Positions 1 to 64,000 of a DNA stretch of 64,000 bases are shown one piece after another. Below the pieces are notes generated by a model that did not search any database, had not been told where the DNA came from, and saw nothing but the letters and a program-made list of their open reading frames with translations. The position numbers were made by a program, and so were the translations under genes. How positions within the stretch are numbered: position 1 is the first letter of the stretch; each line of letters starts with the position of its first letter. The stretch is from Staphylococcus phage LY01. The stretch is from the sequence record OR836606.1. The stretch is one strand, 5' to 3'.

Positions 1-249
1 AACAGTTGGATTAACTAGGTATTCTTCTGTAAACTCTTTATTCATATCTCTAAAAGGTTTACCTAATACTAATAGAGTGAAATAATTACTTTTAGAAATA
101 TTGTCTTCAAAATAGTCTTGCATTCTTCCTTGAGGATTACCAATAATATCTTTCTTTAAATCTTCTAAGATATTAAAGTAATTATCTGAATGTAAATAAT
201 CATTGTACTTACCTAATTTTAAGTCTAAAACAATTTCTTCATTTGTCAT
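1..249 (-). CDS. hypothetical protein, N-terminal ~83 aa only (MTNEEIVLDLKLGKYNDYLHSDNYF...); gene continues off the left edge of the window
   Basis: ATG at 249..247 on minus strand with open frame running to position 1; not in ORF track because truncated. Confidence 0.3.
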   Translation of the reverse strand, partial: MTNEEIVLDLKLGKYNDYLHSDNYFNILEDLKKDIIGNPQGRMQDYFEDNISKSNYFTLLVLGKPFRDMNKEFTEEYLVNPTV

Positions 250-349
250 ACCTAATTCATTCTCCTTGTAAATAAATATTTTATACTACATTTATATAAT
301 ATAAATTTGAATAACGAATTGTATTTAATCCGTTATTCAAATGTCAATA

Positions 350-2800
350 TTAGAAATCGTCCTCAAGATTATCTTCAGAATTGTCTGAAGAAGATAAATT
401 ATCTTCATCGCTATTGCTATTTACCATTTCATTTCTTTTTTTATCTTTATTTATTTCATCTTTAATGTTATTAATAATATTTTCGTATCTATCATAATCT
501 AAATTAGACATGAATTCTTGTTGAACTAATTCTTTACGAAATAGACGTTTTAGTTTTTCGTTATCATCTTCTTCTTCATCACCGGAAGCTTCTGAAGTAT
601 ATAAAGGAACTAAAAAGTCTACCATTTGTGTAACAGCTCCAACTTCTTCATTAAGATTTCCTAAATTTAAGAATACTGGTGCTGGGAAGTATGCTTCAAT
701 TTCTTGTAGTTTATTATTTAATTCCTCATTATATTTTTTATCTTTACTATTTACATTTTCTAAATAATAAAGCTTTCTTAGTACATCAGTATAGAATTTA
801 CCAAAAGATTTTTGATAATTAACTACACGTCTGACAAAGTTATTATTTTGCATTGATAATGAGCGAGCATAATCAGTTTCATTTTCAGCATCAATATAGT
901 TTAAAGGAACTCCTGTACCTGATATAACTGATTTTTTAAGCCATTCTAAAAATTCATCATTAATATCAACTTGAATACCAGAAATTGTATCTATTTCTAA
1001 AGGAGAAGTTCCTTCTTTATTTTGAGGGATGTACATATTCTCTAAGTTACCTACTTGATTAAATAATGTTTGAACTGAAGTTCCATCACCAAATAATCCT
1101 GTAGACATTTCGTTCTGTCTCACATTACGGATTATTTCTTCTACAGTTCCTTCATAATCATCATCTAAACCTGCATTAACTCTAAATACACGTCTATCTC
1201 TTGATTGATTTAATTTAACCATCATTGTAGTTATTAAAGTACTTAAATATAATTTAGCAAAGAATAATGATTTACTAAGTTTAGAGACTCCATAAGTTTT
1301 TTGACTATCTAATTTATGATGAAATACTTCATCCGCTTCTAAGAAAGTCATTTTAATACCATTTTCAATAATATAATTCTTACGGATTAATCTATATATA
1401 ATATCTTTAAATGAATCATTTTTATTAATAAAATCCATATTGATTTTTTGAGAAATACCTTTAACTATAACATCAACTAATCCTTGATATGCCATAACAG
1501 TGTTTCCATTTTCATAATATGAACCAGAGGTAGCATTCATTCCTGAATTAGGATTTTTAGAATTGCTAGACATGTTATTTCCTGCAACACCGCCAGTAAC
1601 AGGATCCAGATTAGTAATTCCCATGCCTCCTGAAAAAGATCCTGTTTGACCTTGTTTCTGATATCCGTCTCCCATTAAATTATTCATAGCGGACAATAAA
1701 GGATTACTACCTCCTCTTAAATCAGTTCCAGAATCAGGTTCAATATAAATATATCCAATGCACATACCATCAATTTCTAATTTAATCATATCTTCAGGTT
1801 CCACAGCTCTAAAATATATTGAGCCAGACTTTAATTTATTAGATTTATTTTTATTATTTGCTTTATTTAGAAATGTTTGTAAGTCATTAGATCCTTTGTA
1901 TTTACCTATATCCGAAAGTAATTCAGAAGAATTTTCAAAAAATATTACATTTTCATTAATGCTCTTTAATATTTCATTTTTAAAATTAGCTCTTTGTTCA
2001 TTTAATTGCTCTTCATCTTTAATGGGTTTCTCAAATTGATTATTAAATTCATTAATTATAATATCTAAATCAGATTCTTTAAGATTCTGATCGATAAATG
2101 ATTCATTAATTACTTTTTGATTCTCTTGTGTTTCTCTTCCTAATACATCATCATTTTCATTAAGAATTTCTTCAAAATCAGATTTAGTATCTTTAATAAT
2201 ATAGAATACGTCACCTAATAATAAACCTTCACGAATAGAAGTATAAGTTAAATCATCCAAATTATATTTCTTTACAATCCTATCTAATTCATTTAAAACT
2301 TCTTTATTTTCTGATTCATTTTTATTATTTGTGTCTCCATAACGATACATCAATGATAATTTAGAAGTATCGTCAGGTGCAATAATAGAAGTAGCGAATA
2401 CATCAATACTTGTTGATATTTCAGGTATAAATTTATCTATAATTCTGTAGTCATCATATCTAGAAACTCTAGCAATTTCAGATGAAAAGTCTTGATTTTC
2501 AATATTATTTTCTATGAAATCTTTAATGAAATCTTTTTTATCGTCACCCGTATTAGATTTTCTAAAATTTCTATTCTTACCGTTCACTTTAGATGCTAAA
2601 GATAAGATATCTCCATTACTATTACCATGATTACTTTTACGTCTTATCTTTTTTAATCTATCATCAAAATCAGGTATATTATCAGATAAATTCTTAGGAT
2701 TTTCTTCATCTCCTAATCCTCTGACCATATCCTTATTGATATTATTTATATTTCTCTGAGTTTTATTCTCATCAGCCAAATTTAAAACACTCCTTTTCAA
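350..2800 (-). CDS. large acidic hypothetical protein (816 aa), possibly virion/portal-like; Ser/Asp/Glu-rich C-terminus
   Basis: Long uninterrupted minus-strand ORF. Likely true start is TTG GCT at ~2770 preceded by AAAGGAG; the same TTGGCT start context is used by the two giant virion genes. No catalytic motif recognised. Confidence 0.5.
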   Translation of the reverse strand: MKRSVLNLADENKTQRNINNINKDMVRGLGDEENPKNLSDNIPDFDDRLKKIRRKSNHGNSNGDILSLASKVNGKNRNFRKSNTGDDKKDFIKDFIENNIENQDFSSEIARVSRYDDYRIIDKFIPEISTSIDVFATSIIAPDDTSKLSLMYRYGDTNNKNESENKEVLNELDRIVKKYNLDDLTYTSIREGLLLGDVFYIIKDTKSDFEEILNENDDVLGRETQENQKVINESFIDQNLKESDLDIIINEFNNQFEKPIKDEEQLNEQRANFKNEILKSINENVIFFENSSELLSDIGKYKGSNDLQTFLNKANNKNKSNKLKSGSIYFRAVEPEDMIKLEIDGMCIGYIYIEPDSGTDLRGGSNPLLSAMNNLMGDGYQKQGQTGSFSGGMGITNLDPVTGGVAGNNMSSNSKNPNSGMNATSGSYYENGNTVMAYQGLVDVIVKGISQKINMDFINKNDSFKDIIYRLIRKNYIIENGIKMTFLEADEVFHHKLDSQKTYGVSKLSKSLFFAKLYLSTLITTMMVKLNQSRDRRVFRVNAGLDDDYEGTVEEIIRNVRQNEMSTGLFGDGTSVQTLFNQVGNLENMYIPQNKEGTSPLEIDTISGIQVDINDEFLEWLKKSVISGTGVPLNYIDAENETDYARSLSMQNNNFVRRVVNYQKSFGKFYTDVLRKLYYLENVNSKDKKYNEELNNKLQEIEAYFPAPVFLNLGNLNEEVGAVTQMVDFLVPLYTSEASGDEEEDDNEKLKRLFRKELVQQEFMSNLDYDRYENIINNIKDEINKDKKRNEMVNSNSDEDNLSSSDNSEDNLEDDF

Positions 2801-2843
2801 TAAATTTTAGAATTTTCTCTTAATTTATAAGTATTTTTTCACA

Positions 2844-3626
2844 TTATATATTATAAATTAAAGTCTTCAGTTTTGCAACAAATTTATCCTGATAAATTGA
2901 AAATTTTAACATAATCAATTCACTATATACATCTGTTTCTGGGGCATAGATATCTATTTTAACTAAAGGACAAATTATTTTATCTTTAGACTTTTTATAT
3001 TTTAACCCTAATAAATACTTTTTAGAAGTTCTAAAATCAATAAGGTAGTCTTTTTCATTATAAATATAATAAGGGTCCTTAACAATAACTTTGTCTTTGG
3101 TAAATATAAATTTAAAGAACTCGGAAGGTTTCCTTTCTTTAATATCTAATAAACTATCATTATCTAATTTAAAATTTAGACTTGGTTTAAAAGAACTAAA
3201 ATAATTAATAGCTTCTAATGAATAATTTAATTCTTCATCTAATCTATCTTCATCAAATTCATCATTATTAATAATAGTTTCTAAATCAGATTCTCTAGTT
3301 ATTTTAATACCACTATTATCAATTTCATTAAAAAATTCAACTTTAATAATTTTATCCCCTTTATTCTTTCTTACTTCAATAAAATCTTCTACATTAAAAA
3401 TGCAATTTTCAACAGGTAAAAGATAATCATAAATTGGATTATCTTCTATAATTTCTACTTCGACTGCATTGGGATTGTCATCTGATTTAGAATAATTTTT
3501 TATAATGTTTTTATTTAAACTAATATACTTACTTCCATCAACAATATTATTGAATAACTTAGATATCTCTTCAAAAGTCATTACTAATTTATTTACTATT
3601 TTTGATTCTTCAATAATAATGGACAT
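2844..3626 (-). CDS. hypothetical acidic protein (260 aa), translationally coupled to the upstream polB-N gene
   Basis: ATG overlaps stop of upstream gene (TAATG at 3626); no recognisable motifs; contains no polB motifs B/C. Confidence 0.5.
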   Translation of the reverse strand: MSIIIEESKIVNKLVMTFEEISKLFNNIVDGSKYISLNKNIIKNYSKSDDNPNAVEVEIIEDNPIYDYLLPVENCIFNVEDFIEVRKNKGDKIIKVEFFNEIDNSGIKITRESDLETIINNDEFDEDRLDEELNYSLEAINYFSSFKPSLNFKLDNDSLLDIKERKPSEFFKFIFTKDKVIVKDPYYIYNEKDYLIDFRTSKKYLLGLKYKKSKDKIICPLVKIDIYAPETDVYSELIMLKFSIYQDKFVAKLKTLIYNI

Positions 3627-5642
3627 TAACCAATTTCCCCCTCTAATTCTTTAATGATATCATCAGAAGCTTCAATAAGAGAAGGTAAACCATGAAACTC
3701 TTGAGCAAAAGCAACACTGTCTTGACTATTAAATTTACTTACGAATTCAGTATTAAAATCATAATTATCTTTATCTTGCTCATATTTAGGTACCGTTATT
3801 CTATCTTTATCAAGAATATTCATCTTACCTACATGTCCTTCAGGTGTTATATTAAATGCTCTAATAATAGATGGATATAGAGAACTTAAGTCAAAGTCAC
3901 AAACATTACTAAATAATCTATTAGATCTAATATCTTTACCTTTAACCAATACGTCTCCATTACGTTCGATTAACATCATATCAGCTACAAATCCGCCACG
4001 AATTTTATCAGCATTAGGATCCGATAATAATTTTGAATGATTATTGCTTAATACATATCCTTGATTTTCAAAGAATACTGAACTACGATTTCTTAAACAA
4101 ATAGTTTTCTTAAGTGCTTTACTAGGTCTTGTTCTAGTCATGTCTACAATAGAGAATAATAGATCAAACATATTAGTGTTATGTTCAATCAATGCAGCTA
4201 ATACAGTATCCTTAATATTATAAAGAATAAATGTATAGTAATCTCTAAAATGTAAATCAGAGATAGAACCTTCATATACATCTTTAGTAACTCCTGCTTC
4301 TTTTTCTCCAATATCATTTAACTTAACTGATTCCAAAGCACCATTGGGCTTATTAATATTTGCATATAACGCTAATTGGTCAATCCAATTAGTATAAGAA
4401 TTAGTCTCAAATGTAGAAGATCTATTAGCCATATCAGTAGCATTTTTATCTAATTTATAATATGCTTTTTTATCTTCAAATTCTTTAGAACAGAAATAAT
4501 CTGCAGGATTTTCTCCATTAGCTCTAATACGTTCAAATATTGCAGGAAAGTCATAATCTAGCTTTTATATTTATTAAATATAAAATAGACTATATCATAC
4601 TCATTAATATGAGTGAATATATTTAGTCGTTGAACAACTCTTATTAAGTTGATGCTGATCATTCTAAAAAGAACGTTCCAGCAATTAATATTCTTTTAAT
4701 GGAACCTATTATCAATTCCATGCAGTACATATGTCAGGCTTACTAATTTCATTAATATAATATAAGAAAGATTTAATTACTTGCATTTCTGTATCTAATT
4801 CATATATCTCAAATTCTAAACCTAAATTTTTACCAATTTCACTATTTTCATTATTATAAATTTCATTTAAGTTTTTAATTAATTTATCTTGATCTTCCAT
4901 AGTTTCTTTATAAGTGTCAGTGTCATATTTAAGAGCAAATGTTAATACTTTTTTCTTACTCCAATCCACTACAGTTATAATATTTATCTCTGCCTCAGCT
5001 TTAAGCGGGTCCGGGACAATTTGTATTAAAAGTAATACAAATTAGACTATATCTTCTTAGTAATATATTTAGTCGTTGAACATTAAATTTTTAATGATGC
5101 TGATTATCTTAATAAAGAATTTCCAGCAATTAATATTATTTTATCTGAGCTACCTTTAACCCAGTTACTTGAGATCCATCAACCTCAATATCGAATAGAC
5201 ATATATCTATACCAACTTTACTGTCTAAATTCTTTTTAATATACTCATTGATATTATAATCTTCTATATTTATATCAGAACCATGAGCATTATTTAATAA
5301 ATGGAAATCTTTTAGTTTTCTATATTCTTGCCAATTACCTGACTTCATAATTCTATCGTATTCTGCTTTATCTTGAGAATTACCAGCTTCTTTAACTACT
5401 GATTTGATAATATCTTTATGCTTACAAATAACAGTTCTTACTTTATCTTTTTCAATAGAACCTACAATTTTATTAGGAGGTAACCAATGTTCATCTTTAG
5501 TTACATAATAATGCATCATAGGATCTGTTATTTCCATATGTTTTTTAGTACCATCCTCTTCTTTAACTACCATTACTACTTTTTCTTTACCAGAAGCAGT
5601 TTCTTTTTTATTTAAATATGTTGATTTAATGAATCTTCCCAT
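3626..5642 (-). CDS. family B DNA polymerase, N-terminal half (3'-5' exonuclease plus palm motif A); three exons approx 5159..5642, 4715..5016, 3626..4561 interrupted by two miniature group I introns
   Basis: Exo I LFDIEV; then F-PDPLKAEAEINIITVVD matching T4 gp43 FPDPMKAEYDIDAITHYD; Exo II region AWN|LDYDFPAIFERI collinear with T4 GWNVESFDIPYVYNRI; motif A DFDLSSLYPSII. Frames are interrupted exactly at the two intron elements. Confidence 0.8.
4562..4714 (-). ncRNA. miniature group I intron (~153 nt) in polB-N, between Exo II codons ...AWN and LDYDF...
   Basis: mRNA sense: 5' exon AUGGAAU pairs with IGS GGUUCCAU (terminal U-G), P UAUUAAUUGCUGG, Q AAUCAGCAUC, P6 hairpin, R UGUUCAACGACUAAAUAU, P8 hairpin, S GAUAUAGUCU, then A-rich tail ending AUAUAAAAG| (omega-G). 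Stop codons at both intron ends; flanking exons in same phase. Confidence 0.75.
5017..5158 (-). ncRNA. miniature group I intron (~142 nt) in polB-N, between Exo I (FDIEV...TG) and F-PDP
   Basis: P1: exon CUGGGU pairs IGS GCUCAG with terminal U-G; same P/Q/R/S core as the other copies; phase-1 junction regenerates UUC (Phe) before PDP as in T4 (KF-PDP); proposed 3' end ...CAAAUUG|. Confidence 0.65.
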
Positions 5643-5724
5643 TTATCAATTCCACTCCTTAATTCAAATGTTACTTTGATAATTTAAACGTTATCTAGAA
5701 TTTGTAAAAAATTAAAATATAAAT

Positions 5725-5754
5725 TGCCAAACATTCTAATTTAAGAATGTTTGG
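5725..5754 (-). terminator. rho-independent terminator hairpin (gccaaacattct aattt aagaatgtttggc) followed by U-run on minus strand
   Basis: Perfect 12 bp inverted repeat plus T-rich tract in the minus-strand direction. Confidence 0.5.
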
Positions 5755-5761
5755 CTTATTA

Positions 5762-5917
5762 AATTAAATAAACAATGGTTCTTCCATAAAAGAATCCTCA
5801 GCAGTATCAACTTCATCTTGTTTATAAATTGTCTTATTTAAAAATAATTTAGTGGCTATTGTTGAAGATATAAATAATATAATTGATATAAAAATGATTA
5901 ATAATTTCTTTTTATTC
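5762..5917 (-). CDS. small predicted membrane protein (~51 aa, MNKKKLLIIFISIILFISSTIATKLF...)
   Basis: Short ORF with N-terminal hydrophobic helix, below the ORF-track length cutoff; terminator immediately downstream. Confidence 0.3.
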
Positions 5918-5958
5918 ATAGAATTTCATCTCTCCTCTAGATATAAAATAAAGTCTTT

Positions 5959-6156
5959 TTAGAAAAATGTATTTTTAACATTTAGCATTTCAATTCGTTT
6001 ATTAACGATATTAATATCCTTTTGAATTTCTTCTAATTTATCTTTATCAGGGCCATTAGTATGATGTGCTCCATTATTTAATATAATTTGGTAGTGTAAT
6101 TTATTAAATCTTTGAACTAATTTCATTTCATCTAATTTGTTTGTTTTATTTAACAT
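5959..6156 (-). CDS. hypothetical small protein (65 aa)
   Basis: ORF track; tightly spaced upstream of SbcC-like gene cluster. Confidence 0.35.
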   Translation of the reverse strand: MLNKTNKLDEMKLVQRFNKLHYQIILNNGAHHTNGPDKDKLEEIQKDINIVNKRIEMLNVKNTFF

Positions 6157-6171
6157 ATTATCATCTTATCC

Positions 6172-8907
6172 TTAATTTACTTTAAATAATACATTTTTGC
6201 CTTGCATCATTTCTTTATCATTAATGTCAATTTTACTTTCATAACCTTTAAGTAAAATTAAATCAATATCAGCGCTATAGAATTCATCGTTATGACTAAT
6301 TAAAAATACCTGTTCAAGACCCATTAACTCAATTTGCCTGTCTATCACATCAACAAATCTTCTTCGGTTATGAGAATCTAATGTACTATCCATTTCATCT
6401 AAGTAAAGAATATTATAATCTTGAGAAACTTTATTTAATAATGATAATGATAAGCTAATATTAGTTAAAGCTGTTTCTCCTTGGGAAGCTTCTTTAATAT
6501 CTTTAAGCTCAGTTCCATTACCTTTATATACATTGATAAAGAAATCTTTATCTGTCAAATCAAAATCAATTTTAAATGAATTATTATAAGCTACTGAAAG
6601 TAATTCATTAGTACTTACTGCAATATCTTTAAGATAGTTAGTAATGAATATTAATGGTATAGAGTCTTTCTTAGGATTTAATGAATCTACCACCATATTA
6701 TATTTCCATAATACTGATTCAATTTCATCAATCTTAGTAATAATAGAATTAACTGCAAAATATTTTTCTTTAGTGGATTCTAAATCATTTTTCTTCATAG
6801 TTAAATTATCTTTAATAGATTGAATCTTATTATCTGCTTTCTGATTAAGTTCATACAAATTGCTTAGTTTTGAAAGATCTTTATCAATATCATTAACTAT
6901 ATCATTTTTATCTTTAATTTTTGATTTAATTTCTTCAGATTTCTCTGTTAAATTAATAAATTCATTAATAATATTTAAGTTAGTGATTGCTTTTTCTTTA
7001 CGACCATTAAGGTAATTAAGATTCTCAGAAATTTCATTATTTTTATTTTTAATTTCTTCAATTTGTTTAATTAAATCTTCTTTATCTTCTTTATATTGAT
7101 CTAATATTTTCTTATTAGAATAATCTTCTTTAAGAGCATTTTCTTTTCTTTCTAATTCAATAGTCAATTTATCTCTATTAGTTTCATTAGTACGAATTTC
7201 ATTTGTCTTTTCAATTAATGAATTAAGACTATTTAGTTCACTAGAGAATGTATTGCCATTAGTAAATATTTCTTCAATACTATCAATATTAATTATTTCA
7301 AACCCAATATATTTAATTAAACTATTTCTACTAGTAAGTATATCATTGAATTTACGTGATAAGTCAATATGATTAGATAATAGTTTATTATCTTTTTCTA
7401 ATTCTTGATTATTTTTATAAAGTTGATTACCTTTATTTTCTAATTCAGAAATTGAATCAAATTCATTATCTTTAAAATCAGCTACTAAAGGAACAAATAC
7501 ACATTCATTATAGTGTTCATGATCTTTTTGTTCCAATATTTTTAATAAGTCTGATTTACCTTTAATTTGATTAAGCTTAGTATTAATTTCATTAAATTCA
7601 TTCTGGTTCATAGAAATTTTTTCATTATTACCTTTAATTTCTCTTTCAAAATCTCCATGAATAGAATTATATTTGAATTCATTATCATTAATGAATTCTT
7701 TAAAGTTATTTATTTTAGAAATTAAATCATTTACATATAATCTTAATGAATCTTCTTTAATATTATCTTTAATCTGTAATCCGAATTCACTTACAAAAGA
7801 CCCTCTAGAAATATCTACATCCTCTTTAATACCTTCTAAATCTTCTTTATACCCTTCAAGAATTGAATCAATTTCATCAGAAGCATCATAATCTTCATTA
7901 AACTTAATAGCATTCATACGAGATTCTATTTTAGATTTTCTACTAATTAAATCATCTAATTTATCTTGATTATTTTCTTTATCTTTTTCAACAGAAGTTA
8001 ACTCGTTATTAGTGTTATTTAATATAGTATCTATTTTATCTTTTTTATCATTAGCAGATTCAATAGTATATTTATTTAAATTCTCATTATCTTCTTTTAA
8101 TTTTCTTTCTTTTTCTAATTTTTGATTAAGTTCATTAATTTCATTAATTAATTGATTTTTATATTCAGTTGGATGAATCTCTTTGTATTTATCTTCCATA
8201 ATAGAGTTCATCTTAGTTTCATGAGTTGTTTTATCTTTATTAGCTTCATCAAGTTCATCCTGTAATTGATCAATTAAAGTTTCTAAATTCTCTTTTTCTT
8301 TTTTAATTTCATCAAATTCTTTATATTTATCTAAATCAAATCTAAGTGATTTTAAATCTTTAGTAATAACTCTTAATTTCTCATTAGCTACTTTATAAGC
8401 TTCTAAGTATCTATCAATGTTAGGTACAAATTTATTAATATATGATTTACGATCACCTGTAGTATAATCGATAAAGTTTGATACATTATCGCCTAAACGT
8501 CCTACAGTAAAGTATTCTTTAGATACACCTAATTCTTTATCTACTATTTCATTAAATAATTTAATGCCACCATTTTCATTGAGTTCTTCACCATTCTTCT
8601 TAATGAATGATTTATTTTGAGAACTATTTTTTCCATAGTGATGTTTAATTTCATAAAGATCATTATCTTTAATATAATCAATTTCTTTTAATCCTTTTTC
8701 ATTTTCTATGATAATATCTCTTCTTTGGTCATTAGATTCTCTATAAGGACTTAATTGAGAGAGTATGACAGTTTTTGAGCTTCCATTATCTCCAAGAAGC
8801 ATTATCATATTATTTTTACTTTTACTAAAATCAATTTCAACTTCTTTTAATCCCATACCAGCATAAATGCCGATAAAATTCTTTAACTTTAATCTTTTAA
8901 TCTTCAT
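6172..8907 (-). CDS. SbcC/Rad50-like recombination ATPase (T4 gp46 analogue)
   Basis: N-terminal Walker A LLGDNGSSKT, very long coiled-coil middle, C-terminal signature SQGETALT and Walker B/D-loop LYLDEMDSTLD ... FLISHN. Confidence 0.8.
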   Translation of the reverse strand: MKIKRLKLKNFIGIYAGMGLKEVEIDFSKSKNNMIMLLGDNGSSKTVILSQLSPYRESNDQRRDIIIENEKGLKEIDYIKDNDLYEIKHHYGKNSSQNKSFIKKNGEELNENGGIKLFNEIVDKELGVSKEYFTVGRLGDNVSNFIDYTTGDRKSYINKFVPNIDRYLEAYKVANEKLRVITKDLKSLRFDLDKYKEFDEIKKEKENLETLIDQLQDELDEANKDKTTHETKMNSIMEDKYKEIHPTEYKNQLINEINELNQKLEKERKLKEDNENLNKYTIESANDKKDKIDTILNNTNNELTSVEKDKENNQDKLDDLISRKSKIESRMNAIKFNEDYDASDEIDSILEGYKEDLEGIKEDVDISRGSFVSEFGLQIKDNIKEDSLRLYVNDLISKINNFKEFINDNEFKYNSIHGDFEREIKGNNEKISMNQNEFNEINTKLNQIKGKSDLLKILEQKDHEHYNECVFVPLVADFKDNEFDSISELENKGNQLYKNNQELEKDNKLLSNHIDLSRKFNDILTSRNSLIKYIGFEIINIDSIEEIFTNGNTFSSELNSLNSLIEKTNEIRTNETNRDKLTIELERKENALKEDYSNKKILDQYKEDKEDLIKQIEEIKNKNNEISENLNYLNGRKEKAITNLNIINEFINLTEKSEEIKSKIKDKNDIVNDIDKDLSKLSNLYELNQKADNKIQSIKDNLTMKKNDLESTKEKYFAVNSIITKIDEIESVLWKYNMVVDSLNPKKDSIPLIFITNYLKDIAVSTNELLSVAYNNSFKIDFDLTDKDFFINVYKGNGTELKDIKEASQGETALTNISLSLSLLNKVSQDYNILYLDEMDSTLDSHNRRRFVDVIDRQIELMGLEQVFLISHNDEFYSADIDLILLKGYESKIDINDKEMMQGKNVLFKVN

Positions 8908-8963
8908 TATCCAGTTTCAACTCCTATTGATAAATATATTTCCGTTATTATAAATTTTTAATT

Positions 8964-9764
8964 TTATTTAAAATTATTTTTCACTAAATATTCTCTAACA
9001 AATTTTTCATCGGTAATTTCTTCAAATATATCATCTAAATCATCTTCAAAAATATTTATTTTATAACTATGATGATTATTATTAATAACATCATAATCAT
9101 AAACATTTAGCATATCTAAAAAAGAGGCTTTAGAAAAGAAAAATTCAATATTAAAATGATGTCTTAATGATTTTAATAAAATAAGATAATTATTAAAGAT
9201 ATCTTTAATTAAATTCTTAAAATCATCATGGTGCTTTATATTTTGATCTTGAATTTCATTTAATAATTTTTCAAGATTGTCAACTAATATCATTCGTTTT
9301 ATTTCTATTTCATCTTCTTCGTTTAAAATATCTTTTATAATACTATTAAATAAAATTTTATCAATTTTATTTTTTATAGGTTTGATTGTAAATAGTATTT
9401 TATCATTAACACTATTTTTATCTATACTAAAAATAGATTTAGTAGAATCTCTTTTAAATTTAAAATCTGCAATAGTTATAAGTGTTTCAAATGAATTTTT
9501 ATTATTAACATTGTAAAGAACAGGAGGTAGACATCTTGGTAAAAATTTTAAATTGCCTTTAATTGCATTATCTTCTTTTTTATAATGAACATCTATTGCA
9601 AGAGTTTCATATGAATCTTCTTCAGTCTGATTAATTATTTTTTCAGCTATTATTAAAGGTAAATAGTCATATAAAAATGAACCTCTATTATTCTTATCAA
9701 CTTCAAATAATTCATCATTTATTTTACATAAGAAATATTTTTTATCACTTTTCATTGCACCCAT
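8964..9764 (-). CDS. paralog-family protein A (266 aa) with conserved C-terminal tail FEEITDEKFVREYLVKNNFK
   Basis: N-terminal KKYFLCKINDELFEV and C-terminal HHFNIEFF...NNFK shared with 8 other genes; conserved gene junction TTTAAATAAAGGAG...ATG. Confidence 0.7.
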   Translation of the reverse strand: MGAMKSDKKYFLCKINDELFEVDKNNRGSFLYDYLPLIIAEKIINQTEEDSYETLAIDVHYKKEDNAIKGNLKFLPRCLPPVLYNVNNKNSFETLITIADFKFKRDSTKSIFSIDKNSVNDKILFTIKPIKNKIDKILFNSIIKDILNEEDEIEIKRMILVDNLEKLLNEIQDQNIKHHDDFKNLIKDIFNNYLILLKSLRHHFNIEFFFSKASFLDMLNVYDYDVINNNHHSYKINIFEDDLDDIFEEITDEKFVREYLVKNNFK

Positions 9765-9778
9765 TATATTGATCTCCT

Positions 9779-10558
9779 TTATTTAAAATTATTTTTCACT
9801 AAATATTCTTTAATAACTTTCTCATCTGTAATTTCTTCAAATACTCCAGATATTTTATATTCATCAAACAAATTATAATATTCATCATCTATATCATCAT
9901 TATTTCTTTTATCATTCTCTGGTATGTGCGAGAAACAACTATCTGATACAAAGAATTCTATATCAAAATGTGATCGGATTTGTGATAAAATTTCTAATAT
10001 ATAACTATTTACTTCGGTTAATATTTGGTATAAATCTTTATTATTTTTAAAATTAGTTTCTTTACTATTATTATAATCTGATATTAGATTTTCAGGACTT
10101 TCTATAGGTAAATTAAAAGGTATTTTTAAGATATTATCATTATCTAATATATTACCAATGACATTATTGAAAAATATTGAAGTTACATCTGGATTATATA
10201 TGGGTTCAATTCTAATTTTCAAACAATTTTTATTTTCTATTTTTTCATTGAATATAATATCAAAATCAATATTAAGTATATTTATTCCTTCTTTATTACC
10301 AACCTTATATTCTAAAAATGGAAAAATATTGCCAACTGATATAATTCCTGACCATAAATTATTTCCATTACTATCTTCACCCACAATCTCTTCAGAAAAT
10401 ATATCTATTTCTTCACTTTTTATTTGTAAATTAGGAAGTAAATAAGGTAGATATAAATGATCTTCATTTATACCATATCTAGATAAGTTATTAACTATAA
10501 ATAACTCATCTGTCATTTTACTTAAAAAATATGTTTTATCACTTTTATTTATACTCAT
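9779..10558 (-). CDS. paralog-family protein B (259 aa), tail FEEITDEKVIKEYLVKNNFK
   Basis: Same family; 3'-terminal ~60 nt nearly identical at DNA level to neighbours. Confidence 0.7.
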   Translation of the reverse strand: MSINKSDKTYFLSKMTDELFIVNNLSRYGINEDHLYLPYLLPNLQIKSEEIDIFSEEIVGEDSNGNNLWSGIISVGNIFPFLEYKVGNKEGINILNIDFDIIFNEKIENKNCLKIRIEPIYNPDVTSIFFNNVIGNILDNDNILKIPFNLPIESPENLISDYNNSKETNFKNNKDLYQILTEVNSYILEILSQIRSHFDIEFFVSDSCFSHIPENDKRNNDDIDDEYYNLFDEYKISGVFEEITDEKVIKEYLVKNNFK

Positions 10559-10574
10559 TAAATTGATCCCTCTT

Positions 10575-11279
10575 TTATTTAAAATTATTTTTCACTAAGT
10601 ATTTTTTAATAACTTTTTCATCTTTAATTTCTTCAAATAATCCAGATTCATTAAGTAAAAATTTATAATCAAATATAGAAAATGATGTGTCTTCGTGTTT
10701 TTCCATTTTTGTATATATTCCTGTCATAAAATATGCTAACTCTGATTTCCTAACATTTAATTTTAAATTTCCATAACTCATTAAATCCATAATATAATTT
10801 AAAAGAGTTTTATTAAATTCTTTGACTAGTAATTCTAATCCTTCAAAATTTTCAATAGTGTGCCTTATAGTATCACTTAAGATTAAGTATTTTCCATCTT
10901 CTCTATTTTCTATTTCGTAAATAAAAGATTCTTCTGGAAAATCTTTTTTAAATATTCCTCCATCTAGAATAGAATTAAATTCTAAATTAAAATCTGTTTT
11001 GCAAATTTTTAAATTTCTTACATAATCATTACTTATTATATTAGAATTTTGTTTGATTTTAACTACTTTATCATTAAAAAGAGAATAGGTTAAAGAAAGT
11101 TCAGATCGGTAATTAAGATATCCAGGGTCTTTATTCAAATTCTCATTTTTATTAATATATTTCATACACATTTTAGTAAATATTTCAGTCAATTTATCTA
11201 TACGAAAGTCAGTTCTATCTATATCGAAGTGAAGTATTTCTCCATCTAATTTATATCTATAGTAATTATTATATTCCAT
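10575..11279 (-). CDS. paralog-family protein C (234 aa), tail FEEIKDEKVIKKYLVKNNFK
   Basis: Same family. Confidence 0.7.
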   Translation of the reverse strand: MEYNNYYRYKLDGEILHFDIDRTDFRIDKLTEIFTKMCMKYINKNENLNKDPGYLNYRSELSLTYSLFNDKVVKIKQNSNIISNDYVRNLKICKTDFNLEFNSILDGGIFKKDFPEESFIYEIENREDGKYLILSDTIRHTIENFEGLELLVKEFNKTLLNYIMDLMSYGNLKLNVRKSELAYFMTGIYTKMEKHEDTSFSIFDYKFLLNESGLFEEIKDEKVIKKYLVKNNFK

Positions 11280-11300
11280 TATGAAAATCCTTTCTTTATA

Positions 11301-12110
11301 TTATTTAAATCCTTTTCTAACTTTAAACGCTTTCATTTCTTTTTCTGTTTTAATTTCTTTAAATAAATTATTTTCATCACTTTCTATTAAATCTAATATA
11401 TTAACTAAACCATAATTTTCATTATAAAAATCAATATAAAATTCTATATCATCTTTATACATATATTTAATTTCATAAAGAGACATTAATATACTAAGAT
11501 TATTCTGGTATAATATGATAAAGAATAAATCCTTAAAATCTTCTATAAATTTAATAATAGGATTTTTATCAAATGCTGATATTGGAAAACTTAAATCCAT
11601 AAATGGTTCATTGCCATATTTGATCTCATATAAATTCTTTTCAAACAATTCAATATTATTTACAAGAGCTCTCATTTTTTCATTTATTCCTTCATTAACC
11701 AAATTATTTTCATTTACTAAATCATTAGTAATTACATTGAAATATTCTTTATATAATGAATTATCAAAATGAAAATCTAATTTAAATTCTCCACTTTCAA
11801 TAGTTTCAATTTTATTCATTCTAGCAATATTAAAATTAATATGAAAATTAGTATTAAATTTTTTAAGAGTATCATTTTTATTATGTGTATTTCTAAAATA
11901 AATATCGCTATCAATTTCTTTATAATGAAAAATCATATAATCTTCTTCTTTAGAAATATTATCTATGAAAGATTTAGCATATCCTTTGCTACTTAAAAGA
12001 TTATTAATATCCATAGTAGTTAATACGTATGCAATATATTCATATCGGTTAAGATAATTTCTATCAATTTCAATTAATTCATCTCTCTCTTTATCTATAA
12101 AATATTTCAT
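11301..12110 (-). CDS. paralog-family protein D (~270 aa), tail FKEIKTEKEMKAFKVRKGFK
   Basis: ORF track starts at 12158 inside upstream gene; family-consistent start MKYFIDKERDELIEI at 12110 with AAGAAAGGA RBS and TAAT-ATG coupling. Confidence 0.6.
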   Translation of the reverse strand: MKYFIDKERDELIEIDRNYLNRYEYIAYVLTTMDINNLLSSKGYAKSFIDNISKEEDYMIFHYKEIDSDIYFRNTHNKNDTLKKFNTNFHINFNIARMNKIETIESGEFKLDFHFDNSLYKEYFNVITNDLVNENNLVNEGINEKMRALVNNIELFEKNLYEIKYGNEPFMDLSFPISAFDKNPIIKFIEDFKDLFFIILYQNNLSILMSLYEIKYMYKDDIEFYIDFYNENYGLVNILDLIESDENNLFKEIKTEKEMKAFKVRKGFK

Positions 12111-12111
12111 A

Positions 12112-12888
12112 TTAGGAAAATCCTTTCTTAACTTTAAATTTTTTAATTTCTTTCTCATCAGTTATTTCTCTAAAATATGCATCAACATCAAAATCATTTA
12201 AACTAATATACTTATCATATTCTTTTTCAAAACTAAAATCTTTTTCTTTTTCCCTTTCTTTACCACTAAAATTCCAATCTGTTGCAATAAGAAATTCAAT
12301 ATCTGAATGATCTTGTATCTGATCTAGCAATTCAAAAATTAATTTATTTGTAGTAGTAAACATCTTGTGTAAATCTTCCTTGAGTTCTAAAGGTCTTTTT
12401 CCCTTTTGTATATGACTTTTAAAATATTTTAAAAAGCGAATCATAACTTCTTCATTAAAGTCATGCGGTAAATCTAGTTCACCATTATCATCAAATATAC
12501 CAGATCTTTTACTAAATAATCTCTTCCCTATTTCACTATTATTATATAAAGGAATAGCTTTAAACTTAATATAATTATCGTCTTCTTCATTTAGACTAAA
12601 GCGTATTATAGCGTATATAAGAAGTTCCATTTTATTTTTCTTACCTTTATATTTGTATTTAACTTTGGGGAAAGCATTAAAATTTATTCTAAGACCAACT
12701 AAACCATTGTCATCATGTTCTTCATGAGATATAAGAAAACTCTCATTATAATTTATTTGCATTGTAGTGAATAGCTCACTTAAAACTTTCCACTTAAAGT
12801 CAAAATAGAGTGTTTCATTTTCATTGAAAGTTAATTCTATAAATTCATCTTTCGATTTACTAATGTAGTATTTGTTAATTTTCTCCAT
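12112..12888 (-). CDS. paralog-family protein E (258 aa), tail FREITDEKEIKKFKVKKGFS
   Basis: Same family (DHSDIEFLIATDWNF ... KKGFS). Confidence 0.65.
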   Translation of the reverse strand: MEKINKYYISKSKDEFIELTFNENETLYFDFKWKVLSELFTTMQINYNESFLISHEEHDDNGLVGLRINFNAFPKVKYKYKGKKNKMELLIYAIIRFSLNEEDDNYIKFKAIPLYNNSEIGKRLFSKRSGIFDDNGELDLPHDFNEEVMIRFLKYFKSHIQKGKRPLELKEDLHKMFTTTNKLIFELLDQIQDHSDIEFLIATDWNFSGKEREKEKDFSFEKEYDKYISLNDFDVDAYFREITDEKEIKKFKVKKGFS

Positions 12889-12915
12889 TTACTTAACTCC
12901 TTTTATTATAATAAT

Positions 12916-12941
12916 CCCAATACTAATTTAATAGTATTGGG
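12916..12941 (-). terminator. terminator hairpin cccaatacta...tagtattggg (same arm sequence as hairpin at 25676-25706)
   Basis: 10 bp inverted repeat downstream of 12993..13370 gene. Confidence 0.45.
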
Positions 12942-12992
12942 ATAACATTTTTATAATATATATTTATTCTAATTTTCAGAATTAGGCGATAC

Positions 12993-13370
12993 TTAACTAT
13001 TTTCCATTTCTTCACGTTGTCTTTTTAATCTATCAAGAACTTCTTTTTCTTCTACATTTTGATTTAATTCTGGTTCAATTAATAATTCTTTTTCTTTCAT
13101 ATCTTCTAATATATTTAATCCTTTTCCAAACTCTGGAGATTCATTAGGAGGATTAAATCTATTGTGTTTATTATCATAGAAATTTAATTTAACTAGATCT
13201 GAATTAGGTTCAATAACTACCTCAGCTTCTATGAATAAAATATCATAAGGGTCAGTGACACGTTTTCTATATAGCAAAGCTTTAGTATAAGAATCTTTTT
13301 TAAATCCATAATCTCTTAATTCTTGTTTAATATTTTCTTTACTTAAGTTTAATTTGTATTCTGATAACAT
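12993..13370 (-). CDS. hypothetical protein (125 aa)
   Basis: ORF track only. Confidence 0.4.
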   Translation of the reverse strand: MLSEYKLNLSKENIKQELRDYGFKKDSYTKALLYRKRVTDPYDILFIEAEVVIEPNSDLVKLNFYDNKHNRFNPPNESPEFGKGLNILEDMKEKELLIEPELNQNVEEKEVLDRLKRQREEMENS

Positions 13371-13519
13371 TACTTATTGCACTCCTTTTCATTGTATTCA
13401 TGAACTTCATTAAGATGTCTATGGTCATGATAAATAAACATGCAATCTTCTAATTTAGGTTCATATCTCTTTTTAGTTAATAATTCATATAATCTTTTTA
13501 ACATGATAAACCTCCTTCC

Positions 13520-13861
13520 TTAAAATGATACGTGTAGAAATATATAAAAATCATTCTTAACTCTATCAATTTTATATATTTCTGACATAAGAGCATGATA
13601 ATAAGATAAATCATAATAAAAGTTATCTTCTTTTAAGTCATCAATCATTAGATCTCTTAAAGTTTCATTATCTATAACAATAATATCATCATGCGGAACT
13701 TTTGATTTAAACTTTAATGTTTTATAAAGTTCTTTAGGTGTATTAAAATATAATTCAAATAAATGGTTATCTTCTTTTTTATATCGTTCTTGATCAAGAT
13801 ACCATTGTAAATCTCTTTGTTTACTTTTATTAATTCCGTATATACTTAAACTAAATTCCAT
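13520..13861 (-). CDS. hypothetical protein (113 aa)
   Basis: ORF track only. Confidence 0.4.
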   Translation of the reverse strand: MEFSLSIYGINKSKQRDLQWYLDQERYKKEDNHLFELYFNTPKELYKTLKFKSKVPHDDIIVIDNETLRDLMIDDLKEDNFYYDLSYYHALMSEIYKIDRVKNDFYIFLHVSF

Positions 13862-13915
13862 ATTCTCTCCTCCGATATAATATAGCTCCGTAATACATTA
13901 TAGAGATAAAATTAA

Positions 13916-14695
13916 TTAAAATTCAGCTTTTTGATATAAGTTTCCGAATTCATCTTTAACTATATCATCTCTGCCCTCAACTTCTTCAAATACTAAATCT
14001 CTGGTCATGGTAAATAATTCTGGGTATTCTTCTTGAAGTTCATCTTCTTCAATAATATTCATATCCATATCAGCAACTACTAATTCATATTCTTCAGGAG
14101 AATCCCCTAAAACAAAGAATTGTAGTGAACCTTTATAGACTTTTAATATAGAAGATAAATCTTGTTGATCTAATTCATTAATTTCTTGACTCAATTCTTC
14201 TTTTCGATCCAATTCTTTATTAATAGATTTTTCTTCTTCATCCAATTGTAATAATTTTGCGTCTAATTCTTCTCTAAAATCATTGTCTTCATCATTTACT
14301 TCTTCAGGTTCCATCATACTGTCTAGAATGTCTTTATTAGACATTGTATTAAGTTGATTAAGTACATTCTTAGCAAGCTCTTTATAATTATCTTCTGATT
14401 CATCATCAATAGACATTTTCTGAGCTTTCATAGTTAAGTCTATAATATCTTTCTTAACATTTTTCATTTGCATAATAGTATCTTTAATTTCTTTCTCTAC
14501 ACTAATAATGTTAGCTTCCATATTAGATACAAATGTATGTTTAGGATATTTCAGATTCTTAGTTAGATCCATTATACGATGTTCTAATTGAACTTCTTTC
14601 TTTTCCATTTTATCCTTAAATTTTACTAGCATTTTATATTCTTCCATCATATCATTAATTTGTGATATCAAATCAATTTCAACATTATCGGACAT
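13916..14695 (-). CDS. hypothetical acidic coiled-coil protein (259 aa)
   Basis: ORF track; heptad-like acidic repeats. Confidence 0.45.
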   Translation of the reverse strand: MSDNVEIDLISQINDMMEEYKMLVKFKDKMEKKEVQLEHRIMDLTKNLKYPKHTFVSNMEANIISVEKEIKDTIMQMKNVKKDIIDLTMKAQKMSIDDESEDNYKELAKNVLNQLNTMSNKDILDSMMEPEEVNDEDNDFREELDAKLLQLDEEEKSINKELDRKEELSQEINELDQQDLSSILKVYKGSLQFFVLGDSPEEYELVVADMDMNIIEEDELQEEYPELFTMTRDLVFEEVEGRDDIVKDEFGNLYQKAEF

Positions 14696-14751
14696 TTATT
14701 TTTTCAACTCACTTCCATCATATTAATTAATATAAAAGAAAGTTAATTAAA

Positions 14752-15390
14752 TTATTTAAAATTTTCTTTAACCGCTAACTTTTTTATTTCTTTTTCATCT
14801 TCTACCTTTTCTAAAATCTCATAAAGTTCATTAAAAGTATATTCATTTAAAATTAAATCTTTTCTAAATTCTTGACTGGTTATGAAATCGACATTATCTT
14901 TTTTTGAATTAACTGTGTATACTAATAAACTTATATCTTTTTCGTTATTAAAAAGATTAACTATATTTGAAATTAATTCGTATTCTATATTATTTATATT
15001 TTCAATTTGAATATAAGTTACATATGAAAATACATTACCGCTAATTAAAGTTTTAAAAGGTCCTATATTTTTACATTCTTTATCAATATTACGTAATAAT
15101 GAAAATACAAAATATAATTCAAAACAACCATTACCTTTATCAGTTATATCTATATAAAAACCTCTAGTTCTATAATAGGTATTTTTGTCCTTTATCAAAA
15201 TACCATCATTTCTTAACGAAAATGAGCCATTTTCATCTATCTTATTTTTAATATTGTTAGAATTAAATAACTCTTTAAATAATTCAATATTTAATTCTTC
15301 TTTACTAGTATCTTTTTTAACGGAAACTATGTCACCTCTATCATCAATCTTATAAAAATCATGATTTTTGATATATTGATTTATACTCAT
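14752..15390 (-). CDS. paralog-family protein F (212 aa), tail LEKVEDEKEIKKLAVKENFK
   Basis: Same family. Confidence 0.6.
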   Translation of the reverse strand: MSINQYIKNHDFYKIDDRGDIVSVKKDTSKEELNIELFKELFNSNNIKNKIDENGSFSLRNDGILIKDKNTYYRTRGFYIDITDKGNGCFELYFVFSLLRNIDKECKNIGPFKTLISGNVFSYVTYIQIENINNIEYELISNIVNLFNNEKDISLLVYTVNSKKDNVDFITSQEFRKDLILNEYTFNELYEILEKVEDEKEIKKLAVKENFK

Positions 15391-15406
15391 TAAGTTATTC
15401 TCCTTT

Positions 15407-16015
15407 TTATTTAAAGTTTTCTTTAGTTAGATATTTTTTAATTTCTTTTTCGTCTTCTAACTCTCTAAAATATGCATGAGGTTCAAATATATCAATACCA
15501 TTTATAAAGATTTTAATATTTCCATTATTTTCTTCTTTAAGCATTTCATCTAGCAAATTAGATAATTTATCTAAATCATTTTCATGTTCATCATAACCTA
15601 TAATATTTTCTTTATGAAAATTTTTCATCATGATTATACTGACACCGAGTGAATTCTTATCAACTTCTAAAAGTTCTTTATCCGCATGTCTACTAATAAA
15701 AGCCCTTAATTGCAAAGTTACTTTATTATCTTTAATTTTTGCATATGAGAATTCTAAGAATTCTACTGGAAGATTCTTTCTAACTTCATTATACATATTG
15801 CTGAAATATATATTTTCACTATCAATTAATTCAAAGAGTAAACTTAGATTATAATAAAGGTCATCATTTAAACTATAGTAATCTAAATTTCTTTCTATTA
15901 ATTTTTTATAATAGAGTTTATTTATCTTATCTTTAATATCACTTTCATCTTTACTAATTATAAAAAGCTCATTAATATCTTTATTATAATAGAATTTATT
16001 TTCTTTTAAAATCAT
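15407..16015 (-). CDS. paralog-family protein G (202 aa), tail FRELEDEKEIKKYLTKENFK
   Basis: Same family. Confidence 0.6.
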   Translation of the reverse strand: MILKENKFYYNKDINELFIISKDESDIKDKINKLYYKKLIERNLDYYSLNDDLYYNLSLLFELIDSENIYFSNMYNEVRKNLPVEFLEFSYAKIKDNKVTLQLRAFISRHADKELLEVDKNSLGVSIIMMKNFHKENIIGYDEHENDLDKLSNLLDEMLKEENNGNIKIFINGIDIFEPHAYFRELEDEKEIKKYLTKENFK

Positions 16016-16165
16016 ATCTTTTCCACTCCCTTAATTAGATTAATATAGAGATAATGAATTAATATAATTCATTATCTCATTTTTATAATATATATTTACA
16101 TACATTTTTCATCTAAATAAAAGAGATAACGGACAATTATAGTCCGTTATCTCATCTTTTTAAAT

Positions 16166-18712
16166 TTATTCTTTAGTTAAAGAGTATAAAGCTTGTACCA
16201 TATTATTTATGATAATTAGACTATATCTTCTTAGTAATATATTTAGTCGTTGAACAACTTATATTAAGTTGATGCTGATTAATCTAATAAGATACTTCCA
16301 GCAATTAATATTATTTATTGAGAGCATACAAGCATGTTACTCTCATTACCCAAATTACGTACTGAATTACCAGTGTAGTTTAGGTAGTTAGTTTTCTTAT
16401 TAAGAAGTTTATTAGCTTCTTTATTAGCCTCTACAGTCCAGAGAGATCTGATAGAAATCATATCCATTTACGTTATCTATATTAAGATAATATAGATCAG
16501 ACTATATCTTTACTTTAATAAGCATATTATATTTAGTCGTTGAACACTATTTGTAGTGATGCTGATTAAGATAATAATCTTTCCCAGCAATTAATAATAT
16601 TTAAATACGGCAATATAAATTACCGTCAAACGTTTATGTTATCTATAATAAATGATATCATAGACCAGACTATATCATCATCTCAATTGAGATATATTAT
16701 ATTTAGTCGTTGAACAACTTATATGAAGCTGATGCTGATTGCTCTAATAAGAGTTTTCAGCAATTAATAATATTTTCATTCTTAAATCACTTTAAGAAGC
16801 GACTTTTTCAAATCGGCACCTAACGCTATTTAATTTATAATTAAATTTGGACTATATCATAAACCTAAATATTAGGTTCCCTCACACTTCGGGAATTCAT
16901 TTCCCTACTCTACTCACTTCGTTATAGTATTTCAACTATACTTATTCTCTATATAAGAGTTACATTTATTGTTTTCGATAGTCTCTGAACGTTTATCCAT
17001 CATGTGGATACTTCGCTGCTAGACTTTCCCATTATTAAATACCCTTAGCATTTTCAGCATAGGTCATCAAAGAGATTTTTTCTGTCTTTCGACTGCATGT
17101 CACGCTATCCATTACTGGCATACGTTGTAGCTCTCTAAGCATTAGGGTTTACAAGCAATTCATAAGGTATTTTTTATCCTATATTACTATAAGACTGGAG
17201 CGTAAGTTACTCCGGCATAACTGTTGTGTATAATAGCGGTATCTATAAATACATCTTCATCAACAGGATATTCATGAACAACTTTAGGATAATCTTTAAG
17301 TACAATATCGTCTAAAGTAATTTCAGGAATTGTATCAACTGTAGTCAATATTTTAATTTTGGCAGGTGCAACATTCAAGAAATTTTCGCAAACTATATTA
17401 AATTAATACAGATCAGACTATATCATTACCTACTTTTAGGTATATTATATTTAGTCGTTGAACAAGTTTAATTGACTTGATGCTAATTAACCTATTAAAG
17501 TCTTTTAGCAATTAATAATATTTTCATTCTTAAATCACTTTAAGAAGCGACCAGTGTATTAATCGGATATCTTGAATAAACCACATGCTTATCTTCACAT
17601 ATTTCTGTAGCAGCTATATAAAGTAAATCAATTACAGTAAAAGTTCTACCTAAAGTATTTTCAAATAATTTAACTTTATGACGTTTACCTTGTCTATCAT
17701 TTACATATATAGGACTAAATCTTTCATTAGGATCCTTAATAAAGAATTCTAACATATTCTTAATAGCTTTATCATCAAACTGTTCATATACTTCTTCTAA
17801 TGATAATTCATTTTCATCAGTTCCAGTAGCGGTTTGGAAGGCATCTTTGTGGATTTCAATAAAATCGATAATGTATTTGCTAAAGAAAGGTAAGAATAAA
17901 GTAACTAATTGAGTTAATGGTACCCCTAACTGACCAAATTCAATTTGCATTTCATCCCATTTATTTGAATTAATCTTAGGTGAAGAAATAACTGAGCGAG
18001 TACTGTTATCTACCGTCTTACCTAAAATATTTCTTTGCATCATACCAGTTTTACCTGATAGTTCTCCTGAAGTTAATTTAACGTATATTTCAAATAATTT
18101 ATTTTGAATATTATATTTAGTCGTATTAGCTACAAAGTCAAATGAATTAAAACTAATTGAATCTACAGATCTTAAGATGCTTGCATACATATCATTTATT
18201 TCTTCAGTATCTTGAATTTCCCCTGAAGTTTCATTAGGATTAAAGTCACGATAGAAAGCAGGTATTACGAGCCATTTATCTGTGAATATTCTATCTTTAG
18301 GAGTATTTTTAAGCATATCAATTTTTTCATTTCGGATACGAGAATCATTTTTTCTAAATTTAAGATTTTCATAATTATCGTATAAGAAATTTAATCCAGT
18401 TTCACCATTTTCATCTGGAACTAATTGTCCTTTCTCAATTTTAAAGTAATCAGAACCTTGAATACATAGATCTATATTCTTATCTAATTCTCTCATAGCT
18501 TTATAAGCTACAGGATTCAAGTATTTGCCACCTAAATTAATCCAACCTATATTATTCTTTCTTTCATCAGTACCTATTAAACCAAATATTTCATATGAAA
18601 ATAAACCATCTTCTTTAGGTAAAGTTCCTGAATCAAAGAAAATAGGATTAGTAACTTCTTTAGCTCCATAAGCTGTAATAACTTGATCAACATTAACCAT
18701 ATCTATTTTCAT
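16166..18712 (-). CDS. multisubunit RNA polymerase beta-prime-like subunit, N-terminal fragment; six exons approx 17561..18712, 17192..17388, 16812..16825, 16622..16630, 16349..16464, 16166..16198 separated by five group I introns
   Basis: RNILGKTVDNSTRSVISSPK matches RpoC NLLGKRVDYSGRSVIVVGP; SRYPI ~ NRAPTLH; spliced model reads ...SLGAD|FDG|DMISIRSLWTVEANKEANKLLNKKTNYL, collinear with E. coli [34 protein letters not shown]; gene ends ...NLGNESVQALYSLTKE* near the YYMTRD-equivalent point. Confidence 0.7.
16199..16348 (-). ncRNA. miniature group I intron (~150 nt) in RNAP beta-prime-like gene
   Basis: P1: exon GAGAGU pairs IGS GCUCUC with terminal U-G; P/Q/R/S core; 3' end ...AUAAUAUG| leaves in-frame terminal exon VQALYSLTKE*. 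Confidence 0.65.
16465..16621 (-). ncRNA. miniature group I intron (~157 nt) between FDG micro-exon and DMISIRS exon
   Basis: P1: exon GACGGU pairs IGS GCCGU with terminal U-G; core P/Q/R/S; 3' end ...CGUAAAUG| is the only junction that restores the third Asp of DFDGD in frame. Confidence 0.7.
16631..16811 (-). ncRNA. miniature group I intron (~181 nt) between ...LGAD and FDG
   Basis: Exon CCGAU| pairs IGS GUCG (U-G). 33 nt 5' segment GUCGCUUCUUAAAGUGAUUUAAGAAUGAAAAUAU is identical to the intron at ~17390-17560. 3' end ...AUAAACG| is the only phase-0 G downstream of an in-frame UAA. Confidence 0.65.
16826..17191 (-). ncRNA. group I intron, ORF-less (~366 nt), larger relative of the miniature family and of the IStron intron core
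   Basis: P AUGAAUUGCUUGUAAAC, Q AUCUAGCAGCG, R UUCAGAGACUAUCGAAAAC, S AUGAUAUAGUCC; compared with 24270-24600 the 5' P1-P2-P3 segment, R/P7 and the S/3' segment are largely conserved, P5 and the central domain diverge; putative P1 GUCU|-GGAU; proposed 3' end UUAAAUAG|. Confidence 0.65.
17389..17560 (-). ncRNA. miniature group I intron (~170 nt, boundaries +/- 10 nt) between SRYPI... and ...ENFLNVAPAK
   Basis: Same core; shares the 33-nt 5' segment and the CCGAU| - GUCG P1 arrangement with the intron at 16631-16811. Two phase-consistent junction pairs are possible, so the ends are approximate. Confidence 0.55.
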
Positions 18713-18798
18713 TTAATACTTCACTTCCAATCTAATTTTATAAAAAAATAAATATATAAAAGCCATGTTAAGCTATAAACTTAACATGGCAATAATTA

Positions 18799-19551
18799 TT
18801 AATTAACTAAGCTGTTACTCATATAACTAAAATAATTTAAATCTATTTCTTTTTCTTTAGCTTTCATAATAGTTGCTTCATCTAATTTTTGATTATATCC
18901 TAATGAAGGAATATCAATACCGGTCTGCATAACATTATCACAGTTCATTATAATATCTTTAATATTACTAACCTCGTCTTCATATATTCTAGTAACATAC
19001 CCTAATGTGTTAATTACATCTGATTTCTTTTCATCTGATTCAAGATAATAAATATCAACCTTTTCCATACTTCCCCTAAATAAAGTTTTTAAAAATCTTT
19101 CTTTAGATTTTAAGTTATTGTCAGAAGTCTTAGTTACAATTGACAATTTATTCATTAAAGGAGTATTAATTGTATATGACAAACTTTTAGCTAGATTTGT
19201 TGGCTGTAATGTATCGTATAAATCTTTTTTAAATACAATTTCTTCGTGAAGTTTATTTCTAGCTTCATTAACTTCATCTTCAGAAAATCTTTCATAAACA
19301 TCTTTTCTCACTAACCATTGGTCAATATAATATTCAGGACGATTGAGAACTGTATTGTAATGAGTGCTATAATTATAATCTGGAGATAGTCTGAAAAATT
19401 GATTGTAATAATCAAAATCTTCATGCATTAATTGAACAATTTTAGGTGAAATATTCACTAAAACTTCATCGCAATCAACAACTATATGACCTGTATTCAT
19501 TTCGTTCTCTTTATACATATAATTAAAATTCTCCTTTGTCATAATCTTCAA
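18799..19551 (-). CDS. HAD-superfamily 5'(3')-deoxyribonucleotidase-like protein; true start probably internal (MNTGHIVVDCDEV, ATG ~19500)
   Basis: HAD motif I VVDCDEV (DxDxV) about 10 residues from the likely N-terminus, as in NT5C-type nucleotidases. The ORF-track start at 19551 overlaps the upstream gene by 29 nt. Confidence 0.45.
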   Translation of the reverse strand: MKIMTKENFNYMYKENEMNTGHIVVDCDEVLVNISPKIVQLMHEDFDYYNQFFRLSPDYNYSTHYNTVLNRPEYYIDQWLVRKDVYERFSEDEVNEARNKLHEEIVFKKDLYDTLQPTNLAKSLSYTINTPLMNKLSIVTKTSDNNLKSKERFLKTLFRGSMEKVDIYYLESDEKKSDVINTLGYVTRIYEDEVSNIKDIIMNCDNVMQTGIDIPSLGYNQKLDEATIMKAKEKEIDLNYFSYMSNSLVN

Positions 19552-20863
19552 TGAATCTATTTTTTAATTCTTTTATTTTATCTTCATGAAATTTAGTTTG
19601 TCTAATTTTAAAAGGTTTAGTGCTGTCAAGAAAATCTGTTGAATGAATATTTTCTTCATCAACTAAAGTCATATATTTAGGATTAGTTGTATTTAGTGCA
19701 TCATATAAATCAAATTTATTCTTTTTCATAAGATTGTATTTATCTTGAGTCATTAAAACTGAATAATAAATATCCTTTAATTTAACTGATCTTCTGTAAT
19801 TAGAAGGATCTTGTAAACCAGGTGTTTCTTTAGTATTAGTTATAATTCCTTTACCATGATACTCCTTACCAATATAATAAACTAAATAAATGAACCCCAT
19901 ATTATCTTTAACGCTAAATAATCTATATCCATCTTTATTTTCATCAAATACCTCATAAATATTCCAATCATTAATTACTCTACGCTTAGCATAATAGGGT
20001 CTATTTTCTGGTTTTAAATGATATGGTTGTCCTCCAATACTAAGTCGTTTCTCATATTCTTCTTTTTCAAGTTGTTTAATATAAGTTTTACTAAATTTAT
20101 CCAAAACAATTGAATGTTCTTCATCAAAACTTTCATAATTATAATTAAAAGGTAATACAATCCTAAAAGTTTTACTTGTACATCTATATAAAACTTTACT
20201 TAGATTTTTTTCATTTAATTTAATTTGGATTTCATTAGTTTCTTCATTATAATTAATATCTTCATCATTTATAGAATATAGACTTTTAGTAATTACATTA
20301 AATGTAATTGGATTAACGTCTTCAATCATATTAATAATGATTAAATTTCTTTCATAATCTATATATGCTAACATGTTATACATATCTAAGTTAAGTGAAT
20401 CAGGGTCATACTTATCCTTTGTTTTATGAGGATCTCTAGCCCATACCTCTAATTCTCCCGCATTTTTAATTTTTAATTTAGAATTATCTTTTAATGTGAT
20501 ATCTTTAAGAAAATCTTTACCAATATGATTTCTACCAATCTCATTTAATAATATTGCTAGTTGATGTTCAAATAACTTAGGTATATCTTTCTCTAAAGTA
20601 AAGAAATAACAATCATTATTAAAATTATTTTTATTGCTTTTACGATATTCCTTTAATAAATCAACTAACTCTTTATCTTCATTAAATCGAATAATATTAT
20701 CAATAATAAATCTATTTTGATCAAATCTATAGAACCATGTCCCATTATCATCCATTTTTCTTAACTTAGCCGGTATTTTTCTACCATTTTTTCTGTATAA
20801 ATTCAAATTTTTACTAAATACATCTGACTGTTTTGCCATAGCATTAATACACTCCATTTTCAT
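19523..20863 (-). CDS. hypothetical protein (446 aa)
   Basis: ORF track; no motif recognised. Confidence 0.45.
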   Translation of the reverse strand: MKMECINAMAKQSDVFSKNLNLYRKNGRKIPAKLRKMDDNGTWFYRFDQNRFIIDNIIRFNEDKELVDLLKEYRKSNKNNFNNDCYFFTLEKDIPKLFEHQLAILLNEIGRNHIGKDFLKDITLKDNSKLKIKNAGELEVWARDPHKTKDKYDPDSLNLDMYNMLAYIDYERNLIIINMIEDVNPITFNVITKSLYSINDEDINYNEETNEIQIKLNEKNLSKVLYRCTSKTFRIVLPFNYNYESFDEEHSIVLDKFSKTYIKQLEKEEYEKRLSIGGQPYHLKPENRPYYAKRRVINDWNIYEVFDENKDGYRLFSVKDNMGFIYLVYYIGKEYHGKGIITNTKETPGLQDPSNYRRSVKLKDIYYSVLMTQDKYNLMKKNKFDLYDALNTTNPKYMTLVDEENIHSTDFLDSTKPFKIRQTKFHEDKIKELKNRFIEDYDKGEF

Positions 20864-21050
20864 TTATTTAAAAATGTATCTTAAAAAAGATACATTTCTA
20901 TTACAATTTTATAATATATATTTTAACATAAATTAAAAATTTATGCAAGAAATTTTATATGAAAGTTGATAAATTTTTCTAATTATATAAAATCAATTAT
21001 TTTATCTGAATACATACCAATATTTTCCAATATGTATCCAGATAAATTAT

Positions 21051-24000
21051 TTAGAATTTAATCATATTAGATACAAATGAACTATTTGAAGATTCCAATA
21101 CTCTAACACCAATAGATTCAATAATATCTTTACCTGGTTTAATATGATCTTCAATCATACTATCATAGTCAATAAAAGGTCTAAACTCTTCAGGAATTGT
21201 ATTACCTTCAACTGCAATTACATTTAAACCGTTTTTAACTAAACTTTCATTCTTAAATACTTCTCTAAATCTATCTAAAGTATCTTCATCAGTTATCTTA
21301 TTTTTAATATCTCCAAATGTACTAATATTCAATTTAACTGCTAATATCTTAGCAGGTAATGCTATTTCTTTTTCTGGGAACATTATATTCCATGCTAAAG
21401 CAGCTCTATATGCCATTTGAGAATAAGGGTCTTTATATACCTCAGCATTATTAGCTTTAAACGGTTTTAAGAATTCGATTTCTCCATTATCTAATGATTT
21501 CTTAATCATTTCTTCTATATCTTTAAATTTACGTATTATCTTAATACGATCTACACCGGTTTTATTTTCTAAAATATCTTTTTGTAATATTTCAGTAAAT
21601 AGTTCTCTAATACGTTTATTAGTATTAACTTTTCTAATAGCCATACCTTTAACATCTAAATCTGGAGGTTGAATTAAATTACCCTCTTGTTGAATTACTG
21701 ATGATGCATAAGTTTTCTTTTTATCAGTTGTTAATTGTTTATCAAGTAAAACATTTTTATTAGCTTTATTAAATTAATAAAGATTAGACTATATCTTATA
21801 CTTATATTAAGTACATTTATATTTAGTCGTTGAACTTAATTTCTTAAGCTGCTGATTTAATTAATGAACTATTCCAGCAATTAATAAATTTATCTTTCTG
21901 TATATCGCTATACAACGGAGCATTAACTTGATAATACTCATTTTTCATTGATATTAAACCTAAATGTTCTTCCTCTAATCCTACATCTTTACAGAATCTA
22001 TAGTAAGACAATTCTAATAATTTAGTTATTTGATAGTTAATAATAGATATATTACTTACACGTTGTTCTAATTTATCCTCTAAACCATTCTCTGCAATTG
22101 GAAAATCTTCAGGTTTTAAAGATTTAAATTTTTCGTATAACGGATCTAAGTGAACAAAGTTCATTTATGTTAGCTGTATCAAATATAATACAGATCAGAC
22201 TATATCTTCTTTAGAAATATATTTAGTCGTTGAACTTAATTTCTTAAGCTGCTGATTTGATTAATAAATCATTCCAGCAATTAATATTTTTTATTGACAG
22301 CAATTTTTTATCACAACTGTCAGTATCTATAGTTAATACGCTTCTACGTTTCTTGTAATTCATTCTATACATTCTATTATAATCTTGATAATTATATATA
22401 ACCCAATCTTTTAATATTTCAAATAATTCATCTAATAATGGAATCATATCTTCAGGAGGATCATTTGGATCTAAGAAATCTTCTCTGCCAGTCATTTTAC
22501 TAATTTTATTATCAAATATATCGGTATGATCAATTAACCCAAATAAATTATTTTTGAAATATACTTTATTTTTATCTTCTTGACTTAATTTACTAAATAC
22601 TTCTTCTAACTTAAGAAAATCTTCTTCACTATAATCTTCTTCAACATTAGAAACTAAACCTTCTAAAATTTCTTTATCAGTTGGAATTGATTTTATCTTA
22701 ATATCATGATCTTCATATTTTTCACTAATTATTCTTAATATATAATGATATATTTCATCAATCTTCATGAAAAAGATTTTACCGCCAATAAATCTTTCTA
22801 AAGCTATCGCTGAAGTAGTTACAATATCAACTGCTATATAAATTCGTGAATTTAATTTAATTAATTCGAATTTATTCGACTTCGTCATTACTTTTACTTA
22901 CTTTGCACTTTAAGTTTTTCGTTATAAACTACTTCAACATAAAGTGTCAACCAAAGCAGAGGTTAAAGCTCTTAAGTCATCACATTTGGACATTCAAGAG
23001 AATTTAAATCTAGTTAGCCTGCCCAACAAAACGCTTACCGTACATTTTGAGGTTGACAGCAGCGTTATAATCTCTATCCATTTTATTTCCACAATCACAC
23101 TTATACCATCTATCTGATAACTTCATCTTATTTTCTTTAGTTAAGACTTGACCACAATTAGAACATAATTGAGTTGATGGGAACCATCTATCTGCTACAA
23201 TAATAGTATTACCATTGCTTTCAGCTTTTTGTTTTAATAAAGTTCTGAATTGTCTCCAATTCATTGCAGAAATAGATTTAGACAAATTTCTATTTTTAAT
23301 CATATTTGAAACTTTAAGATCTTCAATTGTAATATACTGATAATTTTTAATTAAGTTAGTAGTTATTTTATGAAGATAATCTTTTTTAATGTTATTAATT
23401 CTCATCCATATTTTTTGTATTTTGGTTTTCAATACATTGTATTTGTTAGAACCATAAACTTTACGAGATAATCTTTTTTGATAGTACTTAATCTTATTGT
23501 ATAGTGGAATCAATTTATCATTTAATGAATGATATTTCTTAAATTTACCGAAATCATCATTAATGATAGCTAAATCTTTTACACCTAAATCAATACCAAC
23601 ATGGCTATTGTTATGAATTAAGCTCTTATTATTATCAACTTTCATTACTATTGAAGCGAAATATTTTCCAGCATATTTAGATATAGTAACTTCTTGAATG
23701 GAATTATAATTAAACGGGATAGATTCTTTCATTTTAATTAATGAATTAATTCCTTGAAGTTTTAATTTATTATTTTTATCGCCTTTAATTTGTAATGAAT
23801 AATTATTCTTCTTATAGAACCTTGTACTTAATTTAGAATGTTTTTTAGATTTAAATCTCGGATACTTACCGTAACCTTTCCACATCATATTAAAAGCTTT
23901 ACCTAAATCTTCAGTTGCTGTGTCCATAACTTGAGATATTTGATCTTTTTCCCAATCTTCTTTACATTTTTTAAGTTCATCACGAACTTTCCTATGTGTT

Positions 24001-25234
24001 GGTTTTGGAAGAGATGTATCAAGTTGATGAGCATTCCACATTTGTTTCCATTTATTAAGCCCTTTATTATAAATATATCTAGAATATCCAAATGCTTGAT
24101 TAAATACTTCTTTTTGTTCTTTATTTGGTTTCAATTCGATTTTAATAGATTTGTACATGTGATTTCACCTCCTTCAAATATATAATATATACTTAAAGTT
24201 AGTGATGAATTTTAATTAAATTAAACTCACGAATTCCTGATTTAGTGTTTCCACATCAGTTAAATAGCAAGACTATATCATATTCTATCAGAATGATAGA
24301 ACCCTCGCACTTCAGGAATATTATTTCCCTACTCTACTCACTTCACATAGTATTTCAACTATGCTTATTCAGGCGTTAATCCTGTGCTTTCGATAGTCGT
24401 TGAACGTTCATCCATCATGTGGATGCTTCGCTGCTAGATTTTCCATTAGTCCACCCTTAGCACTTAATTTACATTAAGCTTTTATTTCAGCCTAGGTAAT
24501 CTTAGAGTATTTTTTCTGATTTTCATCTGCTTTCACGCTATCCATTACTGGTATACGTTGTAGCTCTCTAAGCTTTAGGAGTTTACAAGCAATTCACGAG
24601 GTTTGCTCACTTCTTTCATGAATTAAACTAACTTTAATTCACTATGAAGTAAGGGAGTTTTGATTAACTATTTTAAAATAATTTAAGTGAGCAATTCGTG
24701 TTAAATCACTTAAATTATATTAAACTAAAATAGTTTCTTTTCTCCACTATAAGTAGTTGCTGGACCTGAATTAGCATCATAGAATGTACTATTTTTCTGT
24801 ATCATAGCACCGTAATAACTGTTAGCTAAGATCTTAATTGTTTTTTGTTCATTCATATATTTATCATGTAAAACATCATCTTTACCTTTATAAATAAACA
24901 TATTGTGCTTAGCTACTTTACGAGAATCTATAAAGTCTTTTAACATTTCCGCATTTAAATTTTTTCTTTGTGATTGAGGCTGATAAATAGAACCAGAACC
25001 AGTTACAATTAAATTATTATTAATAATTTGTCTTAAGGTTGTATCTACATTCATTTTTTGTCCTGATATTTCTATTAAAGCTGGATCTAAATGTTTTTTA
25101 ATATATTCTCTACAGGCATTAATTAGTTTCTCATCATCAATATCAGGTTTTCTTATTTTAATTAATTTAATTAAATTTTCTAAATAACCCGTTATAGCCC
25201 TTTTACGTTCATATTTATTATCTTGATTAGACAT
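21051..25234 (-). CDS. family B DNA polymerase, C-terminal half (motif B, motif C, KKxY, thumb); exons approx 24745..25234, 22316..22885, 21915..22161, 21051..21763, interrupted by an IStron-like intron and two miniature group I introns
   Basis: Motif B KTIKILANSYYGAMIQKNSTFYDANSGPATT (T4: [29 protein letters not shown]); TTSAIALERFIGGK (T4: TTFGQMALQWIERK); motif C VLTIDTDS at the exon/intron junction; KKKTYA (KKRYA); C-terminus FIDYDSMIEDHIKPGKDII...MIKF (T4: WMDYTVLLEKTFIKPLEGF...FDF). Confidence 0.75.
21764..21914 (-). ncRNA. miniature group I intron (~151 nt) in polB-C, upstream of the KKxY motif
   Basis: Core P/Q/R/S present with the variant Q ...AAUCAGCAGCUU; 3' end ...UUUAAUAAAG|CU regenerates UCU (Ser) with a phase-1 5' junction after ...NAP; the upstream ORF 21844..22164 reads through the intron P element as INCWN...LIKSAA*. 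Confidence 0.55.
22162..22315 (-). ncRNA. miniature group I intron (~154 nt) inserted immediately after polB motif C (IDTDS|)
   Basis: P1: exon GACAGU pairs IGS GCUGUC with terminal U-G, placing the 5' splice site directly after the AGU codon of DTDS; core P/Q/R/S; 3' end ...ACAUAAAUG| (G of the apparent ATG of ORF 21844..22164); downstream exon NFVHLD parallels T4 IYVSAD. Confidence 0.7.
22889..23120 (-). ncRNA. putative TnpB guide RNA scaffold (omega RNA / right-end RNA) overlapping tnpB 3' end and extending to the 3' splice site
   Basis: Locally GC-richer structured segment (GGCAGGCUAACUAGAUUUAAAUUCUC...GGUUGACACUUUAUGUUGAAG) between tnpB stop and polB exon; inferred by analogy with IS605 elements. 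Confidence 0.35.
23010..24158 (-). CDS. tnpB: TnpB (IS605 OrfB-family RNA-guided RuvC nuclease), 382 aa, embedded in the IStron-like intron
   Basis: RuvC-I HVGIDLGVKDLA, RuvC-II YITIEDLKVSNM, zinc finger CSNCG...CDCG, RuvC-III RDYNAAVNL; no tnpA nearby. Confidence 0.85.
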   Translation of the reverse strand: MYKSIKIELKPNKEQKEVFNQAFGYSRYIYNKGLNKWKQMWNAHQLDTSLPKPTHRKVRDELKKCKEDWEKDQISQVMDTATEDLGKAFNMMWKGYGKYPRFKSKKHSKLSTRFYKKNNYSLQIKGDKNNKLKLQGINSLIKMKESIPFNYNSIQEVTISKYAGKYFASIVMKVDNNKSLIHNNSHVGIDLGVKDLAIINDDFGKFKKYHSLNDKLIPLYNKIKYYQKRLSRKVYGSNKYNVLKTKIQKIWMRINNIKKDYLHKITTNLIKNYQYITIEDLKVSNMIKNRNLSKSISAMNWRQFRTLLKQKAESNGNTIIVADRWFPSTQLCSNCGQVLTKENKMKLSDRWYKCDCGNKMDRDYNAAVNLKMYGKRFVGQAN

Positions 25235-25361
25235 AAATACATTCTCATCTCCTTATAAAATCATACTTATATAAGATAAGTTACTATAGTTTAATAATTT
25301 TTTCATATTTCTTAAATAAAACATATTTCTTATAATCATTATAATGAATAATAAAAAATAA

Positions 25362-25664
25362 TTGAAAGGAAGATCTTCCGTTATGAAAAATAATATTACT
25401 CCACTAGAAGAGCAAATTATGCAAGCAACTGATGAAGCTCTTTTACGTGAACAAAATATCATGCGTTTAGATGAACGTACTAAACGTAAGCGTAGATTAA
25501 ATCAATTAGCCTTAGTTGCTGCTAAAGAAGCTCAAGATCCAATCTACTTTAAATATCAAAAAGCTGCTCGTGCTCGTAAAAAATGGCGTGATATAATTCG
25601 TCAAAAATATGCCACTAAAGCCAAATTAAAATTAGCAGAATTAGATAATGTGAATAAAAAATAA
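25362..25664 (+). CDS. small basic (Lys/Arg-rich) protein, 100 aa; only plus-strand gene in this region
   Basis: ORF track; followed by bidirectional terminator hairpin. Confidence 0.5.
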   Translation: MKGRSSVMKNNITPLEEQIMQATDEALLREQNIMRLDERTKRKRRLNQLALVAAKEAQDPIYFKYQKAARARKKWRDIIRQKYATKAKLKLAELDNVNKK

Positions 25665-25675
25665 TTAAAATTTAT

Positions 25676-25706
25676 CCCAATACCTATTAATGCAATAGGT
25701 ATTGGG
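25676..25706. terminator. bidirectional terminator hairpin cccaatacctatt aatgcaat aggtattggg between convergent genes
   Basis: 13 bp perfect inverted repeat; same arm sequence as the hairpin at 12916-12941. Confidence 0.55.
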
Positions 25707-25712
25707 ATTATA

Positions 25713-26372
25713 TTATTTAAAATTTTCATTTATTTTATATTTTTTAACTTCACTTTCAGAAAGTTCTTCAATTATACTATTCCTTCTGGTATTAAATACA
25801 ATTTCAATATCTTCTAAATAAAATATATTACTATCTTCTATCTTCCCATTTTTAAATAAAGATAGATTAAATGAATATATTTTCCATCCTAAAATAAATT
25901 TAATTTTGTTTAGAATAGAGCAAACTACATTTTCAAAATTATCTTTATCTGTATGGATTATAACATCGTTATCCGAATATTCTATATGAAATTCTTCATT
26001 TAAGTCTATTAAAGATATTTTAGTTGCATGTAAATCATAATATACACCTAAATCTAATTTCAATTCAATATCAGAACGATACTTAGTGAATAATATAGAA
26101 ATAAAATTATTATTATCAATATCACTTGAAAATACTAATGACACATCATTTTTATTTAAATTATTCGAAATAAAATCTTGGATTAAAATTTTAAAATATA
26201 AGAAAAAGCTGATTTTATCATTTAATTTAAACACATTATTTTTTCTTAAGTTTACATCTTTAGAAAAATTGAAGTTCAAATAATTAATTTTTAATCTATA
26301 ATAAAAAGAATCATCGTTGAATCTCAATAAATTTGTATAGTGATTTATTAATTCATCTCTAAATTTTTCCAT
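25713..26372 (-). CDS. paralog-family protein H (219 aa), tail ...IEELSESEVKKYKINENFK
   Basis: Same C-terminal motif family as the 8964-16015 array, located 10 kb away. Confidence 0.5.
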   Translation of the reverse strand: MEKFRDELINHYTNLLRFNDDSFYYRLKINYLNFNFSKDVNLRKNNVFKLNDKISFFLYFKILIQDFISNNLNKNDVSLVFSSDIDNNNFISILFTKYRSDIELKLDLGVYYDLHATKISLIDLNEEFHIEYSDNDVIIHTDKDNFENVVCSILNKIKFILGWKIYSFNLSLFKNGKIEDSNIFYLEDIEIVFNTRRNSIIEELSESEVKKYKINENFK

Positions 26373-26394
26373 TCAAAATTTCCTTTCTCACTGT

Positions 26395-27108
26395 TTATTC
26401 TAATTCTAATCTTTCGTATCCTAAATAACCTTTAGCTTCTTGTATATTATTGTACTTATTAATTACATTAACTAAACTATGTCTTAATCTATGATAAATA
26501 GGTCCTTTAAGACCATCTATTTCATAATCAATGAACATGATCCATTTATTTAATAATTGATCATCAATTTCAATTATTAAATTACTATTCATCAAATATT
26601 CAAATAATGATGTTAAATGAGGATTAGACATTAAACCTTTTAATCTATCCAATGGAACATCTTCTCTAAAATTAGTATATAAAAAATAAGCTAAGTCTTT
26701 GCTATCAGTTTCTTTTATATTAGATTTAATATTTTTTAATCTAGTAATAAATAAATTTTCATTACTGATAGTTTTATCAATTGGATCAATCATTTTAAAT
26801 AATCTAGAGATAGAAGCTTTTCTTATTAAATTAGTTAGAAATTCATCTGGTTTTTTATTTATAAATAAACCATTTGATTCGAAATTATCTATAACAAAAT
26901 CTATAAATCTATTATATTTATCTAATTCTTTTTTAGTAAATAGAGTAGTATCTAAGTTGTTATTAATATAACAACTTAAAATATTACTTTCTATTAATAA
27001 TTGAAATGAAACCATATTAAGCGCAGAAGGATCATCTAAATTAATACTCATGATATGGTCTATTCTAATATCATTTCTATTTTTTAATTTTTCTTCTTTA
27101 ACTAGCAT
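26395..27108 (-). CDS. hypothetical protein (237 aa)
   Basis: ORF track. Confidence 0.45.
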   Translation of the reverse strand: MLVKEEKLKNRNDIRIDHIMSINLDDPSALNMVSFQLLIESNILSCYINNNLDTTLFTKKELDKYNRFIDFVIDNFESNGLFINKKPDEFLTNLIRKASISRLFKMIDPIDKTISNENLFITRLKNIKSNIKETDSKDLAYFLYTNFREDVPLDRLKGLMSNPHLTSLFEYLMNSNLIIEIDDQLLNKWIMFIDYEIDGLKGPIYHRLRHSLVNVINKYNNIQEAKGYLGYERLELE

Positions 27109-27122
27109 AAGCGGATTCTCCT

Positions 27123-28313
27123 TTAAATAAATGTCTTTTTAATTGTTTCATTCATAATTAATCTCTTTAATTTTCCTTTAGACATTTTAACAAGTGTAGA
27201 TGTTTTACTGTATTTCTCATTTGAAATATTAAATGTATTGTCTTTCATATTCATGTATTCTTTAACAAATTGTCTTTTCTGATTTTCCGTAAAATTATTT
27301 TCAATTAATTTTAATATCTCTTTAACTGCAATATCAGTATATTTATTAGCTGATTTAAAAGATAATAAGAATGATACCTCTTTATAAATATTATCTATTA
27401 ATGTAAAGAAACCAATTTTTGAAAAATATTTAACTTTATCTTCATTCTCAGCTTCCTGTATTTTATCGGTAAAATAATTATAATTTATTCCATTATTATA
27501 TCCTAAGAATTCATGTCCATATAAATTATCTATACCTAATACAAATCTTTCATATAAATAATATTTATTAAATTCATCATATTTAAGACTATTTATTTTA
27601 GACTCCATTAATAAATCTGCGTACTCTAGATCTTCTTTACTATTAATATGATTATTAAATAATTTATAAAAATTGTTTATAATTTTTAATTTAAGCACAT
27701 TATCTTTATGTGAAATATCCAAATCTATTAAACTAGATAATAGTTTCATAAATTTCTTTTTATCACCATTAAACGATAATTTAGTATCTAATAATTCTTT
27801 ATTTAAATTAAAAAATTTATTATTACTTATTTCATCCATATCATTAATGAATTCATCTATATATTCTTCTTTTAATAATCCAAATGAAAAATTTTCATAA
27901 GAAGATTTAAAACTATAAAGGAATTTAATGTTTTTAATATCATTATCTTTACAAAATTTATTTATATAAAATATTAAAGGTAATTGAGATATATTTAAAA
28001 TTATATTTCTATCTTCTTTATAACCATGCATAATAATATCTTTAATAACATTCTTTAAAAATGCTTTTAGTGATTCATTATCTGTATAGTAATAATTAAA
28101 TACAAAACTTATTAAAGAATTACCGTTAAAATTATTTAATATAATATTATCACTTATTGAAATATCAATCTTCTTTTCGAATACAATATCAATATCTGGT
28201 ATTTTTAATAATTTTTCTTTATCAATTTCATTAAGTTCATGATCTTCACTAACATCAATATAACCAATATCATAGTTAATAAAGAAATCTTTCATTGATT
28301 CACTCATATCCAT
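27123..28313 (-). CDS. hypothetical protein (396 aa)
   Basis: ORF track. Confidence 0.45.
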   Translation of the reverse strand: MDMSESMKDFFINYDIGYIDVSEDHELNEIDKEKLLKIPDIDIVFEKKIDISISDNIILNNFNGNSLISFVFNYYYTDNESLKAFLKNVIKDIIMHGYKEDRNIILNISQLPLIFYINKFCKDNDIKNIKFLYSFKSSYENFSFGLLKEEYIDEFINDMDEISNNKFFNLNKELLDTKLSFNGDKKKFMKLLSSLIDLDISHKDNVLKLKIINNFYKLFNNHINSKEDLEYADLLMESKINSLKYDEFNKYYLYERFVLGIDNLYGHEFLGYNNGINYNYFTDKIQEAENEDKVKYFSKIGFFTLIDNIYKEVSFLLSFKSANKYTDIAVKEILKLIENNFTENQKRQFVKEYMNMKDNTFNISNEKYSKTSTLVKMSKGKLKRLIMNETIKKTFI

Positions 28314-28339
28314 TTCACTCTCCTATTAATTAAAAATTA

Positions 28340-28374
28340 AATTGAGTTGATAATTTAACTTACCAACTCAATTA
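28340..28374 (-). terminator. terminator hairpin aattgagttg...caactcaatt
   Basis: 10 bp inverted repeat between convergent/tandem gene ends. Confidence 0.4.
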
Positions 28375-28386
28375 TATAATATATAT

Positions 28387-30453
28387 TTAAATAAATATTC
28401 TAGAAACTAAATACTTAGATCTTACCTTTTTAAATTTCTTTTTAAAATCAGGTGTTATATTTTTATTATTATTGATTATATTAATATAACTATCAACTTC
28501 TAATTCATTTTCTTCATTAATATATTCAAATTTATTGTAATATAAAATACTATAGATATATTTATCTTCTTCAAAAGAATTATCTGATAAAGCCAACAAA
28601 TTATAAATCAAAGACATATATTTAGATAAACTTTCCCCATCCAAATCAGTAAAGATATTATCCATATTATTTATAAATTTATTTATATCTTTTCTAAAGA
28701 AATAACTTCCATCATTGATATCCAATTTTTTGTCTGGGTATAGACTGATTTCTCTATGCGAATATAAAAAGATAGTAGCAATATCCTCATCAGTTAATTT
28801 TTTCTTAAAAGTAACTCCTTGCATCATTATTTCTATTTTTTTAATATGCGTCCTATTTCCTATTACAGTAAAATTAATATTAAAGTTATCAAATTCAATA
28901 ATAGCGTTGGAATTTACTTTAGATGCATCATTAAAATTTTCTAATAATTTTTGCTCCATATACTGCATATTATTTTTTAATATATCACGATTTAATTCTT
29001 TTTTCACACTTAACTTATAGAAATATTCCATATTGATTTCGCTAGGTTTCATAAGAAGATTATTTACTTCTCCATTTGTTATGAAATCATCTAATAATGC
29101 AAAAGAGCTATCCTTCAATTTACTTACATCAACATTGGATAAATCTAAATATAATTTTTTAGTGTTATTTTTAAAATAATCAATTATTCTATTCATAACT
29201 TTTTCTTTTGATTCTCTAACATCTCTAATTACAGGCTTATATACACTATCATCTAAAACTTTGTATATACTTCTAATCATTAAAATTTCGAGATCGTCCA
29301 ATTCTATAAAGAAATCAAATAAACTTTCACCTATTAAAATCTTAGATGAGTCTTTTAATAGATTGGTATCATCTTTAATATATTTTCTAAAATTAGATAA
29401 TGTATTGTCAATATAATCTCTCAATATTTTTTCAAGGTCTTCATCTAATTCATTTTCTTTAATTATTAAATTAATATTATCTTCTATATTATCCGAATCA
29501 CTCTGTTCTATAAATTTATTAATAGAATCTGTTTTCATTTTAATACTTCTAATTAAATTAAACATGATTTCAATATCATCATTATTAGATAAAGATAATT
29601 CAGCATTTTCTAAGTGTTTTGGATTTTTATTTAAATAATCCTTATCTATTAAATCTAATATTAATTTGTAATTGATATTAGATGTTAAAGATAATATTGA
29701 TTTCAAAACTTCCGAAATACTTCTATCTACATTGATAATACTTCTATCCATGTTTGATAATTTGAAATCTGACCCTTCATATATGCTATTCGCTAATATA
29801 AATACTACTTCTGGAACTTCTTTAAATATAATATTCATGTCAGGTAATTCTTCATTTTCAATTGAATTTAGCCATTTTTTTCTTAATGAATTAGATACCA
29901 TTGTATCGATAGCTAGTAAAGATTCTAAACTAACTTGTTTATTTTTGTTTAAAAAATCTTTTTTCACATTTTTATCTAAAAATTCTATAGGTAGGCCATT
30001 ATCTGTTTTAAAAATATTAATATTTGTATTTCCATTTCTTAATAAGAAAGAGTCTTCCAATTTGGAGTTATTTTCTATAGATTGATGTATTTGATGTTTA
30101 CTTCTTTTAATTATGTCTACATCGTATATAAAAGATCTGAAAAATTTATCTGTACGACCAATACTATTCTCATCTAATAAATCTCCTTTATCAAGTCTAT
30201 TTATTAGGAAATTAATATATTTATCTTTATATTCATTAGAGCGAGTTAAAAACATATGTGTCATTCCCGCTTTAGAATAATTAATGAAATTTATTAAATT
30301 CTCATATACTCTAGAATTTTGATTATCATTTAATTTATCCCTAGTATTAGTATTTTTTCTATTATACATAGGTTTTAAATTAGAAAATTCTTTATTATAA
30401 ATAGTGACATTAAATAATTTTTCTAATTCATTTTTTACATTCTTATTTAACAT
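28387..30453 (-). CDS. hypothetical protein (688 aa)
   Basis: ORF track. Confidence 0.45.
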   Translation of the reverse strand: MLNKNVKNELEKLFNVTIYNKEFSNLKPMYNRKNTNTRDKLNDNQNSRVYENLINFINYSKAGMTHMFLTRSNEYKDKYINFLINRLDKGDLLDENSIGRTDKFFRSFIYDVDIIKRSKHQIHQSIENNSKLEDSFLLRNGNTNINIFKTDNGLPIEFLDKNVKKDFLNKNKQVSLESLLAIDTMVSNSLRKKWLNSIENEELPDMNIIFKEVPEVVFILANSIYEGSDFKLSNMDRSIINVDRSISEVLKSILSLTSNINYKLILDLIDKDYLNKNPKHLENAELSLSNNDDIEIMFNLIRSIKMKTDSINKFIEQSDSDNIEDNINLIIKENELDEDLEKILRDYIDNTLSNFRKYIKDDTNLLKDSSKILIGESLFDFFIELDDLEILMIRSIYKVLDDSVYKPVIRDVRESKEKVMNRIIDYFKNNTKKLYLDLSNVDVSKLKDSSFALLDDFITNGEVNNLLMKPSEINMEYFYKLSVKKELNRDILKNNMQYMEQKLLENFNDASKVNSNAIIEFDNFNINFTVIGNRTHIKKIEIMMQGVTFKKKLTDEDIATIFLYSHREISLYPDKKLDINDGSYFFRKDINKFINNMDNIFTDLDGESLSKYMSLIYNLLALSDNSFEEDKYIYSILYYNKFEYINEENELEVDSYINIINNNKNITPDFKKKFKKVRSKYLVSRIFI

Positions 30454-30490
30454 CGTTTATTCTCCTTTAAGTAAAAAATTTTAAATATGA

Positions 30491-30524
30491 ACGTCAATGG
30501 ATATTAATATTTATCCATTGACGT
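30491..30524 (-). terminator. terminator hairpin acgtcaatggata...tatccattgacgt downstream of the VWA gene
   Basis: 13 bp inverted repeat. Confidence 0.45.
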
Positions 30525-30535
30525 AAAATTTAAAA

Positions 30536-32461
30536 TTATCTATTATTGTCTATTTTTAATTCCAATACTTTACCTTTTGGCTCTCTAACTGAAAGATTAT
30601 TTTCATTTTCAGTGATAACCCAAATAACATCAGTTAATAGACCATATTCCACTTCAGGTTCACCAAATCCGTCTGAGAAGAATAGTAATGTGTCATCTTT
30701 TGATACTGAATATTTACGTTTATTATCTTTATTATTCAAGAAATTAAATACAGAACTGAAATAAGTTCCACCACGACCCATTACATAATCATTAAATTGA
30801 TTTGGTCTTTTCACTTCAACTACTTCTTCAACATCAGTTGAGAAGAATAATAAAACTAAATCAATTTTCATATCATTACTAATGTAATATAATTCAGCAA
30901 TAATTTCTTCAATTTCATTTCTACTCATTGAACCTGAAGTATCAATAGCTGCAAATAATTTACCTAATTTTCTACCAGGTAAAGTTCCACGTACATCATT
31001 ACGATAAGGTTGTCTTCTATTTCTTCTTAAGATAGTTTTTGTACTAGAAGAACGTTTTTTACCTACCTTAGCTTTAAGATAATCTTGCCATTTAATCTTA
31101 GGTTTACGTTTTAGAATTTCAATTTGTTCTTTAATATGAGCAGGTGTATCACCACGACTGTTATTACTAGCAGTTTCTAATAAATCATATAACTGATCTT
31201 TCATTCTCTCTTCTGTAGCATCTCCTTCAAGAGGATTAGAATCAAATTTATCTGCATATTTAGAATTTCCATCTAAAGAAGATGACATAGCCATATTACT
31301 TCCCATATCAGAAACATTTTGCCCGTCTTGCATACCGCCATCTTCACATTGCATACCTTGAGAACCTTGTTGCATATTATTTTGAATCATTTGATTTAAT
31401 ATATCTGATTTCATTTCTTGTATTTTATCAGATAAATCACTATTGTCTTTACTATCAAATTTATTATCTGAAGTATTATTTCTCATTGAATCTAGTAAAT
31501 CATTCATTTTCTCTTCTATATTTTTCTGATTTTGAGTATCATTACTGTTGTTTTCATCATTTTGATTCATTTCATCTAATTTATTCATATACTCTTGAGC
31601 TTTATTTTCAAAATCATCAACTTTGTTTTCTTCTAATTTGTTATCTTCTAATTTACTAGATAAATCATTTTTATCTTCAATATCTTTTAAATCTTCTAAC
31701 ATGTCTTTCAACATTTCGTTTTCTTCTTTCAATGAATCTTCATCACGTCCATTTTGTTTTTCTGAAGACTCTTGAATCATATTTTGCATAGATTCACCCA
31801 TAGAATCAAATATATCTTCTTCATTATTCTCTTTGTAGACATCTACTAATTTCTTAATATAATAGTGAGAAGCGTCATTATGATTTAATTTAAAATCTGT
31901 TTTATTAAATTTATCTTGAATATATCTTTCAATCTTGTCTACGTTAGGTGCAATTTCAGGTAAAACTTTTTTACTTGTATTAGCTTCACGTTTACCTAAT
32001 TGAAAGTCTTCTTCAATTTCAAATATAGATAAATCCATTCCTAAGTGACTTAACATTTTCAATTGAGAATCTTCTTTATTTCTTAGCATTCTAAATTCAA
32101 TTAAATGTCCATGAGCTACATGGATAACTTCATGTAGGAATATAGAAACTATTTCTTCATCTTTATCAACCATAGTAGCTAATAATACTGGATTAATGCC
32201 AATCTTATAACCTTTTTCTTCATCAAATACTGAAAAAGTTGGTTCTGGAACCTCAATATCAATAATCTTTTCTACAGTCATTAACATTACTCCATAAATA
32301 TCAACATCGGAAGTATATAACACAAAAATACTATTTTCAATTAATTCTTTTCCAAGTTTAGTTAATTTCTTTTTATCTAATTGTCTATCATTTACAATTG
32401 ATTCTTGTACTTCGTCTAATATTTCTTTTCTAATTACTTTAATTGTTCTATTATCGTTCAT
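30536..32461 (-). CDS. VWA-domain protein with N-terminal metallopeptidase-like (HExxH, DUF2201-type) domain and long acidic low-complexity linker; partner of MoxR ATPase
   Basis: HEVIHVAHGH; C-terminal VWA with MIDAS AAIDTSGSMS; start moved to MNDNRTIKVI because the ORF-track N-terminus (32524) is encoded by an intergenic hairpin. Confidence 0.65.
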   Translation of the reverse strand: MNDNRTIKVIRKEILDEVQESIVNDRQLDKKKLTKLGKELIENSIFVLYTSDVDIYGVMLMTVEKIIDIEVPEPTFSVFDEEKGYKIGINPVLLATMVDKDEEIVSIFLHEVIHVAHGHLIEFRMLRNKEDSQLKMLSHLGMDLSIFEIEEDFQLGKREANTSKKVLPEIAPNVDKIERYIQDKFNKTDFKLNHNDASHYYIKKLVDVYKENNEEDIFDSMGESMQNMIQESSEKQNGRDEDSLKEENEMLKDMLEDLKDIEDKNDLSSKLEDNKLEENKVDDFENKAQEYMNKLDEMNQNDENNSNDTQNQKNIEEKMNDLLDSMRNNTSDNKFDSKDNSDLSDKIQEMKSDILNQMIQNNMQQGSQGMQCEDGGMQDGQNVSDMGSNMAMSSSLDGNSKYADKFDSNPLEGDATEERMKDQLYDLLETASNNSRGDTPAHIKEQIEILKRKPKIKWQDYLKAKVGKKRSSSTKTILRRNRRQPYRNDVRGTLPGRKLGKLFAAIDTSGSMSRNEIEEIIAELYYISNDMKIDLVLLFFSTDVEEVVEVKRPNQFNDYVMGRGGTYFSSVFNFLNNKDNKRKYSVSKDDTLLFFSDGFGEPEVEYGLLTDVIWVITENENNLSVREPKGKVLELKIDNNR

Positions 32462-32503
32462 TATCAAATTCACTCTCCTAATTATAAAAAATAAATGAAG
32501 ATA

Positions 32504-32524
32504 ATGGAGACTAATAATCTCCAT
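32504..32524 (-). terminator. intergenic hairpin atggagactaataatctccat followed by U-rich tract; attenuator/terminator between ATPase and VWA genes
   Basis: 8 bp stem immediately after ATPase stop; U-run on minus strand. Confidence 0.35.
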
Positions 32525-32536
32525 TATCTATAATTA

Positions 32537-34087
32537 TTAACCTAAGCTTCCCACCATTTGTTCATATAGTGCAAATGCTTTATCACTGTATAATTCATTA
32601 TCAGTGAATTTTTCATATAATTCTTGGTCTGACTCTTCAGTAGATTCTGAAAGTCTAGAAATTAATCTAATTGGCGTAGCATTAGTTTCAACTTTACCTA
32701 ATAATAAAGCTTCTACAGCAATTTGAATAACTTGTTCTTCAGTTAAATCAGGATTATTTTTAAGATAGTTAATCATTGAAGTTTTTAATGTTAATTGTCT
32801 GATAGTTGATTGACTTTCAATAACTTCAATATGTTGTTTAGCTAATTCTTTACGAGGAACCATTTTACCTTTATCATATTCAAATAAAATATCACTTGGA
32901 CGAGGTAATTTAGCTTGTTTTTCAATATAGAATTTAACAAATAAGTTTGCTAAATCACTATTAATTTTACCTTCAGTGAAGAATTGTAACGTATCTTTCT
33001 TTTTACGTTTTTCTTCTTCTCTATTAGAGAATTTAAATAAATCGTCTTCTTCTAATACATATAACATATTAGAAATCATTTCCCAAGAACGTGGGTTAGT
33101 ATCATTGAAATCTTTACCAGCTTCTTTTTGAGGTCTGAATAAATATTCAGTACTCTCTTTTTCTGTAATAAATTCAACAATTGAAGGATGAATATTTTGT
33201 TTTTCTGAATCGTCTTTATATTTAGTTGCAAAATCTACCCAACTTTCAATATCAGGAACCATGTGTACAAATGTAATACGTGAACTTACAGCGTTATCCA
33301 TAGAAGTTGCTGCGTATTCTGAATCTTCAAACCCTGGCATATCTGAAGACGGGTTTTGTGCTAGTGCAATTTTAACATTAGGTGGTAAATGATAACCGTT
33401 TACTTGACGTTCTAATAAGAAGTTCATTAATTCTGATTGAACTTGTTGATCTGTACGTCCAATTTCATCGATGAATAATAAAGTATAAGGTCTTGGAACT
33501 GCTTCTAAAATTTCTTTAATATAGAAACCTTTACCAATTTTATCTCTTAATTCCTTACCAGTTAAATCTACAAAAATTTCATTCAATTCATCAAACGATT
33601 TTTTCATTAAATCATTTTTATTATATTTAACATTTTTAACTCTAGCTTTGTTAAATACTTTATTAACATAGTTTTCATGAGTATCCTCATAATAATCAAC
33701 AATATCTTTACCAGTCAATTTCACATAAATCTCTTTTAATTCATCAATAGATTTTAAAGAAAGATCTTTACGTGAATATTGTTTTCCACCTTCTTTTTGA
33801 TATTCTTTGTATTTTTCAAAAAGGTCATTAGCTAATTTAATTTTATCCATTGGAGCATAGATAACTTCATTATCCTTCTGTGATAACATTGGTAAAGACA
33901 ACTCCCCTTCTTTAAGGTTATTTGCTGCAATTGTAATGAAGTTCATATTGTCCTCTTCAGCAATATCTCTCATCATTTGTGTTTTACCAATTCCTCCGTC
34001 ACCAACTACGTTAATAATTTCATCTGCTCTAAATGCAGCTCTTACCAATAATTTTGTTTGTGAGTATTTTACTTTTGCCATATCCAA
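32537..34087 (-). CDS. MoxR-like AAA+ ATPase (516 aa) with ~130 aa insertion containing an internal tandem repeat between Walker A and Walker B
   Basis: Walker A VVGDGGIGKT, Walker B LLFIDEIGR, MoxR-type sensor KIALAQNP; repeat KSIDELKEIYVKLTGKDIVDYY / KSFDELNEIFVDLTGKELRDKI. Confidence 0.75.
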   Translation of the reverse strand: MDMAKVKYSQTKLLVRAAFRADEIINVVGDGGIGKTQMMRDIAEEDNMNFITIAANNLKEGELSLPMLSQKDNEVIYAPMDKIKLANDLFEKYKEYQKEGGKQYSRKDLSLKSIDELKEIYVKLTGKDIVDYYEDTHENYVNKVFNKARVKNVKYNKNDLMKKSFDELNEIFVDLTGKELRDKIGKGFYIKEILEAVPRPYTLLFIDEIGRTDQQVQSELMNFLLERQVNGYHLPPNVKIALAQNPSSDMPGFEDSEYAATSMDNAVSSRITFVHMVPDIESWVDFATKYKDDSEKQNIHPSIVEFITEKESTEYLFRPQKEAGKDFNDTNPRSWEMISNMLYVLEEDDLFKFSNREEEKRKKKDTLQFFTEGKINSDLANLFVKFYIEKQAKLPRPSDILFEYDKGKMVPRKELAKQHIEVIESQSTIRQLTLKTSMINYLKNNPDLTEEQVIQIAVEALLLGKVETNATPIRLISRLSESTEESDQELYEKFTDNELYSDKAFALYEQMVGSLG

Positions 34088-34264
34088 ATCTCTCCTTATA
34101 ATTAAAAAATTTTATTTTTGAGTATTAAGATTGATTTCATCTCAATCTCATTAAAATAATATATATTTAAAATATTAGTTGAAATTTTTAGTTTTTTATA
34201 ATATGTCTATTCGAACTTTAACATGCATTTATTATAACAAAATAAGAATGGAAGTGAAATAATT

Positions 34265-36493
34265 TTGCTTATTCGTGATGTAGGAAATAACAATATGGGT
34301 AGAAATGATGTACCTGAAATGTCTGATGAAATAGAATATTCCAAGACGAATAAAATATTACTTAATAATATATCAGAATGGTATTTGTTTGAAAAACAAG
34401 CGATCTTTAGTTTACCATTACTAAAAAAATATGAAAATGTGCTTAAAAGAGATTTAATAGATTATGATTTACCAAAATCATATCACTATAGACCTGAATA
34501 TCTATCTAATGAATTATATGGAACTACAGATCTTTGGTATCTTTTACTTTTCGTCAATGATATGCAAACAGTTGATCAATTTAATACAGATACCGTAAAA
34601 ATTTTTCCAGAGGTTGTCATTAATAGTTTAAATAAGATTATTAATGAAGAAAATGAAATACTGGGCACTGAAAATAACCCTAAACCTATTTTTAAACATA
34701 TGATGAAAAGTACTGAAGAAAAATCAGACAGAGTTACTCCGGGATATAACGATCCTAGAATTATACCATTTGTACCTGAAACTGACTTTGAAGATAAATT
34801 AGAAAATATTACTTCAGATAGATACTTAAGAGAAAGACATGAAGTTCACGAGCATAAATTCTATAGACCTGATACGGATAATAAAGATTTGGTAGAGCCA
34901 TTTACACTTAATAATGATGGTTTAAGAACTCTACCACATCTATTTTACAAAAAAGGTTTTTCACGTAAATTTCAAGGTAAAATGTATTTTAAACCGGGGG
35001 AAAGGTATTTATTTGCGCCTTTACAAAATGGTATGTCTAAATTAAAAATAACAGACCGAAAAGGTTTTAATATAATTAATGCTACAGAGAACTATCAATT
35101 TAAAGCACCTACAGCTATATTTGATTTAAGAAAAGCTAATGATGAAGATGTAAGTCATTCTAATCTTGAATCAACAAGATTATCTTCAGTAAGTTTTAAT
35201 CAAGAAACCGGTTTATATGAAGTTAAAGGAGATATTTTAAGTAAATCTGATAAAGAAGATGAAAATTCTGCATCATTTGTTAAAATAACTTTAGATGATG
35301 AAAATGAAAATCCTAGAATGAATATTAAACGTTTATTAAATTATGATTTCTTTGCATTTAATATGGGGTATTCTACGAACTTTAAAGATAATAATCACCC
35401 TACGGCTAAATTAGTTTATGATATCACATTAACATCAAATACTGGTAAAGTTAAAAAAGTAAAGAATATATTCCCTTCAAATAATAAAAATTATAACACA
35501 CAAGGTCAAAAATCATATCTTAAACATATGATGTACAATATAAAGAATATTAAGAAAATGGAAATAGAAGTTAAATTAACAGATTTCATTGATAATGTTG
35601 ATCCAAATGAAATAATTCAAGTTAGTTTAGATGAATTTGAAATTGCAGGAGTTAGTCATAAAGAATTCGATAATACATTTATTGTAACTAAGGAAGATTG
35701 GTATAATATCGAGCTAGAATATAATTATTCACTTAAAAATCCAGATGGGTCGGATTATTTCTATGATGAAAGTAGATCAGGAATATATTTTAATCCTATG
35801 ATAGTTGCATTGAGATCATATGGTACATTTCCTGTAAAAACTCAAACTTATACTGGATTTTATAATAAAACTTTATCTAAACAATCGTTAGGTAATTATG
35901 GGTATATTAGTTTCATGGAAGGAACAACTAAATTTGATGATGACGCATTGAACTATGTGTATAGTCAAAACTTTAAATTCCCTAAAAATTACATTATGAC
36001 ATTTAAATTAATTAATAAGAATAAAACTGGCGGAGCAGGAATTGTATTCGATTATAATACTCAACTTAATTCAGGTTATATGTTTTGGATATCTTCTCAA
36101 CAAGAAAATTGGGATGTTCCTTACTTTGATTTGAATGATGAAGATGTTATGACAGATCCTGACCGTATCATGAAAACTGGTTTCTATGAAATTGATAAAG
36201 TATTTGGAAAACCTAAAGAATTATTCCAAGATGAATCAGAAAAACAATTATTTGTTACTAATCACGTTCCATTGGATATTAATAATAAATATATTAAAAT
36301 AATTAAAAATGAAAATAGAATTAGAGTATTCATAGATAAGAATAAAAATTTTAATTACCGTAAACCAGATATCGATATTAAAGATATTGAAAATATCAAT
36401 ATGGAAGGTAAAATGGGTTTCATTTCTGCATTTTCAGGTTTAGAAGTCCAATTCGATAGTTATTATGAATATAAAGATAAATATGATGACTAA
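34265..36493 (+). CDS. hypothetical protein (742 aa), likely start MGRNDVPEM at ~34295
   Basis: ORF track; no motif recognised. Confidence 0.5.
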   Translation: MLIRDVGNNNMGRNDVPEMSDEIEYSKTNKILLNNISEWYLFEKQAIFSLPLLKKYENVLKRDLIDYDLPKSYHYRPEYLSNELYGTTDLWYLLLFVNDMQTVDQFNTDTVKIFPEVVINSLNKIINEENEILGTENNPKPIFKHMMKSTEEKSDRVTPGYNDPRIIPFVPETDFEDKLENITSDRYLRERHEVHEHKFYRPDTDNKDLVEPFTLNNDGLRTLPHLFYKKGFSRKFQGKMYFKPGERYLFAPLQNGMSKLKITDRKGFNIINATENYQFKAPTAIFDLRKANDEDVSHSNLESTRLSSVSFNQETGLYEVKGDILSKSDKEDENSASFVKITLDDENENPRMNIKRLLNYDFFAFNMGYSTNFKDNNHPTAKLVYDITLTSNTGKVKKVKNIFPSNNKNYNTQGQKSYLKHMMYNIKNIKKMEIEVKLTDFIDNVDPNEIIQVSLDEFEIAGVSHKEFDNTFIVTKEDWYNIELEYNYSLKNPDGSDYFYDESRSGIYFNPMIVALRSYGTFPVKTQTYTGFYNKTLSKQSLGNYGYISFMEGTTKFDDDALNYVYSQNFKFPKNYIMTFKLINKNKTGGAGIVFDYNTQLNSGYMFWISSQQENWDVPYFDLNDEDVMTDPDRIMKTGFYEIDKVFGKPKELFQDESEKQLFVTNHVPLDINNKYIKIIKNENRIRVFIDKNKNFNYRKPDIDIKDIENINMEGKMGFISAFSGLEVQFDSYYEYKDKYDD

Positions 36494-36506
36494 AAGCAGT
36501 ATAATT

Positions 36507-36546
36507 GAGGTAATGACATATAATTTGTCATTACCTCTTATTTTTT
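36507..36546. terminator. bidirectional terminator: hairpin gaggtaatgacatataatttgtcattacctc plus T-run
   Basis: 14 bp stem, 9 T after it on plus strand; lies between convergent genes. Confidence 0.65.
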
Positions 36547-36559
36547 GCTAAATCAACTT

Positions 36560-36784
36560 TTATTTCATATTTTTTCTAACTAAATAATCTTTTATTTCTT
36601 TAATGTCATATTTTTTAGATACTTCAAACATAAGTTCTCTAAGTTCTTTTAATTCTTTTTCTAGAGAATATTCTTCTTTATCTTTTAATATATCTTTTTC
36701 TACTTGCTTAGCGAATCTAAGTTGCATTCTTGAATAAAGTTCATCCATAGAAGAACCATTATCATTAAAAATATCTGGATTCAT
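36560..36784 (-). CDS. small coiled-coil protein (74 aa), C-terminus ...KEIKDYLVRKNMK
   Basis: ORF track; C-terminal motif related to the paralog-array tail. Confidence 0.45.
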   Translation of the reverse strand: MNPDIFNDNGSSMDELYSRMQLRFAKQVEKDILKDKEEYSLEKELKELRELMFEVSKKYDIKEIKDYLVRKNMK

Positions 36785-36789
36785 AACTG

Positions 36790-37071
36790 TTATTTCCCTC
36801 CATTTTTATATAATAATCTATTATATCGGGATTTTATGCTTCTGTTATTAATTTTTTCTTTAGATAAAGCTTCTTTTAGCTCTTTAATTTTTCTTTCTTT
36901 TTCTTTATTATCTTCAACAACTTTACTAGCCAAAGATAAAGCTTTATCAACTCTATTATTTAAATTATAAAATTTCTCTTCTGCTTTCTTAGTTCTAGCT
37001 ATAGTTTTCTTTACCGTATTGATAAATTCTTCTGAACTAATTATTCTTTTAATAGCATTCATATACTTCAT
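36790..37071 (-). CDS. small coiled-coil protein (93 aa)
   Basis: ORF track. Confidence 0.4.
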   Translation of the reverse strand: MKYMNAIKRIISSEEFINTVKKTIARTKKAEEKFYNLNNRVDKALSLASKVVEDNKEKERKIKELKEALSKEKINNRSIKSRYNRLLYKNGGK

Positions 37072-37075
37072 TCCT

Positions 37076-37351
37076 TTATTTAAGATTATCTCTGATAAAA
37101 TTCTTTAAATACTTTTTAGTTACTTCAGAATGTGAATTTAATTCGTTAGAAAGACGAACTAATTCTAGTTTCACTTCATTCAATTTCTTTTCATTAGTTT
37201 GATTAGAACTTTCTATTCTATTAATTAATGTACATATGATATCATTTAAATAATGATAATTATCTTTCATAGTATTTAATTTAATTTCATTCATTCTAGT
37301 ACGTTCTTCTAATTCGTCCATACGCTTAATTAAACTTTTTTCATTATTCAA
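37076..37351 (-). CDS. small coiled-coil protein (91 aa)
   Basis: ORF track. Confidence 0.4.
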   Translation of the reverse strand: MNNEKSLIKRMDELEERTRMNEIKLNTMKDNYHYLNDIICTLINRIESSNQTNEKKLNEVKLELVRLSNELNSHSEVTKKYLKNFIRDNLK

Positions 37352-37371
37352 AATAAAATCACATCTCTTTA

Positions 37372-37620
37372 TTATTTAAAGTTTTCTTTAACAATTTCGT
37401 TAGACAATTTATTTATATAATCATTCTTAAATTCTGTATGCTTAGAAATTGACACTATTGCTTCTTTAAGAAGTTTATTTTCTTTTTTAAGATTTTCATT
37501 ATATGCATAAAGATTATTTACAGCTTTATTTAATTTTTCAATTTCAAAATTAAGACGATCTAAATTAGCTATGCTCCTAAATTCAATAGTTTTCAATTTT
37601 TCTTTAATTTCTTTATCCAT
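37372..37620 (-). CDS. small coiled-coil protein (82 aa), C-terminus ...NEIVKENFK
   Basis: ORF track. Confidence 0.45.
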   Translation of the reverse strand: MDKEIKEKLKTIEFRSIANLDRLNFEIEKLNKAVNNLYAYNENLKKENKLLKEAIVSISKHTEFKNDYINKLSNEIVKENFK

Positions 37621-37632
37621 TTTTAATCACCC

Positions 37633-38088
37633 TTATTTAATTAATTTAAATAAATTACGTCCAAATTCCTTATACTTTTTATTTTCTAATATACTGAAAT
37701 CAACTAAGCTGCTATCAACTCTAAGTAAATATATTGAATCATCTTTTTTATTTTTATTATTTAATATAAAACTTCCAAAATAGATATTACCTTCATTAGG
37801 TTTTTCTTTTTTAACGTTTACTGCATTTTCATTAAATTCAAATTTATAAATGAAACCTAGTAATTGTATTGGACCGTTTTTAAATATATGATAATCGAAA
37901 TTATTTTCAAATTTATGGTCTTCATTATTAATTTTCTCAATTAATTCATCTTTAATAACTTCATTATAAAAAGATTCATCCACTTGACTTAATGGCCTTA
38001 AATATGATTCTTCATCTACCTTTGGTTCTAACATTTTAATTTTTTGATCTAAAGTTAATTCTTTGGCAATAACTTTTTCATTTGACAT
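37633..38088 (-). CDS. hypothetical protein (151 aa)
   Basis: ORF track. Confidence 0.4.
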   Translation of the reverse strand: MSNEKVIAKELTLDQKIKMLEPKVDEESYLRPLSQVDESFYNEVIKDELIEKINNEDHKFENNFDYHIFKNGPIQLLGFIYKFEFNENAVNVKKEKPNEGNIYFGSFILNNKNKKDDSIYLLRVDSSLVDFSILENKKYKEFGRNLFKLIK

Positions 38089-38276
38089 TATTTTAAATTC
38101 TCCTTAACAATTTCATTTACTATTTTATTTAATTCCTTTTCATCATAACCACTATTCTTTTTAATATTAATTATAAATTTTTTTAATTCTTTATTTTCTT
38201 CTTTTATCTTATTTGTATAGAAATTATCTATGCTCATGGAAATACCTTTTGAATTTACGTTTATAATTGAAGACAT
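38088..38276 (-). CDS. small protein (62 aa), C-terminus ...NEIVKENLK
   Basis: ORF track. Confidence 0.4.
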   Translation of the reverse strand: MSSIINVNSKGISMSIDNFYTNKIKEENKELKKFIINIKKNSGYDEKELNKIVNEIVKENLK

Positions 38277-38288
38277 CTTAAATTCCCC

Positions 38289-38552
38289 TTACATGAATTT
38301 TTTATTTAAATCTTTATAAATTAATTTTTTTAATTCTTTTCTATCATATTTATTTTCTTGATATAGTTTAAAAAGGAAACGATTGAGTTCCCTATTCTCT
38401 TCTTTAAGTTTATTAATCTCATCAATTTTATCTCGCCCTGATAAATTTCTACCTATACTATTTATATTTTTAGAAATATTATTCATTGCTGCTTGTAAAT
38501 GATTTTTATTAATTTTACTACTCGCATTATTATTATTATTATTATTATCCAC
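38289..38552 (-). CDS. small protein (87 aa) with N-terminal poly-Asn
   Basis: ORF track. Confidence 0.35.
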   Translation of the reverse strand: MDNNNNNNNASSKINKNHLQAAMNNISKNINSIGRNLSGRDKIDEINKLKEENRELNRFLFKLYQENKYDRKELKKLIYKDLNKKFM

Positions 38553-38572
38553 TTATATCATCCTTATACATA

Positions 38573-39781
38573 TTATTGAACTACAATCAAATTCTTTTTA
38601 GCACGAGTGATAGCTGTGTATAATGACTTAAATCTATCTTTACTCATATTTTCACTAAATACTATTACATTATCAAATTCAGAACCTTGAGATTTATGAA
38701 TAGTGATTCCGTATGCAAAATTAAATGGATTTACTTTCATACCAAAATCAGACATCTCAGTTACATATCGTTTCTTAAATATTTTATTAATTTCATTATC
38801 TCTGTGTCTTAGATCAAATAATTCTTGTTGATCTCCAATAGTGCCTTCAAAAATTAAATCATCATAATATATTCTACTAAATCTTTCCTTTTCAAAACCT
38901 TTAGGTTTAAAATCCATTTGAGTTGATTTAGTCATAGGTTTTTTCTTACCAGATCTAGTTATATTTCCAATTAGACCGTTAGTTAAATATTGAGTTATAT
39001 CACCTTCATTAACTACTTTAGACCAATTATTTTTTAAACACATAATTTTTTCATCCTCTTTAGGGAATGGATTATTTTCAACATCGATATTTAATATTTG
39101 ACTTCTATAGAATCTATTAAATTGATCTACCGTTCTATTATAGCTCATTAAAACTTGATCTGCATTCTTATACATGTCTAAAGTTAATTCATCTGAAGTA
39201 ATTACATGTACATTATCTCCATAAGAACCGTATTCTAAATCTTTACCATTACGAACTAAATTAGCTGCAACAAGTATAGGATTATCTAATGACTGTCTTA
39301 CTGGTTCATCTAAGAATATGTCAGGTTTATCTAATAATTCATTTCTTCCTGATAAGCTTTTAAGCTGTGCGGGGTCTCCTAAACAAAGTATAGGTATACC
39401 AAAACTTTGAATTTCTTCTATCATCTTCATAGGAACCATTGAAACTTCGTCTATGATTATTAACTTAATATCACTTGGTAACTCATCTTTTAATGTAAAA
39501 TTTACTTTACCAGTTTTCTCATCCATAAAATGATTATAAATAGTTCTATGGATTGTAGTTGCATTTAATCCTCTTTTGACTAACACACCTGCAGCCATTC
39601 CTGTATATGCTATAAAAGAAACATTAGCTTCATGTAAACCTAAAGAATCGATTATTTTAGTCATTGTATAGGACTTCCCACTTCCAGCGATGCCTGATAA
39701 TACAAAAGGTCTATGACTATCATTATTATACCATTCTTTAGCTAATCTTAACCCTTCTTCTTGTTTTTTATTTAACCCCAT
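38573..39781 (-). CDS. Dda-like SF1B DNA helicase (RecD/UvrD family)
   Basis: Walker A GIAGSGKS, Walker B IIIDEVSM, GDPAQL, helicase motifs V/VI YGITIHKSQGSEFDNV and LYTAITRAKKNL; start set to the ATG (MGLNKK) 18 nt inside the TTG-initiated ORF-track call. Confidence 0.8.
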   Translation of the reverse strand: MGLNKKQEEGLRLAKEWYNNDSHRPFVLSGIAGSGKSYTMTKIIDSLGLHEANVSFIAYTGMAAGVLVKRGLNATTIHRTIYNHFMDEKTGKVNFTLKDELPSDIKLIIIDEVSMVPMKMIEEIQSFGIPILCLGDPAQLKSLSGRNELLDKPDIFLDEPVRQSLDNPILVAANLVRNGKDLEYGSYGDNVHVITSDELTLDMYKNADQVLMSYNRTVDQFNRFYRSQILNIDVENNPFPKEDEKIMCLKNNWSKVVNEGDITQYLTNGLIGNITRSGKKKPMTKSTQMDFKPKGFEKERFSRIYYDDLIFEGTIGDQQELFDLRHRDNEINKIFKKRYVTEMSDFGMKVNPFNFAYGITIHKSQGSEFDNVIVFSENMSKDRFKSLYTAITRAKKNLIVVQ

Positions 39782-39799
39782 TATCTTAATACACCTCAA

Positions 39800-40125
39800 T
39801 CAAATTTATTATATTTTTAAACGTCATTGATCTTTAATTAATATAAATTGGTTATTCAGATTTTATAAAATTTTTACTTATAAATTTTTAAAATTCTGTA
39901 CTAATATATTACTTATATTAGTAAGTAATTATAAATTTAATAATTAGTATTAATATAAATATTATTAATAAATATATTTTTAATTAATAAAATATATTAA
40001 TACTTTGGATCATAGAAAACTCTAATAATAAAAATTTATAAACTTCAATTAATAATATAAATATATATTATTTTAATGGAGTTAGTAAGAATATTAACTT
40101 CAAATAATTTTATATAAGGAGAGAT
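39800..40125. promoter_or_regulatory. ~330 bp extremely AT-rich divergent intergenic region with inverted and direct repeats (tactaatatattacttatattagtaagta; ttaataa iterons); likely divergent promoters, possibly an origin-like region
   Basis: Longest non-coding stretch in the window, between divergently transcribed helicase and plus-strand genes; palindrome and repeated ATTAATAA units visible. Confidence 0.4.
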
Positions 40126-40131
40126 TTGGAT

Positions 40132-41016
40132 ATGGCAATTACAAGAAAGAAAATTACAAAAGAAAAAGAGGATTTAACTGTATTAGAATCGGCTAAGATC
40201 AAATTATCAGAGGAACAAGGATATGAGGGAGATACAATTACATTTGATATCGAAACTATTCCAGAGAAATATGACAGAAAGAATTTAGTTTTAATCCCTG
40301 AAGATGATAATGTTATTAAGATTAATTATGATAAAAAAGAAATTTTCATCAATTCAGATGAACTTAAAGATGTTGAAATTAATCTTAAAGATATTCCAAC
40401 AGAAAGTTCTTATGATAAAGTAACTGTAACAGCTTCAGGTATAAATCCAGAAAAAGCAAAAGAAATTAAGCAAAAAGAAACTAAGCAAGAAGAAGTTAAA
40501 GAAGAAGTTAAGAATCCAGTATTAAAAGAGAAAAAACAAAGTACAAAAGCTAAATCAAATCAGAAGGTTGGTAAAAAGAAAATGACTAATAAAAAGAAGA
40601 ATGTTAAAAAATTCAGTGAGAAATCTTATACTAAAGAAGAACTTATTAACGACTTATTATTAAATCTAGAAGAGAATGAATATTCTAAAAAAGAATTAAG
40701 TGATATTATTAATAAAATTGATGAACTTAGAGAAAATGCATTAGTTAAAGGTAAAACAGTAACTATGAAAAATGTACATTTCTCTCGTAAATTAGTTAAA
40801 GGTCGTATTCATAACGCTAAAATGGAAACAATTAAACAAGCATCATTTGTACCACCTCATATTGCTATGGTAGCTAAAGTGGAAAATGAAGATAAAAAAG
40901 TAATTAAAGGTGAAGAAATTAATAAAGATAACTTTAAAACAGATGATGGTAAAGATATTAAAGTTTCAGATGTCAATGCCAAATATGAAGAAGAATACAA
41001 AAAACGTTTTAGATAA
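40132..41016 (+). CDS. hypothetical Lys/Glu-rich protein (~294 aa)
   Basis: ATG at 40132 with AAGGAGAG RBS (ORF track starts at an upstream TTG). Confidence 0.5.
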   Translation: MAITRKKITKEKEDLTVLESAKIKLSEEQGYEGDTITFDIETIPEKYDRKNLVLIPEDDNVIKINYDKKEIFINSDELKDVEINLKDIPTESSYDKVTVTASGINPEKAKEIKQKETKQEEVKEEVKNPVLKEKKQSTKAKSNQKVGKKKMTNKKKNVKKFSEKSYTKEELINDLLLNLEENEYSKKELSDIINKIDELRENALVKGKTVTMKNVHFSRKLVKGRIHNAKMETIKQASFVPPHIAMVAKVENEDKKVIKGEEINKDNFKTDDGKDIKVSDVNAKYEEEYKKRFR

Positions 41017-41045
41017 GACCAATTAAAAATATGGGGGAATTGTCA

Positions 41046-41699
41046 ATGAAACATTTTTATAAGAAAAGAGAATCTATTGAATTAGATTTAAAAGCTATGT
41101 ATACAAATCATGTAGATGTAATTTCTCGTTACGATTTTGGTGATGAGGAGTTACATCAAATGGTAGATAGATTCATACCTCAAATAGTTGAAGAAATTCA
41201 TGAATTCAATTATGAAATAAATCAAATTACTAATAATCCTGAATGCAATCAATCTCGAAAGTTTGAATATATTAATAATGCATCAAAAGAATTATTAGAT
41301 ATTGTCCTTTACTTAATATCTATCAATTCAACATTATTAAGTAAGTATATGGACAATAAATTTCTTCAAAAAGATATTATCAATTATAATGAGACTCTCC
41401 TTTTAGCTAACGATAAAAGTATTAATGATTATAATAGACTTAATGGTATTAAAATGAAATTGAATGAATATTTAGTTGAATATATGGGATTGATTAGACG
41501 TTCATTACCTAATAGAAAATATCATCAAGATAAAGAAGAAATTAGTCAAGAAGAACAAAATAAAATAGTGAATAATTCATTTTATATCACTCACAAAATG
41601 ATCGTATCTTTATTAGATACATTATTTACTAATTTAGTTTATACTAAAAATCTAGATGATGTATTGAATAAAATACAAGATGTAGTTAAAAATAAATAA
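41046..41699 (+). CDS. hypothetical protein (~217 aa)
   Basis: ORF track; start probably MKHFYKK. Confidence 0.45.
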   Translation: MKHFYKKRESIELDLKAMYTNHVDVISRYDFGDEELHQMVDRFIPQIVEEIHEFNYEINQITNNPECNQSRKFEYINNASKELLDIVLYLISINSTLLSKYMDNKFLQKDIINYNETLLLANDKSINDYNRLNGIKMKLNEYLVEYMGLIRRSLPNRKYHQDKEEISQEEQNKIVNNSFYITHKMIVSLLDTLFTNLVYTKNLDDVLNKIQDVVKNK

Positions 41700-41706
41700 T
41701 ATTAAT

Positions 41707-41772
41707 TCATCCTAACACATTTAGTCCTTAACTGGATTATTTGTGTTAGGATGAATATTTTATTTTTTTTTT
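41707..41772 (+). terminator. rho-independent terminator: hairpin catcctaacaca...tgtgttaggatg plus 13-nt T-run
   Basis: 12 bp stem and long T tract. Confidence 0.7.
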
Positions 41773-41851
41773 ATCTTTTAATTTAATCTATATGATTCTG
41801 ATAGAAACATATATGTATTAAGAAAATCATGTTAGGGGGGAATTATGAAAC

Positions 41852-44800
41852 TTGGCTAAAAATAATAAAAATAAAAAGAATATTAGACAATTAGAAAATA
41901 ACAATAAATCAACTGTTATTAAAAATTCTTCTAAAAATACCGGCCGTATTCTTTTTAATGCGTTTATAAAATCTAACCCGTCATTAGATGCTATAGTGGG
42001 AGATTCAGGTTTAAAATTATTTAACAATGATGAAAGAAGATTAAAAAATTTTTCTGAAGTTAAAGGTTCTACTAATGATCTAATAAAAACTTTAAAAAAT
42101 AAATCTAATGAAAACGATCTTTTTTCAAGTAGTAATGAAAAATTATCTAATGAAAAACCTGAATATGAATCAGTAACAGAATATATTGATAATCCTGATG
42201 GAACTAAATCTGAAATTGTTAGTCTGTCAGATAAAAAGAAATCTAAAATAACAAATTCACCTCTAATAGCGATGAATAATTTGGCTGAGATAAATCAAAG
42301 AGGATTTGTTGGAACGAATATTGCAATGAACAATTATTCTCTATCAATACAAGCAACTAATAGCCTTATATATTCAGCCTTATCAAATTTAAGTACAATA
42401 CAAAATGGTATATATCAAAATACTCTAATGGAAGAAAATACTAAAAGAGATAAACAATCTAAATTACAATCCATAATAAATGGAAATATTAGTTTATTAA
42501 AATATTTAGATGAGAAAACTAATCCTGAAAATTTATTAATGGGTATGATGACCGGAGAACAACTTAAATCAATGTTAATGGGAGTAGCTAAAAACCCTAT
42601 TGAATTTGCTGCAACTCAAGGAGCTAAAATTGCATTTAATAAACTTCTATATGGTGATATTGGCGGGTATGATCCTGAAGGTAGTAATAAAAACATATTT
42701 AACAGATTGAATAAAAGATTTGATCCTCAAAATATAGGATCTATGCTTATTAATAGAAATCTTGTTGAAGATAATAAACTTACTAAAGGTTTAGAAAGAT
42801 TAACCGGTAATGATAATAAGTATATATCTAATTTAGGAAATGCTCTTTCAGATAGACTAAATCAATTAAAAGAAGAAGTATTGGGTGACGGTAAGGGCAG
42901 TATTTCTCTAAAAAATAAACGTAAAAAAGATACTCCGGTTCAATTTGATATGGAATCTCATACGTCTATTAATAAAGTTATACCGGACTTCTTATCTAGA
43001 ATTCAAGGTAATTTGATAGCTAAAAAAGAAGGTCGTTCAGGCGGATTAGCAGATAATGCTGAATTAGGTAGTATTTATAATTATCGAAAAGGTATTTGGG
43101 AAAATCGAAGATCTGCTAAGAAAAATGCATTAGATGAAATTAAATCAGAATCTTTATTCAATTTTAAAGATACTTATTTAGGTAAAGAATTATTATCTAA
43201 ATTAGATAATGATGAAGAAAGAACTAAAGAAGTTTTAACTGAATTAACTAAAATAGACAAACCTATTAAAGAAATTTCTAAACTTAAAGAGATAATTAAT
43301 CAAAAAAATATAAATGTTAGCACTGAATCATTATCGGAAGTGTTTGAAAAGAATTCAGCTAAATTCAATACTGATTTATTCAATATTAAGAAATCTATTT
43401 CAAATACTCTTGATAAAAAAGATAATTCAAGAATAATGTCATTTACTGAAATAGAAGGTTTAAATAAATCTAATTCAACATATTCTAGATCTAACAATGA
43501 TGATGATATTAATCAGATTAAAGATTTTGGCAATATTAACTGGGAAAATAGTGATTTAGAAGAAATTAAAAATATTTTCTTAGAAATAGAAAGAAAATTA
43601 AATAATGACTTCAGTAGCGGTAATATTAATAATAATAAAGAATTTATTAATAATAAAGTCGATACAATCAATAATATTATAGACAAAGGCAAAATTTTCT
43701 CTGTTTTAAGTGGGAATAATGAATCTCATGCTTCTGTAATGGATAAGTTAAATAGTCTTTCTAATGCAGTTAATAAAGCTAAAGAATATAAAGAAAATCC
43801 TACAAGTGCTATTAAAGATATAGCCTCTTCCTTAACTAACAGTGTCAGTCTTCCTCAAGAAAACAACCAATTAATGCGAAATAATGAATATCAATATCAA
43901 AATGTAAATCATCAATCTAGCATTATAGATAATAATCCAGTAATGGATTTAATGAATAATATTCCCGTCTTAAATAGTTTAACGATTAATAACAATGAAG
44001 CTAATAAAGATGCTTACATTAAAGAACCAAGTAAAACTATAGATGATTTAACCAAAGAAGAAAAAGAAAAGAAAGCTAAAAGCACGATAATTGATTTAGT
44101 TAACACTGCTTTTGGTAATGACCCAACTATTAAAAAAGATATGGAAGATTCCCAAGATACTGGAGCTTTAGAAAGAATGAAACAAGGTCTTTCAACTGCT
44201 GATGCTGGAAAACTTGGAGAAAATGTTATGTCTACAATGACTGGGTCTAGTAAGAAAGAAATTGCTGAATCTATTAGAGGTAATATAAACTTTGGAAAAG
44301 GCGGAGAAGCTGAGAAATCTATTGGCACTAAAAAGATGATGAACGGAATGCTTGATTTTAGTAAAATGGGACCAGTTTTATTTGCTGGAACTTCTGCAGC
44401 TGTATTAGGTTCATTAATGAAAGGTAGAAATAGTAAGAAAGATTTAGAAGTCAGTGAAAAAGGATTTTTATCATCTGCTGGAGGATTTTTAGGTAACGCC
44501 GCTATGCTAGGTGCTGGAGGATTCTTGGCTGCTAAATTTGGTCCTAAACTATTATCTAAATTATTACCGGGTGGAGTAGGTAAATTCTTCACTAGTATGC
44601 CTGGTATGTTAGGTAAAATAGGCGGCGGAATTAAAAATATAGCTGGGAAATTTGGATTAGGAAAATTATTTAGAGGTATTAAAGGTGCTCCTAAAAAAAT
44701 AGGTAACGTATTTAAAGGTATTGGAAAATTTGCTAAAGATAAACTACCTACTGTTAAGTCTTTAGGTAAAATGGTTATAGGTAAAGGTGCAGGATTGGTT

Positions 44801-47797
44801 AAAAAGGGATTAAGTACCGGTAAAACTATAGGTAAAGTAGCTAAAAGTGGTATATCTAAGATATTTAATAAAAAGAATGCTTCAGCTGCTACTAAAGGAT
44901 TAAGCAAATTTGCTTCTAAAGGTTTTAACAGAGCTAAATCTATCGGTAAAGGTTTATTTGGTGGTTCTAAGAAACTTGGAGGGAAAGCTTTTGGTGCTAT
45001 AGGTAAAGCTAAAAATAAATTATTTGGTAAAGGTGCAGCGAAAGCTGGAGGAAAATTTGCATTAAAGGCAGGATTGAAAACAGCATTACCATTCATACCA
45101 TTTGTTGGACCAGTGATTGGTGCAGCGATGTGGGCTCCTGATATCATTAAGACTATTAAACACCCTATAGAATCATTAAAACATCCAATTAAAACATTGG
45201 GCAGCTTTTTCGGAATTGGAGAACATCCAGGTGATAAAATAGAAGATGAAGCTAAAAGTAAAGAAGAAAAACATACTGAAGATGAAACAGGTTTAGGACG
45301 ACTAATATTAAGCACGACTAAGCTAATGTTTAGAGCTTCCCCTATGTTCCCACTAGCTAAAGTTGGAGGGAATATGTTTAAAACAGTTACTGATAATAAA
45401 ATGCAATCCGGTCCAAAAGCTGAAGAAAATATTCAAAAAGATATATTCATGAGCACTCCTTTAGGTAGTTTATATCAAATTGCTAAAGGCGGAATCGATT
45501 TCTCTAAATATGGTAAAGGTGAAATTGGAGATTGGTTCAGTCGTTTCTTAGTTAAAATGGAAGAAATGGTTGTTGCAATGTCTAAAATGAGAAATTCTAG
45601 TGGTTCTGGAAGTTCAAGTGGTAGTAGCTCAGGTGGAGATCAGCTTAAAGGAGATGAAATAGAAATAGATAAAAATGCTCCTTCTATTACTTCACAAGGT
45701 ATTTTAAATAAAATACCTGATGACGCTGCCGGCGCTTGGTTGAAGAAACATGAGTTCTGGCAACCATTTGGTAATTATCAAGGATTAGCATTTAATGGAA
45801 GCTCAAAACACTGGGGTATAGATATTGGTATGCCTACAGGAACTGATGTATTGGCAATTGTACCGGGTACTGTTTCTAATGTCTTCGTTGATCATGGCGG
45901 AGGTAATATAATAGAGATTAAAAATGGCGGAATATACACTTGGTATATGCATAATAGTAAAATAATTGCCAAAAAAGGTGACAAAGTCCAAGTAGGTCAA
46001 AAAATCTCAGTTTCAGGTAATACAGGAGCTCAAACAACCGCACCTCACCTTCACTTCCAAGTCATGAAAGGTAGACCTTCAAATGAAACTGCTATAGATC
46101 CAGCACCATATGTTTTCGCAAAAGTTAAAGGAAAAGGCGGAGACAAAGATGATGATAAAAAATCTGATAGTAGTGCTAAAAAAAGTAAGAAGAAAAAAGG
46201 TGATGATGGCGGTGGACACTCTGTTATCGGTGATTTAAATTCACATTCCATTCAGAGGGATATTAAAAGAAAAAGAGCTCAAGATATTAAAAATAGAAAA
46301 ATCCAAGATCGCGTTATTAGACGAGAAGAACAAAGCTTAGCTAAGGCTGAAAGAGAAGACGCATTAAATGTTAAAAAAGTAGCCAAAAAAGTTAATAATA
46401 TATTCAAGAAATTAAAAGATTTAAAAGGAACTAAAGGTACACTTAAATCTTCAAATCAATTTAATAAAGTATTAATTGTTGGTGATGATACAATTAATGA
46501 TGCATCCGTAGATCTTAAAAAGAAAATTAAAGGTGCTAAAGTCGAATCTTCTAATGGTAAAGCATATAGTTTTGGACCATCATCAGGTAGAAAAATACTT
46601 CAAGAAAATGTTTCTGAATATAATAAGAAAGGTATAGCTATTGTTATACAGCTAGGTATGAATGGTGGATTATCGACAGGAGAAGTTACAGAAATACAAC
46701 ATATGTATGATAAAGCACATGTATACTTTGTGACTAATGCAATTAGTAAAAAATTAGAGAATGATACAGAACTATCTAATGCAATAGATGATCTGAATGA
46801 TTCATTAAAGATGTCTGCTGAAAATATAATCGAATGGGATAAAAAAGCATCTGAATCATTGTTTAATGAAGACGGAATCACTCTTAATAATAGAGGTAGA
46901 ATGATCTTTGTTGATCTTATTAAATTGTATATAAACCCATATATTGGCGGAGGCGGTAGCTCTGATGAAGAAAAAATAGATAAGGATATAGATAAAGAAG
47001 AATCTAAAGCTGAGAAGAAAAAATCTAAAGAAAAAGATGAAGAGGAAAATAATGAAGAAACTTCAGATGATGAAGATAAAGGCTCTTCTGCCGAAGGATC
47101 TTCTGAGTATAGTTTTAAAAATGGTACTTGGTACGGATCTATAACTGGAAGAGATGATAGAAGAATGGATGAAGAAGAACAAGAGGAATTAAATGATCGT
47201 TTAATGAAACGATACGCTAAAATTTATGGCATTGATTACGAAGAAGCTAAAAGAATTGATCAAGAACAACAAGAAAAGAAAAAATCTGAAGCAGGAAACA
47301 AAAAGTCTGAATCAAGTGCATCAAGTTCTAATAGCGATAGTTCTTCTGAAAATTCATCAAATAATTCTAGTTCCTCAGCATCAACTTCTAAACCAAATAG
47401 CAATGTAAATATCGGAAACCCTCCTATATTCCAATTACCTACATTAGCTAACAGCGGATTTTCCAATATTAATAGAGGTAATAATACTTTTAATAATCAA
47501 GGTAGTAAAAATACTCAAACAATTAATAATAATTATCAAACCGGACAAAGTGGTATTATTAATAATGAAAAAGTAAATAAAGAATTTATAAAAGGTAAGA
47601 ATAGAGTAACTAACCATTATAATAAAATTGTAAATAATCATAAAAATTCTAAAATTGAAAATGGCAATTCTGGTTATACTTATGATTATGAAAAATTATG
47701 GTATTCAGATGATTTAGTAAGAATGTTAGCTAATATTGATAGAAACACATTAGAGTCTACTAAAGAATTAGATCGTTTATTAGAAGAATTGAAATAG
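41852..47797 (+). CDS. giant virion-associated protein 1 (1981 aa), tape-measure-like, with Gly/Lys-rich repeat region and C-terminal-proximal M23 (LytM-type) peptidase domain
   Basis: TTG GCT start after GGGGGG RBS; M23 motifs HWGIDIGMPTGTDV (HxxxD) and HLHFQV (HxH); GK(x)nGK repeats; Ser/Gly linkers; shared modules with the next gene. Confidence 0.7.
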   Translation: MAKNNKNKKNIRQLENNNKSTVIKNSSKNTGRILFNAFIKSNPSLDAIVGDSGLKLFNNDERRLKNFSEVKGSTNDLIKTLKNKSNENDLFSSSNEKLSNEKPEYESVTEYIDNPDGTKSEIVSLSDKKKSKITNSPLIAMNNLAEINQRGFVGTNIAMNNYSLSIQATNSLIYSALSNLSTIQNGIYQNTLMEENTKRDKQSKLQSIINGNISLLKYLDEKTNPENLLMGMMTGEQLKSMLMGVAKNPIEFAATQGAKIAFNKLLYGDIGGYDPEGSNKNIFNRLNKRFDPQNIGSMLINRNLVEDNKLTKGLERLTGNDNKYISNLGNALSDRLNQLKEEVLGDGKGSISLKNKRKKDTPVQFDMESHTSINKVIPDFLSRIQGNLIAKKEGRSGGLADNAELGSIYNYRKGIWENRRSAKKNALDEIKSESLFNFKDTYLGKELLSKLDNDEERTKEVLTELTKIDKPIKEISKLKEIINQKNINVSTESLSEVFEKNSAKFNTDLFNIKKSISNTLDKKDNSRIMSFTEIEGLNKSNSTYSRSNNDDDINQIKDFGNINWENSDLEEIKNIFLEIERKLNNDFSSGNINNNKEFINNKVDTINNIIDKGKIFSVLSGNNESHASVMDKLNSLSNAVNKAKEYKENPTSAIKDIASSLTNSVSLPQENNQLMRNNEYQYQNVNHQSSIIDNNPVMDLMNNIPVLNSLTINNNEANKDAYIKEPSKTIDDLTKEEKEKKAKSTIIDLVNTAFGNDPTIKKDMEDSQDTGALERMKQGLSTADAGKLGENVMSTMTGSSKKEIAESIRGNINFGKGGEAEKSIGTKKMMNGMLDFSKMGPVLFAGTSAAVLGSLMKGRNSKKDLEVSEKGFLSSAGGFLGNAAMLGAGGFLAAKFGPKLLSKLLPGGVGKFFTSMPGMLGKIGGGIKNIAGKFGLGKLFRGIKGAPKKIGNVFKGIGKFAKDKLPTVKSLGKMVIGKGAGLVKKGLSTGKTIGKVAKSGISKIFNKKNASAATKGLSKFASKGFNRAKSIGKGLFGGSKKLGGKAFGAIGKAKNKLFGKGAAKAGGKFALKAGLKTALPFIPFVGPVIGAAMWAPDIIKTIKHPIESLKHPIKTLGSFFGIGEHPGDKIEDEAKSKEEKHTEDETGLGRLILSTTKLMFRASPMFPLAKVGGNMFKTVTDNKMQSGPKAEENIQKDIFMSTPLGSLYQIAKGGIDFSKYGKGEIGDWFSRFLVKMEEMVVAMSKMRNSSGSGSSSGSSSGGDQLKGDEIEIDKNAPSITSQGILNKIPDDAAGAWLKKHEFWQPFGNYQGLAFNGSSKHWGIDIGMPTGTDVLAIVPGTVSNVFVDHGGGNIIEIKNGGIYTWYMHNSKIIAKKGDKVQVGQKISVSGNTGAQTTAPHLHFQVMKGRPSNETAIDPAPYVFAKVKGKGGDKDDDKKSDSSAKKSKKKKGDDGGGHSVIGDLNSHSIQRDIKRKRAQDIKNRKIQDRVIRREEQSLAKAEREDALNVKKVAKKVNNIFKKLKDLKGTKGTLKSSNQFNKVLIVGDDTINDASVDLKKKIKGAKVESSNGKAYSFGPSSGRKILQENVSEYNKKGIAIVIQLGMNGGLSTGEVTEIQHMYDKAHVYFVTNAISKKLENDTELSNAIDDLNDSLKMSAENIIEWDKKASESLFNEDGITLNNRGRMIFVDLIKLYINPYIGGGGSSDEEKIDKDIDKEESKAEKKKSKEKDEEENNEETSDDEDKGSSAEGSSEYSFKNGTWYGSITGRDDRRMDEEEQEELNDRLMKRYAKIYGIDYEEAKRIDQEQQEKKKSEAGNKKSESSASSSNSDSSSENSSNNSSSSASTSKPNSNVNIGNPPIFQLPTLANSGFSNINRGNNTFNNQGSKNTQTINNNYQTGQSGIINNEKVNKEFIKGKNRVTNHYNKIVNNHKNSKIENGNSGYTYDYEKLWYSDDLVRMLANIDRNTLESTKELDRLLEELK
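45140..45240 (+). repeat. conserved module PDIIKTIKHPIESLKHPIKTLGSFFGIG, repeated in the paralog at 50290-50390
   Basis: Near-identical peptide and nucleotide segment in both giant genes. Confidence 0.6.
47102..47315 (+). repeat. ~215 nt repeat (SEYSFKNGTWYGSITGRDDRRMDEEEQEELNDRLMKRYAKIYGIDYEEAKRIDQEQQEKKKSE) duplicated at 52528-52745
   Basis: Most codons shared over ~70 aa; both copies precede Ser/Gly/Asn-rich C-terminal tails. Confidence 0.65.
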
Positions 47798-47820
47798 ATA
47801 ACAGGAGGTGGAACTAATAA

Positions 47821-50800
47821 TTGGCTAGAAATAAAAAATTTAACACTAGTAAGATAGAGAAGGAGTTTAGAAATAACTCCTCCTCTAAATCTTCTAGAAA
47901 ATATATAGATACTGAATTTAATAAAAATTTAAATAATATAAATTCTAACGATATGAAACGTATGATGGATCAAAACAATCCATTAAAAGCAGTTAAAGAA
48001 TTAAAGAATAAAAAGAAAAAGCAACTACAAAAGATAAGTGAATCAACTAGAGATTTATCTAAAGAAGCTTTAGAATCTACTAAAAATACCTTTAAAACTG
48101 GAGAAACAATTCAAGATAAAGGATCATTAAAAAACTTCAATAGTATGGGTATGGATTTCAGTGGAGATTTTGAAGATTTTAGTTTTGATGATAGTTTTTC
48201 AGATATAGATTCCGACATAGATAATTCTTTAGATGATGGAGATTTCAAATTTGATGACTTTGATAAGGAAGATGATAATAAATCTAAAATAGTGTCTTCC
48301 ACAACAATTATCAATAATGACGGTTCTTCTGCTAAATCTACAGCACTATTAACTTCTTCTGTTTCTAATCTTTCTCAAATAAACACTACTGGATTTACTT
48401 CTATGATTAATAACCTTAATTTAATGAGGGAAGCTAATGATAATATTAGAGAAAGTATGTTCCAGAACTTAAACGGATTAATTCAAACTAGTAATGCTAT
48501 TAGACAAAATACTAAAATTAAAAATATATCCGAAATAAAGAATAGTAATTCATTAGAAGACTTATTTTTATCAAATATAACTTTATCAAATATATTAGAA
48601 GGATCTCAAGAAGAAGGATTTAAAGATAAAGCTAAAGACTTCATCAAAAAACAAGGAACAGAATTACTTAAAGAAGTTATTGGTTCTAAAAAACAAGGAA
48701 TTAAAAGTTCAGGTTTAGTTGATTTAGCTAAAGGTAAAGCTTTTGATTTCCTTAATAATGAAGATACTTTTATAGAGAAAGCGGTTGGCAAATTTGCTAA
48801 TAAAAAACTTAGTCCTTTTAGAGATAATGATAATGGTACTAAACAAAGGAAAAGAGATAAAAGAAGAGATGATTTACTTGAAGACGTTAAATTAGGTAAA
48901 AGCAAGTTAATTGATAAAATATTTGATAATGTAACTGGCGGTATATCAACTGCTAATAAAAAAGATAGAAATCAAAAAGTTGCTTTTGATGTGGAAACTC
49001 ATAATACAATTAATACAGTTATCCCTGGCTATTTATCTAAAATAGTTGGTTTAACTTCAGAAGATGGTCAAGAAATCCACTATGATTATGATTCAGGTTC
49101 TTTTAAAACTTCCAAATCTATTAAAAATGATATAGAAAAAAGAGTTAATAAAACTATCAAAGAATCTAGTTTTACTAAAGAATTTGAAAATATGGCTTCT
49201 GAAATGGGTATTGATCTGTTTAATAATGAAAGTAATAAAAATAAAGCCACATCTAAAATTAAAGAAATTATTTCTAGAAATATTAACAAAAGTGATGAAC
49301 TTGATCAAATTAAATCTAATGACCCAAATGACCCATTTAATATTCTTCTAGATAAAATATTTAATGATAAAGAAGCTAAAACTAGTTTAACTAAAACTAG
49401 AATGCAATTAAATAAAGAATCTAAAGATATTAAGAGAAAATTATCGGGTAGTTCTATAAATGCTCTTAATGACAAGAGTAAAAGAAAAGGTACTTCTAAA
49501 AATATTACATCCAAATTAAGTAATGGAAATAAAAGTGGTATTCTTAGTACTAACAAAGATACTTTATACGATAATATTAACTTTAATATCGTTAATAGAG
49601 ATATAAGTGAGATCAAAAAGATTGTTTCTAGAATAAATAATAAAATACCTGAGAAAAGATATAATAATTCTAACGATAGTAAGTCAAGTGACTTTATTAA
49701 TAATACAAATCAATCTAATGATAATATTTCCAGAGAAATAGATCCTAGAGAGCAAACTTTAAACCAAAATACTTCTTCTAGATCAAATCAGAATAGAGAA
49801 TATGATAATACTAAAAATGGAGATAATGGATCTACTATTATTCCTAATGAACAAATTTTAGAAGATGGACAAACAAAATCGTCTGAAAGTTCAGATAATA
49901 AAGATTTTATAGATAGAATAGAAGAAGCTCAAGATCTTATCGATAGCAATAAATATGTTAAAGAGAAATTTGACAAATATAAAAATAAAGGTAAAAACTT
50001 TGCTAAAGAAAAAATAGGTAAATTGTCCAATACTAAATTAGGTAGTAAAATAACTAGTATGGGCGGTGCTTTAACTGGTAAATTTGCTGCTGGCGGTGCT
50101 TTAATGGCAGGTGCAGGTAGTAGACTTAAAGGAAAACTTAAGGCTAGAGCTACTAGAATGGCTGCTGGAAAAGGTACTAAAAAAGCTATAGGTAAAGGAT
50201 TACTTAAAGCAGGTTCTAAAGTAGGTGCTCGTGTTGGGTTAAATGCTATTCCCGTAGTTGGACAAATTGCATCATTAGCATTAGCCGGTCCAGATATTAT
50301 TAGAACAATAGCCAATCCAATAGAATCGTTAAAACATCCAATTAAAACATTAGGTAGTATTATTGGTTTCAATGACCACCCTTCTAAAACTAAAAAAGAA
50401 CAAGAAAAGTTAGATTCAACTCAACCTGGCGGAGAAAATTTTGCAATTGATCCTTTAGTTGATACTAAAATGAATGGATCTATAGATAAATCTTCAATTA
50501 TTGGAGATTTTATTAAAGATAATCCATTATTAGCTTCCACTCCTTTATTAGGATTAGCAGGAATGGGTTTATATAAATCAATTGTAAAACCGGCATTCGG
50601 TTTAGGTATGAATATGGTTCAAAAAACTACCGGTATGGCTAAGAGTTTTGGAGATCAAACTGATATGGCTATGGAAGAGAAAACAAGTGGCTTTGGCGGT
50701 TTGATTAAAAAAGTTGTCGGCGGTGCTTCTATGTTAATGATGGCACCTTTGGCATTGGCTGGTAAAGGTTTAAGTAATTTAACTGGTATGACTTCAACGC

Positions 50801-53523
50801 TTCTTCAAGGAGGAACTGGTCTAATTAAATCTGGTTGGAATTGGTTAAACGAAAAATTCTCTAGTTATGAAGAAGAAATGGGAAATATGAGTAAAGAAAT
50901 GACTGAAGCTAGTAAAGAAGAATTAAGTTCATATCAAGAAGGAATTGAAAGTGAAGCATCTGATAGAGCTAAAAAAGAGATAGCGGAAATGCAAGGTATG
51001 TCAGATAAAGCTAATAAAGATGCTGAAAAACAAGTAAAAGAATCCGCAGAAAAAACCAGAGACGATATTAAAAAAGATGTAGATGAAACTATGAAGAATT
51101 CACCATTATCAATAATGGGTAGAATTGGTCATCAAATGAATAAATTGATGCCTAAAAATCTTATGAGTAAACTTAAGAAAACTCCTAAAAAATTAGCTGA
51201 AACTATGATGCGTATGTCTCCTTTTTATACTTTATTAAGTAAGAAGAAAAAGAAAAAATCTAAATTAGATATAAATGAGCCAGGCGGAGAAGTAGTTAAT
51301 ACTATTGGAGACTGGTTTGATAAGCTCGGCGGTATGATGAATGATATCATGGCTGGTTTTATGGCCGGCTCTGGATCAAGTTCAGCGGAAGCCTCTGAAA
51401 TCTCAGATGGCGATGCAGCTTCAGTAGGCGGAGAAGGCGCTGAGAAAATATGGAATTTCCTAACTGGTAAGGGACTATCAGAAGAACAAGTTGCAGGTAT
51501 ATTAGGTAACTTTGAACATGAATCTGGAAATAGACCAGATAGAGTTCAAGGAGATGTAGCATTTGACGAAGCAAAAGCAAATAGTTCTATATCAGGTTAT
51601 GGTATAGGTATTGCTCAATGGGATAATGTCCGTAGACAAGGTTTAATGAAGTATGCTAAAAAACAAGGTAAAAAATGGAGTGACTTGGATTTACAATTAG
51701 ATTATTTATGGTATGAATTACAAGGTCCCGAAAGTGCTGCGTTTTCACATCTTAAATCTACTAAAACAGTAGAACAAGCTGCTGCTTCATGGGTGAGTAA
51801 ATATGAAAGAGCGGGTGTACCTGCATTAGGAAACCGTGTATCCTCAGGAAATGCTTTTCTTAAAAAATTTAGTGGTTCTTCTAAAAAATCAACTAAGAAA
51901 AAAGGCGGCGGTGGAGGAGGCTCTAATACAATAGATACTGCTTACTTAAAACAATTTTCTAATATGAGTTCTTCCACTAAAAATATTAATGTAAGAAAAG
52001 TTGCTTATAAAAATAAAGGACTAATTAAAGGAAATCCTCCTATTCAAAAAGGCGGCGGTGGAGGAGGCAGTAGTGGCAACGTTCAAGCTAAAATTAAGAA
52101 AGCTGTAGAATGGGCCAAGAAACAAGTTGGAGCTTCTTACTCACAACCTAACCGTGATGGTGCTAATTCATTTGACTGTTCAAGTTTAGTCTATCGTTCT
52201 TATAGAAAAGCAGGATTAACTGATGTTCCACAAGGTGCTACTACACATACTTTTTGGGATGGAGGTACTCCTTTCGAAAAAATAAACCCTAAAAAAGATG
52301 GATTAAAAGTTGGAGATATTATTTTATGCGCTAATGTGGAACACGTAACAATCTATATCGGTAATGGAAAACAAGTAGAGTCAAATGGAGTTGAAGGCGT
52401 TGTTATCAACAGTGCGAATAAATATAAAAATCAATTTGGTATAGATGGATACATGCGTTATAAAGGCGGCGGACCAAGTGATGGAGGATCTGATAGTGAA
52501 GAGTCTGGAGGAGATTCTCCAGGCGCTTCAGAATACAGCTTTAAAAATGGCACTTGGTACGGATCAATTACTGGTCGTGATGATAACCGTATGGATGAAG
52601 AAGAACAAGAAGCTTTAAATGACCGTTTAATGAAACGTTATGCTCAGATATATGGAATTGATTATGAAGAAGCTAAGAAAATTGACCAAGAACAACAAGA
52701 AAAACTTAAATCTGAAGCTGGCAAGAAAAAATCTGAGTCAGGATCTTCATCTGGTTCGGAAGGATCAACGGGTTCATCTAGTTCAAGTGGATCTGATGGA
52801 AGAGATGGGTCAAATGGACAAGATGGATCATCTTCATCAACTTCAGGTCAATCTCAACAACAAGGTTCAGGAAATTCTTCTGGAGGAAGTACTGTAATTA
52901 ACAATGGAGGAAATACTAATTCTACTATAGTTAATAATAATTATACTTCACCAGGTGCCGCTACTAGTAATTCAACTACCCAACAAATAATTCAAGGGAA
53001 TAATAATACTGTAAGAAATATTTATAATATCACTAATAATTATAATAATTCCACGGTATCTTACAAAAATGGTCCTATGAAAGTTGATAATCAAAAACGC
53101 ATGGATTTAGATGAAATTACTAAGCATACAAGCAATATTGATAAGAATACGGCTAAAATGTTAGAACAGCTTAAGAAAATGTCATTTAAAGGTAATAACT
53201 CTATTATTAATAATAAAGGTAATAATATCTTTAATAACACTACTATCAATGATAAAGGTGACTTAGTTGACCCTAAAGGTAATGTAATTATCAAAGAAAT
53301 TAATAAAGAAATTGATAAAATCATTAAGGACAATTTACAAAATAACCCAGATATTATTAATAATGGTAATATTAATCCTAATGATTCATATAATCCTGGT
53401 ACTGGTGGAAATAACGGTCCTTCACAAGGAGATCCAGATCTTCAAGAAGCTATTAATAGATCTTATGGAGATCAATTTAATATTGACGTGAGATCTGCTA
53501 TACCAGTATTTTCAGGTAAATAA
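47821..53523 (+). CDS. giant virion-associated protein 2 (1900 aa), paralog of protein 1, carrying a lysozyme-like glycosidase module and an NlpC/P60 (CHAP-like) cysteine peptidase module
   Basis: TTG GCT start after AGGAGGTGG; GILGNFEHESGNRPDRVQG...GYGIGIAQWD (phage tail lysozyme-like); NlpC/P60 Cys FDCSSLVYRSY and His HVTIYIGNG; N-terminal region homologous to protein 1 (FDVETHNTINTVIPGYLSKI vs FDMESHTSINKVIPDFLSRI). Confidence 0.7.
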   Translation: MARNKKFNTSKIEKEFRNNSSSKSSRKYIDTEFNKNLNNINSNDMKRMMDQNNPLKAVKELKNKKKKQLQKISESTRDLSKEALESTKNTFKTGETIQDKGSLKNFNSMGMDFSGDFEDFSFDDSFSDIDSDIDNSLDDGDFKFDDFDKEDDNKSKIVSSTTIINNDGSSAKSTALLTSSVSNLSQINTTGFTSMINNLNLMREANDNIRESMFQNLNGLIQTSNAIRQNTKIKNISEIKNSNSLEDLFLSNITLSNILEGSQEEGFKDKAKDFIKKQGTELLKEVIGSKKQGIKSSGLVDLAKGKAFDFLNNEDTFIEKAVGKFANKKLSPFRDNDNGTKQRKRDKRRDDLLEDVKLGKSKLIDKIFDNVTGGISTANKKDRNQKVAFDVETHNTINTVIPGYLSKIVGLTSEDGQEIHYDYDSGSFKTSKSIKNDIEKRVNKTIKESSFTKEFENMASEMGIDLFNNESNKNKATSKIKEIISRNINKSDELDQIKSNDPNDPFNILLDKIFNDKEAKTSLTKTRMQLNKESKDIKRKLSGSSINALNDKSKRKGTSKNITSKLSNGNKSGILSTNKDTLYDNINFNIVNRDISEIKKIVSRINNKIPEKRYNNSNDSKSSDFINNTNQSNDNISREIDPREQTLNQNTSSRSNQNREYDNTKNGDNGSTIIPNEQILEDGQTKSSESSDNKDFIDRIEEAQDLIDSNKYVKEKFDKYKNKGKNFAKEKIGKLSNTKLGSKITSMGGALTGKFAAGGALMAGAGSRLKGKLKARATRMAAGKGTKKAIGKGLLKAGSKVGARVGLNAIPVVGQIASLALAGPDIIRTIANPIESLKHPIKTLGSIIGFNDHPSKTKKEQEKLDSTQPGGENFAIDPLVDTKMNGSIDKSSIIGDFIKDNPLLASTPLLGLAGMGLYKSIVKPAFGLGMNMVQKTTGMAKSFGDQTDMAMEEKTSGFGGLIKKVVGGASMLMMAPLALAGKGLSNLTGMTSTLLQGGTGLIKSGWNWLNEKFSSYEEEMGNMSKEMTEASKEELSSYQEGIESEASDRAKKEIAEMQGMSDKANKDAEKQVKESAEKTRDDIKKDVDETMKNSPLSIMGRIGHQMNKLMPKNLMSKLKKTPKKLAETMMRMSPFYTLLSKKKKKKSKLDINEPGGEVVNTIGDWFDKLGGMMNDIMAGFMAGSGSSSAEASEISDGDAASVGGEGAEKIWNFLTGKGLSEEQVAGILGNFEHESGNRPDRVQGDVAFDEAKANSSISGYGIGIAQWDNVRRQGLMKYAKKQGKKWSDLDLQLDYLWYELQGPESAAFSHLKSTKTVEQAAASWVSKYERAGVPALGNRVSSGNAFLKKFSGSSKKSTKKKGGGGGGSNTIDTAYLKQFSNMSSSTKNINVRKVAYKNKGLIKGNPPIQKGGGGGGSSGNVQAKIKKAVEWAKKQVGASYSQPNRDGANSFDCSSLVYRSYRKAGLTDVPQGATTHTFWDGGTPFEKINPKKDGLKVGDIILCANVEHVTIYIGNGKQVESNGVEGVVINSANKYKNQFGIDGYMRYKGGGPSDGGSDSEESGGDSPGASEYSFKNGTWYGSITGRDDNRMDEEEQEALNDRLMKRYAQIYGIDYEEAKKIDQEQQEKLKSEAGKKKSESGSSSGSEGSTGSSSSSGSDGRDGSNGQDGSSSSTSGQSQQQGSGNSSGGSTVINNGGNTNSTIVNNNYTSPGAATSNSTTQQIIQGNNNTVRNIYNITNNYNNSTVSYKNGPMKVDNQKRMDLDEITKHTSNIDKNTAKMLEQLKKMSFKGNNSIINNKGNNIFNNTTINDKGDLVDPKGNVIIKEINKEIDKIIKDNLQNNPDIINNGNINPNDSYNPGTGGNNGPSQGDPDLQEAINRSYGDQFNIDVRSAIPVFSGK

Positions 53524-53574
53524 AGTTAATGATTTAAATAAATAGAAGAACAACTTTTTTATATAGTAAAAATT

Positions 53575-53612
53575 ATGCGGATATGACAATTTATTATATG
53601 TCATATCCGCAT
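53575..53612 (+). terminator. terminator-like hairpin atgcggatatgacaatttattatatgtcatatccgcat after giant gene 2; overlaps the ORF-track start of the next gene
   Basis: 15 bp stem. The called ATG at 53583 lies inside the hairpin, so the real start of the next gene is probably downstream, e.g. MEKLNIRDEDI at ~53715. Confidence 0.45.
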
Positions 53613-55142
53613 ATATTATTTCAGAAATTAAAAAAGGATGTGAAATCTAAATTGCCTAATGAAAAAGATATAAAAGAACAAATTGAAAAAGCTGAGAAAA
53701 AAGCCAAAGAAAAAGAAATGGAAAAGCTTAATATTAGAGATGAAGATATAGCATTAATACCTCAGCCTGATGAAGGTAAAGGAGATTACGATTTCCATGA
53801 ATATGATCCTAGTCAAAATGATTTAGGTGTATTTAAAGACGCTACAGGTAATACTCGTGACATTTCTGAGTATGGAGCTTCTGATAAAACTAAATTGAGA
53901 AATGTTAAAGGGGAGTTAGATGTATTTGGAATGCCTATGTACTATTCTAGCTTAGATGATCCTAATAGAAGAATATATAAAAGAACATTTGAGTTAGATT
54001 TGCCTTTAGTATTTATAATGCCAGGTATGCCTAAATTAAATGGTAAACTATTTGGTAAACCGGGTGAAGGAAAATTATGGAGTTTTGGAGAAGGTTTAGA
54101 CAGATTAGCAAATACTACTGCTGGTTTAGTCGGTATAGGTAATACTAAAGATGGGCGTATGGTTAGTTTTGAACCTAAAATGAGTGAGTACTATAAATAC
54201 GTGCAAACTATGGGAAGTCAATTACATGCTTCTATGGGTTTAAAAGGTTCATTTGATTTGGGTGGCTCTCTAGATGATAAAAACTATGGATTAGCTTATT
54301 ATGCTGATAAAGCTACTAGTGTATCTGAATCTGGAATGCATGAATATAATCAATCTGATATAGCTTCTCAAATTAATAATAAAAACCAAGAAATTCGTGA
54401 AGAAAAAGAAATGGCTCGTATTGGAGGAGCTTCTATTTTAGGTAAAATTACAAGATCTATTAAAGATAGTATCAATGATATGGTTGCAAGTATGCCAGTA
54501 TTGGGTGGTATAGTTGGTAACTTTATGGAAAACCTAGATGGTGCGTCTATGTATTATCCTGATATTTGGATGAATTCAACTTTTGACCGTACTTATAATT
54601 TAGAATTTAAATTCTATAGTGCGTATGGAGATCCTCAATCTATTTTTGAAAATGTATACTTGCCATTTATGTCATTATTAGTATTAGCTTTACCTTTACA
54701 AGATTCTATTTTCTCATATAAACAACCATTCATTGTTAGAGCAAATTGTCCTGGTAGATTTGAATGCCATACAGGTATTATAACATCAATGAATATAGTT
54801 CGTGGAGAAGAAGGTACATGGACAGCAGATGGTTTCCCTAGAGAAATAACAGTTTCACTAAATGTAAGAGATATGTACCCTAACTTAATGGCATCAAAAT
54901 CATTCCAACGTATGAAATTTAATACAGGTTTAATTTCTTATATTGATTGTTTAGCAGGTATTAGAAGAGATCAACTATCAATTATAGATAAAGCTCAAAT
55001 TAATATGCAAAATCAATATTCAAGAAGTATGCAAGTGTTAAAAGGAAGAGTATTTAAACAGCAAATAGATGATACAATTTATGGTTATAAATCTCAAACA
55101 AACCCTCATCCTAACAGTGCTATTGGAAGTACATTATCATAA
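53583..55142 (+). CDS. hypothetical structural (tail/baseplate?) protein (~475-519 aa); start uncertain
   Basis: ORF track; position between giant virion proteins and tail genes. Confidence 0.45.
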   Translation: MTIYYMSYPHILFQKLKKDVKSKLPNEKDIKEQIEKAEKKAKEKEMEKLNIRDEDIALIPQPDEGKGDYDFHEYDPSQNDLGVFKDATGNTRDISEYGASDKTKLRNVKGELDVFGMPMYYSSLDDPNRRIYKRTFELDLPLVFIMPGMPKLNGKLFGKPGEGKLWSFGEGLDRLANTTAGLVGIGNTKDGRMVSFEPKMSEYYKYVQTMGSQLHASMGLKGSFDLGGSLDDKNYGLAYYADKATSVSESGMHEYNQSDIASQINNKNQEIREEKEMARIGGASILGKITRSIKDSINDMVASMPVLGGIVGNFMENLDGASMYYPDIWMNSTFDRTYNLEFKFYSAYGDPQSIFENVYLPFMSLLVLALPLQDSIFSYKQPFIVRANCPGRFECHTGIITSMNIVRGEEGTWTADGFPREITVSLNVRDMYPNLMASKSFQRMKFNTGLISYIDCLAGIRRDQLSIIDKAQINMQNQYSRSMQVLKGRVFKQQIDDTIYGYKSQTNPHPNSAIGSTLS

Positions 55143-55172
55143 AATATTATAGAAAAGAGTTGAGTTATTATA

Positions 55173-57338
55173 ATGAAGCTTTATAGAATAGAAGAATTAA
55201 TTGACAGAAATAATAATGGTGAAATTGTTATTACTAAAATTAAAGATAATGAAAATAGACCATTGATTACAACCAAAACTAAAAAGAAAGAAAAATTATT
55301 ATTAAAAATAGAATTTGATTCTGAAGAATATAAAAAATTATCTTTTAATGAATATGAAGAGGTTAATCTATTTGAATCAACTTCATATATTAAAAAAGAA
55401 TATGGTATTGAAAATCCCATATTAAAACAAAACGAATTAACTAAAGATGTTTTAGTATATGAAGAAAGACCTTATGAATTAATTGGTGAATTAAAATATG
55501 ATTTATTCACTATTTATTATAATTACTTAGGTAAAATGGAAAGAATATACGATACCAACTATATAGGTAATATCGAGTATGAAGATTTAAATTTTAATAA
55601 TTTGGTAGAAAGAGAGGTGAAAATTGAGCCGTATCCGCCAATTTATAGAGATAATAATAAATACCCTAAAGATTATGCGTTTAATCAAAAAATATTAAAA
55701 GAATCTGAATTAGTAGATGGAATTATATATAATGGTTTAATAGAAGATGGAAGAATATTCTATGATGCATATTTAGGAGATACTTATAGAACTAGAGAAA
55801 GTGATTTCGATGGAGCATATAAGCGTAATTCAGGATATGACAGGTTCTTAGGAAAAGGATATGTGACTATAGAAGATGGAATATTAGAAATGAAAATTAA
55901 TATCCCTAAATCTTCTTATTATGAAGTAAGATTTGGTGCTGGAAACCATTATAATAATGGTACAGTAAATAAAGTGTTTATAGATAATGTAGGAAGTTAT
56001 TTTAGAACTCCTACGAATAGAAGTTTAGTTTGGTTTAGATCTATATTAGAAAAATATAATGACACAACAGATGAATATTTTGAAGAGGAACCAATATATT
56101 TAGAAAAAGGAACTCATACATTTAAATTTGAATATGATAAAAACTTCTCTACTAAAGAAAATGATATAGATGTTATATTACTAAAAGAAGTTGAATTTCC
56201 TGAAGCTAAAAATCCTTTCTATTCTAAAAAAGAAAATTATTTCAAAGTAGGAACTAGAACTATAATACCTATCAAAGATTTCTATATAGATAACGATTCT
56301 TATAATCAAGGAACTGGTAAAACTTTAGAGACTTTTAAAATAGATAATAATGCCACGAATATAGAAGAAGTTAGTAGTTTATCTGATAAATTTTCTTTAA
56401 CTACAGGAACTGTCAAGAATATTGTAACTTTAACTGAATCTGGAATGTATGATTTTAAAATATTGTTTAGAAGAAAATTTAATAATGATGAAATAAAGAA
56501 TTCTAAACAAGAGGAAGCTGTAGTAAATATTAATGGTAAAAACTATATTGCTAAGGTTCATGAAGATCATAACAATTTGTGTACTTTAGGTCTTTATAAA
56601 AGATTTCCCGAAATGAATATAGATGAATATATCAATGAAATTTATCTTAGAAAAGAAAATAATATACAAATAACTACAGCTGATGAAAATAATTTCTTAT
56701 TTGATTCTCTTATTATAAATTCAAATACTGTTAAGAAACATTCAGATGTTAATAAAAAGGCATTAGTATATCCTAATATTAAAAATTATTATTTTATATA
56801 TGAAGATTATGTAATGACCAATGGAAATAATGAATTAAATAATATTGATTCAGATACTGACCCTAGATCATTTGATAGTATTCAATCATACAGTAATGAA
56901 GGAATTGAGTATTATATTAAAGAAGAACCAATACATTATGCGCTTAATAATTTTGACTGGAAAGATAAAAAATTAAAATATGAAGTTCATTATAAGAATA
57001 ATATTCAAGGATTAGAAATTAAAGTTCCTATTGAATCTTATTACTTGCCTAAATTATTAATGATTCATGATGATATGGATTTTGATAGATATATGATATT
57101 TAAGCCTTATATATTTGAATCTATCAAATATACATCTAATGATTTAAGTTATGAAAATTATATACAAAAATTTAGTAAATATGATTCTAAATTAGTTCCT
57201 TTACAAAATTATACAGATGAATTATTATCAGAAATGATATATGACCTTGGAGAAGATTGGAAAGATAGACTATTGAACGAGGTAGTAAATCTGGATGACA
57301 TAACATTTTGTCATATTTACAGCAGAATTAATAAATAA
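55173..57338 (+). CDS. hypothetical structural protein (721 aa)
   Basis: ORF track. Confidence 0.45.
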   Translation: MKLYRIEELIDRNNNGEIVITKIKDNENRPLITTKTKKKEKLLLKIEFDSEEYKKLSFNEYEEVNLFESTSYIKKEYGIENPILKQNELTKDVLVYEERPYELIGELKYDLFTIYYNYLGKMERIYDTNYIGNIEYEDLNFNNLVEREVKIEPYPPIYRDNNKYPKDYAFNQKILKESELVDGIIYNGLIEDGRIFYDAYLGDTYRTRESDFDGAYKRNSGYDRFLGKGYVTIEDGILEMKINIPKSSYYEVRFGAGNHYNNGTVNKVFIDNVGSYFRTPTNRSLVWFRSILEKYNDTTDEYFEEEPIYLEKGTHTFKFEYDKNFSTKENDIDVILLKEVEFPEAKNPFYSKKENYFKVGTRTIIPIKDFYIDNDSYNQGTGKTLETFKIDNNATNIEEVSSLSDKFSLTTGTVKNIVTLTESGMYDFKILFRRKFNNDEIKNSKQEEAVVNINGKNYIAKVHEDHNNLCTLGLYKRFPEMNIDEYINEIYLRKENNIQITTADENNFLFDSLIINSNTVKKHSDVNKKALVYPNIKNYYFIYEDYVMTNGNNELNNIDSDTDPRSFDSIQSYSNEGIEYYIKEEPIHYALNNFDWKDKKLKYEVHYKNNIQGLEIKVPIESYYLPKLLMIHDDMDFDRYMIFKPYIFESIKYTSNDLSYENYIQKFSKYDSKLVPLQNYTDELLSEMIYDLGEDWKDRLLNEVVNLDDITFCHIYSRINK

Positions 57339-57400
57339 TTCAAAAATATTCCCCTAATACTAAATTAATAGTATTAGGGGATTTTATTTGAGAAAATCTA

Positions 57401-58207
57401 TTATTTAAGATCTCCGTTACCAGAGCCGGTGATTCCGCCTTTATTATAGTCGAAATCAGATAAGTTGTCACCAGCAGTTTTAGGTGCAGCTGGATCGAAC
57501 ATACCTTGTTCAGTGAAGCTGTAAATTTCATTAAGTTTAGATTTAGCAAAATCATTTACACGTGAAGAGATTTCCATATTACCTGCAAAGTCTTGCTCAA
57601 TTTGTGCTTCTTCATGAGTTTCCATAGTGTAGTTATGGTGATCAAGAGAAATACGAGTAGGCATTACTGCAGTGTAATAAGCAGCGAATTCAATATTATT
57701 TTTAGATGTATTATTAGCATCCGGACGAGTTTGGATATATAATAATTCACCTGTATGGTTTTTAGCAGCATATTCTAAATTATGAATTTTAGGATAAGTT
57801 GCAATACCAGTACGAGGATCACGGATACCAGATACCCAATATTGATACATATTTTTAATTGGACTACCAGAAAATTCTTGGTGAGTCATTTGGAAACCAG
57901 TGTTTCCTTTTGTAATACTAGCGGCTGTACGATAGTTATTACCATTAAACGTATGCATATATTCATTTGTAGTCATTTCAATATTTTCTAAACCTTGGAA
58001 TGATTTAAAGTTCTTTTGTGTCATAGCTTTAAATCCAGGGAATTGTTTTTCAACCCAAGAAGGAATTTTAGTCCATACTATGAACGAATAACCAGTTACG
58101 AATGGATCAAACTCAAGAGTTTGAAGGTTCATATGTCCATTATAGAACCATTTGTTCTTAGCGATGTTATTGTCAAACACACGCTGATTTTTACTTGGTA
58201 AAATCAT
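57401..58207 (-). CDS. putative tail tube protein (268 aa)
   Basis: Immediately downstream of the tail sheath gene in the same orientation; the canonical sheath-tube order; no motif-level proof. Confidence 0.35.
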   Translation of the reverse strand: MILPSKNQRVFDNNIAKNKWFYNGHMNLQTLEFDPFVTGYSFIVWTKIPSWVEKQFPGFKAMTQKNFKSFQGLENIEMTTNEYMHTFNGNNYRTAASITKGNTGFQMTHQEFSGSPIKNMYQYWVSGIRDPRTGIATYPKIHNLEYAAKNHTGELLYIQTRPDANNTSKNNIEFAAYYTAVMPTRISLDHHNYTMETHEEAQIEQDFAGNMEISSRVNDFAKSKLNEIYSFTEQGMFDPAAPKTAGDNLSDFDYNKGGITGSGNGDLK

Positions 58208-58360
58208 ATATTATTTTCTCCTTTTCATTAATCTTATTTACATAAATGTATATTATAGAAGTTTATATATCATCTTCATACTTATAATTTAATATAAGAT
58301 CTTTATTTATATAATAAAATAGGATACGACTGTATATTAAGTCGTATCCTATAAATTTAA

Positions 58361-61300
58361 TTATTTTTCAACATTAATGTCAATGAAGATACGTTCAATA
58401 ACATTATTGAATTTAACAGAAATTTTAATACGTACAATACGTTGAGATTTATCATATTCATCTGCGCTAACTTCAGCTTGAATAGTTTCACAGCTACGGT
58501 TAGATACATAACGAGTAAGATAAGCATTCAACTCTGTACTCATAATTGAACGAGTTTCATCATCATTTAATTCAAATTGGTAATCAGAAACAAGAGTTTC
58601 TGCATCACGTTTAATTTGGTTTAATGTAAAGATATTATTCAAGTTAGATAATGGACCATCAGATTTAATAGAAGTCATCTGTGCACCAAATTTAGTTTTA
58701 TCAATATCTTTTTCAATGTAGTTGATTTTAGAAGTATAAAGTTTTTCTTTATAAGGTTCATTAGGAGCCCAAGATAAAGCTTTATGGCCTTCAACTAAAC
58801 CACGTCTAGGACCCGCAATTGGGAAATGTAAACCAGAGTTAACAGCTTGATAAGGAATCATTGAAGCTAAACGATAAGTTGGAGTGAAACGAATGTCTCT
58901 ACCAGTGTACTCATCATAATAAGTTAAATCTTGAGAGTAAATAGCTGTATACTCAGAAGAAACAGCAAATTCTTCTTTTCTCCATCTAATTGCATCTTCA
59001 GGACTAACTGGATAACGATCAGTAACTGTGTCGGCTAAGAATACAAAGTCTTTACGAACATTTTTAGCTAATTCAGAGATAGCGAACTTAACTTCATTAG
59101 AATAACGAGCATCAAGTACAACATCAAATGGATAAGCTTTAGTGTTTGTAATTTCTTCGTCTACTAAACCTTTATAAGCTTTAATTAATTCACGATTAAC
59201 TGCATTTTTACGATCCTTATATGAAATATCTTCAGCATATGAGAAGTCGCCATCAGAACCGAATAAGAATTTAACTGGACTAGAAATATCAATAAGGTTT
59301 GTATTGAAGTATTTAGAGTTAGCCTTATTCAAGTTAGCAACTGCTAATTCAATATTTTGATGAGCGTTTAATGTAATATCTCTTTCTGTATAGTTAGAAC
59401 GAGTTTGAATCATTTCGTCAATATTTTTACGGAAGATAGAAATATCATAATAGATTGTATTAACCGCAATACGGACTGCACGAGCAACTTTGTATACAGA
59501 AGCCACTGATACAGCTCTATTAATTAAATCTACTAATTGATTAGCAATTTCATTACAAGTTACGAATACTTCTTCACGGTTAACAGCGTTATCTTCCATT
59601 AATCCTAATGTAATATCGTCAACTAACATTTGTTTGTCAGCCAATGAATTTAACATGGATTCTGGAGAAACTAAGTCACGTTCTGAATCTTCATCGTCAC
59701 CATCAGGAGTAGTGTTAATAAAATTAATTGCTTCTTCAGGGAGTCCTTCACGTACTGCTGGCATTAAGTTATCTATTACATAACGTAATTCTGTTTCAGT
59801 ATCATTTAATACTTTAGCCATTCCTTCTAAGTTAGTTACAGATTTCATACCAATACGTAATTCAGCGATATCATTTGTAATATCTAAGATATTAGATTTA
59901 TGTTGAATACCGAAGATACGGATTTGGTCTTTCTGAGCTAATACATCACGTAATTCTTTAACATCAGCTTGATATTTAGGATTTGAAGAAATACCTGAAT
60001 TAGATTTATAAACTAATTCGTAAGCAGCATTAAGTTTATTACCATTATCTAAGAATTCATTTAATAATAAAGAACCAATTTCTTCTGTTCCAGAAAGAAC
60101 TGCAGAAAGGTTTTCTTCATTTGAATCTTCAAAATAAGTGTTATAATCTTGAACTAAACGTTCAGCTGCTCCAGCAGGTTTACCACCGAAATTAATTTCA
60201 GAAGGTTTGAATTTTCCAGCTAATTCTTCTTCAACTGCTTCTGCATCATTAATATCTGCAGATACATCTTCTTGATTTAATTTTTCAGAAACTAAATTAT
60301 CTTTAATAATTTTAGGTAAGTTACCTGTATCATCATCAAATAAACCATTAGATGGCACAATAATTTTATTCAATAATGATTTAAATTCTGTAAAATTATC
60401 AGAACGTAAAGTTTTGTATTGATCTCTCATATAAGAAAGACGGTCTGAATCTGTAACGAAAGTTTTTTCACGCATACCATTATCTAATGAAATTAATGCG
60501 TTTTCAACTGGATCATTAAAATCAGGTTTATTCAATACGTGTTTACCACTAATAGTTACTGGTAGACCTTTGTTATTATAACGGTGTAAAGCAATATGAA
60601 CATCTTCCGTTTGTTTAGTTTCTTCTGAATAGAAAGTTTCAGGAGTTCCATCAATACTAATTTTAGATTTACCAGAAATAACATCAATACTTGCAGGATG
60701 TACATTAGGGTTAATTTCTTTAGCTAGATTTTGGAAGTTTTCTAGATTAAATTTGATGTTAATGTATTTAGAATAACGATTAACAACTTCTTCAATAAAC
60801 ATTGATTCACCGGTATCTGAAATCGAATCTGGATCAAATGTAACTAAGAATGGACCATCAATTACGTTAACGTTACCAAAATCATCAAATTCAAGAACTT
60901 CTAAGTTGTAAACACGTTCAGTACGACCACTAGTGTCATAAGAAGTATTTAGAGTTAAACGAATACCTAAATCATTATAAGATTCACCACGACCATTAGG
61001 ATAAGCTAAAAGTAAGAAGTTATTGTTATAACCATCTACTGTTTGCTCATTACCACGGTCTAAAGTAATTTCATTAACTAATTCTTCAATATTTCTATTA
61101 TTTTTCTTAACAAATGCAATTGTTGGACGAATTTTGACATCGTCAATTTTAACCAATTCATTTGATTCTGTTAAAACTTTTTTACCATCTTTTTGTACTC
61201 TACTTTGTACGTTTAATATAGCATGTGAATAAGTTGCATTTTGCGGTAGAATACGTAATACATAAGCTTGACCACCAGAACGTAACCAGTTCACGATGTT

Positions 61301-61513
61301 ATAAGCAGATTGACCGTATTTCGTATAGTTTGGTTCACCATATTTAAAAATAAATTCTTCTTCAGTACCTACAAAATCAATAACTCCATCTTTACCTTTT
61401 TCAAAAGTGTCTGCAGCAAATAATGTTACTGGACCTTCAGCTGTTTGATAACTATTTTGATAAGAGTTGATTTGTGTTTGTACAGAAGGATGGAGATACA
61501 TAAAGTCTGCCAT
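58361..61513 (-). CDS. tail sheath protein (1050 aa, with large insertions)
   Basis: N-terminal GQSAYNIVNWLRSGGQAYVLRI resembles the conserved sheath N-terminal block (T4 gp18 DYFMSAMNFLQYGNDLRVVRAV); size and position typical. Confidence 0.55.
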   Translation of the reverse strand: MADFMYLHPSVQTQINSYQNSYQTAEGPVTLFAADTFEKGKDGVIDFVGTEEEFIFKYGEPNYTKYGQSAYNIVNWLRSGGQAYVLRILPQNATYSHAILNVQSRVQKDGKKVLTESNELVKIDDVKIRPTIAFVKKNNRNIEELVNEITLDRGNEQTVDGYNNNFLLLAYPNGRGESYNDLGIRLTLNTSYDTSGRTERVYNLEVLEFDDFGNVNVIDGPFLVTFDPDSISDTGESMFIEEVVNRYSKYINIKFNLENFQNLAKEINPNVHPASIDVISGKSKISIDGTPETFYSEETKQTEDVHIALHRYNNKGLPVTISGKHVLNKPDFNDPVENALISLDNGMREKTFVTDSDRLSYMRDQYKTLRSDNFTEFKSLLNKIIVPSNGLFDDDTGNLPKIIKDNLVSEKLNQEDVSADINDAEAVEEELAGKFKPSEINFGGKPAGAAERLVQDYNTYFEDSNEENLSAVLSGTEEIGSLLLNEFLDNGNKLNAAYELVYKSNSGISSNPKYQADVKELRDVLAQKDQIRIFGIQHKSNILDITNDIAELRIGMKSVTNLEGMAKVLNDTETELRYVIDNLMPAVREGLPEEAINFINTTPDGDDEDSERDLVSPESMLNSLADKQMLVDDITLGLMEDNAVNREEVFVTCNEIANQLVDLINRAVSVASVYKVARAVRIAVNTIYYDISIFRKNIDEMIQTRSNYTERDITLNAHQNIELAVANLNKANSKYFNTNLIDISSPVKFLFGSDGDFSYAEDISYKDRKNAVNRELIKAYKGLVDEEITNTKAYPFDVVLDARYSNEVKFAISELAKNVRKDFVFLADTVTDRYPVSPEDAIRWRKEEFAVSSEYTAIYSQDLTYYDEYTGRDIRFTPTYRLASMIPYQAVNSGLHFPIAGPRRGLVEGHKALSWAPNEPYKEKLYTSKINYIEKDIDKTKFGAQMTSIKSDGPLSNLNNIFTLNQIKRDAETLVSDYQFELNDDETRSIMSTELNAYLTRYVSNRSCETIQAEVSADEYDKSQRIVRIKISVKFNNVIERIFIDINVEK

Positions 61514-61640
61514 ATGTTTTGTAACCTTCCTTTCGAATATTTACATCTATGTGATTAATTTCAATAGATTTTATATTATAATCAAATTTTATAATAGTAT
61601 GTTTAATTTAGAAAACTATATACAGCGATGTGTTTTATGT

Positions 61641-61859
61641 TTATTTTAAACTTTCTTCCATTATTCTTAAAACTTCATCCTTAAATTCATCAGGTATTTG
61701 GTTCCAATTAATTATCTCATGAAATAATAAGAATGACAAATAAGGAGGATATTTCTTTTTATTAAAGTTAAACTCAATAAATGTTAATACACTTCTAGAT
61801 AATTTAAGTAATACTTTTGATACTTTCCAGAATATTTCCATAATATATTTCACTTCCAT
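61641..61859 (-). CDS. hypothetical small protein (72 aa)
   Basis: ORF track. Confidence 0.3.
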   Translation of the reverse strand: MEVKYIMEIFWKVSKVLLKLSRSVLTFIEFNFNKKKYPPYLSFLLFHEIINWNQIPDEFKDEVLRIMEESLK

Positions 61860-61862
61860 TAA

Positions 61863-62609
61863 TTAGTATTTCATAACATCTTCTAAAGGAGATCGTTTCT
61901 CTTTACCACCCTTAGCAGTTCTACCTATAGATGTTACAATTGTATCATCCATGCCTTCAAATGTAAATGAAGCAAATGTGGAGTTAAGGTTAGGTAATTT
62001 CTTAAGGTTATAGTTAATATAATCTAAAGGTCCAACATTCTGATTTTTATTTAAAGCTATTCTGTAAGGTGTTTCTACATTTTCTTTATATCTACATAAT
62101 TCAGCAATAATCAATTCATAAGTTAATGAATTAGATTTAAGGTTTACTTTATTACTATCTAATACATCATAATGGAGTTTAATAATATCATTATAATCTA
62201 TGAAGGTAGGTAGTTTCCCTGCATGGAATAAGAATAAGAAATTTTTAACCGTTTCAGCAGATTGTTCAATGTTAACATTAGCTACAAATTGACAACCTGT
62301 TCTTAATCTAAAAACTTCATACTGTATTGAATCCATATTGTCTGATAATTTTCCATCAAACTTAAAATTCTCTACATAATTAAAATCAATAGGATTAGGA
62401 TATTTCATCTTTCTTAGTACACCTTGTTTACCTTCTTCAGCCTGTTTTTCAGTTTTAATTTCAAATTGGAACATTCCATAAGTATTAATATATTCACCAC
62501 GGTGTTCAGATAAACCTTTTTTAAATTGCTCCCTTGGAATATAAATGTCTAATATTTCACCAGTGAATATAATAGAATTTCCATCTCTTTTAAGTTCTTT
62601 AAGTTTCAA
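61863..62609 (-). CDS. hypothetical protein (248 aa)
   Basis: ORF track. Confidence 0.45.
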   Translation of the reverse strand: MKLKELKRDGNSIIFTGEILDIYIPREQFKKGLSEHRGEYINTYGMFQFEIKTEKQAEEGKQGVLRKMKYPNPIDFNYVENFKFDGKLSDNMDSIQYEVFRLRTGCQFVANVNIEQSAETVKNFLFLFHAGKLPTFIDYNDIIKLHYDVLDSNKVNLKSNSLTYELIIAELCRYKENVETPYRIALNKNQNVGPLDYINYNLKKLPNLNSTFASFTFEGMDDTIVTSIGRTAKGGKEKRSPLEDVMKY

Positions 62610-62723
62610 TCCATTTTATCTCCTTTCTCATTAATTGAATTAATATATCTTTGTTACAGATCAAAATTTAGCGTAAAAAATCCCCTAACAATCAATTAAG
62701 AATGTTAGGGGAATACATGTAAA

Positions 62724-63794
62724 TTAATCTATATAATAACTATGACTAAATCTATCATCCGCTTTATTTTTATATGAATCGATTATATTCTTATTAAGTT
62801 CATTAATATCAATTGAATCATAATCTTCTTCTTTAGTATTTTCAGCTTTACCTAATAAATAACCATTTCCTTCTTGAGAGAAGAAATCGTGATTTCCAGT
62901 TGATGTCTTTAATCCTGCCATTACAATAGGATTTACATCTTCGTCAGTAGTTTCGAAAATAGGATCTAATTTAAGGTTTAATAATGCTTTATTGGCATTG
63001 TATTGAGCAAACAATTTAACATCTTCAGCCCAACCAATTTCAGTATAAACTTCTTCAATGAATTCACATTCAACTTGATAAAGTTCAAATAGTAAGTTAG
63101 TTACCCACATTTTAGTTTCATTTTTTTCTTCTTCACTTAATTTTTCAAATCTCTTACTGAATTTATATCCAATATATGAACCATGAACAGACTCATCTCT
63201 TAAAATTAATTTTATAATTTCAAGAACTGATTTAAGACTATCTTTCAATCTTAAAGGAGTATAGAAACCTGAATAGAATAAGAATGATTCTAAAAATACT
63301 GAAGCTGCTTGAACTTTAAGAATGTCTCCAGATTGATAAGCTTCATTTATTAATTTAATTTTCTTTTGTACATATTTATTATTTTCTGCCCATTCAAAGT
63401 TTTCATCTACTTCTTTTGAAGTACATAATGTAGTAAAAATAGTACTATAACTACGAGCATGAATTGATTCCATAAAACCAATATTTCTTAATACGTCTTC
63501 TTCTAATGTAGTTAATGCGCTATGCATTAAAGCATCAGAACCTTCACGAGACTGAAGTGTATCTAAAATAGTTAATTCAGCAAATACTTTATTAACTACC
63601 CCTTTAGTAACATCATCAGTGTTAGACCAAGCTTTAATATCATTTGAGACTGGAATACGTGTTGATGTCCAAAATTGAGACACTAAAGTATCATATGTCA
63701 TAATATCTACATAATCATCTACTCTATTCCAGTTTACAGGTGTATAATAACCTTTATCTTTTGTATAACTTGTTAAGAAATCTCCTCTATCCAT
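62724..63794 (-). CDS. nrdF: ribonucleotide reductase class I small (beta) subunit
   Basis: Di-iron ligand motifs FMESIHARSY and LRDESVHGSYIGYKF; conserved C-terminal GNHDFFSQEGNGY tail. Confidence 0.85.
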   Translation of the reverse strand: MDRGDFLTSYTKDKGYYTPVNWNRVDDYVDIMTYDTLVSQFWTSTRIPVSNDIKAWSNTDDVTKGVVNKVFAELTILDTLQSREGSDALMHSALTTLEEDVLRNIGFMESIHARSYSTIFTTLCTSKEVDENFEWAENNKYVQKKIKLINEAYQSGDILKVQAASVFLESFLFYSGFYTPLRLKDSLKSVLEIIKLILRDESVHGSYIGYKFSKRFEKLSEEEKNETKMWVTNLLFELYQVECEFIEEVYTEIGWAEDVKLFAQYNANKALLNLKLDPIFETTDEDVNPIVMAGLKTSTGNHDFFSQEGNGYLLGKAENTKEEDYDSIDINELNKNIIDSYKNKADDRFSHSYYID

Positions 63795-63872
63795 ATTATC
63801 TTAAACTCCTTCTTTTAATTTTAAATATTATGAATTAGGATAGAATAAACATCTATCCTAATATTTCATTAA

Positions 63873-64000
63873 TTATATACTACAGCTTTCACATTCAACA
63901 ATACCTTGAGAACTTTCATCATGATCAGGTGAATAAATACGAGTATAATACATAGATTTAATACCTTTACTATAAGCATAGTTACGTAATCTACTAATAT
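63873..64000 (-). CDS. nrdE: ribonucleotide reductase class I large (alpha) subunit, C-terminal end only (gene continues off the right edge)
   Basis: Minus-strand frame ...LRNYAYSKGIKSMYYTRIYSPDHDESSQGIVECESCSI* has the characteristic C-terminal YYxR and CxxC redox tail; stop at 63873-63875. Confidence 0.6.
   Translation of the reverse strand, partial: ISRLRNYAYSKGIKSMYYTRIYSPDHDESSQGIVECESCSI

Follow-up and report, generated by a model that had tools for sequence, protein, structure and literature searches.

The family B DNA polymerase of Staphylococcus phage LY01 is encoded by two distant, intron-bearing genes with the C-terminal half placed first

The family B DNA polymerase (PolB) of Staphylococcus phage LY01 is encoded by two far-apart genes, the one for the C-terminal half (C-half) preceding the one for the N-terminal half (N-half) (Table 1). 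The window, i.e. the whole 64-kb stretch of DNA that was analysed, belongs to an AR9/PBS1-like, uracil-DNA Staphylococcus jumbo phage. An initial annotation had proposed two polB genes sharing a strand, the C-terminal half leading and about 15 kb in between, and the open reading frame (ORF) list returns exactly its start and stop coordinates for both halves, on the minus strand: 15,408 nt separate the C-half stop (21051) from the N-half start (5642), the C-half being upstream in the direction of transcription. That annotation was equally right in giving each half its own start and stop and in reading the N-half to its ELEGEIG terminus. The two are separate cistrons, each equipped with an AAGGAG ribosome-binding site, ~13 nt 5' of the C-half ATG at 25234 and ~11 nt 5' of the N-half ATG at 5642, and the N-half ends in a TAA stop that shares 1 nt with the ATG of the following gene (TAATG). 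A terminator-like hairpin immediately 5' of the N-half gene divides it from the preceding genes, and terminators are annotated at the equivalent position in the Machias and Madawaska records.

Table 1. Coordinates of the split polB genes and their internal elements (a slash marks a splice junction; bits are covariance model scores)
Feature	Coordinates	Strand	Description
C-half PolB gene	21051..25234	-	644 aa from 4 exons (3 introns removed): fingers, palm with motifs B and C, KKxY, thumb
Exon C1	24742..25234	-	3' end ...TATAGTGGAG
Intron C-I	22831..24741	-	1911-nt IS607-type ("group B") IStron: group I ribozyme and intact tnpB
Intron C-I group I ribozyme	~24741..24260	-	Q box near 24438, R box 24405..24394, S box 24279..24270
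Inverted-repeat stem, 5' arm	24212..24235	.	partner of 22841..22864
tnpB ORF	23010..24158	-	382 aa, inside Intron C-I
Inverted-repeat stem, 3' arm	22841..22864	.	AU-rich, encloses tnpB
Exon C2	22316..22830	-	start TTGATATT, end ...ACTGACAGT (encodes DTDS)
Intron C-II	22162..22315	-	154-nt ORF-less group I intron, phase 0 (DTDS/N), 111.6 bits
Exon C3	21936..22161	-	spliced translation
Intron C-III	21752..21935	-	184-nt ORF-less group I intron, phase 1 (MKNE/F), 104.5 bits
Exon C4	21051..21751	-	KKKTY, thumb, C-terminal ...NMIKF*
Terminator-like hairpin	5726..5755	-	12-bp stem, 5 GC pairs, T-rich tail
N-half PolB gene	3626..5642	-	573 aa from 3 exons (2 introns removed): N-terminal domain, 3'-5' exonuclease with Exo I-III, palm with motif A
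Exon N1	5159..5642	-	3' end ...ACTGGGT
Intron N-I	5017..5158	-	142-nt ORF-less group I intron, phase 1 (VTG/FPDP), 105.6 bits
Exon N2	4715..5016	-	spliced translation
Intron N-II	4562..4714	-	153-nt ORF-less group I intron, phase 0 (AWN/LDYDF), 130.3 bits
Exon N3	3626..4561	-	Exo III, motif A, tail ...ELEGEIG*

Conceptual splicing removes five introns in total, two in the N-half gene and three in the C-half gene, in keeping with the two or three per half that had been announced; the C-half exon map was drawn against the uninterrupted gene PALS2_195 of phage PALS_2. The spliced products are collinear with their uninterrupted counterparts in phages S6 and PALS_2, without indels or frameshifts, and are recovered by tblastn as single ungapped pieces, end to end, in S6 for both halves (96.9% identity for the N-half, 96.4% for the C-half) and in PALS_2 for the C-half (97.4%). 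Since the spliced products match intron-less orthologues in single ungapped pieces, and since the R-box 12-mer is enriched in the window (nine copies versus 0.17 expected), the intron calls lie far beyond chance. Besides, removal of Intron N-I yields the N1/N2 junction GFPDPLKAEAEI, which aligns with GFPEPSQAKHPI of RB69 gp43, and Ka/Ks amounts to 0.047-0.067 for the halves.

Together, the spliced halves cover a T4 gp43-like polymerase once, a claim of the initial annotation that is borne out by motifs, profile and alignment alike. The N-half contains Exo I (FDIEV, aa 150-154), Exo II (NLDYDFPAIF, aa 262-271), Exo III (YNIKDT, aa 376-381) and motif A (DFDLSSLYPS, aa 484-493), and it aligns with residues 107-337 and 404-459 of RB69 gp43 (E=1.9e-11 for RB69/T4 gp43). 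Motif B (KILANSYYG, aa 134-142), motif C (IDTDS, aa 332-336) and KKKTY (aa 422-426) are found in the C-half, and along the Pfam DNA_pol_B profile the match of the N-half (positions 59-87) is followed directly by that of the C-half (positions 92-199). The C-half also matches the Pfam family divDNApol (PF20286, E=2e-53). The AlphaFold model of a C-half orthologue is poor (pLDDT 67) and its Foldseek matches are weak, the top two being RB69 and T4 gp43.

Four of the five polB introns are very small ORF-less group I introns (142-184 nt), identified by their P, Q, R and S boxes, by a 5' exon ending in a U that is paired to G, and by a G as last intron base. Their minimum free energy folds contain P1 and P4-P9 (z = -3.1 to -4.3), as recovered in Intron C-II, with an additional P2 hairpin in Intron C-III and a nearly missing P8 in Intron N-I. 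Covariation across 22 family members supports this architecture: 98.2% of cells are paired, compensatory changes occur at 22 of 33 pairs, and none of 500 shuffles scored as high. None of the five introns was matched by an Rfam family (RF00028 or any other), even with a cutoff as loose as E<=10; a covariance model built from the introns of the window finds 250 sites in 80 IMG/VR stretches, mostly from contigs >200 kb. The polB introns sit in or beside the most conserved catalytic motifs, Intron N-I being located 7 codons past Exo I, Intron N-II within Exo II and Intron C-II immediately past motif C. In the same window, the virion RNA polymerase (RNAP) β' gene contains five introns, three of them within the catalytic ADFDGD motif, where they leave micro-exons of 14 nt and 9 nt. 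Small ORF-less group I introns also riddle essential genes of gut 'Jug' jumbo and crAss-like phages (PMC12880540), which resemble LY01 in having many short group I introns devoid of homing endonuclease genes in essential genes of jumbo phages, with a mean length of ~206 nt versus 142-184 nt in LY01.

The fifth intron, Intron C-I, had initially been counted among the introns without being recognised as a TnpB-carrying IStron. Its TnpB matches the Pfam families HTH_OrfB_IS605 (E=1.9e-13), OrfB_IS605 (3e-21) and Cas12f1-like TNB (2.1e-19), displays the GIDLG, IEDL and DRDYNAAVNL motifs together with CxxC...CxC, and shares no more than 42.5% identity with any homologue from a phage. The inverted-repeat stem around tnpB is 24 nt long and 96% complementary, with arms 1347 nt apart. 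The intron ends in ...TTTATATAGCAG, and its termini (GTGGAG/AAAAGAA at the 5' end, ATATAGCAG at the 3' end) are common to an element of Listeria phage LPJP1. Its features match those of the group B IStrons described by Tourasse in 2014 (PMC4227781). This group comprises BcISt1, CbISt3/4 of the Clostridium botulinum phages c-st and D-1873, and CboIStron (PMC4227781, PMC10690162), which share with the LY01 element a 5' group I ribozyme, a tnpB (ORF B) enclosed by the arms of a long, AU-rich inverted repeat, a G-rich target that ends in G (GTGGAG) and precedes the insertion, ...CAG as the 3' terminus, and splice sites that coincide with the element ends; even the length is close (1911 nt versus 1915 nt for BcISt1). 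Like CsISt1, the LY01 element lacks ORF A (serine recombinase), which is present in the related LPJP1 element. The LY01 element differs from group B IStrons in its first intron base, A instead of U, and in residing in an essential gene, polB, of a lytic Staphylococcus jumbo phage.

In Intron C-I, P1 is formed by GGAG/CUCC, the 5' exon ends in G, and no U·G pair is present at the 5' splice site; as such a site is known only for group B IStrons, the splicing efficiency of this intron is uncertain. It is improbable that the 1.9-kb element splices poorly or not at all, which would leave the C-half in two polypeptides, predicted as aa 1-164 and the product of an in-frame ATG at 22888, or impair the polymerase in this isolate. 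The missing wobble and the lack of an Rfam match fit this possibility, as do the ORF 22244..22888, which starts in frame with its own ATG 19 codons 5' of exon C2, and the splicing of only ~2% that IS607-type IStron copies can show (PMC10690162). However, the ribozyme has an intact core, with ~70-90% conservation relative to an ORF-less intron of the window and to the LPJP1 element, the termini are conserved, and precise excision restores ...YSG/VDI... exactly as in PALS_2. Moreover, splicing after G has been demonstrated experimentally for the group B IStron BcISt1 (PMC4227781), and the C-half gene is an essential one on which purifying selection is strong.

Still less probable is the joining of the two halves after synthesis into one chain, through a split intein or RNA trans-splicing. 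Both halves do have parts outside the PolB homology that remain unaligned (an N-half tail of ~40-60 aa and a C-half head of ~75 aa), but neither gives a Hint/intein Pfam match, the Cys/Ser/Thr plus HN junction signature is absent from the half ends, and neither the N-half gene at its 3' end nor the C-half gene at its 5' end gives a covariance model match to a partial group I intron. The gene order, C then N, and the overlap of the N-half stop with the next ATG likewise speak against joining.

The rarity of a two-polypeptide PolB had been overstated, as this layout is conserved, already annotated and the established norm among AR9/PBS1-like jumbo phages. The synteny comparison called for at the outset finds the same split, the C-then-N order and a spacing of 15-19 kb in AR9, PBS1, S6, PALS_2, PB50, Machias and Madawaska. 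As in LY01, the break point in AR9/PBS1 and the Staphylococcus jumbo phages follows motif A, and the virion RNAP β' and SbcC-like ATPase genes lie between the halves. Identity to the LY01 orthologues is 81-97% for both halves in the Staphylococcus jumbo phages (S6, PALS_2, MarsHill, Madawaska, Machias, PB50), and 38.5% (N-half) and 36% (C-half) in AR9, where g152 is annotated as 'DNA-polymerase catalytic subunit' and g132 as 'DNA polymerase, contains DnaQ-like exonuclease and partial catalytic domain', and an early promoter is annotated for each of the two genes. Disruption of the DNA polymerase subunits by introns has been described in MarsHill-like phages (bioRxiv 10.1101/2020.12.14.422802), and the halves of Machias, Madawaska and PB50 are intron-interrupted too, their exons being already joined in GenBank. 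LY01 differs from these relatives in its intron complement only: five polB introns, compared to none in S6 and AR9 and one, containing HNH, in PALS_2. This complement, the five RNAP β' introns and the TnpB IStron in polB, absent from all compared relatives, are new in this phage.

Each half occurs at one place in every Staphylococcus, AR9 and PBS1 record, while the raw listing of the N-half search gives two places for LPJP1; no second polB-like copy was found within the window, and no fused form among the 13 database homologues of the C-half, all <=760 aa. Even with only 64 kb of genome visible and genes so heavily fragmented, it is extremely improbable that the halves are decaying pseudogene fragments of a replicase encoded elsewhere, the outcome that would have undone the initial reading: the complete Staphylococcus, AR9 and PBS1 genomes lack a fused copy, every catalytic motif is intact, both halves are kept from Bacillus phage AR9 to Staphylococcus phages, and Ka/Ks values of 0.05-0.07 in undisrupted frames point to strong purifying selection, so that neither half appears to be a pseudogene.

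A divided T4-type PolB reportedly exists in T4-like Aeromonas phages (44RR, 25, AhMtk13a), as the gp43A/gp43B polymerase of Petrov et al. in 2010. As in LY01, the polymerase is spread over two cistrons, the N-terminal subunit bearing motif A and the C-terminal one motifs B and C, and in phage 25 the second cistron contains a group I intron. The Aeromonas cistrons are nevertheless adjacent and collinear (43A then 43B), whereas those of LY01 are 15 kb apart and reversed, and the Aeromonas break falls at the fingers tip, 43A retaining the PNG strand together with the first helix of the fingers, whereas the LY01 break precedes the PNG strand. In phiKZ/EL-type phages, which have a divergent PolB, the 3'-5' exonuclease is encoded by a gene of its own (Kazlauskas & Venclovas 2011, PMC3201878). 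These phages and LY01 belong to one broad clade of RNAP-encoding jumbo phages with exonuclease and polymerase on two polypeptides, and the C-half is homologous to their polymerase, as seen from divDNApol and from tblastn matches to EL and OBP over aa 326-640. In EL, however, the polymerase chain reportedly holds the catalytic aspartates of motif A and motif C alike, whereas in LY01 motif A resides on the exonuclease-bearing chain, which implies an active site split between subunits.

The structure of the genes with their exon junctions, the class of the introns, the purifying selection and the clade-wide split and order were directly observed, and the replicative PolB of LY01 is very probably made of two polypeptides from independent, intron-bearing cistrons. 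The two halves may be transcribed independently; no AR9-type early promoter motif was identified upstream of either. Splicing of each mRNA, presumably by self-splicing in vivo, would precede translation, removal of the four minimal group I introns and the IStron giving reading frames of the same length as the intron-less genes of sister phages. The upstream gene would then provide the fingers, the thumb and the part of the palm that bears motifs B and C, whereas the N-terminal domain, the exonuclease for proofreading and the motif A strand of the palm would come from the downstream gene. The products are expected to form a heterodimer and, as motifs A and C are located on different chains, the catalytic site, with its motif A and motif C aspartates, would have to be built across the subunit interface.

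The region is 81-91% identical in DNA sequence to those of the Staphylococcus jumbo phages PALS_2, Madawaska, S6, MarsHill, PB50 and Machias, which have been described as related to AR9 and PBS1, Bacillus phages with uracil DNA (bioRxiv 10.1101/2020.12.14.422802). The window has a G+C content of 20-28%, and all genes at 1-33 kb lie on the minus strand. The ORF list places the polymerase fragments exactly where the initial annotation had located them. The exons of the C-half (the gene for the motif B/C and thumb part of the family B DNA polymerase, PolB) and of the N-half (the gene for its exonuclease and motif A part) were mapped by tblastn and blastn, with PALS2_195 (the 644-aa gene of PALS_2, which is uninterrupted) and the N-half pieces of PALS_2 and PB50 as references. 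Four exons were thereby found in the C-half and three in the N-half. In S6, both half genes are uninterrupted, and each spliced half aligns to its S6 counterpart in one ungapped full-length tblastn piece (96.9% identity for the N-half, 96.4% for the C-half), with a Ka/Ks of 0.047-0.067 for the halves against S6 and PALS_2. These single-piece alignments and low Ka/Ks values indicate that both halves are functional and constrained, and that the junctions are right.

Features of the split polB genes and of the virion RNA polymerase (RNAP) β' gene in the window
Feature	Position	Strand	Remarks
N-half, spliced frame	5642..5159, 5016..4715, 4561..3626	-	573 aa, open after exon joining
Terminator-like hairpin	5755..5726	-	precedes N-half gene
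Intron N-I	5158..5017	-	142 nt; group I boxes; 7 codons after Exo I
Intron N-II	4714..4562	-	153 nt; group I boxes; inside Exo II
C-half, spliced frame	25234..24742, 22830..22316, 22161..21936, 21751..21051	-	644 aa, open after exon joining
Intron C-I (IStron)	24741..22831	-	1911 nt; 22 codons after motif B
Intron C-II	22315..22162	-	154 nt; group I boxes; directly after DTDS
Intron C-III	21935..21752	-	184 nt; group I boxes; in invariant MKNEF block
RNAP β' introns	17560..17388; 17209..~16826; ~16811..16631; ~16621..16465; 16342..16200	-	

Each half gene is equipped with an AAGGAG ribosome-binding site and an ATG of its own, and the two cistrons are separated by 15,408 nt on their shared strand, with the C-half gene upstream. 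Neither upstream of the N-half nor of the C-half were AR9-type early promoter motifs (TATATTAT) found, and σ70-type promoter counts were at shuffle level. Downstream, a 260-aa ORF (2844..3626, minus strand) has a start overlapping the N-half stop by one base (TAATG), an overlap also kept in PALS_2, S6 and Madawaska. No Pfam match was obtained for this ORF or for other neighbouring genes; in AR9, the gene directly downstream of the N-half orthologue (g131) is annotated as a DnaQ-like exonuclease.

Across the spliced halves, Exo I, II and III and the polymerase motifs A, B and C each occur once, the N-half carrying FDIEV (Exo I), NLDYDFPAIF (Exo II), YNIKDT (Exo III) and DFDLSSLYPS (motif A), and the C-half KILANSYYG (motif B), IDTDS (motif C), KKKTY and the thumb. 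The N-half aligns to residues 107-337 and 404-459 of RB69/T4 gp43 (E=1.9e-11). Of Pfam DNA_pol_B, positions 59-87 are matched by the N-half, and 92-199 by the C-half. This complementary coverage and the single occurrence of each motif bear out the earlier proposal that the halves jointly make up one T4 gp43-like PolB. Besides, the C-half matches Pfam divDNApol PF20286 (divergent family B DNA polymerase; E=2e-53, 182 bits for a cut-off of 25.7), and the profile of its family matches the fingers/palm of archaeal, eukaryotic and poxviral PolB (E=2e-15; residues 448-565 of archaeal PolB). The break point falls between the motif A helix and the β-strand leading into the fingers, so that the two catalytic aspartate motifs lie on different polypeptides, from which we infer that the active site forms across their interface.

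The C-half family also has a ~140-aa insertion between motifs B and C (aa ~190-325; window ~22750..22350), K134 and D333 being ~200 aa apart versus ~55-60 aa in RB69 and archaeal PolB. HMMER set the archaeal YADTDG against the non-conserved FMKIDE at aa 185-190, the invariant DTDS of the C-half being residues 333-336. An AlphaFold2 run on the C-half orthologue of MarsHill, as a single chain with a 12-sequence alignment, gave a model of low confidence (pLDDT 67, pTM 0.43), lowest in the palm elements around motifs B, C and KKxY. The best Foldseek hits of this model were RB69 and T4 gp43, at E=0.035-0.089, values that are consistent with the rest but too weak to serve as evidence or to be probative.

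The same split layout is present in PBS1, S6, PALS_2, PB50, Machias and Madawaska, as well as in AR9. The N-half is orthologous to AR9 g132 (tblastn, 38.5% identity over aa 30-556, E=7e-93), which lies at 108407..110071 on the minus strand and is annotated as a DNA polymerase with a DnaQ-like 3'-5' exonuclease and a partial catalytic domain. The C-half is orthologous to g152 (36.1% identity over aa 76-644, E=5e-100), the 'DNA-polymerase catalytic subunit' at 125147..127072, minus strand. As in the window, both AR9 halves are on one strand with the C-half first, and the intervening genes include one for virion RNAP β' and one for an SbcC-like ATPase; g152 and g132 each have a separate annotated early promoter. 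Together with the exon maps and the S6 alignments, this synteny confirms the two separate polB cistrons in inverted order, each with introns. The comparison with large phages thus upholds the split and its order as conserved, and by the same token shows that the architecture is not new; nor is a two-polypeptide PolB rare in this clade, contrary to what had been supposed. In the GenBank records of Machias and Madawaska the exons are already joined, giving a 'DNA polymerase exonuclease domain protein/subunit' and a 'DNA polymerase catalytic subunit', and Korn et al. listed DNA polymerase subunits among intron-disrupted genes (bioRxiv 10.1101/2020.12.14.422802).

Other divided PolB enzymes are broken elsewhere. 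In phiKZ-like phages, exonuclease and polymerase were described in 2011 as separate chains, and both catalytic aspartates were reported in the polymerase chain (PMC3201878), so that the break point is unlike that of the window. The gp43A/gp43B of T4-like Aeromonas phages also differ, being broken at the fingers tip and encoded by adjacent, collinear cistrons. In AhMtk13a, 53 nt lie between the two cistrons and 43A runs through ...APNGMMY and the first finger helix, whereas the window break precedes this APNGMMY strand. A split of the gp43A/gp43B type was rejected on these grounds, the break point being earlier and the cistrons neither adjacent nor collinear. In this phage clade, the split PolB is a standard arrangement that is already known and annotated in AR9, MarsHill, Machias and Madawaska, and as originally posed it adds no discovery. 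Specific to the LY01 genome is only the intron load, namely five polB introns, including an intact TnpB IStron, plus the RNAP introns.

The four small polB introns (N-I, N-II, C-II and C-III) are group I introns that share a P box (AATTGCTGG), a Q box (AATCAGCA), an R box (GTTCAACGACTAAATA) and an S box (GATATAGTC). In all of them, the final U of the 5' exon pairs with an internal-guide G lying a few bases inside the intron, whose own final base is G. Unconstrained minimum free energy folds recovered P1, P4, P5, P6, P7, P8 and P9 (z -3.1 to -4.3); P3 was checked by eye only. A covariance model built from eight mini-intron copies of the window matched those eight and a further 14 in loci of PB50, Machias and Madawaska, with no match in those of PALS_2, S6 and AR9. 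In the model alignment, 98.2% of cells are paired, with compensatory changes at 22 of 33 pairs and 27-46% pairing in slid controls, figures that lean towards structure since the alignment was fitted to the covariance model. Rfam, RF00028 included, gave no match to an intron or any other relevant family, either in the whole window at gathering score or in both gene regions at E<=10; we ascribe this to the limited sensitivity of the model towards introns that are AT-rich and stripped down, and do not count it against the group I class. A group II reading was rejected, given the P/Q/R/S boxes and the lack of GUGYG...AY and of a domain V. After removal of the small introns, the ORFs match those of the S6 and PALS_2 genes exactly, which suggests that these introns would self-splice. 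The insertion sites of all five polB introns are of the usual kind for mobile introns.

The 142-nt intron N-I and the 143-nt last intron of the RNAP β' gene have virtually no P8, with just TTACTAAGAAG from P3' to J8/7. The Azoarcus group I intron, at 205 nt, is longer than both. They are also below the 184-nt minimum reported for the tRNA group I introns of Patescibacteria (PMC13011429). When IMG/VR was scanned, a composite P-Q-R pattern of the mini-introns returned nothing and the 18-mer R/P3 box alone 82 stretches; the covariance model gave 250 matches with cores of ~110-170 nt, in 80 stretches of metagenomic phage contigs, most of these contigs being 200-400 kb long. Some are in tight tandem, e.g. 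eight within 2.5 kb in stretch L085, implying additional micro-exons. The 'Jug' gut phages, which are rich in introns (PMC12880540), are probably relatives of these contigs.

The gene encoding the N-terminal portion of virion RNAP β' (18712..16170, minus strand) likewise contains five group I introns, three of which fall within the codons for the G-A-L-G-A-D-F-D-G-D motif, which is catalytic and binds Mg. Between them they leave two micro-exons, one of 14 nt (CGTTAGGTGCCGAT) and one of 9 nt (TTTGACGGT); S6, without introns, has GCCGGAG^CACTTGGTGCAGAT^TTTGACGGT^GATATG here (carets mark junctions). The second of these introns (~384 nt) has no ORF and shares homology with the ribozyme portion of the IStron in polB. 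It is likewise inserted after GGAG, starts with U and forms a P1 of GGAGU/GCUCC, with a shifted U·G pair of the type described for group B IStrons. It could be an IStron ancestor, or a derivative that lost the IS part.

The IStron itself, between the first two exons of the C-half, combines a group I core (Q/R/S boxes at about 24438, 24405 and 24279) with a tnpB ORF of 382 aa, in which all three TnpB Pfam domains score above cut-offs and RuvC and zinc-finger motifs are visible. Its ribozyme region is homologous to an ORF-less intron of the window and to introns of other phages. An AU-rich stem surrounds tnpB, with 24-nt arms (24235..24212 and 22864..22841) that are 96% complementary. The junction reads GTGGAG^AAAAGAA...ATATAGCAG^TTGAT, and the homologous element of the Listeria jumbo phage LPJP1 has identical termini (GTGGAG^AAAAGAA ... 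TTTATATAGCAG^). Removal at GGAG^...CAG^ restores ...TYSG^VDIV..., exactly the PALS_2 reading. According to Tourasse et al., group B IStrons have a GG-containing target ending in G, a 5' exon ending in G and not U, a CGG or CAG 3' end and a long inverted repeat around the ORF (15-34 bp, >80% AU). Splicing after a G was shown experimentally for BcISt1, ORF-B-only members such as CsISt1 are known, and IStrons were catalogued in Clostridium botulinum phages (PMC4227781). The window element has these group B, IS607-type traits in its target, G-ending 5' exon, CAG end and AU-rich stem, together with a ribozyme and TnpB. An alternative junction, GGA^G...GCA^G, was dropped, as it has no terminal G and no U on the 5' exon and as the LPJP1 termini and group B rules give GGAG^...CAG^. 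An IS200/IS605 reading (group A, TTGAT target) was rejected as well, since TTGAT is located 3' of the element, which is the wrong side, and the subterminal regions have no palindromes of that type.

The window IStron contains no second ORF that would be ORF A (serine recombinase), unlike the LPJP1 element, which has a 209-aa ORF upstream of tnpB, a candidate IS607 ORF A by its position. In LPJP1 (MZ422438.1, 219808-223580), this IS607-type IStron, with the 209-aa ORF followed by tnpB (322-aa ORF), lies between an SD-like GGAG and the ATG of a chaperonin gene, hence outside coding sequence, in a 5' UTR; it has no intron annotation, and GenBank labels the tnpB ORF 'IS607 family transposase'. No other sequenced Staphylococcus jumbo phage has the LY01 IStron, and no phage homologue of its TnpB exceeds 42.5% identity. 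When this protein was looked up by exact match, public assemblies had none on record, and an IMG/VR scan for the IStron 5' end (GGAGAAAAGAA...CAAAACTCCC) returned nothing. Part of the ribozyme core (24383..24434, 52 nt) is 90% identical to Escherichia phage vB_EcoM_TH18 (ON075799.1, 2501-2550), the matched stretch being a gap that has no annotation and is flanked, in rV5-like coliphages, by two fragments labelled 'DNA-directed DNA polymerase'; this suggests that their polymerase gene has a related group I intron that is likewise unannotated.

Taken together, these data very probably reflect a four-step expression pathway, which is the best supported account. The two half genes would be transcribed separately, each pre-mRNA would be spliced by its own ribozymes, the products would be translated into two polypeptides, and these would associate non-covalently to form a single PolB, its palm being completed at their interface. 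The main residual doubt, to which we attach only a small probability, is that the IStron is not efficiently removed in this isolate, as its 5' splice site has no U·G pair and some copies of such elements splice poorly; on the other side stand the restored PALS_2 reading and the group B splice rules. That the halves are pseudogenes is essentially excluded by their low Ka/Ks and by the lack of any fused form among 13 database homologues of the C-half (357-760 aa). Joining of the halves by trans-splicing or a split intein is essentially excluded too, the mini-intron covariance-model search counting against the former, and the halves having no intein/Hint Pfam match and no junction residues for the latter.

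IS607-type IStrons have splice sites that coincide with the transposon ends, and TnpB and its ωRNA promote retention and homing of the element (Žedaveinytė et al., PMC10690162). It is conceivable, though on balance doubtful, that the polB IStron is more than a tolerated parasite and works as an RNA-guided homing element in phage-versus-phage competition. An ωRNA from its 3' end, transcribed into exon C2 (TTGATATTGTAACTAC...), would guide TnpB to the intron-less polB alleles of co-infecting sister phages, where it would cut next to a GGAG-like TAM. PALS_2 carries the exact target (intron-less junction TATAGCGGTG^TTGATATTGTAAC), and S6-type phages probably carry the same sequence. Cutting would convert intron-less alleles to the IStron-bearing form or disable the competitor's replicase. 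If true, such an RNA-guided element would parallel the protein homing endonucleases that one jumbo phage is already known to use against another.

Since Rfam models fail on all five polB introns, automatic annotation will keep giving fragmented 'hypothetical proteins' for such phages. The value of the locus is that of a clean worked example of an essential replicase whose active site would be shared between two polypeptides, and whose two mRNAs would need five ribozyme-catalysed splicing events, every intron lying in or beside a catalytic motif. The introns of 142-154 nt, one with almost no P8, are among the shortest natural group I introns that we found documented, and are candidates for minimal ribozyme studies. 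Finally, like these short introns and the failure of Rfam, the intact TnpB IStron inside an essential gene of a lytic phage is a by-product more useful than the split itself.

What the first reader, a model, noticed from the sequence alone, without database searches (positions are those of the whole stretch)
4562..22315. Family of eight miniature (142-181 nt) group I introns in replication and transcription genes
Eight copies are about 150 nt: 4562-4714, 5017-5158, 16199-16348, 16465-16621, 16631-16811, ~17389-17560, 21764-21914, 22162-22315. Read in mRNA sense, each has the canonical group I elements in order. These are P (UAUUAAUUGCUGG), a minimal P5, Q (AAUCAGCAUC), a P6 hairpin, R (UGUUCAACGACUAAAUAU), P3' (AAUAU pairing AUAUU upstream of P), a P8 hairpin and S (GAUAUAGUCU). 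P6 and P8 differ in sequence between copies but stay palindromic. P4 shows a clean compensatory change (UGCUG/CAGCA in most, UGCUA/UAGCA in the 17.4 kb copy). In at least five copies the 5' exon end pairs with an internal guide sequence ending in a U-G wobble: AUGGAAU/GGUUCCAU, CUGGGU/GCUCAG, GAGAGU/GCUCUC, GACGGU/GCCGU, GACAGU/GCUGUC. All end in an A/U-rich tail terminating in G (omega-G), often ...AUAAA-N-G|. P2, P5abc, P6b and P9 are essentially deleted. If splicing-competent, these would be among the smallest group I introns I am aware of. Insertion sites are hyper-conserved: Exo II, just before F-PDP, directly after DTDS of polB motif C, and inside NADFDGD of the RNAP subunit.
Basis: partly seen in the sequence, partly recalled or inferred. 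Interest (0 to 1): 0.92.

Follow-up and report, generated by a model that had tools for sequence, protein, structure and literature searches.

The report
Miniature group I introns, jumbo phage
Eight very small (140-184 nt) ORF-less group I introns of one family interrupt the DNA polymerase and virion RNA polymerase genes of a Staphylococcus jumbo phage; they are real and structurally complete, far smaller than textbook group I ribozymes, but belong to a kind of phage intron already noticed in relatives.

Summary
The window is a Staphylococcus jumbo phage of the S6/MarsHill clade (AR9-like). It carries exactly eight copies of one ORF-less element on the minus strand. Intron-less alleles in phages S6 and SA1 fix the boundaries to the nucleotide: 153, 142, 140, 157, 181, 173, 184 and 154 nt. 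All eight follow a 5' exon U and end in G. Removing them restores full-length proteins that align without gaps to the intron-less homologues. Each copy has P1 with a U.G wobble, P3 to P9 in canonical order and the classical P/Q/R/S sequences. The P3/P7 pseudoknot and P5, P6 and P8 covary strongly across 37-49 distinct relatives. Two introns flank a 9-nt exon encoding the FDG of the RNA polymerase catalytic motif. Introns at several of these sites were already predicted in MarsHill-like phages, and small (about 206 nt) group I introns with metatranscriptome support were reported in gut "Jug" phages. I did not test splicing. I file this as a miniaturised variant of a known kind, of moderately high interest.

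The parts
4562..4714 (-). c1, 153-nt mini group I intron in the polB exonuclease-subunit gene (Exo II, TAWN|LDYDFP). P1 is AUGGAAU/GUUCCAU. It has P8 and P9 hairpins and ends ...AUAAAAG.
   Evidence: Boundaries from the empty S6 allele. CM score 119.5 bits. P1 is 7 bp, control fraction 0.011.
5017..5158 (-). c2, 142-nt mini intron in the same gene (VTG|FPDP). P1 is CUGGGU/GCUCAG. There is no P2, P8 is reduced to ACUAAGAAG, and the P9 hairpin is 12 bp.
   Evidence: (87.7 bits).
16199..16338 (-). c3, 140-nt mini intron near the 3' end of the virion RNAP beta'-N gene (NES|VQALYSLTKE*). P1 is UGAGAGU/GCUCUCA. P8 is vestigial and P9 is short.
   Evidence: (103 bits). MarsHill has an identical-length (140 nt) copy at the same site and Machias a 142-nt copy.
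16465..16621 (-). c4, 157-nt mini intron between FDG and D of the catalytic ADFDGD motif. P1 is ACGGU/GCCGU and uses 5 of the 9 micro-exon nucleotides.
   Evidence: (101.6 bits). A 96.8% identical copy sits at the same site in MarsHill.
16622..16630 (-). 9-nt micro-exon UUUGACGGU (Phe-Asp-Gly) between c5 and c4.
   Evidence: Alignment to SA1 and S6. The spliced product reads ...AGALGADFDGDMISIR.
16631..16811 (-). c5, 181-nt mini intron at GAD|FDG. P1 is CGAU/GUCG, extended by UU/AA around a GAAA loop. It has a P2 hairpin (UUCUUAAA/UUUAAGAA).
   Evidence: (123.9 bits). A 45-nt 5' module is identical to c6.
17389..17561 (-). c6, 173-nt mini intron at RYPI|ENF of beta'-N. It has the same IGS (GUCG) and P2 as c5. 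P4 carries the compensatory UGCUAA/UUAGCA change.
   Evidence: (113.7 bits). Machias has a 183-nt copy at the same site.
21752..21935 (-). c7, 184-nt mini intron in the polB catalytic-subunit gene (MKNE|FLLD, upstream of KKxY). P1 is GAGU/GCUC. It has a P2 hairpin (UGUAUA/UAUACA) and a GAAA-capped P6.
   Evidence: (90.3 bits). MarsHill and Machias are occupied at the same site.
22162..22315 (-). c8, 154-nt mini intron directly after DTDS (motif C) of the polB catalytic subunit. P1 is UGACAGU/GCUGUCA. P8 is a stub (CUAAAGAAG).
   Evidence: (93.3 bits).
3626..5642 (-). Host gene 1, the polB exonuclease/N-terminal subunit, in 3 exons (5642..5159, 5016..4715, 4561..3626).
   Evidence: The spliced product is 573 aa and 555/573 identical to S6 BDE75617 with no gaps.
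16166..18712 (-). Host gene 2, the virion RNAP beta'-N subunit. It has 6 exons split by c6, a 384-nt group I intron (17209..16826), c5, c4 and c3.
   Evidence: The spliced product is 503 aa and 487/503 identical to SA1 QPI17095 with no gaps.
21051..25234 (-). Host gene 3, the polB catalytic subunit. It has 4 exons split by a 1.9-kb TnpB-carrying group I intron (about 24742..22832), c8 and c7.
   Evidence: The spliced product is about 645 aa and 560/650 identical to SA1 QPI17093. It matches Pfam divDNApol.

Best explanation
The eight elements are bona fide but miniaturised, ORF-less group I introns of one family, related to IA-type phage introns.

How they most likely work (inferred):
- Each is transcribed within the pre-mRNA of an essential gene.
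- It folds into the canonical two-domain core, P4-P6 and P3-P7-P8/P9, held together by the P3/P7 pseudoknot.
- It selects its 5' splice site through a 4-7 bp P1 helix between the exon end and an internal guide, closed by a U.G wobble.
- It is excised by the standard two-step guanosine-initiated transesterification. The 3'-terminal G then occupies the P7 G-site for exon ligation.

Shown here: the exact boundaries, restoration of the reading frame, the helices and their covariation.

Inferred, not shown: catalysis, and whether it needs protein help.

The family has no homing endonuclease gene. It seems to spread between co-infecting phages by recombination, carrying flanking exon sequence along with it. 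It also seems to reach new sites that match the guide sequence. One 5' module (IGS GUCG plus a P2 hairpin) sits at three different sites that all end in CGAU.
For: Family and chance:
- Eight copies are found against 0.2 expected.
- The CM scores them at 88-124 bits, and the next best hit is 21 bits.

Boundaries:
- Intron-less S6 and SA1 alleles give exon|exon joins identical in register to the predicted splice products.
- All eight 5' exons end in U and all eight introns end in G.
- Seven of eight lengths are not multiples of three, so read-through is impossible.

Spliced products:
- beta'-N is 487/503 identical to SA1 with no gaps.
- The exonuclease subunit is 555/573 identical to S6 with no gaps.

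P1:
- 4-7 bp ending in U.G in 8/8 copies.
- Matched-control fractions are 0.005-0.36 each, and their product is about 4e-11.

Core structure:
- On 49 distinct sequences fitted to the CM, 95.6% of cells pair and 22/33 pairs show double changes. Slid controls give 27-43%.
- On a structure-blind MAFFT alignment of 37 sequences, P3 covaries at 6/6 pairs, P8 at 5/5, and P4 shows a GC<->AU swap in 8 sequences. P7 is invariant. 98.5% of cells pair, against 22-45% for slid controls.

Exon adaptation:
- The Ser codon before c3 and c8 is AGU in intron-bearing alleles, but UCG/UCA/UCC in empty S6 and (at c8) SA1 alleles; empty SA1 also has AGU at the c3 site.
- The Machias copy at the c4 site has exon ...GGC with guide ACCAUC, which I read as a C.A wobble in place of U.G.

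Link to accepted introns:
- The same family is abundant in IMG/VR jumbo-phage contigs, with 336 hits in 0.9 Mb.
- A 2026 paper reports small group I introns, mean about 206 nt, in gut jumbo phages, with 37 of 76 supported by metatranscriptome reads (PMC12880540).
Against: - There is no match to Rfam Intron_gpI at the gathering score or at E<=10.
- No transcript or peptide data exist for this phage.
- The RNAs are AT-rich (21-27% GC) and thermodynamically weak. Core MFE is -18 to -26 kcal/mol, with z-scores of -2.2 to -3.3. Full-length c3 gives z = -0.6.
- Three copies have only a 4-bp P1, which alone is not significant.
- Three copies lack a real P8, a helix normally regarded as part of the universal core.
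- The link between the IMG/VR contigs and the published Jug phages is inferred from size, GC content and habitat. I did not verify it.
Confidence: 0.9

Rival explanations
1. They are group I introns in architecture but no longer autonomous ribozymes. After losing P2, P5abc, the P9 extensions and in part P8, they fold and splice only with help from a phage or host protein (a maturase- or CYT-18-like scaffold, or an RNA chaperone), or only at low temperature.
For: - Nested folding energy is very low and GC content is 21-27%.
- P8 is vestigial in c2, c3 and c8.
- P1 is only 4 bp in c5-c7.
- MarsHill-like phages reportedly do not propagate well at 37 C (Korn et al.). This is circumstantial only.
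Against: - All catalytic-core elements (P3, P4, P6, P7, J8/7, the G-site) are intact and conserved across hundreds of copies in distant phages.
- The P8-stub variant recurs in Staphylococcus phages and in gut-phage contigs. That argues for a selected, working design rather than decay.
- No candidate cofactor has been identified.
Confidence: 0.35
2. The elements are non-spliced repetitive insertions (MITE/REP-like). The interrupted genes would then be expressed as separate fragments or be pseudogenes.
For: - The family is multi-copy, short, AT-rich and ORF-less.
- Jumbo-phage RNAP subunits are already naturally split into several genes.
Against: - A 9-nt exon (FDG of the catalytic triad) cannot be expressed on its own.
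- The fragments lack start codons and ribosome-binding sites.
- Every boundary is U|...G| and restores the frame exactly.
- Base-pair covariation, including a pseudoknot, indicates selection on an RNA fold.
- Viable isolates (MarsHill, Machias) carry copies at the same essential sites.
Confidence: 0.03
3. They are group I-like cleavage ribozymes (GIR1 / lariat-capping type) rather than splicing introns. This was suggested in passing for the small elements of Jug phages.
For: They are small, and PMC12880540 cites the GIR1 paper for its roughly 206-nt elements.
Against: - They have a canonical P1 formed with the 5' exon, a terminal G exactly at the exon boundary, and P2 and P9. They sit directly in ORFs rather than inside another intron.
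- The same paper shows reads spanning spliced junctions.
Confidence: 0.01

Closest known systems
[quoted passage not shown]
   Same: - Same phage clade and same genes (virion RNAP beta'-N, DNA polymerase subunits).
- Copies of this very family occupy the c3, c4 and c7 sites in MarsHill and Machias, plus the c6 site in Machias only.
   Different: - Those introns were inferred only from protein alignment to AR9. No RNA class, structure, family relationship or size was discussed.
- The MarsHill beta' CDS ends at the edge of the CM core hit (L001 3982), which I read as running into the c3-type intron, so that intron was missed.
- The window adds sites c1, c2, c5 and c8 and the 9-nt exon.
Small group I introns of gut 'Jug' jumbo phages (Sci Adv 2026, PMC12880540)
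   Same: - ORF-less, numerous (about 18 per genome), small (mean about 206 nt), and located in essential genes.
- Splicing is supported by metatranscriptome reads for 37 of 76.
- IMG/VR contigs of matching size and GC content carry hundreds of copies of the family found here, including one at the identical NAD|FDGD site.
   Different: - The hosts are Bacteroides/Phocaeicola phages.
- The example I delimited is about 191 nt, against 140-184 nt here.
- That the IMG/VR contigs are Jug phages is inferred, not verified.
- That paper gives no structural analysis.
[quoted passage not shown]
   Same: A minimal, ORF-less bacterial group I ribozyme with only core helices plus short P2 and P9. It is usually cited as the smallest natural self-splicing group I intron (my own knowledge, not checked with a tool).
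   Different: - It is GC-rich and very stable, sits in a tRNA anticodon loop, is single-copy, and is stabilised by tetraloop-receptor contacts.
- The introns here are 10-32% shorter, AT-rich, located in mRNA and multi-copy. Some lack P2 and a real P8.
Phage Twort orf142 introns, T4 td/nrdB/sunY, and SPO1/AR9 polymerase introns (IA-type phage group I introns)
   Same: - They sit in phage protein-coding genes for DNA and RNA metabolism, at highly conserved motifs, sometimes several per gene.
- They share the same P/Q/R/S flavour (GUUCAACGACUA / AUAUAGUC).
- The AR9 beta' intron core is weakly detected by the CM.
   Different: - They are about 250 to over 1000 nt (my own knowledge; the AR9 HEG ORFs are seen).
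- They usually have P7.1/P7.2 or P9 extensions and often a homing endonuclease ORF.
- They are not a dispersed multi-copy family.
Degenerate 56-81 nt putative group I introns of fungal SSU rDNA (PMC3160393)
   Same: They are claimed to be extremely reduced group I derivatives.
   Different: - They lack most of the catalytic core and are described as putative or degenerate.
- The elements here keep every core helix and the G-binding site.

Membership tests
Group I intron | The 5' splice site follows a U that forms a U.G wobble with an internal guide sequence in P1. | tested here: met
   - Boundaries come from the empty alleles.
- 8/8 exons end in U paired to G, with P1 of 4-7 bp.
- A Machias orthologue shows what I read as C.A in the same place.
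Group I intron | A 3'-terminal guanosine (omega-G) lies immediately before the 3' exon. | tested here: met
   8/8 introns end in G at the nucleotide required to restore the frame.
Group I intron | Core helices appear in the order P3-P4-P5-P5'-P4'-P6-P6'-P7-P3'-P8-P8'-P7'-P9, with a P3/P7 pseudoknot. | tested here: met
   - Covariation on the CM-fitted alignment and on the structure-blind MAFFT alignment.
- P3 covaries at 6/6 pairs, P5 at 4/4, P6 at 5/5, P8 at 5-6 pairs, and P4 at 1 pair.
- P7 is invariant, which is uninformative.
Group I intron | Conserved P, Q, R and S elements, and a G-binding site in P7 (a G-C pair next to a bulged nucleotide). | tested here: met
   - AAUUGCUGGAA, AAUCAGCA, GUUCAACGACUAAA and AAGAUAUAGUCU are invariant or nearly so in 8/8 copies and in 49 relatives.
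- The match to the classical consensus rests on my own knowledge (Cech 1988; Michel and Westhof 1990).
Group I intron | A stable P8 helix as part of the P3-P8 domain. | tested here: inconclusive
   - P8 is a 4-8 bp covarying hairpin in c1 and c4-c7.
- It is only a 2-3 bp stub (ACUAAGAAG / CUAAAGAAG) in c2, c3 and c8, and in MarsHill, Machias and IMG/VR copies.
Group I intron | A match to the curated covariance model (Rfam RF00028 Intron_gpI). | tested here: not met
   - No hit at the gathering score over the window, nor at E<=10 over 4000-24500.
- The two full-size group I introns in the same region are also missed, so the model is insensitive here.
Group I intron | Guanosine-dependent excision and exon ligation (self-splicing). 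| not testable with these tools
   Only indirect evidence exists: essential genes in viable relatives, and published metatranscriptome support for small introns in gut jumbo phages.
Group I intron | Sequence relationship to an accepted group I intron. | tested here: met
   - The CM hits the core of the AR9 beta'-N intron that carries a homing endonuclease, at 25 bits, E 0.0015.
- The R and S elements are shared with the two full-size introns in the window.
Lariat-capping (GIR1) group I-like ribozyme | No P1 with the 5' exon, internal branching or cleavage instead of exon ligation, and a location inside a twin-ribozyme intron. | tested here: not met
   There is a canonical P1 with the exon, the terminal G lies at the exon border, and the elements are inserted directly in ORFs.
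Mobile (homing) group I intron | An intron-encoded homing endonuclease. | tested here: not met
   At 140-184 nt there is no room for an ORF of any useful size. Mobility must rely on trans factors, recombination or reverse splicing.

The most novel reading that the evidence does not exclude
c2, c3 and c8 (140-154 nt, no P2, P8 reduced to a conserved 2-bp CU..AG stub) are autonomous self-splicing ribozymes. They would be the smallest natural group I ribozymes known, about 30% shorter than the Azoarcus intron. The family would behave like an RNA-level MITE, colonising any exon site that matches its 4-7 nt guide (for example three different ...CGAU| sites) through reverse splicing, followed by cDNA or recombinational fixation.
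Probability: 0.3. Interest if true: 0.8.

Novelty: new variant of a known kind. Interest (0 to 1): 0.62.

Why it matters
- If they splice on their own, these RNAs set a new natural lower bound for a complete group I ribozyme: 140 nt, AT-rich, without P2 and with almost no P8. That is useful for understanding which parts of the fold are truly indispensable. It is also useful for compact ribozyme engineering, such as permuted-intron circular RNA.
- They show that ORF-less introns can proliferate as a dispersed family. There are 8 copies in 3 genes here, 9-30 per related Staphylococcus phage, and hundreds in gut jumbo-phage contigs.
- They preferentially hit catalytic motifs and even leave 9-nt exons. 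Gene callers therefore mis-annotate polymerase genes in these phages.

Tried and rejected
- **Rfam.** cmscan at the gathering score and at E<=10 found no group I hit. It also misses the two obvious full-size introns, so I treat this as model insensitivity.
- **Reverse-transcriptase hypothesis.** I asked whether the retron-like RT (MarsHill gp206) is restricted to intron-rich phages. It is present in all nine Staphylococcus jumbo phages, including the four without the family. There is no correlation, so this gives no support for or against RT-mediated spread.
- **Bacterial genomes.** The exact R motif occurs in 19 genomes of many phyla. Only two MAG contigs contain CM-detectable mini cores, so the family is essentially phage-borne.
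- **Literature on the smallest or shortest group I intron.** Phrase searches returned nothing useful. The Azoarcus 205-nt benchmark therefore rests on my own knowledge.
- **Papers not available.** The AR9 genome paper is not held and the Jug paper has no supplements held. Intron sizes in AR9 and per-intron sizes in Jug phages could not be read.
- **Nested MFE folding.** It gives only modest z-scores and cannot see the pseudoknot, so I rely on covariation instead.
- **The non-U 5' splice site of the 384-nt and TnpB introns.** I first suspected a boundary error. Published behaviour of group B IStrons explains it.
- **Machias polB intron.** I first mapped it to the c8 site. Reading the sequence shows it lies 9 nt upstream, at ID|TDS.

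Full report
**What the window is.** The window is 25% GC, and genes run on the minus strand up to about 33 kb. The 390-aa ORF at 18712..17540 is 95-97% identical to the virion RNA polymerase beta'-N subunit of Staphylococcus jumbo phages PALS_2, S6, DC4, MarsHill and Madawaska. It is 44% identical to that of Bacillus phages AR9 and PBS1. At the DNA level the region is 90-94% identical to those phages, but with very different coverage (48-86%). That already points to insertion polymorphism.

**Checking the observation.**
- The 18-nt R-element core occurs 8 times on one strand, against 0.2 expected by chance.
- I built a covariance model of the core, from P3 to P7' (R1). With filters off it finds exactly those eight at 88-124 bits. 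The next hit in 64 kb scores 21 bits.
- Phage SA1 has uninterrupted beta'-N and polB catalytic-subunit genes.
- Phage S6 has uninterrupted copies of both, and of the polB exonuclease subunit.

Aligning these empty alleles to the window fixes every boundary:

| Copy | Coordinates (minus strand) | Length (nt) |
|---|---|---|
| c1 | 4714..4562 | 153 |
| c2 | 5158..5017 | 142 |
| c3 | 16338..16199 | 140 |
| c4 | 16621..16465 | 157 |
| c5 | 16811..16631 | 181 |
| c6 | 17561..17389 | 173 |
| c7 | 21935..21752 | 184 |
| c8 | 22315..22162 | 154 |

c3 and c7 needed correction.

- In every case the 5' exon ends in U and the insert ends in G.
- Seven of the eight lengths are not multiples of three.
- In-silico removal gives a 503-aa beta'-N that is 487/503 identical to SA1 with no gaps.
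- It gives a 573-aa exonuclease subunit that is 555/573 identical to S6 with no gaps.
- It gives a polB catalytic subunit co-linear with SA1.
- c5 and c4 are separated by a 9-nt exon, UUUGACGGU. It encodes the FDG of the catalytic ADFDGD motif.

**Anatomy.** Read as RNA, each copy has the following, in order:
- P1, formed by the exon end and an internal guide, closed by U.G
- an optional P2 hairpin (c5, c6, c7)
- P3 5' strand, then J3/4 (UAAU)
- P4 (UGCUGG/UCAGCA), J4/5 (AA) and a 4-6 bp P5
- a 5-6 bp P6
- GUUCAAC followed by P7 (GACUA)
- J7/3, then the P3 3' strand
- P8
- J8/7 (AGAUA), then the P7 3' strand (UAGUC, followed by a U that pairs across a bulged C)
- a 5-12 bp P9 hairpin
- a short A/U tail ending in G

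The P, Q, R and S sequences match the classical group I consensus (my own knowledge).

On the other hand, P8 is reduced to ACUAAGAAG or CUAAAGAAG in c2, c3 and c8. The same stub recurs in MarsHill, Machias and metagenomic copies, so it looks like a selected variant rather than decay.

P1 is 4-7 bp with a terminal U.G in 8/8 copies. Against 4000 random U positions in the same strand, the chance of an equal or longer helix is 0.005-0.36 per copy. That is individually modest for c5-c7 and jointly very unlikely.

**Relatives and covariation.**
- blastn finds the family in MarsHill (9 places), Madawaska (11), Machias (29), AH12 (30) and PB50 (20). It finds none in S6, PALS_2, DC4 or SA1.
- The exact R motif occurs in 95 stretches of IMG/VR contigs, mostly 200-400 kb.
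- R1 finds 336 hits in 0.9 Mb of these loci, often in arrays spaced about 210 nt apart.
- On the 49 distinct sequences among the best 150 hits, 95.6% of cells pair and 22 of 33 pairs show double changes. With partners slid by 1-3 columns, only 27-43% pair.
- That alignment is fitted to the model, so I repeated the count on a plain MAFFT alignment of 37 diverse copies. RNAalifold on its own recovers P4, P7 and P8.
- My structure, including the P3/P7 pseudoknot, gives 98.5% paired cells on that alignment. All six P3 pairs and all five P8 pairs covary, and P4 shows a GC-to-AU swap in 8 sequences. Slid controls give 22-45%.
- P7 never varies, as expected for the G-binding helix.

This is strong evidence for selection on a group I fold.

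**Evidence that the exons are adapted to the intron.**
- At the c3 and c7 sites the window's exon flanks are identical to those of intron-bearing MarsHill. They differ from intron-less S6, which is otherwise the closer backbone. This indicates co-conversion of flanks during intron transfer.
- The Ser codon just before c3 and c8 is AGU in intron-bearing alleles. It is UCG, UCA or UCC in empty S6 and (at c8) SA1 alleles, although empty SA1 also has AGU at the c3 site. The change is synonymous, supplies the terminal U and pairs with the guide.
- In Machias the intron at the c4 site follows GAUGGC and has the guide ACCAUC. I read this as a C.A wobble replacing U.G.
- c5 and c6 share a 45-nt identical 5' module: guide GUCG, P2, P3 and P4. 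Both follow ...CCGAU.
- Machias carries the same module at a third site, in polB after AUCGAU (ID|TDS).

So the guide sequence predicts the insertion site. That is what reverse splicing, or selection for P1 pairing, would produce.

**Mechanism.** The best-supported reading is ordinary group I splicing of pre-mRNA.
- Shown: exact boundaries, frame restoration, the helices and their covariation.
- Inferred: catalysis and autonomy.

The RNAs are weak. Cores fold at -18 to -26 kcal/mol with z-scores of -2.2 to -3.3, and full-length c3 gives z = -0.6. Dependence on a protein or on low temperature is a serious sub-hypothesis.

Rfam's Intron_gpI model does not detect them. It also misses the two unmistakable full-size introns nearby, so I treat that as insensitivity.

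R1 weakly detects the core of the endonuclease-carrying group I intron in the homologous AR9 beta' gene, at 25 bits.

**Mobility.** The elements encode nothing. I tested whether the retron-like reverse transcriptase of MarsHill (gp206) tracks the family. It is present in all nine Staphylococcus jumbo phages, with or without the family, so its distribution is uninformative. Recombination between co-infecting phages with flank co-conversion is directly suggested by the data. Guide-directed ectopic insertion is suggested by the three CGAU sites. Help from free-standing endonucleases remains possible.

**What is already known.**
- Korn et al. predicted introns in the RNAP and DNA polymerase genes of MarsHill, Madawaska and Machias from protein alignments. 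They did not address RNA class, family or size.
- Their MarsHill beta' CDS ends at the edge of the c3-type core hit (L001 3982), so that intron appears to have been missed.
- A 2026 paper reports 2513 group I introns averaging about 206 nt in gut 'Jug' jumbo phages. Metatranscriptome reads support 37 of 76.
- The IMG/VR contigs carrying this family fit those phages in size, GC content and habitat, but I could not verify identity.
- One such contig has seven mini-introns in 1.4 kb of its beta' gene, with exons of roughly 25-35 nt. One intron sits at the identical NAD|FDGD position and is about 191 nt long.

The kind is therefore known. What is new here:
- the recognition of a single dispersed family
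- its full structure
- the 140-184 nt size range, below the 205-nt Azoarcus benchmark (my own knowledge)
- the P8-stub variant
- the 9-nt exon
- the guide/target relationship

**Verdict.** The finding is real and correctly interpreted, with corrections to boundaries and to the P2, P8 and P9 statements. It is a miniaturised variant of a known kind. Interest is moderately high and depends on whether the smallest copies self-splice.

Noticed in passing
window 24742..22832 (- strand; ends uncertain by 1-2 nt): A 1.9-kb insertion lies in the polB catalytic-subunit gene between TYSG and VDIVTT. It is absent from SA1, S6, MarsHill and Machias. It consists of a full-size group I core (R at 24404, S at 24279-24270) followed by a TnpB ORF at 24158..23010 (OrfB_IS605, Cas12f1-like TNB and HTH domains). 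This is an IStron-like element. The 5' exon ends in GGAG rather than U, as described for group B IStrons, which are already known from C. botulinum phages (PMC4227781).
   Followed up: partly
window 17209..16826 (- strand): A 384-nt ORF-less group I intron lies in beta'-N between AG and ALGAD. Its core is very similar to that of the TnpB intron. Restoring the frame requires splicing after G (GGAG|U...AAAUAG|C). It looks like an ORF-less derivative of the IStron. Neither Rfam nor my mini-intron model detects it.
   Followed up: partly
L061 10880-12243 (IMG/VR contig 3300008672_000001, 400 kb); also L089 and L012: Arrays of up to seven mini-introns occur in 1.4 kb of an RNAP beta' gene, with exons of roughly 25-35 nt. 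One intron lies at exactly NAD|FDGD, as for window c5. There are 336 family hits in 0.9 Mb of such loci.
   Followed up: partly
L001 3884-3982 (MarsHill MW248466.1, CDS CPT_MarsHill_113): The deposited MarsHill beta' CDS is joined from 3 pieces and ends at the upper edge of the c3-type core hit (L001 3982), where I expect the intron to begin. The last exon (VQALYSLTKE) therefore seems to be missing from the annotation.
   Followed up: partly
L003 about 6572-6380 and about 645-465 (Machias MW349128.1): Machias has a c5/c6-type intron in polB at ID|TDS, 9 nt upstream of the window's c8 site. Its c4-site intron follows ...GGC with guide ACCAUC, an apparent natural C.A replacement of the U.G wobble.
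   Followed up: partly
L122 1290-2795 (MarsHill gp206) and homologues: The retron-like reverse transcriptase is conserved in all nine Staphylococcus jumbo phages (56-100% identity) and more distantly in Listeria phage LPJP1. It is a clade-wide core gene of unknown role, and Korn et al. report about 1.2 kb of non-coding DNA upstream of it.
   Followed up: partly
window 19523..20863 (- strand): This 446-aa ORF between beta'-N and polB appears to have a counterpart of similar size and position in MarsHill, judged from the annotation tables only. S6 and SA1 show no gene of that size there. S6 and MarsHill instead carry about 3 kb of small genes downstream of beta'-N that the window lacks. The window phage looks like a mosaic of the S6-like and MarsHill-like lineages.
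   Followed up: no
L109 (Muribaculaceae MAG contig CAZEMQ010000001.1) and L113 (Tidjanibacter MAG): These are the only bacterial-genome contigs, out of 19 carrying the exact R motif, that contain CM-detectable mini cores. They may be binned phage DNA or prophages, which would hint at Bacteroidales hosts for the metagenomic relatives.
   Followed up: no

Follow-up and report, generated by a model that had tools for sequence, protein, structure and literature searches.

A strictly C-terminal tail shared by divergent proteins of a gene array in Staphylococcus jumbo phage LY01 and by further proteins of its relatives

The window analysed here is a stretch of 64,000 nucleotides from LY01, a Staphylococcus jumbo phage of AR9/PBS1-like type with uracil-containing DNA. 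Between positions 8964 and 16015 it carries seven minus-strand genes whose products end in a common tail. These genes form blocks of five and two, split by three unrelated genes; an eighth member lies apart. The genes, together with the ATPase gene that bounds the array, are as follows.

15407..16015, minus strand: family member OG13, 202 aa; first gene of predicted early operon 1; tail FRELEDEKEIKKYLTKENFK
14752..15390, minus strand: family member OG22, 212 aa; tail LEKVEDEKEIKKLAVKENFK
13916-14695, minus strand: embedded non-member, 259 aa, pI 4.3; neither tail nor family-profile match
13520-13861, minus strand: embedded non-member, 113 aa; neither tail nor family-profile match
12993-13370, minus strand: embedded non-member, 125 aa; neither tail nor family-profile match
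12112..12888, minus strand: family member OG05, 258 aa; first gene of predicted early operon 2; tail FREITDEKEIKKFKVKKGFS
11301..12110, minus strand: family member OG04; 269 aa, with the start corrected to MKYFIDK
10575..11279, minus strand: family member OG03, 234 aa
9779..10558, minus strand: family member OG02, 259 aa, pI 4.4
8964..9764, minus strand: family member OG01, 266 aa; closes the array
6172-8907: SbcC/Rad50-like ATPase gene, adjoining the array after OG01
25713..26372, minus strand: eighth member, lying apart from the array; 219 aa; tail IIEELSESEVKKYKINENFK; within another predicted early operon

A preliminary description of this DNA had counted eight consecutive paralogs and a ninth copy at a distance. 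The three embedded genes are not paralogs, and the distant copy, which does carry the tail, is the eighth member: a family profile run against the open reading frames of the window gave eight matches only, the best unrelated frame scoring E = 0.05. One gene start was revised. The OG04 frame as called begins at 12158, a spurious extension; the family-type start MKYFIDKERDEL lies at 12110, directly after the OG05 stop, and the two genes therefore do not overlap.

The conserved C-terminal end reported for these proteins is confirmed: all seven array products and the dispersed member finish with ...[FL]xE[IL]xDEKEIKKYLVKxNFK. The common tail comprises ∼16 residues (∼16–22 as a motif) and is strictly C-terminal, running up to the stop codon. 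With a scoring matrix built from family tails only, the eight members score 24–44, and no internal window of a non-family protein in the LY01 window exceeds 5. The reported N-terminal motif is likewise found in most members, as a K-Y-[YF]-x-x-K...[DE]-[ELI] beta-hairpin; the HFDIEFF block, described as general, is clear in three members and only in those. All members are acidic (pI 4.4–5.7), but acidity and an AT-driven composition are common in much of this proteome and so give no pointer to function.

The principal new finding is that the tail extends beyond the array family. In the complete genome of the related phage PALS_2, 35 of 282 open reading frames (∼1 protein in 8) end in [ST][DE]-E-K-E-[YIV]-K-x3-V-K-x-N-F-K, where about 0.11 would be expected. 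At a matrix score of at least 10 the tail is found at 28 of the 282 PALS_2 C-termini and in none of 78,418 internal windows; lowering the cut-off to 0 gives 35 of 282 and 30 of 78,418. In the negative control, 148 kb of AR9, none of 198 C-termini scores at least 0, and the syntenic slots in AR9 and in Listeria phage LPJP1 hold no tail genes. The least variable residues are the last six, V-K-x-N-F-K-COOH: position −2 is F, and position −6 is V or I, each in 34 of the 35 PALS_2 tails. Residues are exchanged for similar ones (K/R, I/V/Y, N/G/S, F/L/M); the broader motif that we define for the superfamily is a strictly C-terminal [ST][DE]-E-K-E-[YIV]-K-x3-[VI]-[KR]-x-[NGS]-F-[KRI].

The tail is usually accompanied by the N-terminal KYY/KYF hairpin, and this association also holds beyond the array used for training (Fisher P = 6e-5). 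The tail occurs alone in some small coiled-coil proteins, and in PALS_2 the hairpin is missing from the tail proteins at 70086 (185 aa), 77496 (142 aa) and 204780 (95 aa). Tail-bearing arrays elsewhere in the genome have different flanking sequence and include proteins of ∼140–150 aa, compared with ∼200–270 aa here. The tail thus behaves like a common C-terminal module on dissimilar proteins, as had been proposed, and its reach is wider than was noted. Tail-bearing and tail-like products elsewhere in the window are listed below; the two largest have no match in Pfam.

36560..36784, minus strand: tail-only bearer, 74 aa, coiled-coil-like; tail KKYDIKEIKDYLVRKNMK, score 23.3; no N-terminal hairpin
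37076-37351, minus strand: small protein with a weaker tail-like end, ...FIRDNLK
37372-37620, minus strand: small protein with a weaker tail-like end, ...IVKENFK
37633-38088, minus strand: open reading frame without the tail, between the tail-like small proteins
38088-38276, minus strand: small protein with a weaker tail-like end, ...IVKENLK
27123..30453, minus strand: two larger proteins with weak tail-like ends, candidate members, of 396 aa (...IMNETIKKTFI) and 688 aa (...SKYLVSRIFI)

With its spacing E-[I]-K-K-Y-[L]-V-K-x-[NG]-[F], the tail resembles the first helix and turn of a SAP motif. A SAP/HeH motif (two helices with a Gly-containing turn, ∼35 residues) was rejected: the chain ends early, and there is no Pfam SAP/HeH match at E values up to 1.

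Searched against 1.84 billion proteins, the family profile matched only 13 cluster representatives, and neither it nor the named matches led outside Staphylococcus jumbo phages or metagenome contigs: the superfamily is confined to Staphylococcus AR9-like jumbo phages. The array proteins have no family or fold match in Pfam, PHROGs, NCBIfam or among solved folds, and no profile likeness to known phage structural families (PHROGs, Pfam, BFVD); the sole PHROGs match is marginal (E = 0.003), to a family of unknown function. Searching BFVD with an array model returned the family's own members only, the long model aligning with members of 19–29% identity at TM 0.63–0.69.

AlphaFold models of a long member (OG01; pLDDT 71, pTM 0.71) and a short one (OG13; pLDDT 71, pTM 0.65) are of medium confidence and were built on shallow alignments of 8 and 10 sequences. 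Both show the same order of elements: hairpin, helix, five-strand sheet, helix, strand, strand, helix. The segment before the tail helix is a confident beta-strand in each, so that part of the ‘tag’ may be an element of the core fold. The strand at the start of the tail and the helix N-cap form the best block of the short model (pLDDT 86; 82 in the long model), and the last six tail residues are modelled with lower confidence in both. Judged from secondary structure and co-occurrence only, the tail strand may pair with the N-terminal hairpin. The central regions, which had been called unrelated, are mostly so in sequence: with both ends removed, hhalign links only OG01–OG02–OG05 and OG12–OG22. 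The long and short models nevertheless have one topology in common.

At the DNA level the last 63 nt are repeated in the seven array genes.

8964..9026, minus strand: tail-coding direct repeat, 63 nt, with six further copies in the array
9779-9841, 10575-10637, 11301-11363, 12112-12174, 14752-14814 and 15407-15469, minus strand: the further copies

Successive spacings are 815, 796, 726, 811, 2640 and 655 nt. Near-identity of the repeats holds in part: the three SbcC-proximal genes agree at 87–92% with exact runs of 25–32 nt, whereas the others agree at 67–73% with runs of at most 16 nt, a level that follows from amino-acid conservation and extreme AT codon bias. The junction AATTTTAAATAAAGGAGATCAATATAATG, said to recur from gene to gene, is seen with variants at three junctions only. 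In 25 of 28 gene pairs DNA identity equals the prediction from protein conservation and codon bias; the three SbcC-proximal tails exceed it (0.87–0.92 against an expected 0.77–0.83, P ∼0.004).

Comparison among relatives shows that the array is not static. Ten related phages carry 7 to 15 tail genes in this slot, which fall into 24 orthogroups, and a metagenome contig provides one further variant. The DNA of the LY01 window is ∼85% identical to that of S6, PALS_2 and DC4. The embedded non-members OG06 and OG08 keep their position in all ten phages and OG07 in six. Ortholog identity is 59–83% in most groups and up to ∼90% in two, compared with 85–89% for flanking genes: array orthologs diverge only moderately more than their neighbours, and their ends are better conserved than their middle. 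At least one whole gene has been lost by deletion, OG02 in PALS_2. The breakpoints lie inside the near-identical tails, the OG03 body being joined via the tail to the OG02-to-OG01 junction, as homologous recombination between tails would yield. The array had been described as ideal for cassette shuffling; this fits the three most alike tails only, and gene order is largely collinear across relatives.

The early promoters of AR9, used by its virion RNA polymerase, have the consensus AAATATATATTAT-N6-G(+1) (PMC5312081). The LY01 window holds 8 exact sites of this form against 1.08 expected, the consensus having been measured in AR9, a different phage. One such site heads each block, and in each case the predicted transcript then opens with a stem-loop.

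16123..16153, no strand assigned: GC-rich hairpin with T runs on both strands, terminator-like, between the virion RNA polymerase beta′ gene and the array
16078..16097, minus strand: early promoter, exact AR9-type consensus; predicted start site 16078; heads operon 1
16048..16078, minus strand: stem-loop at the extreme 5′ end of predicted transcript 1, −15.3 kcal/mol, z = −7.7
12946..12965, minus strand: early promoter, exact AR9-type consensus; predicted start site 12946; heads operon 2, the five-gene block
12914..12943, minus strand: stem-loop opening predicted transcript 2, −16.9 kcal/mol, z = −7.0

In PALS_2, 27 of the 35 tail genes belong to a co-directional gene run with such a site upstream of them, and all 35 are on the non-structural strand, compared with 173 of 234 other open reading frames (P = 6e-5). 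Judged by these promoters the array genes are probably expressed early; a literature search found no transcriptome of any Staphylococcus jumbo phage.

We tentatively favour the view that these are early proteins of host takeover or counter-defence, a lineage-specific expansion carrying a common terminal docking or clasp module. The region would comprise two early operons of small, acidic, cytoplasmic proteins, in each of which a rapidly diverging alpha/beta body follows a beta-hairpin (KYY/KYF...) at the N-terminus and leads to a C-terminal tail of strand plus helix, ...V-K-x-N-F-K-COOH. Tandem duplication and divergence would have expanded the family, with whole genes lost and gained, partly via homologous recombination between the tail-coding repeats. 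The variable body may give each copy its own target, and the conserved termini may act together as a shared module, closing the fold and offering the terminal peptide to one partner, which could be another member of the family or a hub of the host or the phage. We infer cytoplasmic action, a function directed at the host and the existence of such a partner; the partner is hypothetical, and conservation of the tail could serve folding alone.

That the tail is in fact purely structural, so that it and the N-terminal hairpin make up the folding core of a single, very divergent fold or serve it as an oligomerisation clasp, seems to us possible but doubtful. It agrees with the confidently modelled strand and helix N-cap with which the tail begins, with the co-occurrence of tail and hairpin, and with the one topology of long and short members whose middles have no detectable sequence similarity. 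However, hairpin-less proteins that cannot share the fold end in the same tail (36560-36784 in LY01; 70086, 77496 and 204780 in PALS_2), invariance peaks at V-K-x-N-F-K-COOH, which is modelled with lower confidence, and a purely structural element would not need the strictly terminal position seen in 35 of 35 cases. Selection on DNA or RNA, by which gene 3′ ends and junctions would act as recombination, translational-coupling or RNA-processing signals, is a most improbable reading. The excess identity of the three SbcC-proximal tails, their common exact runs and the deletion with breakpoints inside them speak for it, but the remaining 25 of 28 pairs match protein conservation and codon bias, the substitutions are conservative for amino acids, and the motif keeps to the reading frame without exception, finishes exactly at the stop codon and recurs in other arrays with different flanks; recent duplication or gene conversion accounts better for the extra identity of these three genes.

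A third reading draws on phage T4, whose internal proteins IPI, IPII, IPIII and Alt share a capsid-targeting sequence: an N-terminal signal of ∼10 residues that is cleaved by the prohead protease, the proteins being packaged. The internal-protein locus of T-even phages is hyperplastic, and IPI* is an anti-restriction factor. LY01 resembles this system in having dissimilar small proteins with one short terminal peptide, and in whole-gene variation among relatives with conserved sequence at gene boundaries. It differs in that the peptide is C-terminal and ∼16–22 residues long, and the promoters are of early type; no sign of packaging or cleavage was seen, and the array proteins have no sequence similarity to the T4 internal proteins. 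An N-terminal targeting peptide of T4 type was rejected, as the LY01 peptide ends at the stop codon and the N-terminal motif is a predicted beta-hairpin inside the fold. We consider it unlikely that the array encodes internal head or ejection proteins delivered with the DNA, in the manner of T4 internal proteins or the phiKZ inner body, with the tail as packaging signal. The polymorphic locus with its conserved terminal peptide would suit such a role, as would the annotation of the SbcC-like neighbour as ‘virion associated’ in Madawaska, MarsHill and Machias. Against it, every tail gene lies outside the structural gene blocks, both array blocks are headed by AR9-type early promoters, and a cargo of ∼35 different proteins would be unusually large. 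The array proteins (UFVDC4_00025-00042) are also absent from the 15 proteins detected in the DC4 virion, which is weak evidence because that proteome is very shallow, with 26 peptides (PMC10638138). Capsid packaging, among the roles first proposed for the tail, is thus disfavoured.

The favoured reading, of a lineage-specific expansion with a common terminal module, has parallels elsewhere. Bacillus phage G carries ∼35 zinc-ribbon copies (PMC7824862). As there, one lineage of jumbo phages has tens of paralogs of a small module, for which a role in regulation or conflict is presumed; unlike the known zinc-ribbon fold, the LY01 body and terminal module match no known family or fold. The ClpX-binding (XB) peptide of adaptors such as SspB is C-terminal and follows a flexible linker; we know of no SspB-like system in Staphylococcus. 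The resemblance, a functional analogy only, lies in a short basic-hydrophobic extreme C-terminus ending in Lys and, by analogy, in different cargo-binding bodies tethered to one hub, whereas the LY01 tail follows a predicted strand and helix rather than a flexible linker. In poxviruses, PRANC is a conserved C-terminal F-box-like module on variable ankyrin proteins, with Skp1/SCF as partner. Unlike PRANC, a recognisable domain, the LY01 module is shorter, unrelated in sequence and found with a bacterial host; like the PRANC families, it would mark a lineage-specific host-interaction expansion with strain-variable copy number, in which, by analogy, the variable part binds the target and the conserved C-terminal module docks on one common machine.

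Seven minus-strand genes between 8964 and 16015 end in a common C-terminal tail, ...[FL]xE[IL]xDEKEIKKYLVKxNFK, as judged from the ORF listing and an alignment, and an eighth copy lies apart from them. The preliminary description of eight consecutive paralogs is thus right about a family but wrong about its continuity, because three genes without the tail divide the array into a block of five and a block of two:

8964-9764, minus strand, tail gene, block of five
9779-10558, minus strand, tail gene, block of five
10575-11279, minus strand, tail gene, block of five
11301-12110, minus strand, tail gene, block of five
12112-12888, minus strand, tail gene, block of five
12993-13370, minus strand, embedded gene without tail
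13520-13861, minus strand, embedded gene without tail
13916-14695, minus strand, embedded gene without tail
14752-15390, minus strand, tail gene, block of two
15407-16015, minus strand, tail gene, block of two
25713-26372, minus strand, dispersed eighth tail gene

ORFs were called mechanically, and ORF 11301-12158 is over-extended: a family-type start (MKYFIDK) is found directly after the stop of the upstream gene. When the ORFs of the window were searched with a profile built from all eight members, no further member came up (next best ORF, E = 0.05), a result that rejects the three embedded genes as degenerate members of the family. The gene at 13916-14695 encodes a very acidic protein of 259 aa (pI 4.3, net charge -37) that is kept in all ten Staphylococcus phages; a possible counterpart, judged by eye only, occupies the same slot in Listeria phage LPJP1 (L036, 16937-17746).

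The region 8900-16100 (G+C content 20-28%) shows 80-87% DNA identity to phages S6, DC4, PALS_2, Madawaska, MarsHill, Machias, PB50, AH12 and SA1, all of them staphylococcal jumbo phages of the AR9/PBS1 type whose DNA is presumed to contain uracil (10.1101/2020.12.14.422802; PMC10303552). For ten phages, all genes in the interval bounded by SbcC and the virion RNA polymerase beta' gene were clustered, which defined 24 tail-bearing orthogroups (OG). Array content, whose comparison among relatives had been proposed earlier, varies: each phage carries from 7 (LY01) to 15 (DC4) tail genes, and a metagenome contig supplies one more array variant. Gene order is mostly collinear, with local duplications (OG15 on both sides of OG16; OG02 twice in SA1) and with OG21 at two positions. 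The embedded genes OG06 and OG08 hold the same position in 10/10 phages and OG07 in 6/10. Identity among tail-gene orthologs is 59-83% for most groups and about 90% for two, compared with 85-89% for flanking genes, and the orthologs are less conserved in the middle than at the ends.

At the DNA level the 63-nt tail segments are a true family of direct repeats, as had been proposed, but near-identity does not extend beyond the three SbcC-proximal genes (OG01-OG03). When codons were resampled from the window's own codon usage, tail DNA identity among these three (0.87-0.92) exceeded the expected 0.77-0.83 (P about 0.004), while the remaining 25 gene pairs stood at expectation; conservation of the DNA repeats beyond the needs of the protein is therefore rejected except for pairs among genes 1-3. 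Exact runs in common measure 25-32 nt among the three and at most 16 nt elsewhere, and the junction said to be near-identical from gene to gene is present at three junctions only. The codon test and the conservative nature of the amino-acid substitutions both speak against a purely nucleic-acid role for the tails. Rfam, searched at its gathering threshold, has no RNA family that matches within the array.

The most similar tails do appear to recombine. In PALS_2, which lacks OG02, the body of OG03 runs into a tail and then into the junction that follows OG02 elsewhere (TAA AGGAGATCAATATAATG...), which places both ends of the deletion within the tail repeats. DC4 carries an extra gene, OG19, with the same phasing at the tails. 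Recombination of the kind envisaged in the preliminary description is thus supported for the most similar tails, but not as a general shuffling of cassettes.

None of the members or their neighbours had a match above noise in Pfam, PHROGs or NCBIfam. Searched exhaustively with a family profile, a set of 1.84 billion cluster representatives yielded 13 matching proteins, and neither these nor the named word-indexed hits fell outside Staphylococcus jumbo phages or metagenome contigs. In BFVD, Foldseek picked out no structures other than those of family members, a 42-residue profile of the tail region returned a single LY01 protein in a protein search, and the tail profile gave only insignificant ribosomal-protein matches among PDB sequences. 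All 15 single hits to a DNA pattern for VKENFK-stop in IMG/VR were chance (out of frame or tail-less).

AlphaFold models, which rest on shallow alignments, were obtained for a long member (8964-9764; pLDDT 71, pTM 0.71) and a short one (15407-16015; pLDDT 71, pTM 0.65). Both have the same order of elements: an N-terminal beta-hairpin, a helix, a five-strand antiparallel sheet, one or more helices, two successive strands and a C-terminal helix. Once the first 24 and the last 22 residues had been trimmed, comparison of profile with profile related only OG01-OG02-OG05 and OG12-OG22, and most orthogroup pairs had probability 0. The central regions had been called unrelated; this holds in that most pairs have no detectable similarity, but the two models have one topology in common. 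The middles have therefore either diverged beyond recognition or are mosaic, and the topology common to the two models favours divergence of a single fold.

The tail extends beyond the array family. A 16-position scoring matrix was built from array-member tails of ten phages only, and its thresholds were set after inspection, with enrichment present at every threshold tried; among the 49 other proteins of the window, five C-termini pass, against 0.2 expected (P about 2e-6). The clearest case is a 74-aa protein at 36560-36784 (...KKYDIKEIKDYLVRKNMK); its coiled-coil neighbours bear weaker versions. It belongs to a minus-strand run of six proteins of 62-93 aa (36560-38552, one 151-aa ORF between them), at least some coiled-coil-like and several with tail-like ends (...YLVRKNMK, ...IVKENFK, ...IVKENLK, ...FIRDNLK), downstream of a RecD-like helicase gene (38573-39799).

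In the complete PALS_2 genome, the matrix gives scores of at least 10 to 28 of 282 ORFs and to none of 78,418 internal windows; 35 ORFs score at least 0, against 0.11 expected. The consensus is [ST][DE]-E-K-E-[YIV]-K-x-x-x-V-K-x-N-F-K-COOH, with F at position -2 in 34 of the 35 PALS_2 tails. Tail genes of PALS_2 form at least six clusters:

67-71 kb, tail-gene cluster
75-78 kb, tail-gene cluster (six ~150-aa paralogs)
96-103 kb, tail-gene cluster
169-171 kb, tail-gene cluster
177-186 kb, tail-gene cluster
191-205 kb, tail-gene cluster

Two of these, in regions outside the LY01 window, hold further tandem arrays: six tail-bearing proteins of ~150 aa at 75082-77924 and seven of 150-260 aa at 96406-102697 (L011), most of which begin MKYYK... 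or MRYFK.... Outside the training array, an N-terminal KYY/KYF hairpin occurs in 8 of 22 tail bearers versus 12 of 229 other proteins (P = 6e-5), and several tail bearers clearly lack it. In the first 148 kb of the similarly AT-rich AR9 (59% of that genome), none of 198 C-termini scores 0 or more. The slot between virion RNA polymerase beta' and SbcC is filled by unrelated genes in AR9 and in LPJP1 (19% of LPJP1 scanned).

In AR9, the virion RNA polymerase that is injected with the phage reads an early promoter of the form AAATATATATTAT-N6-G (PMC5312081). Using this consensus, we found eight matches with at most one mismatch in the window against 1.08 expected, six of them exact:

12946, minus strand, exact early-promoter match
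16078, minus strand, exact early-promoter match
20904, minus strand, exact early-promoter match
28369, minus strand, exact early-promoter match
34149, minus strand, exact early-promoter match
40078, plus strand, exact early-promoter match

The sites at 16078-16097 and 12946-12965 lie just upstream of both blocks, and that at 28369-28388 lies upstream of the operon holding the dispersed copy. In PALS_2, 27 of 35 tail genes stand downstream of an early-promoter site in a co-directional run, compared with 59% of other genes (P = 0.025), and the non-structural strand carries every one of the 35 (P = 6e-5). From these promoter sites and this placement, the array genes are predicted to be expressed early. 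Downstream of all six exact sites, a stable stem-loop (z -3.6 to -7.7) starts within the first five predicted transcript positions (+1 to +5); the two one-mismatch sites lack such a loop, which may stabilise the mRNA from its 5' end or have a regulatory role. A sigma-70 promoter scan was uninformative (77 sites, 76 expected).

The tail could be a free docking peptide or a part of the fold. AlphaFold confidence is highest at the strand and helix N-cap that open the tail and lower for the last 6-8 residues; these last residues are the most invariant and are also present in tail-only proteins. A mixed model fits best, in which the tail strand would dock onto the hairpin and leave the terminal VKxNFK available. 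Of the roles suggested earlier, capsid packaging is made less likely by the promoters and by where the genes lie in the genome, as well as by the virion list of DC4, itself a shallow proteome. We think it unlikely that the tail serves as a C-terminal address label across the whole proteome, directing ~12% of proteins, nearly all from predicted early operons, to one hub via an exposed V-K-x-N-F-K-COOH. Such a label might be a degron or adaptor-docking peptide, by which a protease clears or deploys early proteins on schedule, or else it might anchor them to a phage factory for replication or transcription. Because these uracil-DNA phages have no known uracil-DNA glycosylase inhibitor (PMC10303552), one acidic member might also, as a further unlikely possibility, be the missing inhibitor.

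A lineage-specific expansion of host-engaged virus genes is the reading that we favour, plausible if short of probable, because small acidic proteins (pI 4.4-5.7 in this family), predicted early operons, variable copy number and conserved ends are typical of such genes.

Neither family nor tail appears in the open-access papers on DC4, PALS_2 and MarsHill/Madawaska/Machias or in the comparative survey of jumbo phages; an earlier description elsewhere is possible. Staphylococcus jumbo phages are therapy candidates and transduce host DNA, and ~80% of their genes lack an assigned function. Some 35 'hypothetical' proteins per genome are now grouped as one recognisable class, whose handle, the 16-residue tail (...TDEKEIKKYLVKNNFK-COOH), is open to fusion, mutation and use as bait. 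Were the tail to bind a single hub, it would show how a giant phage organises or times many early effectors, and the variable bodies would be a ready-made library of binders against S. aureus targets or defence systems. For host-range studies, phages that are otherwise alike but differ naturally in copy number (7-15) can be compared directly.

Directly adjoining the array downstream is a 911-aa SbcC/Rad50/SMC-like ATPase (6172-8907, minus strand). Its identity is 76-95% across Staphylococcus phages and about 39% to AR9 g139, and in Madawaska, MarsHill, Machias and PB50 this ATPase is annotated as virion-associated. On the other side lies the gene for the N-terminal subunit of virion RNA polymerase beta' (16169-18712, minus strand). 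DC4 and SA1 have it uninterrupted (503 aa); in LY01 its last ~120 codons are broken by five ORF-less group I introns, and one exon, at the catalytic DFDGD motif, is just a few codons long:

17393-17588, minus strand, group I intron (Rfam RF00028)
16828-17218, minus strand, group I intron (Rfam RF00028)
16646-16819, minus strand, group I intron (Rfam RF00028)
16477-16631, minus strand, group I intron (Rfam RF00028)
16200-16391, minus strand, group I intron (Rfam RF00028)

Farther along, a TnpB-type ORF (23010-24158, minus strand) with OrfB_IS605, Cas12f-like TNB and HTH domains is flanked by fragments (24725-25234 and 21051-21644) of a divergent gene for a family-B DNA polymerase, with a one-mismatch early-promoter-like site (24175-24194) just upstream of it.

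Follow-up and report, generated by a model that had tools for sequence, protein, structure and literature searches.

Gene organization

The window analyzed comprises 64,000 nucleotides of Staphylococcus phage LY01 (OR836606.1), a jumbo phage of the S6/MarsHill group. The minus-strand gene at 18712..16166 encodes the N-terminal subunit of the virion RNA polymerase beta-prime and is interrupted within its last 361 coding bases by five group I introns, here named A to E. Joining of the six exons (Table 1) yields an open reading frame of 1512 nt for 503 amino acids, equal in length to the uninterrupted orthologues of S6 and SA1. The spliced product is identical to that of S6 at 493 of 503 residues (98%) and at all 127 residues from position 377 to the end, a section that spans the five junctions (...YAGALGADFDGDMISIR...). 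This identity over all junctions, together with the equal gene length, rules out chance for the exon model. Exon 1 shares 94% nucleotide identity with S6 up to 17561, and its junction with exon 2, RYPI|ENF, agrees with S6. Exon 3 is homologous to CACUUGGUGCAGAU of S6, from which it differs only synonymously, and to GCU UUA GGG GCC GAU of L008. In MarsHill no intron separates the 9 nt of exon 4 from the exon before it, and intron D comes after them.

Table 1. Exons and introns of the virion beta-prime gene (N-terminal subunit) of phage LY01
Feature	Coordinates	Strand	Length (nt)	Characteristics
Exon 1	17562..18712	-		ATG at 18712, ends ...AGA UAU CCG AU|; from the list of open reading frames
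Intron A	17389..17561	-	173	mini group I with P2; P1 CGAU/GUCG; model R1 130.5 bits
Exon 2	17210..17388	-	179	C GAA AAU UUC ... GCC GGA G|; 95.5% nucleotide identity with S6 over 17387..17210
Intron B	16826..17209	-	384	group I without ORF, IS607-type (group B) IStron lineage
Exon 3	16812..16825	-	14	micro-exon CGUUAGGUGCCGAU; encodes (A)LGAD, first catalytic Asp
Intron C	16631..16811	-	181	mini group I with P2; paralogue of intron A; R1 145.8 bits
Exon 4	16622..16630	-	9	micro-exon UUUGACGGU; encodes FDG, second catalytic Asp
Intron D	16465..16621	-	157	mini group I; P1 ACGGU/GCCGU; R1 127.9 bits
Exon 5	16339..16464	-	126	DMISIRSLW...NLGNES, third catalytic Asp
Intron E	16199..16338	-	140	mini group I without P8 hairpin; R1 113.6 bits
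Exon 6	16166..16198	-	33	VQALYSLTKE and stop

The spliced product carries the catalytic loop GADFDGD, whose three aspartates lie on three different exons: GAU at 16814..16812 (exon 3), GAC at 16627..16625 (exon 4) and GAU at 16464..16462 (exon 5). An initial annotation made from the letters alone had proposed this split of ADFDGD with micro-exons of 14 and 9 nt, and the exon model based on S6 confirms it; CGUUAGGUGCCGAU and UUUGACGGU occupy the minus-strand positions that it had assigned to the micro-exons, and GAUAUGAUU... begins at 16464 on the same strand. Its other details were in part revised. The length of the first micro-exon had been given as 12-14 nt; 14 is correct and 12 is not, since the first two bases complete an alanine codon split G|CG, and the split residue is thus Ala instead of the proposed Ser. 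The end of exon 2, placed at 17192, lies 17 nt earlier at 17210 by comparison with S6, without an extension '...APVS'.

Among structures in the PDB the spliced product matches the AR9 non-virion beta-prime (7S00/7S01, E 1e-11) and residues 412-514 of E. coli beta-prime (E 2e-4), which bears out the alignment with the E. coli subunit proposed earlier. The Pfam domain RNA_pol_Rpb1_2 is found at residues 437-473 with 25.0 bits, slightly below its cut-off of 25.3. The orthologues of MarsHill, Machias and AR9 are annotated as the N-terminal subunit of the virion beta-prime. A homologue search with the C-terminal 119 amino acids retrieved two proteins only. The spliced RNA is predicted to be 1035 nt shorter than the DNA and to read ...GGAGCGUUAGGUGCCGAUUUUGACGGUGAUAUG..., with the junctions GGAG|CG, GAU|UUU and GGU|GAU. 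The virion polymerase would contain the junction peptides ...HNSYAGALGADFDGDMISIR and VVHEYPVDEDVFIDTAIIHNSYAGALGADFDGDMISIR.

Identification of the introns

In a scan of a 1.9-kb sub-window, introns A to E gave full-length matches to Rfam RF00028 of 39.9, 27.2, 54.6, 43.4 and 30.9 bits (E 3e-8, 2e-4, 1e-12, 3e-9 and 2e-5), of which only that of intron C exceeds the gathering score of 50. Rfam scans of the whole window in gathering and E-value modes gave no match and missed all ten introns of the window; this empty result is a filter effect rather than absence. The last intron nucleotide, directly before the 3' exon, is G in all five cases (G17389, G16826, G16631, G16465 and G16199). At the 5' splice site a U·G pair closes P1 in introns A (U17562·G17551), C (U16812·G16803), D (U16622·G16611) and E (U16339·G16325), and the junctions of these four are set independently by the S6 orthologue. 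The P1 and P10 pairings of introns A to E were each examined base by base. The initial annotation had held that in-frame UAA codons and U·G pairs in P1 tightly constrain the junctions; U·G pairs do fix the 5' sites of introns C and D, whose proposed junctions agree with the spliced, S6-identical frame, but not that of intron B, which would be cleaved after a G-C pair as in IS607-type IStrons. The five elements are classified as group I introns and, from sequence conservation, are predicted to be self-splicing.

The mini-intron family

Introns A, C, D and E belong to one family of mini-introns. P1 of intron C (CGAU/GUCG) continues with UU/AA and is capped by a GAAA loop, and its P10 is UUU/AAA. 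P1 of intron D is extended by AAU/AUU, and its P10, GAUAUGA/UUUAUAUU, has 7 bp. Intron E has P1 GAGAGU/GCUCUC and P10 GUACAAGC/GCUUGUAU of 8 bp. The P10 of intron A has 2 bp only, and in introns A and C no more than 4 exon base pairs form P1. Two candidate placements were dropped: the P1 given by Rfam for intron E (ACCUAAA/UUUGGGU), as the exon runs on to ...GAG AGU in S6, and a 5' splice site of intron A after ACACU (RYPINTLCENF), as S6 reads RYPIENF and the U·G pair occurs only after CCGAU.

Introns A and C are 82% identical over 142 nt and have the guide sequence GUCG in common. Because of this identity and the common guide, intron C is regarded, on sequence grounds, as a copy of intron A that reused GUCG at a second ...CCGAU| site. 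With a guide common to both, splicing could conceivably skip exons by linking the exon 5' of intron A to the exon 3' of intron C.

Across the 17 members of the mini family, P3, P4, P5, P6, P8 and P9 are kept, with 93.8% of cells paired against 28-52% when the partners are slid. Compensatory changes occur at 27 of 35 pairs, counted in an alignment that was fitted to the model and is hence biased towards structure; P7 (GACUA/UAGUC) is invariant throughout the family. The unconstrained minimum free energy fold of intron C recovers P1, P2, P4-P6, P8 and P9, and the fold from exon 3 through intron D recovers P1 and the core hairpins of both ribozymes (z = -4.4). Taken together the copies point to proliferation of these ORF-less mini-introns within the phage lineage. 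P8 is missing from intron E and some relatives. As P8 is a normal part of the catalytic core and these introns are shorter than the well-studied self-splicing examples, a protein or RNA chaperone may be needed.

Intron B and the IStron lineage

Intron B would be cleaved after G17210, which pairs with C17200 in P1 (GGAG/CUCC). Its junction GGAG|U lacks the canonical U·G at the splice site, the pair U17209·G17201 lying one position into the intron, and is fixed by the exon sequences of S6, MarsHill and L008. P10 (CGUUAG/CUUACG) is paired at 5 of 6 positions. The core is 86% identical (265/307) to that of intron J in the same window, which carries a TnpB gene (OrfB_IS605 3e-21, Cas12f1-like_TNB 2e-19). 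Intron J and L019 likewise show G at position -1 and a terminal G, and L039 probably does too. Introns B and J both follow a G in a G-rich target: GCCGGAG| precedes intron B, and AGUGGAG| precedes intron J. A group B IStron of C. botulinum, likewise with a 5' exon ending in G, splices in vivo and in vitro (PMC4227781; PMC10690162). Intron B contains no insertion-sequence part, that is, no TnpB, serine-recombinase TnpA or 3' guide RNA; with 384 nt and no ORF it is thus a derivative and not a complete IStron. From its sequence it is assigned as an ORF-less derivative of an IS607-type (group B) IStron intron. An alternative placement with U(-1) and a terminal C was discarded through this IStron link. 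A relative of intron B in Listeria phage LPJP1 lies in non-coding DNA next to an IS607 transposase, and says nothing on P1.

Distribution in related phages

The gene is free of introns in S6 and SA1, and intron A is thus missing from both. Introns D and E are present in MarsHill (the copy of D at the same site is 94% identical), A, D and E in Machias, and A, x, D and E in AH12, where a 15-nt exon lies at the same place. Counted over the different phages, insertions have occurred at six distinct sites around the catalytic loop, all in a stretch of about 27 nt. The elements that have colonized it are of three kinds, namely introns with an endonuclease gene, mini-introns and a derivative of an IStron. 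Exact and degenerate patterns across the micro-exons gave no match in IMG/VR or the JGI metagenomes; found nowhere else, the arrangement with a 9-nt exon rests on one sequence. In the public records the annotated MarsHill CDS runs into intron E and stops there, while the gene of AH12 appears as separate 'hypothetical proteins'.

Micro-exons and proposed splicing

Each intron would be expected to fold alone and to leave the transcript through the usual two steps of guanosine-initiated self-splicing. Splicing would restore the 503-amino-acid frame, identical to the intron-less orthologue over all junctions. In exon 3, CGUUAG is the P10 partner of intron B and CGAU the P1 partner of intron C; in exon 4, UUU is the P10 partner of intron C and ACGGU the P1 partner of intron D. 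In both, the upstream P10 partner and the downstream P1 partner adjoin and do not overlap, which makes the micro-exons workable and means that no fixed splicing order is needed. As the partners cover both micro-exons, the earlier suggestion that P1/P10-type pairing helps to define the exon fits the observed sequences.

The reading that best explains all of these features, and that is considered very probable, is an AR9-like virion beta-prime gene whose catalytic loop has been crowded by selfish group I introns, which would have accumulated around the catalytic-loop codons and would be excised to give the 503-amino-acid frame. A further proposal is tentative and somewhat doubtful: the mini-introns (140-184 nt, several without P8) would be autonomous ribozymes, two of which would act on one 9-nt exon without protein, the exon being defined by P10 and P1, and dense packing would possibly have been selected, each insertion removing the target of the endonuclease or TnpB of a co-infecting phage. 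Introns of 140-184 nt are below the size of the Azoarcus intron (about 205 nt), the small natural example usually cited. The arrangement bears no sign of a function for the phage; the best reading is that a highly conserved sequence, which the phage cannot do without, has become a hot spot for insertion.

Alternative explanations

Intron B could instead be cleaved after U17209, paired with G17201, and joined to 16819, the sole acceptor both in frame and preceded by a G; this would give a 7-nt exon 3 (UGCCGAU) and a protein ...YAGVADFDGD... two residues shorter. This pair lies next above the GGAG/CUCC helix, the position that the U·G pair occupies in introns D and E, and nearly all group I introns have U·G at the splice site (PMC4227781). 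The shorter protein would, however, lose two residues beside the catalytic loop that are found in every homologue; CGUUAGG, which it would assign to the intron, differs from S6 only synonymously and is coding in L008. Moreover, the acceptor at 16819 leaves no P10, whereas CGUUAG pairs with CUUACG, and the related introns J and L019 are without any U·G and could splice only after G; the 5' exons of group B IStrons are reported not to end in U (PMC4227781). Cleavage after U17209 is thus very improbable. Under the 14-nt exon model, cDNA across the intron B junction would read GGAGCGUUAGGUGCCGAU, unlike that of the 7-nt exon.

Two other explanations concern the allele as a whole. It might be decaying, with at least one intron (the P8-less E, or C and D crowded on the 9-nt exon) splicing so poorly that little or no functional subunit is made. 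The lack of P8 in intron E, the very short P1 helices, the guide common to A and C and the uniqueness of the exact arrangement among the collections searched would all be compatible with decay. Yet the exons are perfectly conserved at the protein level over every junction, with nucleotide differences that are synonymous only, and the splice-site nucleotides, guides and core helices are intact and covarying. P8-less copies also reside at several sites in essential genes of several independently isolated, viable phages (E in MarsHill; D in Machias and AH12), and in AR9-like phages the virion polymerase is required for early transcription. Decay is accordingly judged unlikely. The tandem similar introns might also be an assembly artefact of collapsed or misjoined repeats: introns A and C reach 82% identity, and blocks of 20-58 nt are near-identical in four copies, the kind of repeat that can mislead an assembler. 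Against this, the unique stretches between the repeats follow one another exactly as in the S6 coding sequence and keep its frame, the copies are distinguishable (62-91% identity), and the independently assembled MarsHill, Machias and AH12 genomes hold subsets of the introns at the same sites, AH12 with a 15-nt exon of its own. An assembly artefact is hardly credible, and a gene crowded by excisable introns is retained as the preferred reading.

Implications

The case shows how far the group I mechanism can stretch when a viral gene is compact. The micro-exons, with 14 and 9 nt, have barely enough room for a single P10 partner and a single P1 partner apiece, and they belong to a split five introns deep, with mini-introns of 140-181 nt, in 361 bases that code for part of an essential enzyme. 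The locus offers a natural test system for ribozyme interference between neighbours, for splicing order and for the minimum size of a working group I intron. It also has a consequence for annotation, since such genes are mis-annotated in public records (MarsHill, AH12).

Comparison with known systems

The nearest known system is g145 of phage AR9, the orthologous gene (virion beta-prime, N-terminal part) in the same phage group, which is annotated as joined from three pieces with two endonuclease-carrying group I introns. One of these lies between DYD and GD, so that the aspartates are already on two exons; a further RNA polymerase gene of AR9, g189, has an annotation in six pieces. Unlike those of LY01, the introns of AR9 are large, with homing endonuclease genes inside them, and there is no micro-exon at this position; in LY01, by contrast, five ORF-less introns lie within 361 coding bases and the motif is on three exons. 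In the phage literature searched, no description of a micro-exon arrangement of this kind was found. The orf142 gene of Staphylococcus phage Twort, described by Landthaler and Shub in 1999, reportedly contains three self-splicing group I introns close together with exon skipping as a possible side reaction, but is said to have no exons of about 10 nt and is a different host gene from that of LY01.

Very short exons between group I introns are known from mitochondria: a 1-nt exon in placozoan cox1 (PMC5436844) and, as cited in PMC12308204, exons of a few bp in fungal mitochondrial genes. With these exons, the AR9 intron between DYD and GD and the 15-nt exon of AH12, the word 'extraordinary' applied to the 9-nt exon in the initial annotation is too strong. 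As in LY01, a second self-splicing intron has entered beside the first, inside the codon of a conserved active-site residue, and the exons are missed by annotation pipelines. The mitochondrial cases differ in their setting, a eukaryotic organelle, and in having long introns that are probably assisted by proteins, whereas LY01 has a phage gene with introns of 140-181 nt.

Intron B resembles the group B IStrons (Tourasse et al. 2014, PMC4227781; Zedaveinyte et al. 2023, PMC10690162) in a 5' exon that ends in G within a G-rich target (GGAG|), and ORF-less copies have been reported for BcISt1 (PMC4227781). It differs from them in the lack of TnpA, TnpB and guide RNA, in the target GGAG instead of TGGG, and in its host, a gene of a virulent jumbo phage and not a Firmicute chromosome, plasmid or clostridial prophage. 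An intron in the motif (AR9) and micro-exons (mitochondria) are already known; the five-intron split with exons of 14 and 9 nt differs from the AR9 gene in the number of introns and in its micro-exons, and from the mitochondrial cases in its phage host and short introns.

Gene structure

The window is very AT-rich (~25% G+C), and matches of region 15400-19600 were found in Staphylococcus jumbo phages only (MarsHill, Madawaska, S6, PALS_2, DC4, SA1 and the more distant Machias, PB50 and AH12), at 83-94% identity and none at full length. Staphylococcus jumbo phages of the MarsHill/S6 type are AR9-like and encode two multisubunit RNA polymerases (bioRxiv 10.1101/2020.12.14.422802). The minus-strand split gene appears as a 390-aa ORF (18712..17540) with short ORF fragments after it; its orthologues are annotated as the N-terminal part of the virion RNA polymerase beta-prime subunit. 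In S6 and SA1 the orthologue is an uninterrupted 1512-nt gene reading ...RYPIENFLNVAP...HNSYAGALGADFDGDMISIRSLW...NLGNESVQALYSLTKE and a stop. Alignment with S6 reveals five insertions in the window (introns A-E), and the six joined exons sum to exactly 1512 nt. The predicted spliced product is identical to that of S6 at 493 of 503 residues, and at 127 of 127 from residue 377 to the end, all junctions included.

The assignment to RNA polymerase beta-prime made in the initial annotation is borne out by matches of the predicted spliced protein to residues 412-514 of E. coli beta-prime and to the structure of the AR9 non-virion beta-prime; its residues 437-473 match Pfam RNA_pol_Rpb1_2 slightly below the cut-off. 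In the S6-based exon model the two micro-exons, exons 3 and 4, lie where that annotation had placed them, and the three catalytic Asp codons of ADFDGD fall, as it had proposed, on separate exons (3, 4 and 5). Directly downstream of the stop codon are two similar 42-nt inverted-repeat elements (AGAGATAA...TTATCTC), which are probably terminators.

Features of the beta-prime gene and group I introns of the window (↓, junction)
Feature	Position	Strand	Details
Exon 1	18712..17562	minus
Exon 2	17388..17210	minus
Exon 3	16825..16812	minus	14 nt, CGUUAGGUGCCGAU
Exon 4	16630..16622	minus	9 nt, UUUGACGGU
Exon 5	16464..16339	minus
Exon 6	16198..16166	minus
Intron A		minus	173 nt; P1 CGAU/GUCG; wobble U17562·G17551; P10 2 bp only
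Intron B		minus	384 nt
Intron C		minus	181 nt; P1 CGAU/GUCG, extension UU/AA, GAAA loop; wobble U16812·G16803; P10 UUU/AAA
Intron D		minus	157 nt; P1 ACGGU/GCCGU, extension AAU/AUU; wobble U16622·G16611; P10 GAUAUGA/UUUAUAUU, 7 bp
Intron E	16199-16338	minus	140 nt; P1 GAGAGU/GCUCUC; wobble U16339·G16325; P10 GUACAAGC/GCUUGUAU, 8 bp
Intron F	5017-5158	minus	142 nt; gene with family-B exonuclease motifs, FDIEV...TG↓FPDP
Intron G	4562-4714	minus	153 nt; gene with family-B exonuclease motifs, TAWN↓LDYDFP
Intron H	22162-22315	minus	154 nt; DNA polymerase gene, immediately past DTDS motif (TIDTDS↓NFVH)
Intron I	21752-21935	minus	184 nt, with P2; DNA polymerase gene at MKNE(F)LLDK
Intron J (IStron)	22831-24741	minus	1911 nt; DNA polymerase catalytic-subunit gene; group I core at 5' end
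TnpB ORF of intron J	23010-24158	minus	382 aa
Inverted repeats	16047-16088, 16122-16163		42 nt each

Group I intron identity

An Rfam scan of 15900-17800 returned five full-length group I intron family matches on the minus strand, scoring 39.9, 27.2, 54.6, 43.4 and 30.9 bits for introns A-E in order (E-values 1e-12 to 2e-4). Scans of the full 64-kb window in gathering and E-value modes gave zero matches, an effect of the speed filters; intron C exceeded the gathering score of 50 once the 1.9-kb stretch was scanned. Ordinary Rfam screening can overlook every intron in such AT-rich genomes.

Judged by their sequences, introns A, C, D and E are members of one family, with long near-identical blocks in common. 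A covariance model of these ORF-less mini-introns, built from 13 members, finds eight copies in the window and further copies in MarsHill, Machias and AH12, and none in the S6, SA1 and Madawaska loci. In a 17-member alignment, which was itself fitted to the model so that both counts are to be read with that caveat, 93.8% of cells in P3, P4, P5, P6, P8 and P9 are paired, versus 28-52% with partners slid, and compensatory changes occur in 27 of 35 pairs. P7 (GACUA/UAGUC) is invariant. In an unconstrained fold from exon 3 through intron D (z = -4.4), intron C showed P1, P2, P4-P6, P8 and P9, and the same set apart from P2 was recovered for intron D.

The P8 hairpin is absent in mini-introns E, F and H (only 140-154 nt) and likewise in intron D of Machias (L004:3068-3201) and AH12 (L006:3246-3378); it is present in the AH12 copy of intron E. 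The P8-less introns occupy essential genes of viable phage isolates. Intron E, at 140 nt and lacking P8, may need helper proteins, as may the very short P1 helices.

Splice sites and micro-exons

The P1/P10 pairings were verified by coordinate, and G is the last nucleotide of every intron. P1/P10-type pairing over the micro-exons, raised in the initial annotation, was found on exon 3 for introns B and C and on exon 4 for introns C and D. Exon 4 (UUU-G-ACGGU) is almost fully used: bases 1-3 pair with intron C and bases 5-9 with intron D, with no overlap; exon 3 (CGUUAG-GUGC-CGAU) is used likewise. With such non-overlapping P10 and P1 partners, each intron would be expected to splice independently of the others, in any order. 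Exon skipping could occur via the guide sequence common to introns A and C.

In related phages, the 5' splice site of some mini-family members lacks U. The D introns of Machias and AH12 (L004:3040-3070, L006:3215-3245) come after GAUGGC, with its C facing an A (ACCAUC); this may be a C·A wobble covarying with the window's U·G. An extra intron of AH12 (L006:3025-3080) follows UUGGC, its C paired to G (GUCAA).

Intron B

The insertion point of intron B, between GCC GGA G and CG UUA GG, is fixed by S6, MarsHill and a Logan contig (L008). The last base of the 5' exon is therefore G17210, paired with C17200, and a U·G pair is displaced by one position into the intron. Canonical U·G splicing, which would give a 7-nt exon and remove two residues, was rejected, as those two residues do not vary among homologues; it is also opposed by CGUUAGG, which shows only synonymous differences from S6, and by the guide CUUACG, which pairs with CGUUAG.

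The puzzle of a 5' splice site at G17210 is resolved by relatives of the intron. Introns B and J have cores that are 86% identical. The TnpB of intron J carries OrfB_IS605, Cas12f1-like TNB and HTH_OrfB_IS605 domains, and the intron's junctions by S6 comparison (AGUGGAG↓...GCAG↓UUGAU) restore TYSG↓VDIV as in S6. In an uncultivated phage (L019, IMGVR_UViG_3300032038_007191; gene at about 4940-6100 in intron orientation) an IStron-type intron interrupts the beta-prime catalytic loop, HHSYLKALGG↓DYDGDTVSIRG, and lies 9 nt further downstream than intron B of the window; GGAG precedes it here too, with no U·G available. L039 and related contigs have an intron of this kind after UGAG in the beta-subunit gene, its junction (...NPSLE↓LERMG...) fixed by AR9 and S6 homologues, and a Listeria phage copy adjoins an IS607 transposase. 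Group B (IS607-type) IStrons have G-rich insertion targets, and their scarless splicing has been demonstrated in vitro as well as in cells (PMC10690162). On these grounds, intron B is classed as an ORF-less derivative of the IS607-type (group B) IStron lineage.

Other introns and comparison with known systems

The 64 kb contain ten group I introns in total. Introns H and I have the canonical U·G and terminal G, and both junctions are confirmed by S6; those of introns F and G were placed from reading frame and P1 only. The TnpB-bearing IStron in a replication gene of a virulent jumbo phage seems to merit separate attention.

Across the phages compared, ~27 nt around the catalytic loop hold six different insertion sites. 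S6, SA1, PALS_2 and DC4 have no introns in or near the loop. In MarsHill, D and E are accompanied by an endonuclease intron that lies 6 nt away from site A; in Madawaska and the Logan contig the D site (FDG↓D) is occupied by introns with ORFs; Machias has A, D and E; AH12 has these three and an extra mini-intron, inserted after ALG↓ so that a 15-nt exon, GCUGACUUUGAUGGC, remains; and AR9 has an endonuclease intron at DYD↓GD. Introns A and C have one guide sequence and both follow CCGAU, and the window's GCC codon (GCA in S6) gives the additional G-C pair, which suggests that intron C arose by spread of intron A to a second matching site. The viral contig L067 (IMGVR_UViG_3300001528_000285) carries four related small group I introns (180-192 nt) within 3 kb (368-3110), separated by exons of a few hundred nt each; such clusters are therefore not limited to Staphylococcus phages.

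Introns in RNA polymerase genes of AR9-like jumbo phages are known and were mapped by protein alignment only (bioRxiv 10.1101/2020.12.14.422802). The MarsHill annotation (L002, 110055-113191) is incomplete, the CDS stop codon falling inside intron E, and the AH12 gene (L006, 9905-14758) is annotated as several separate 'hypothetical proteins', with the 15-nt exon unannotated. A search of phage records, IMG/VR and JGI metagenomes did not find the exact micro-exon arrangement, and the literature searched contained no description of the mini-intron family or of such micro-exons in a phage or bacterial gene. Micro-exons with a group I intron on either side have been described from mitochondria, the smallest being 1 nt (PMC5436844; PMC12308204).
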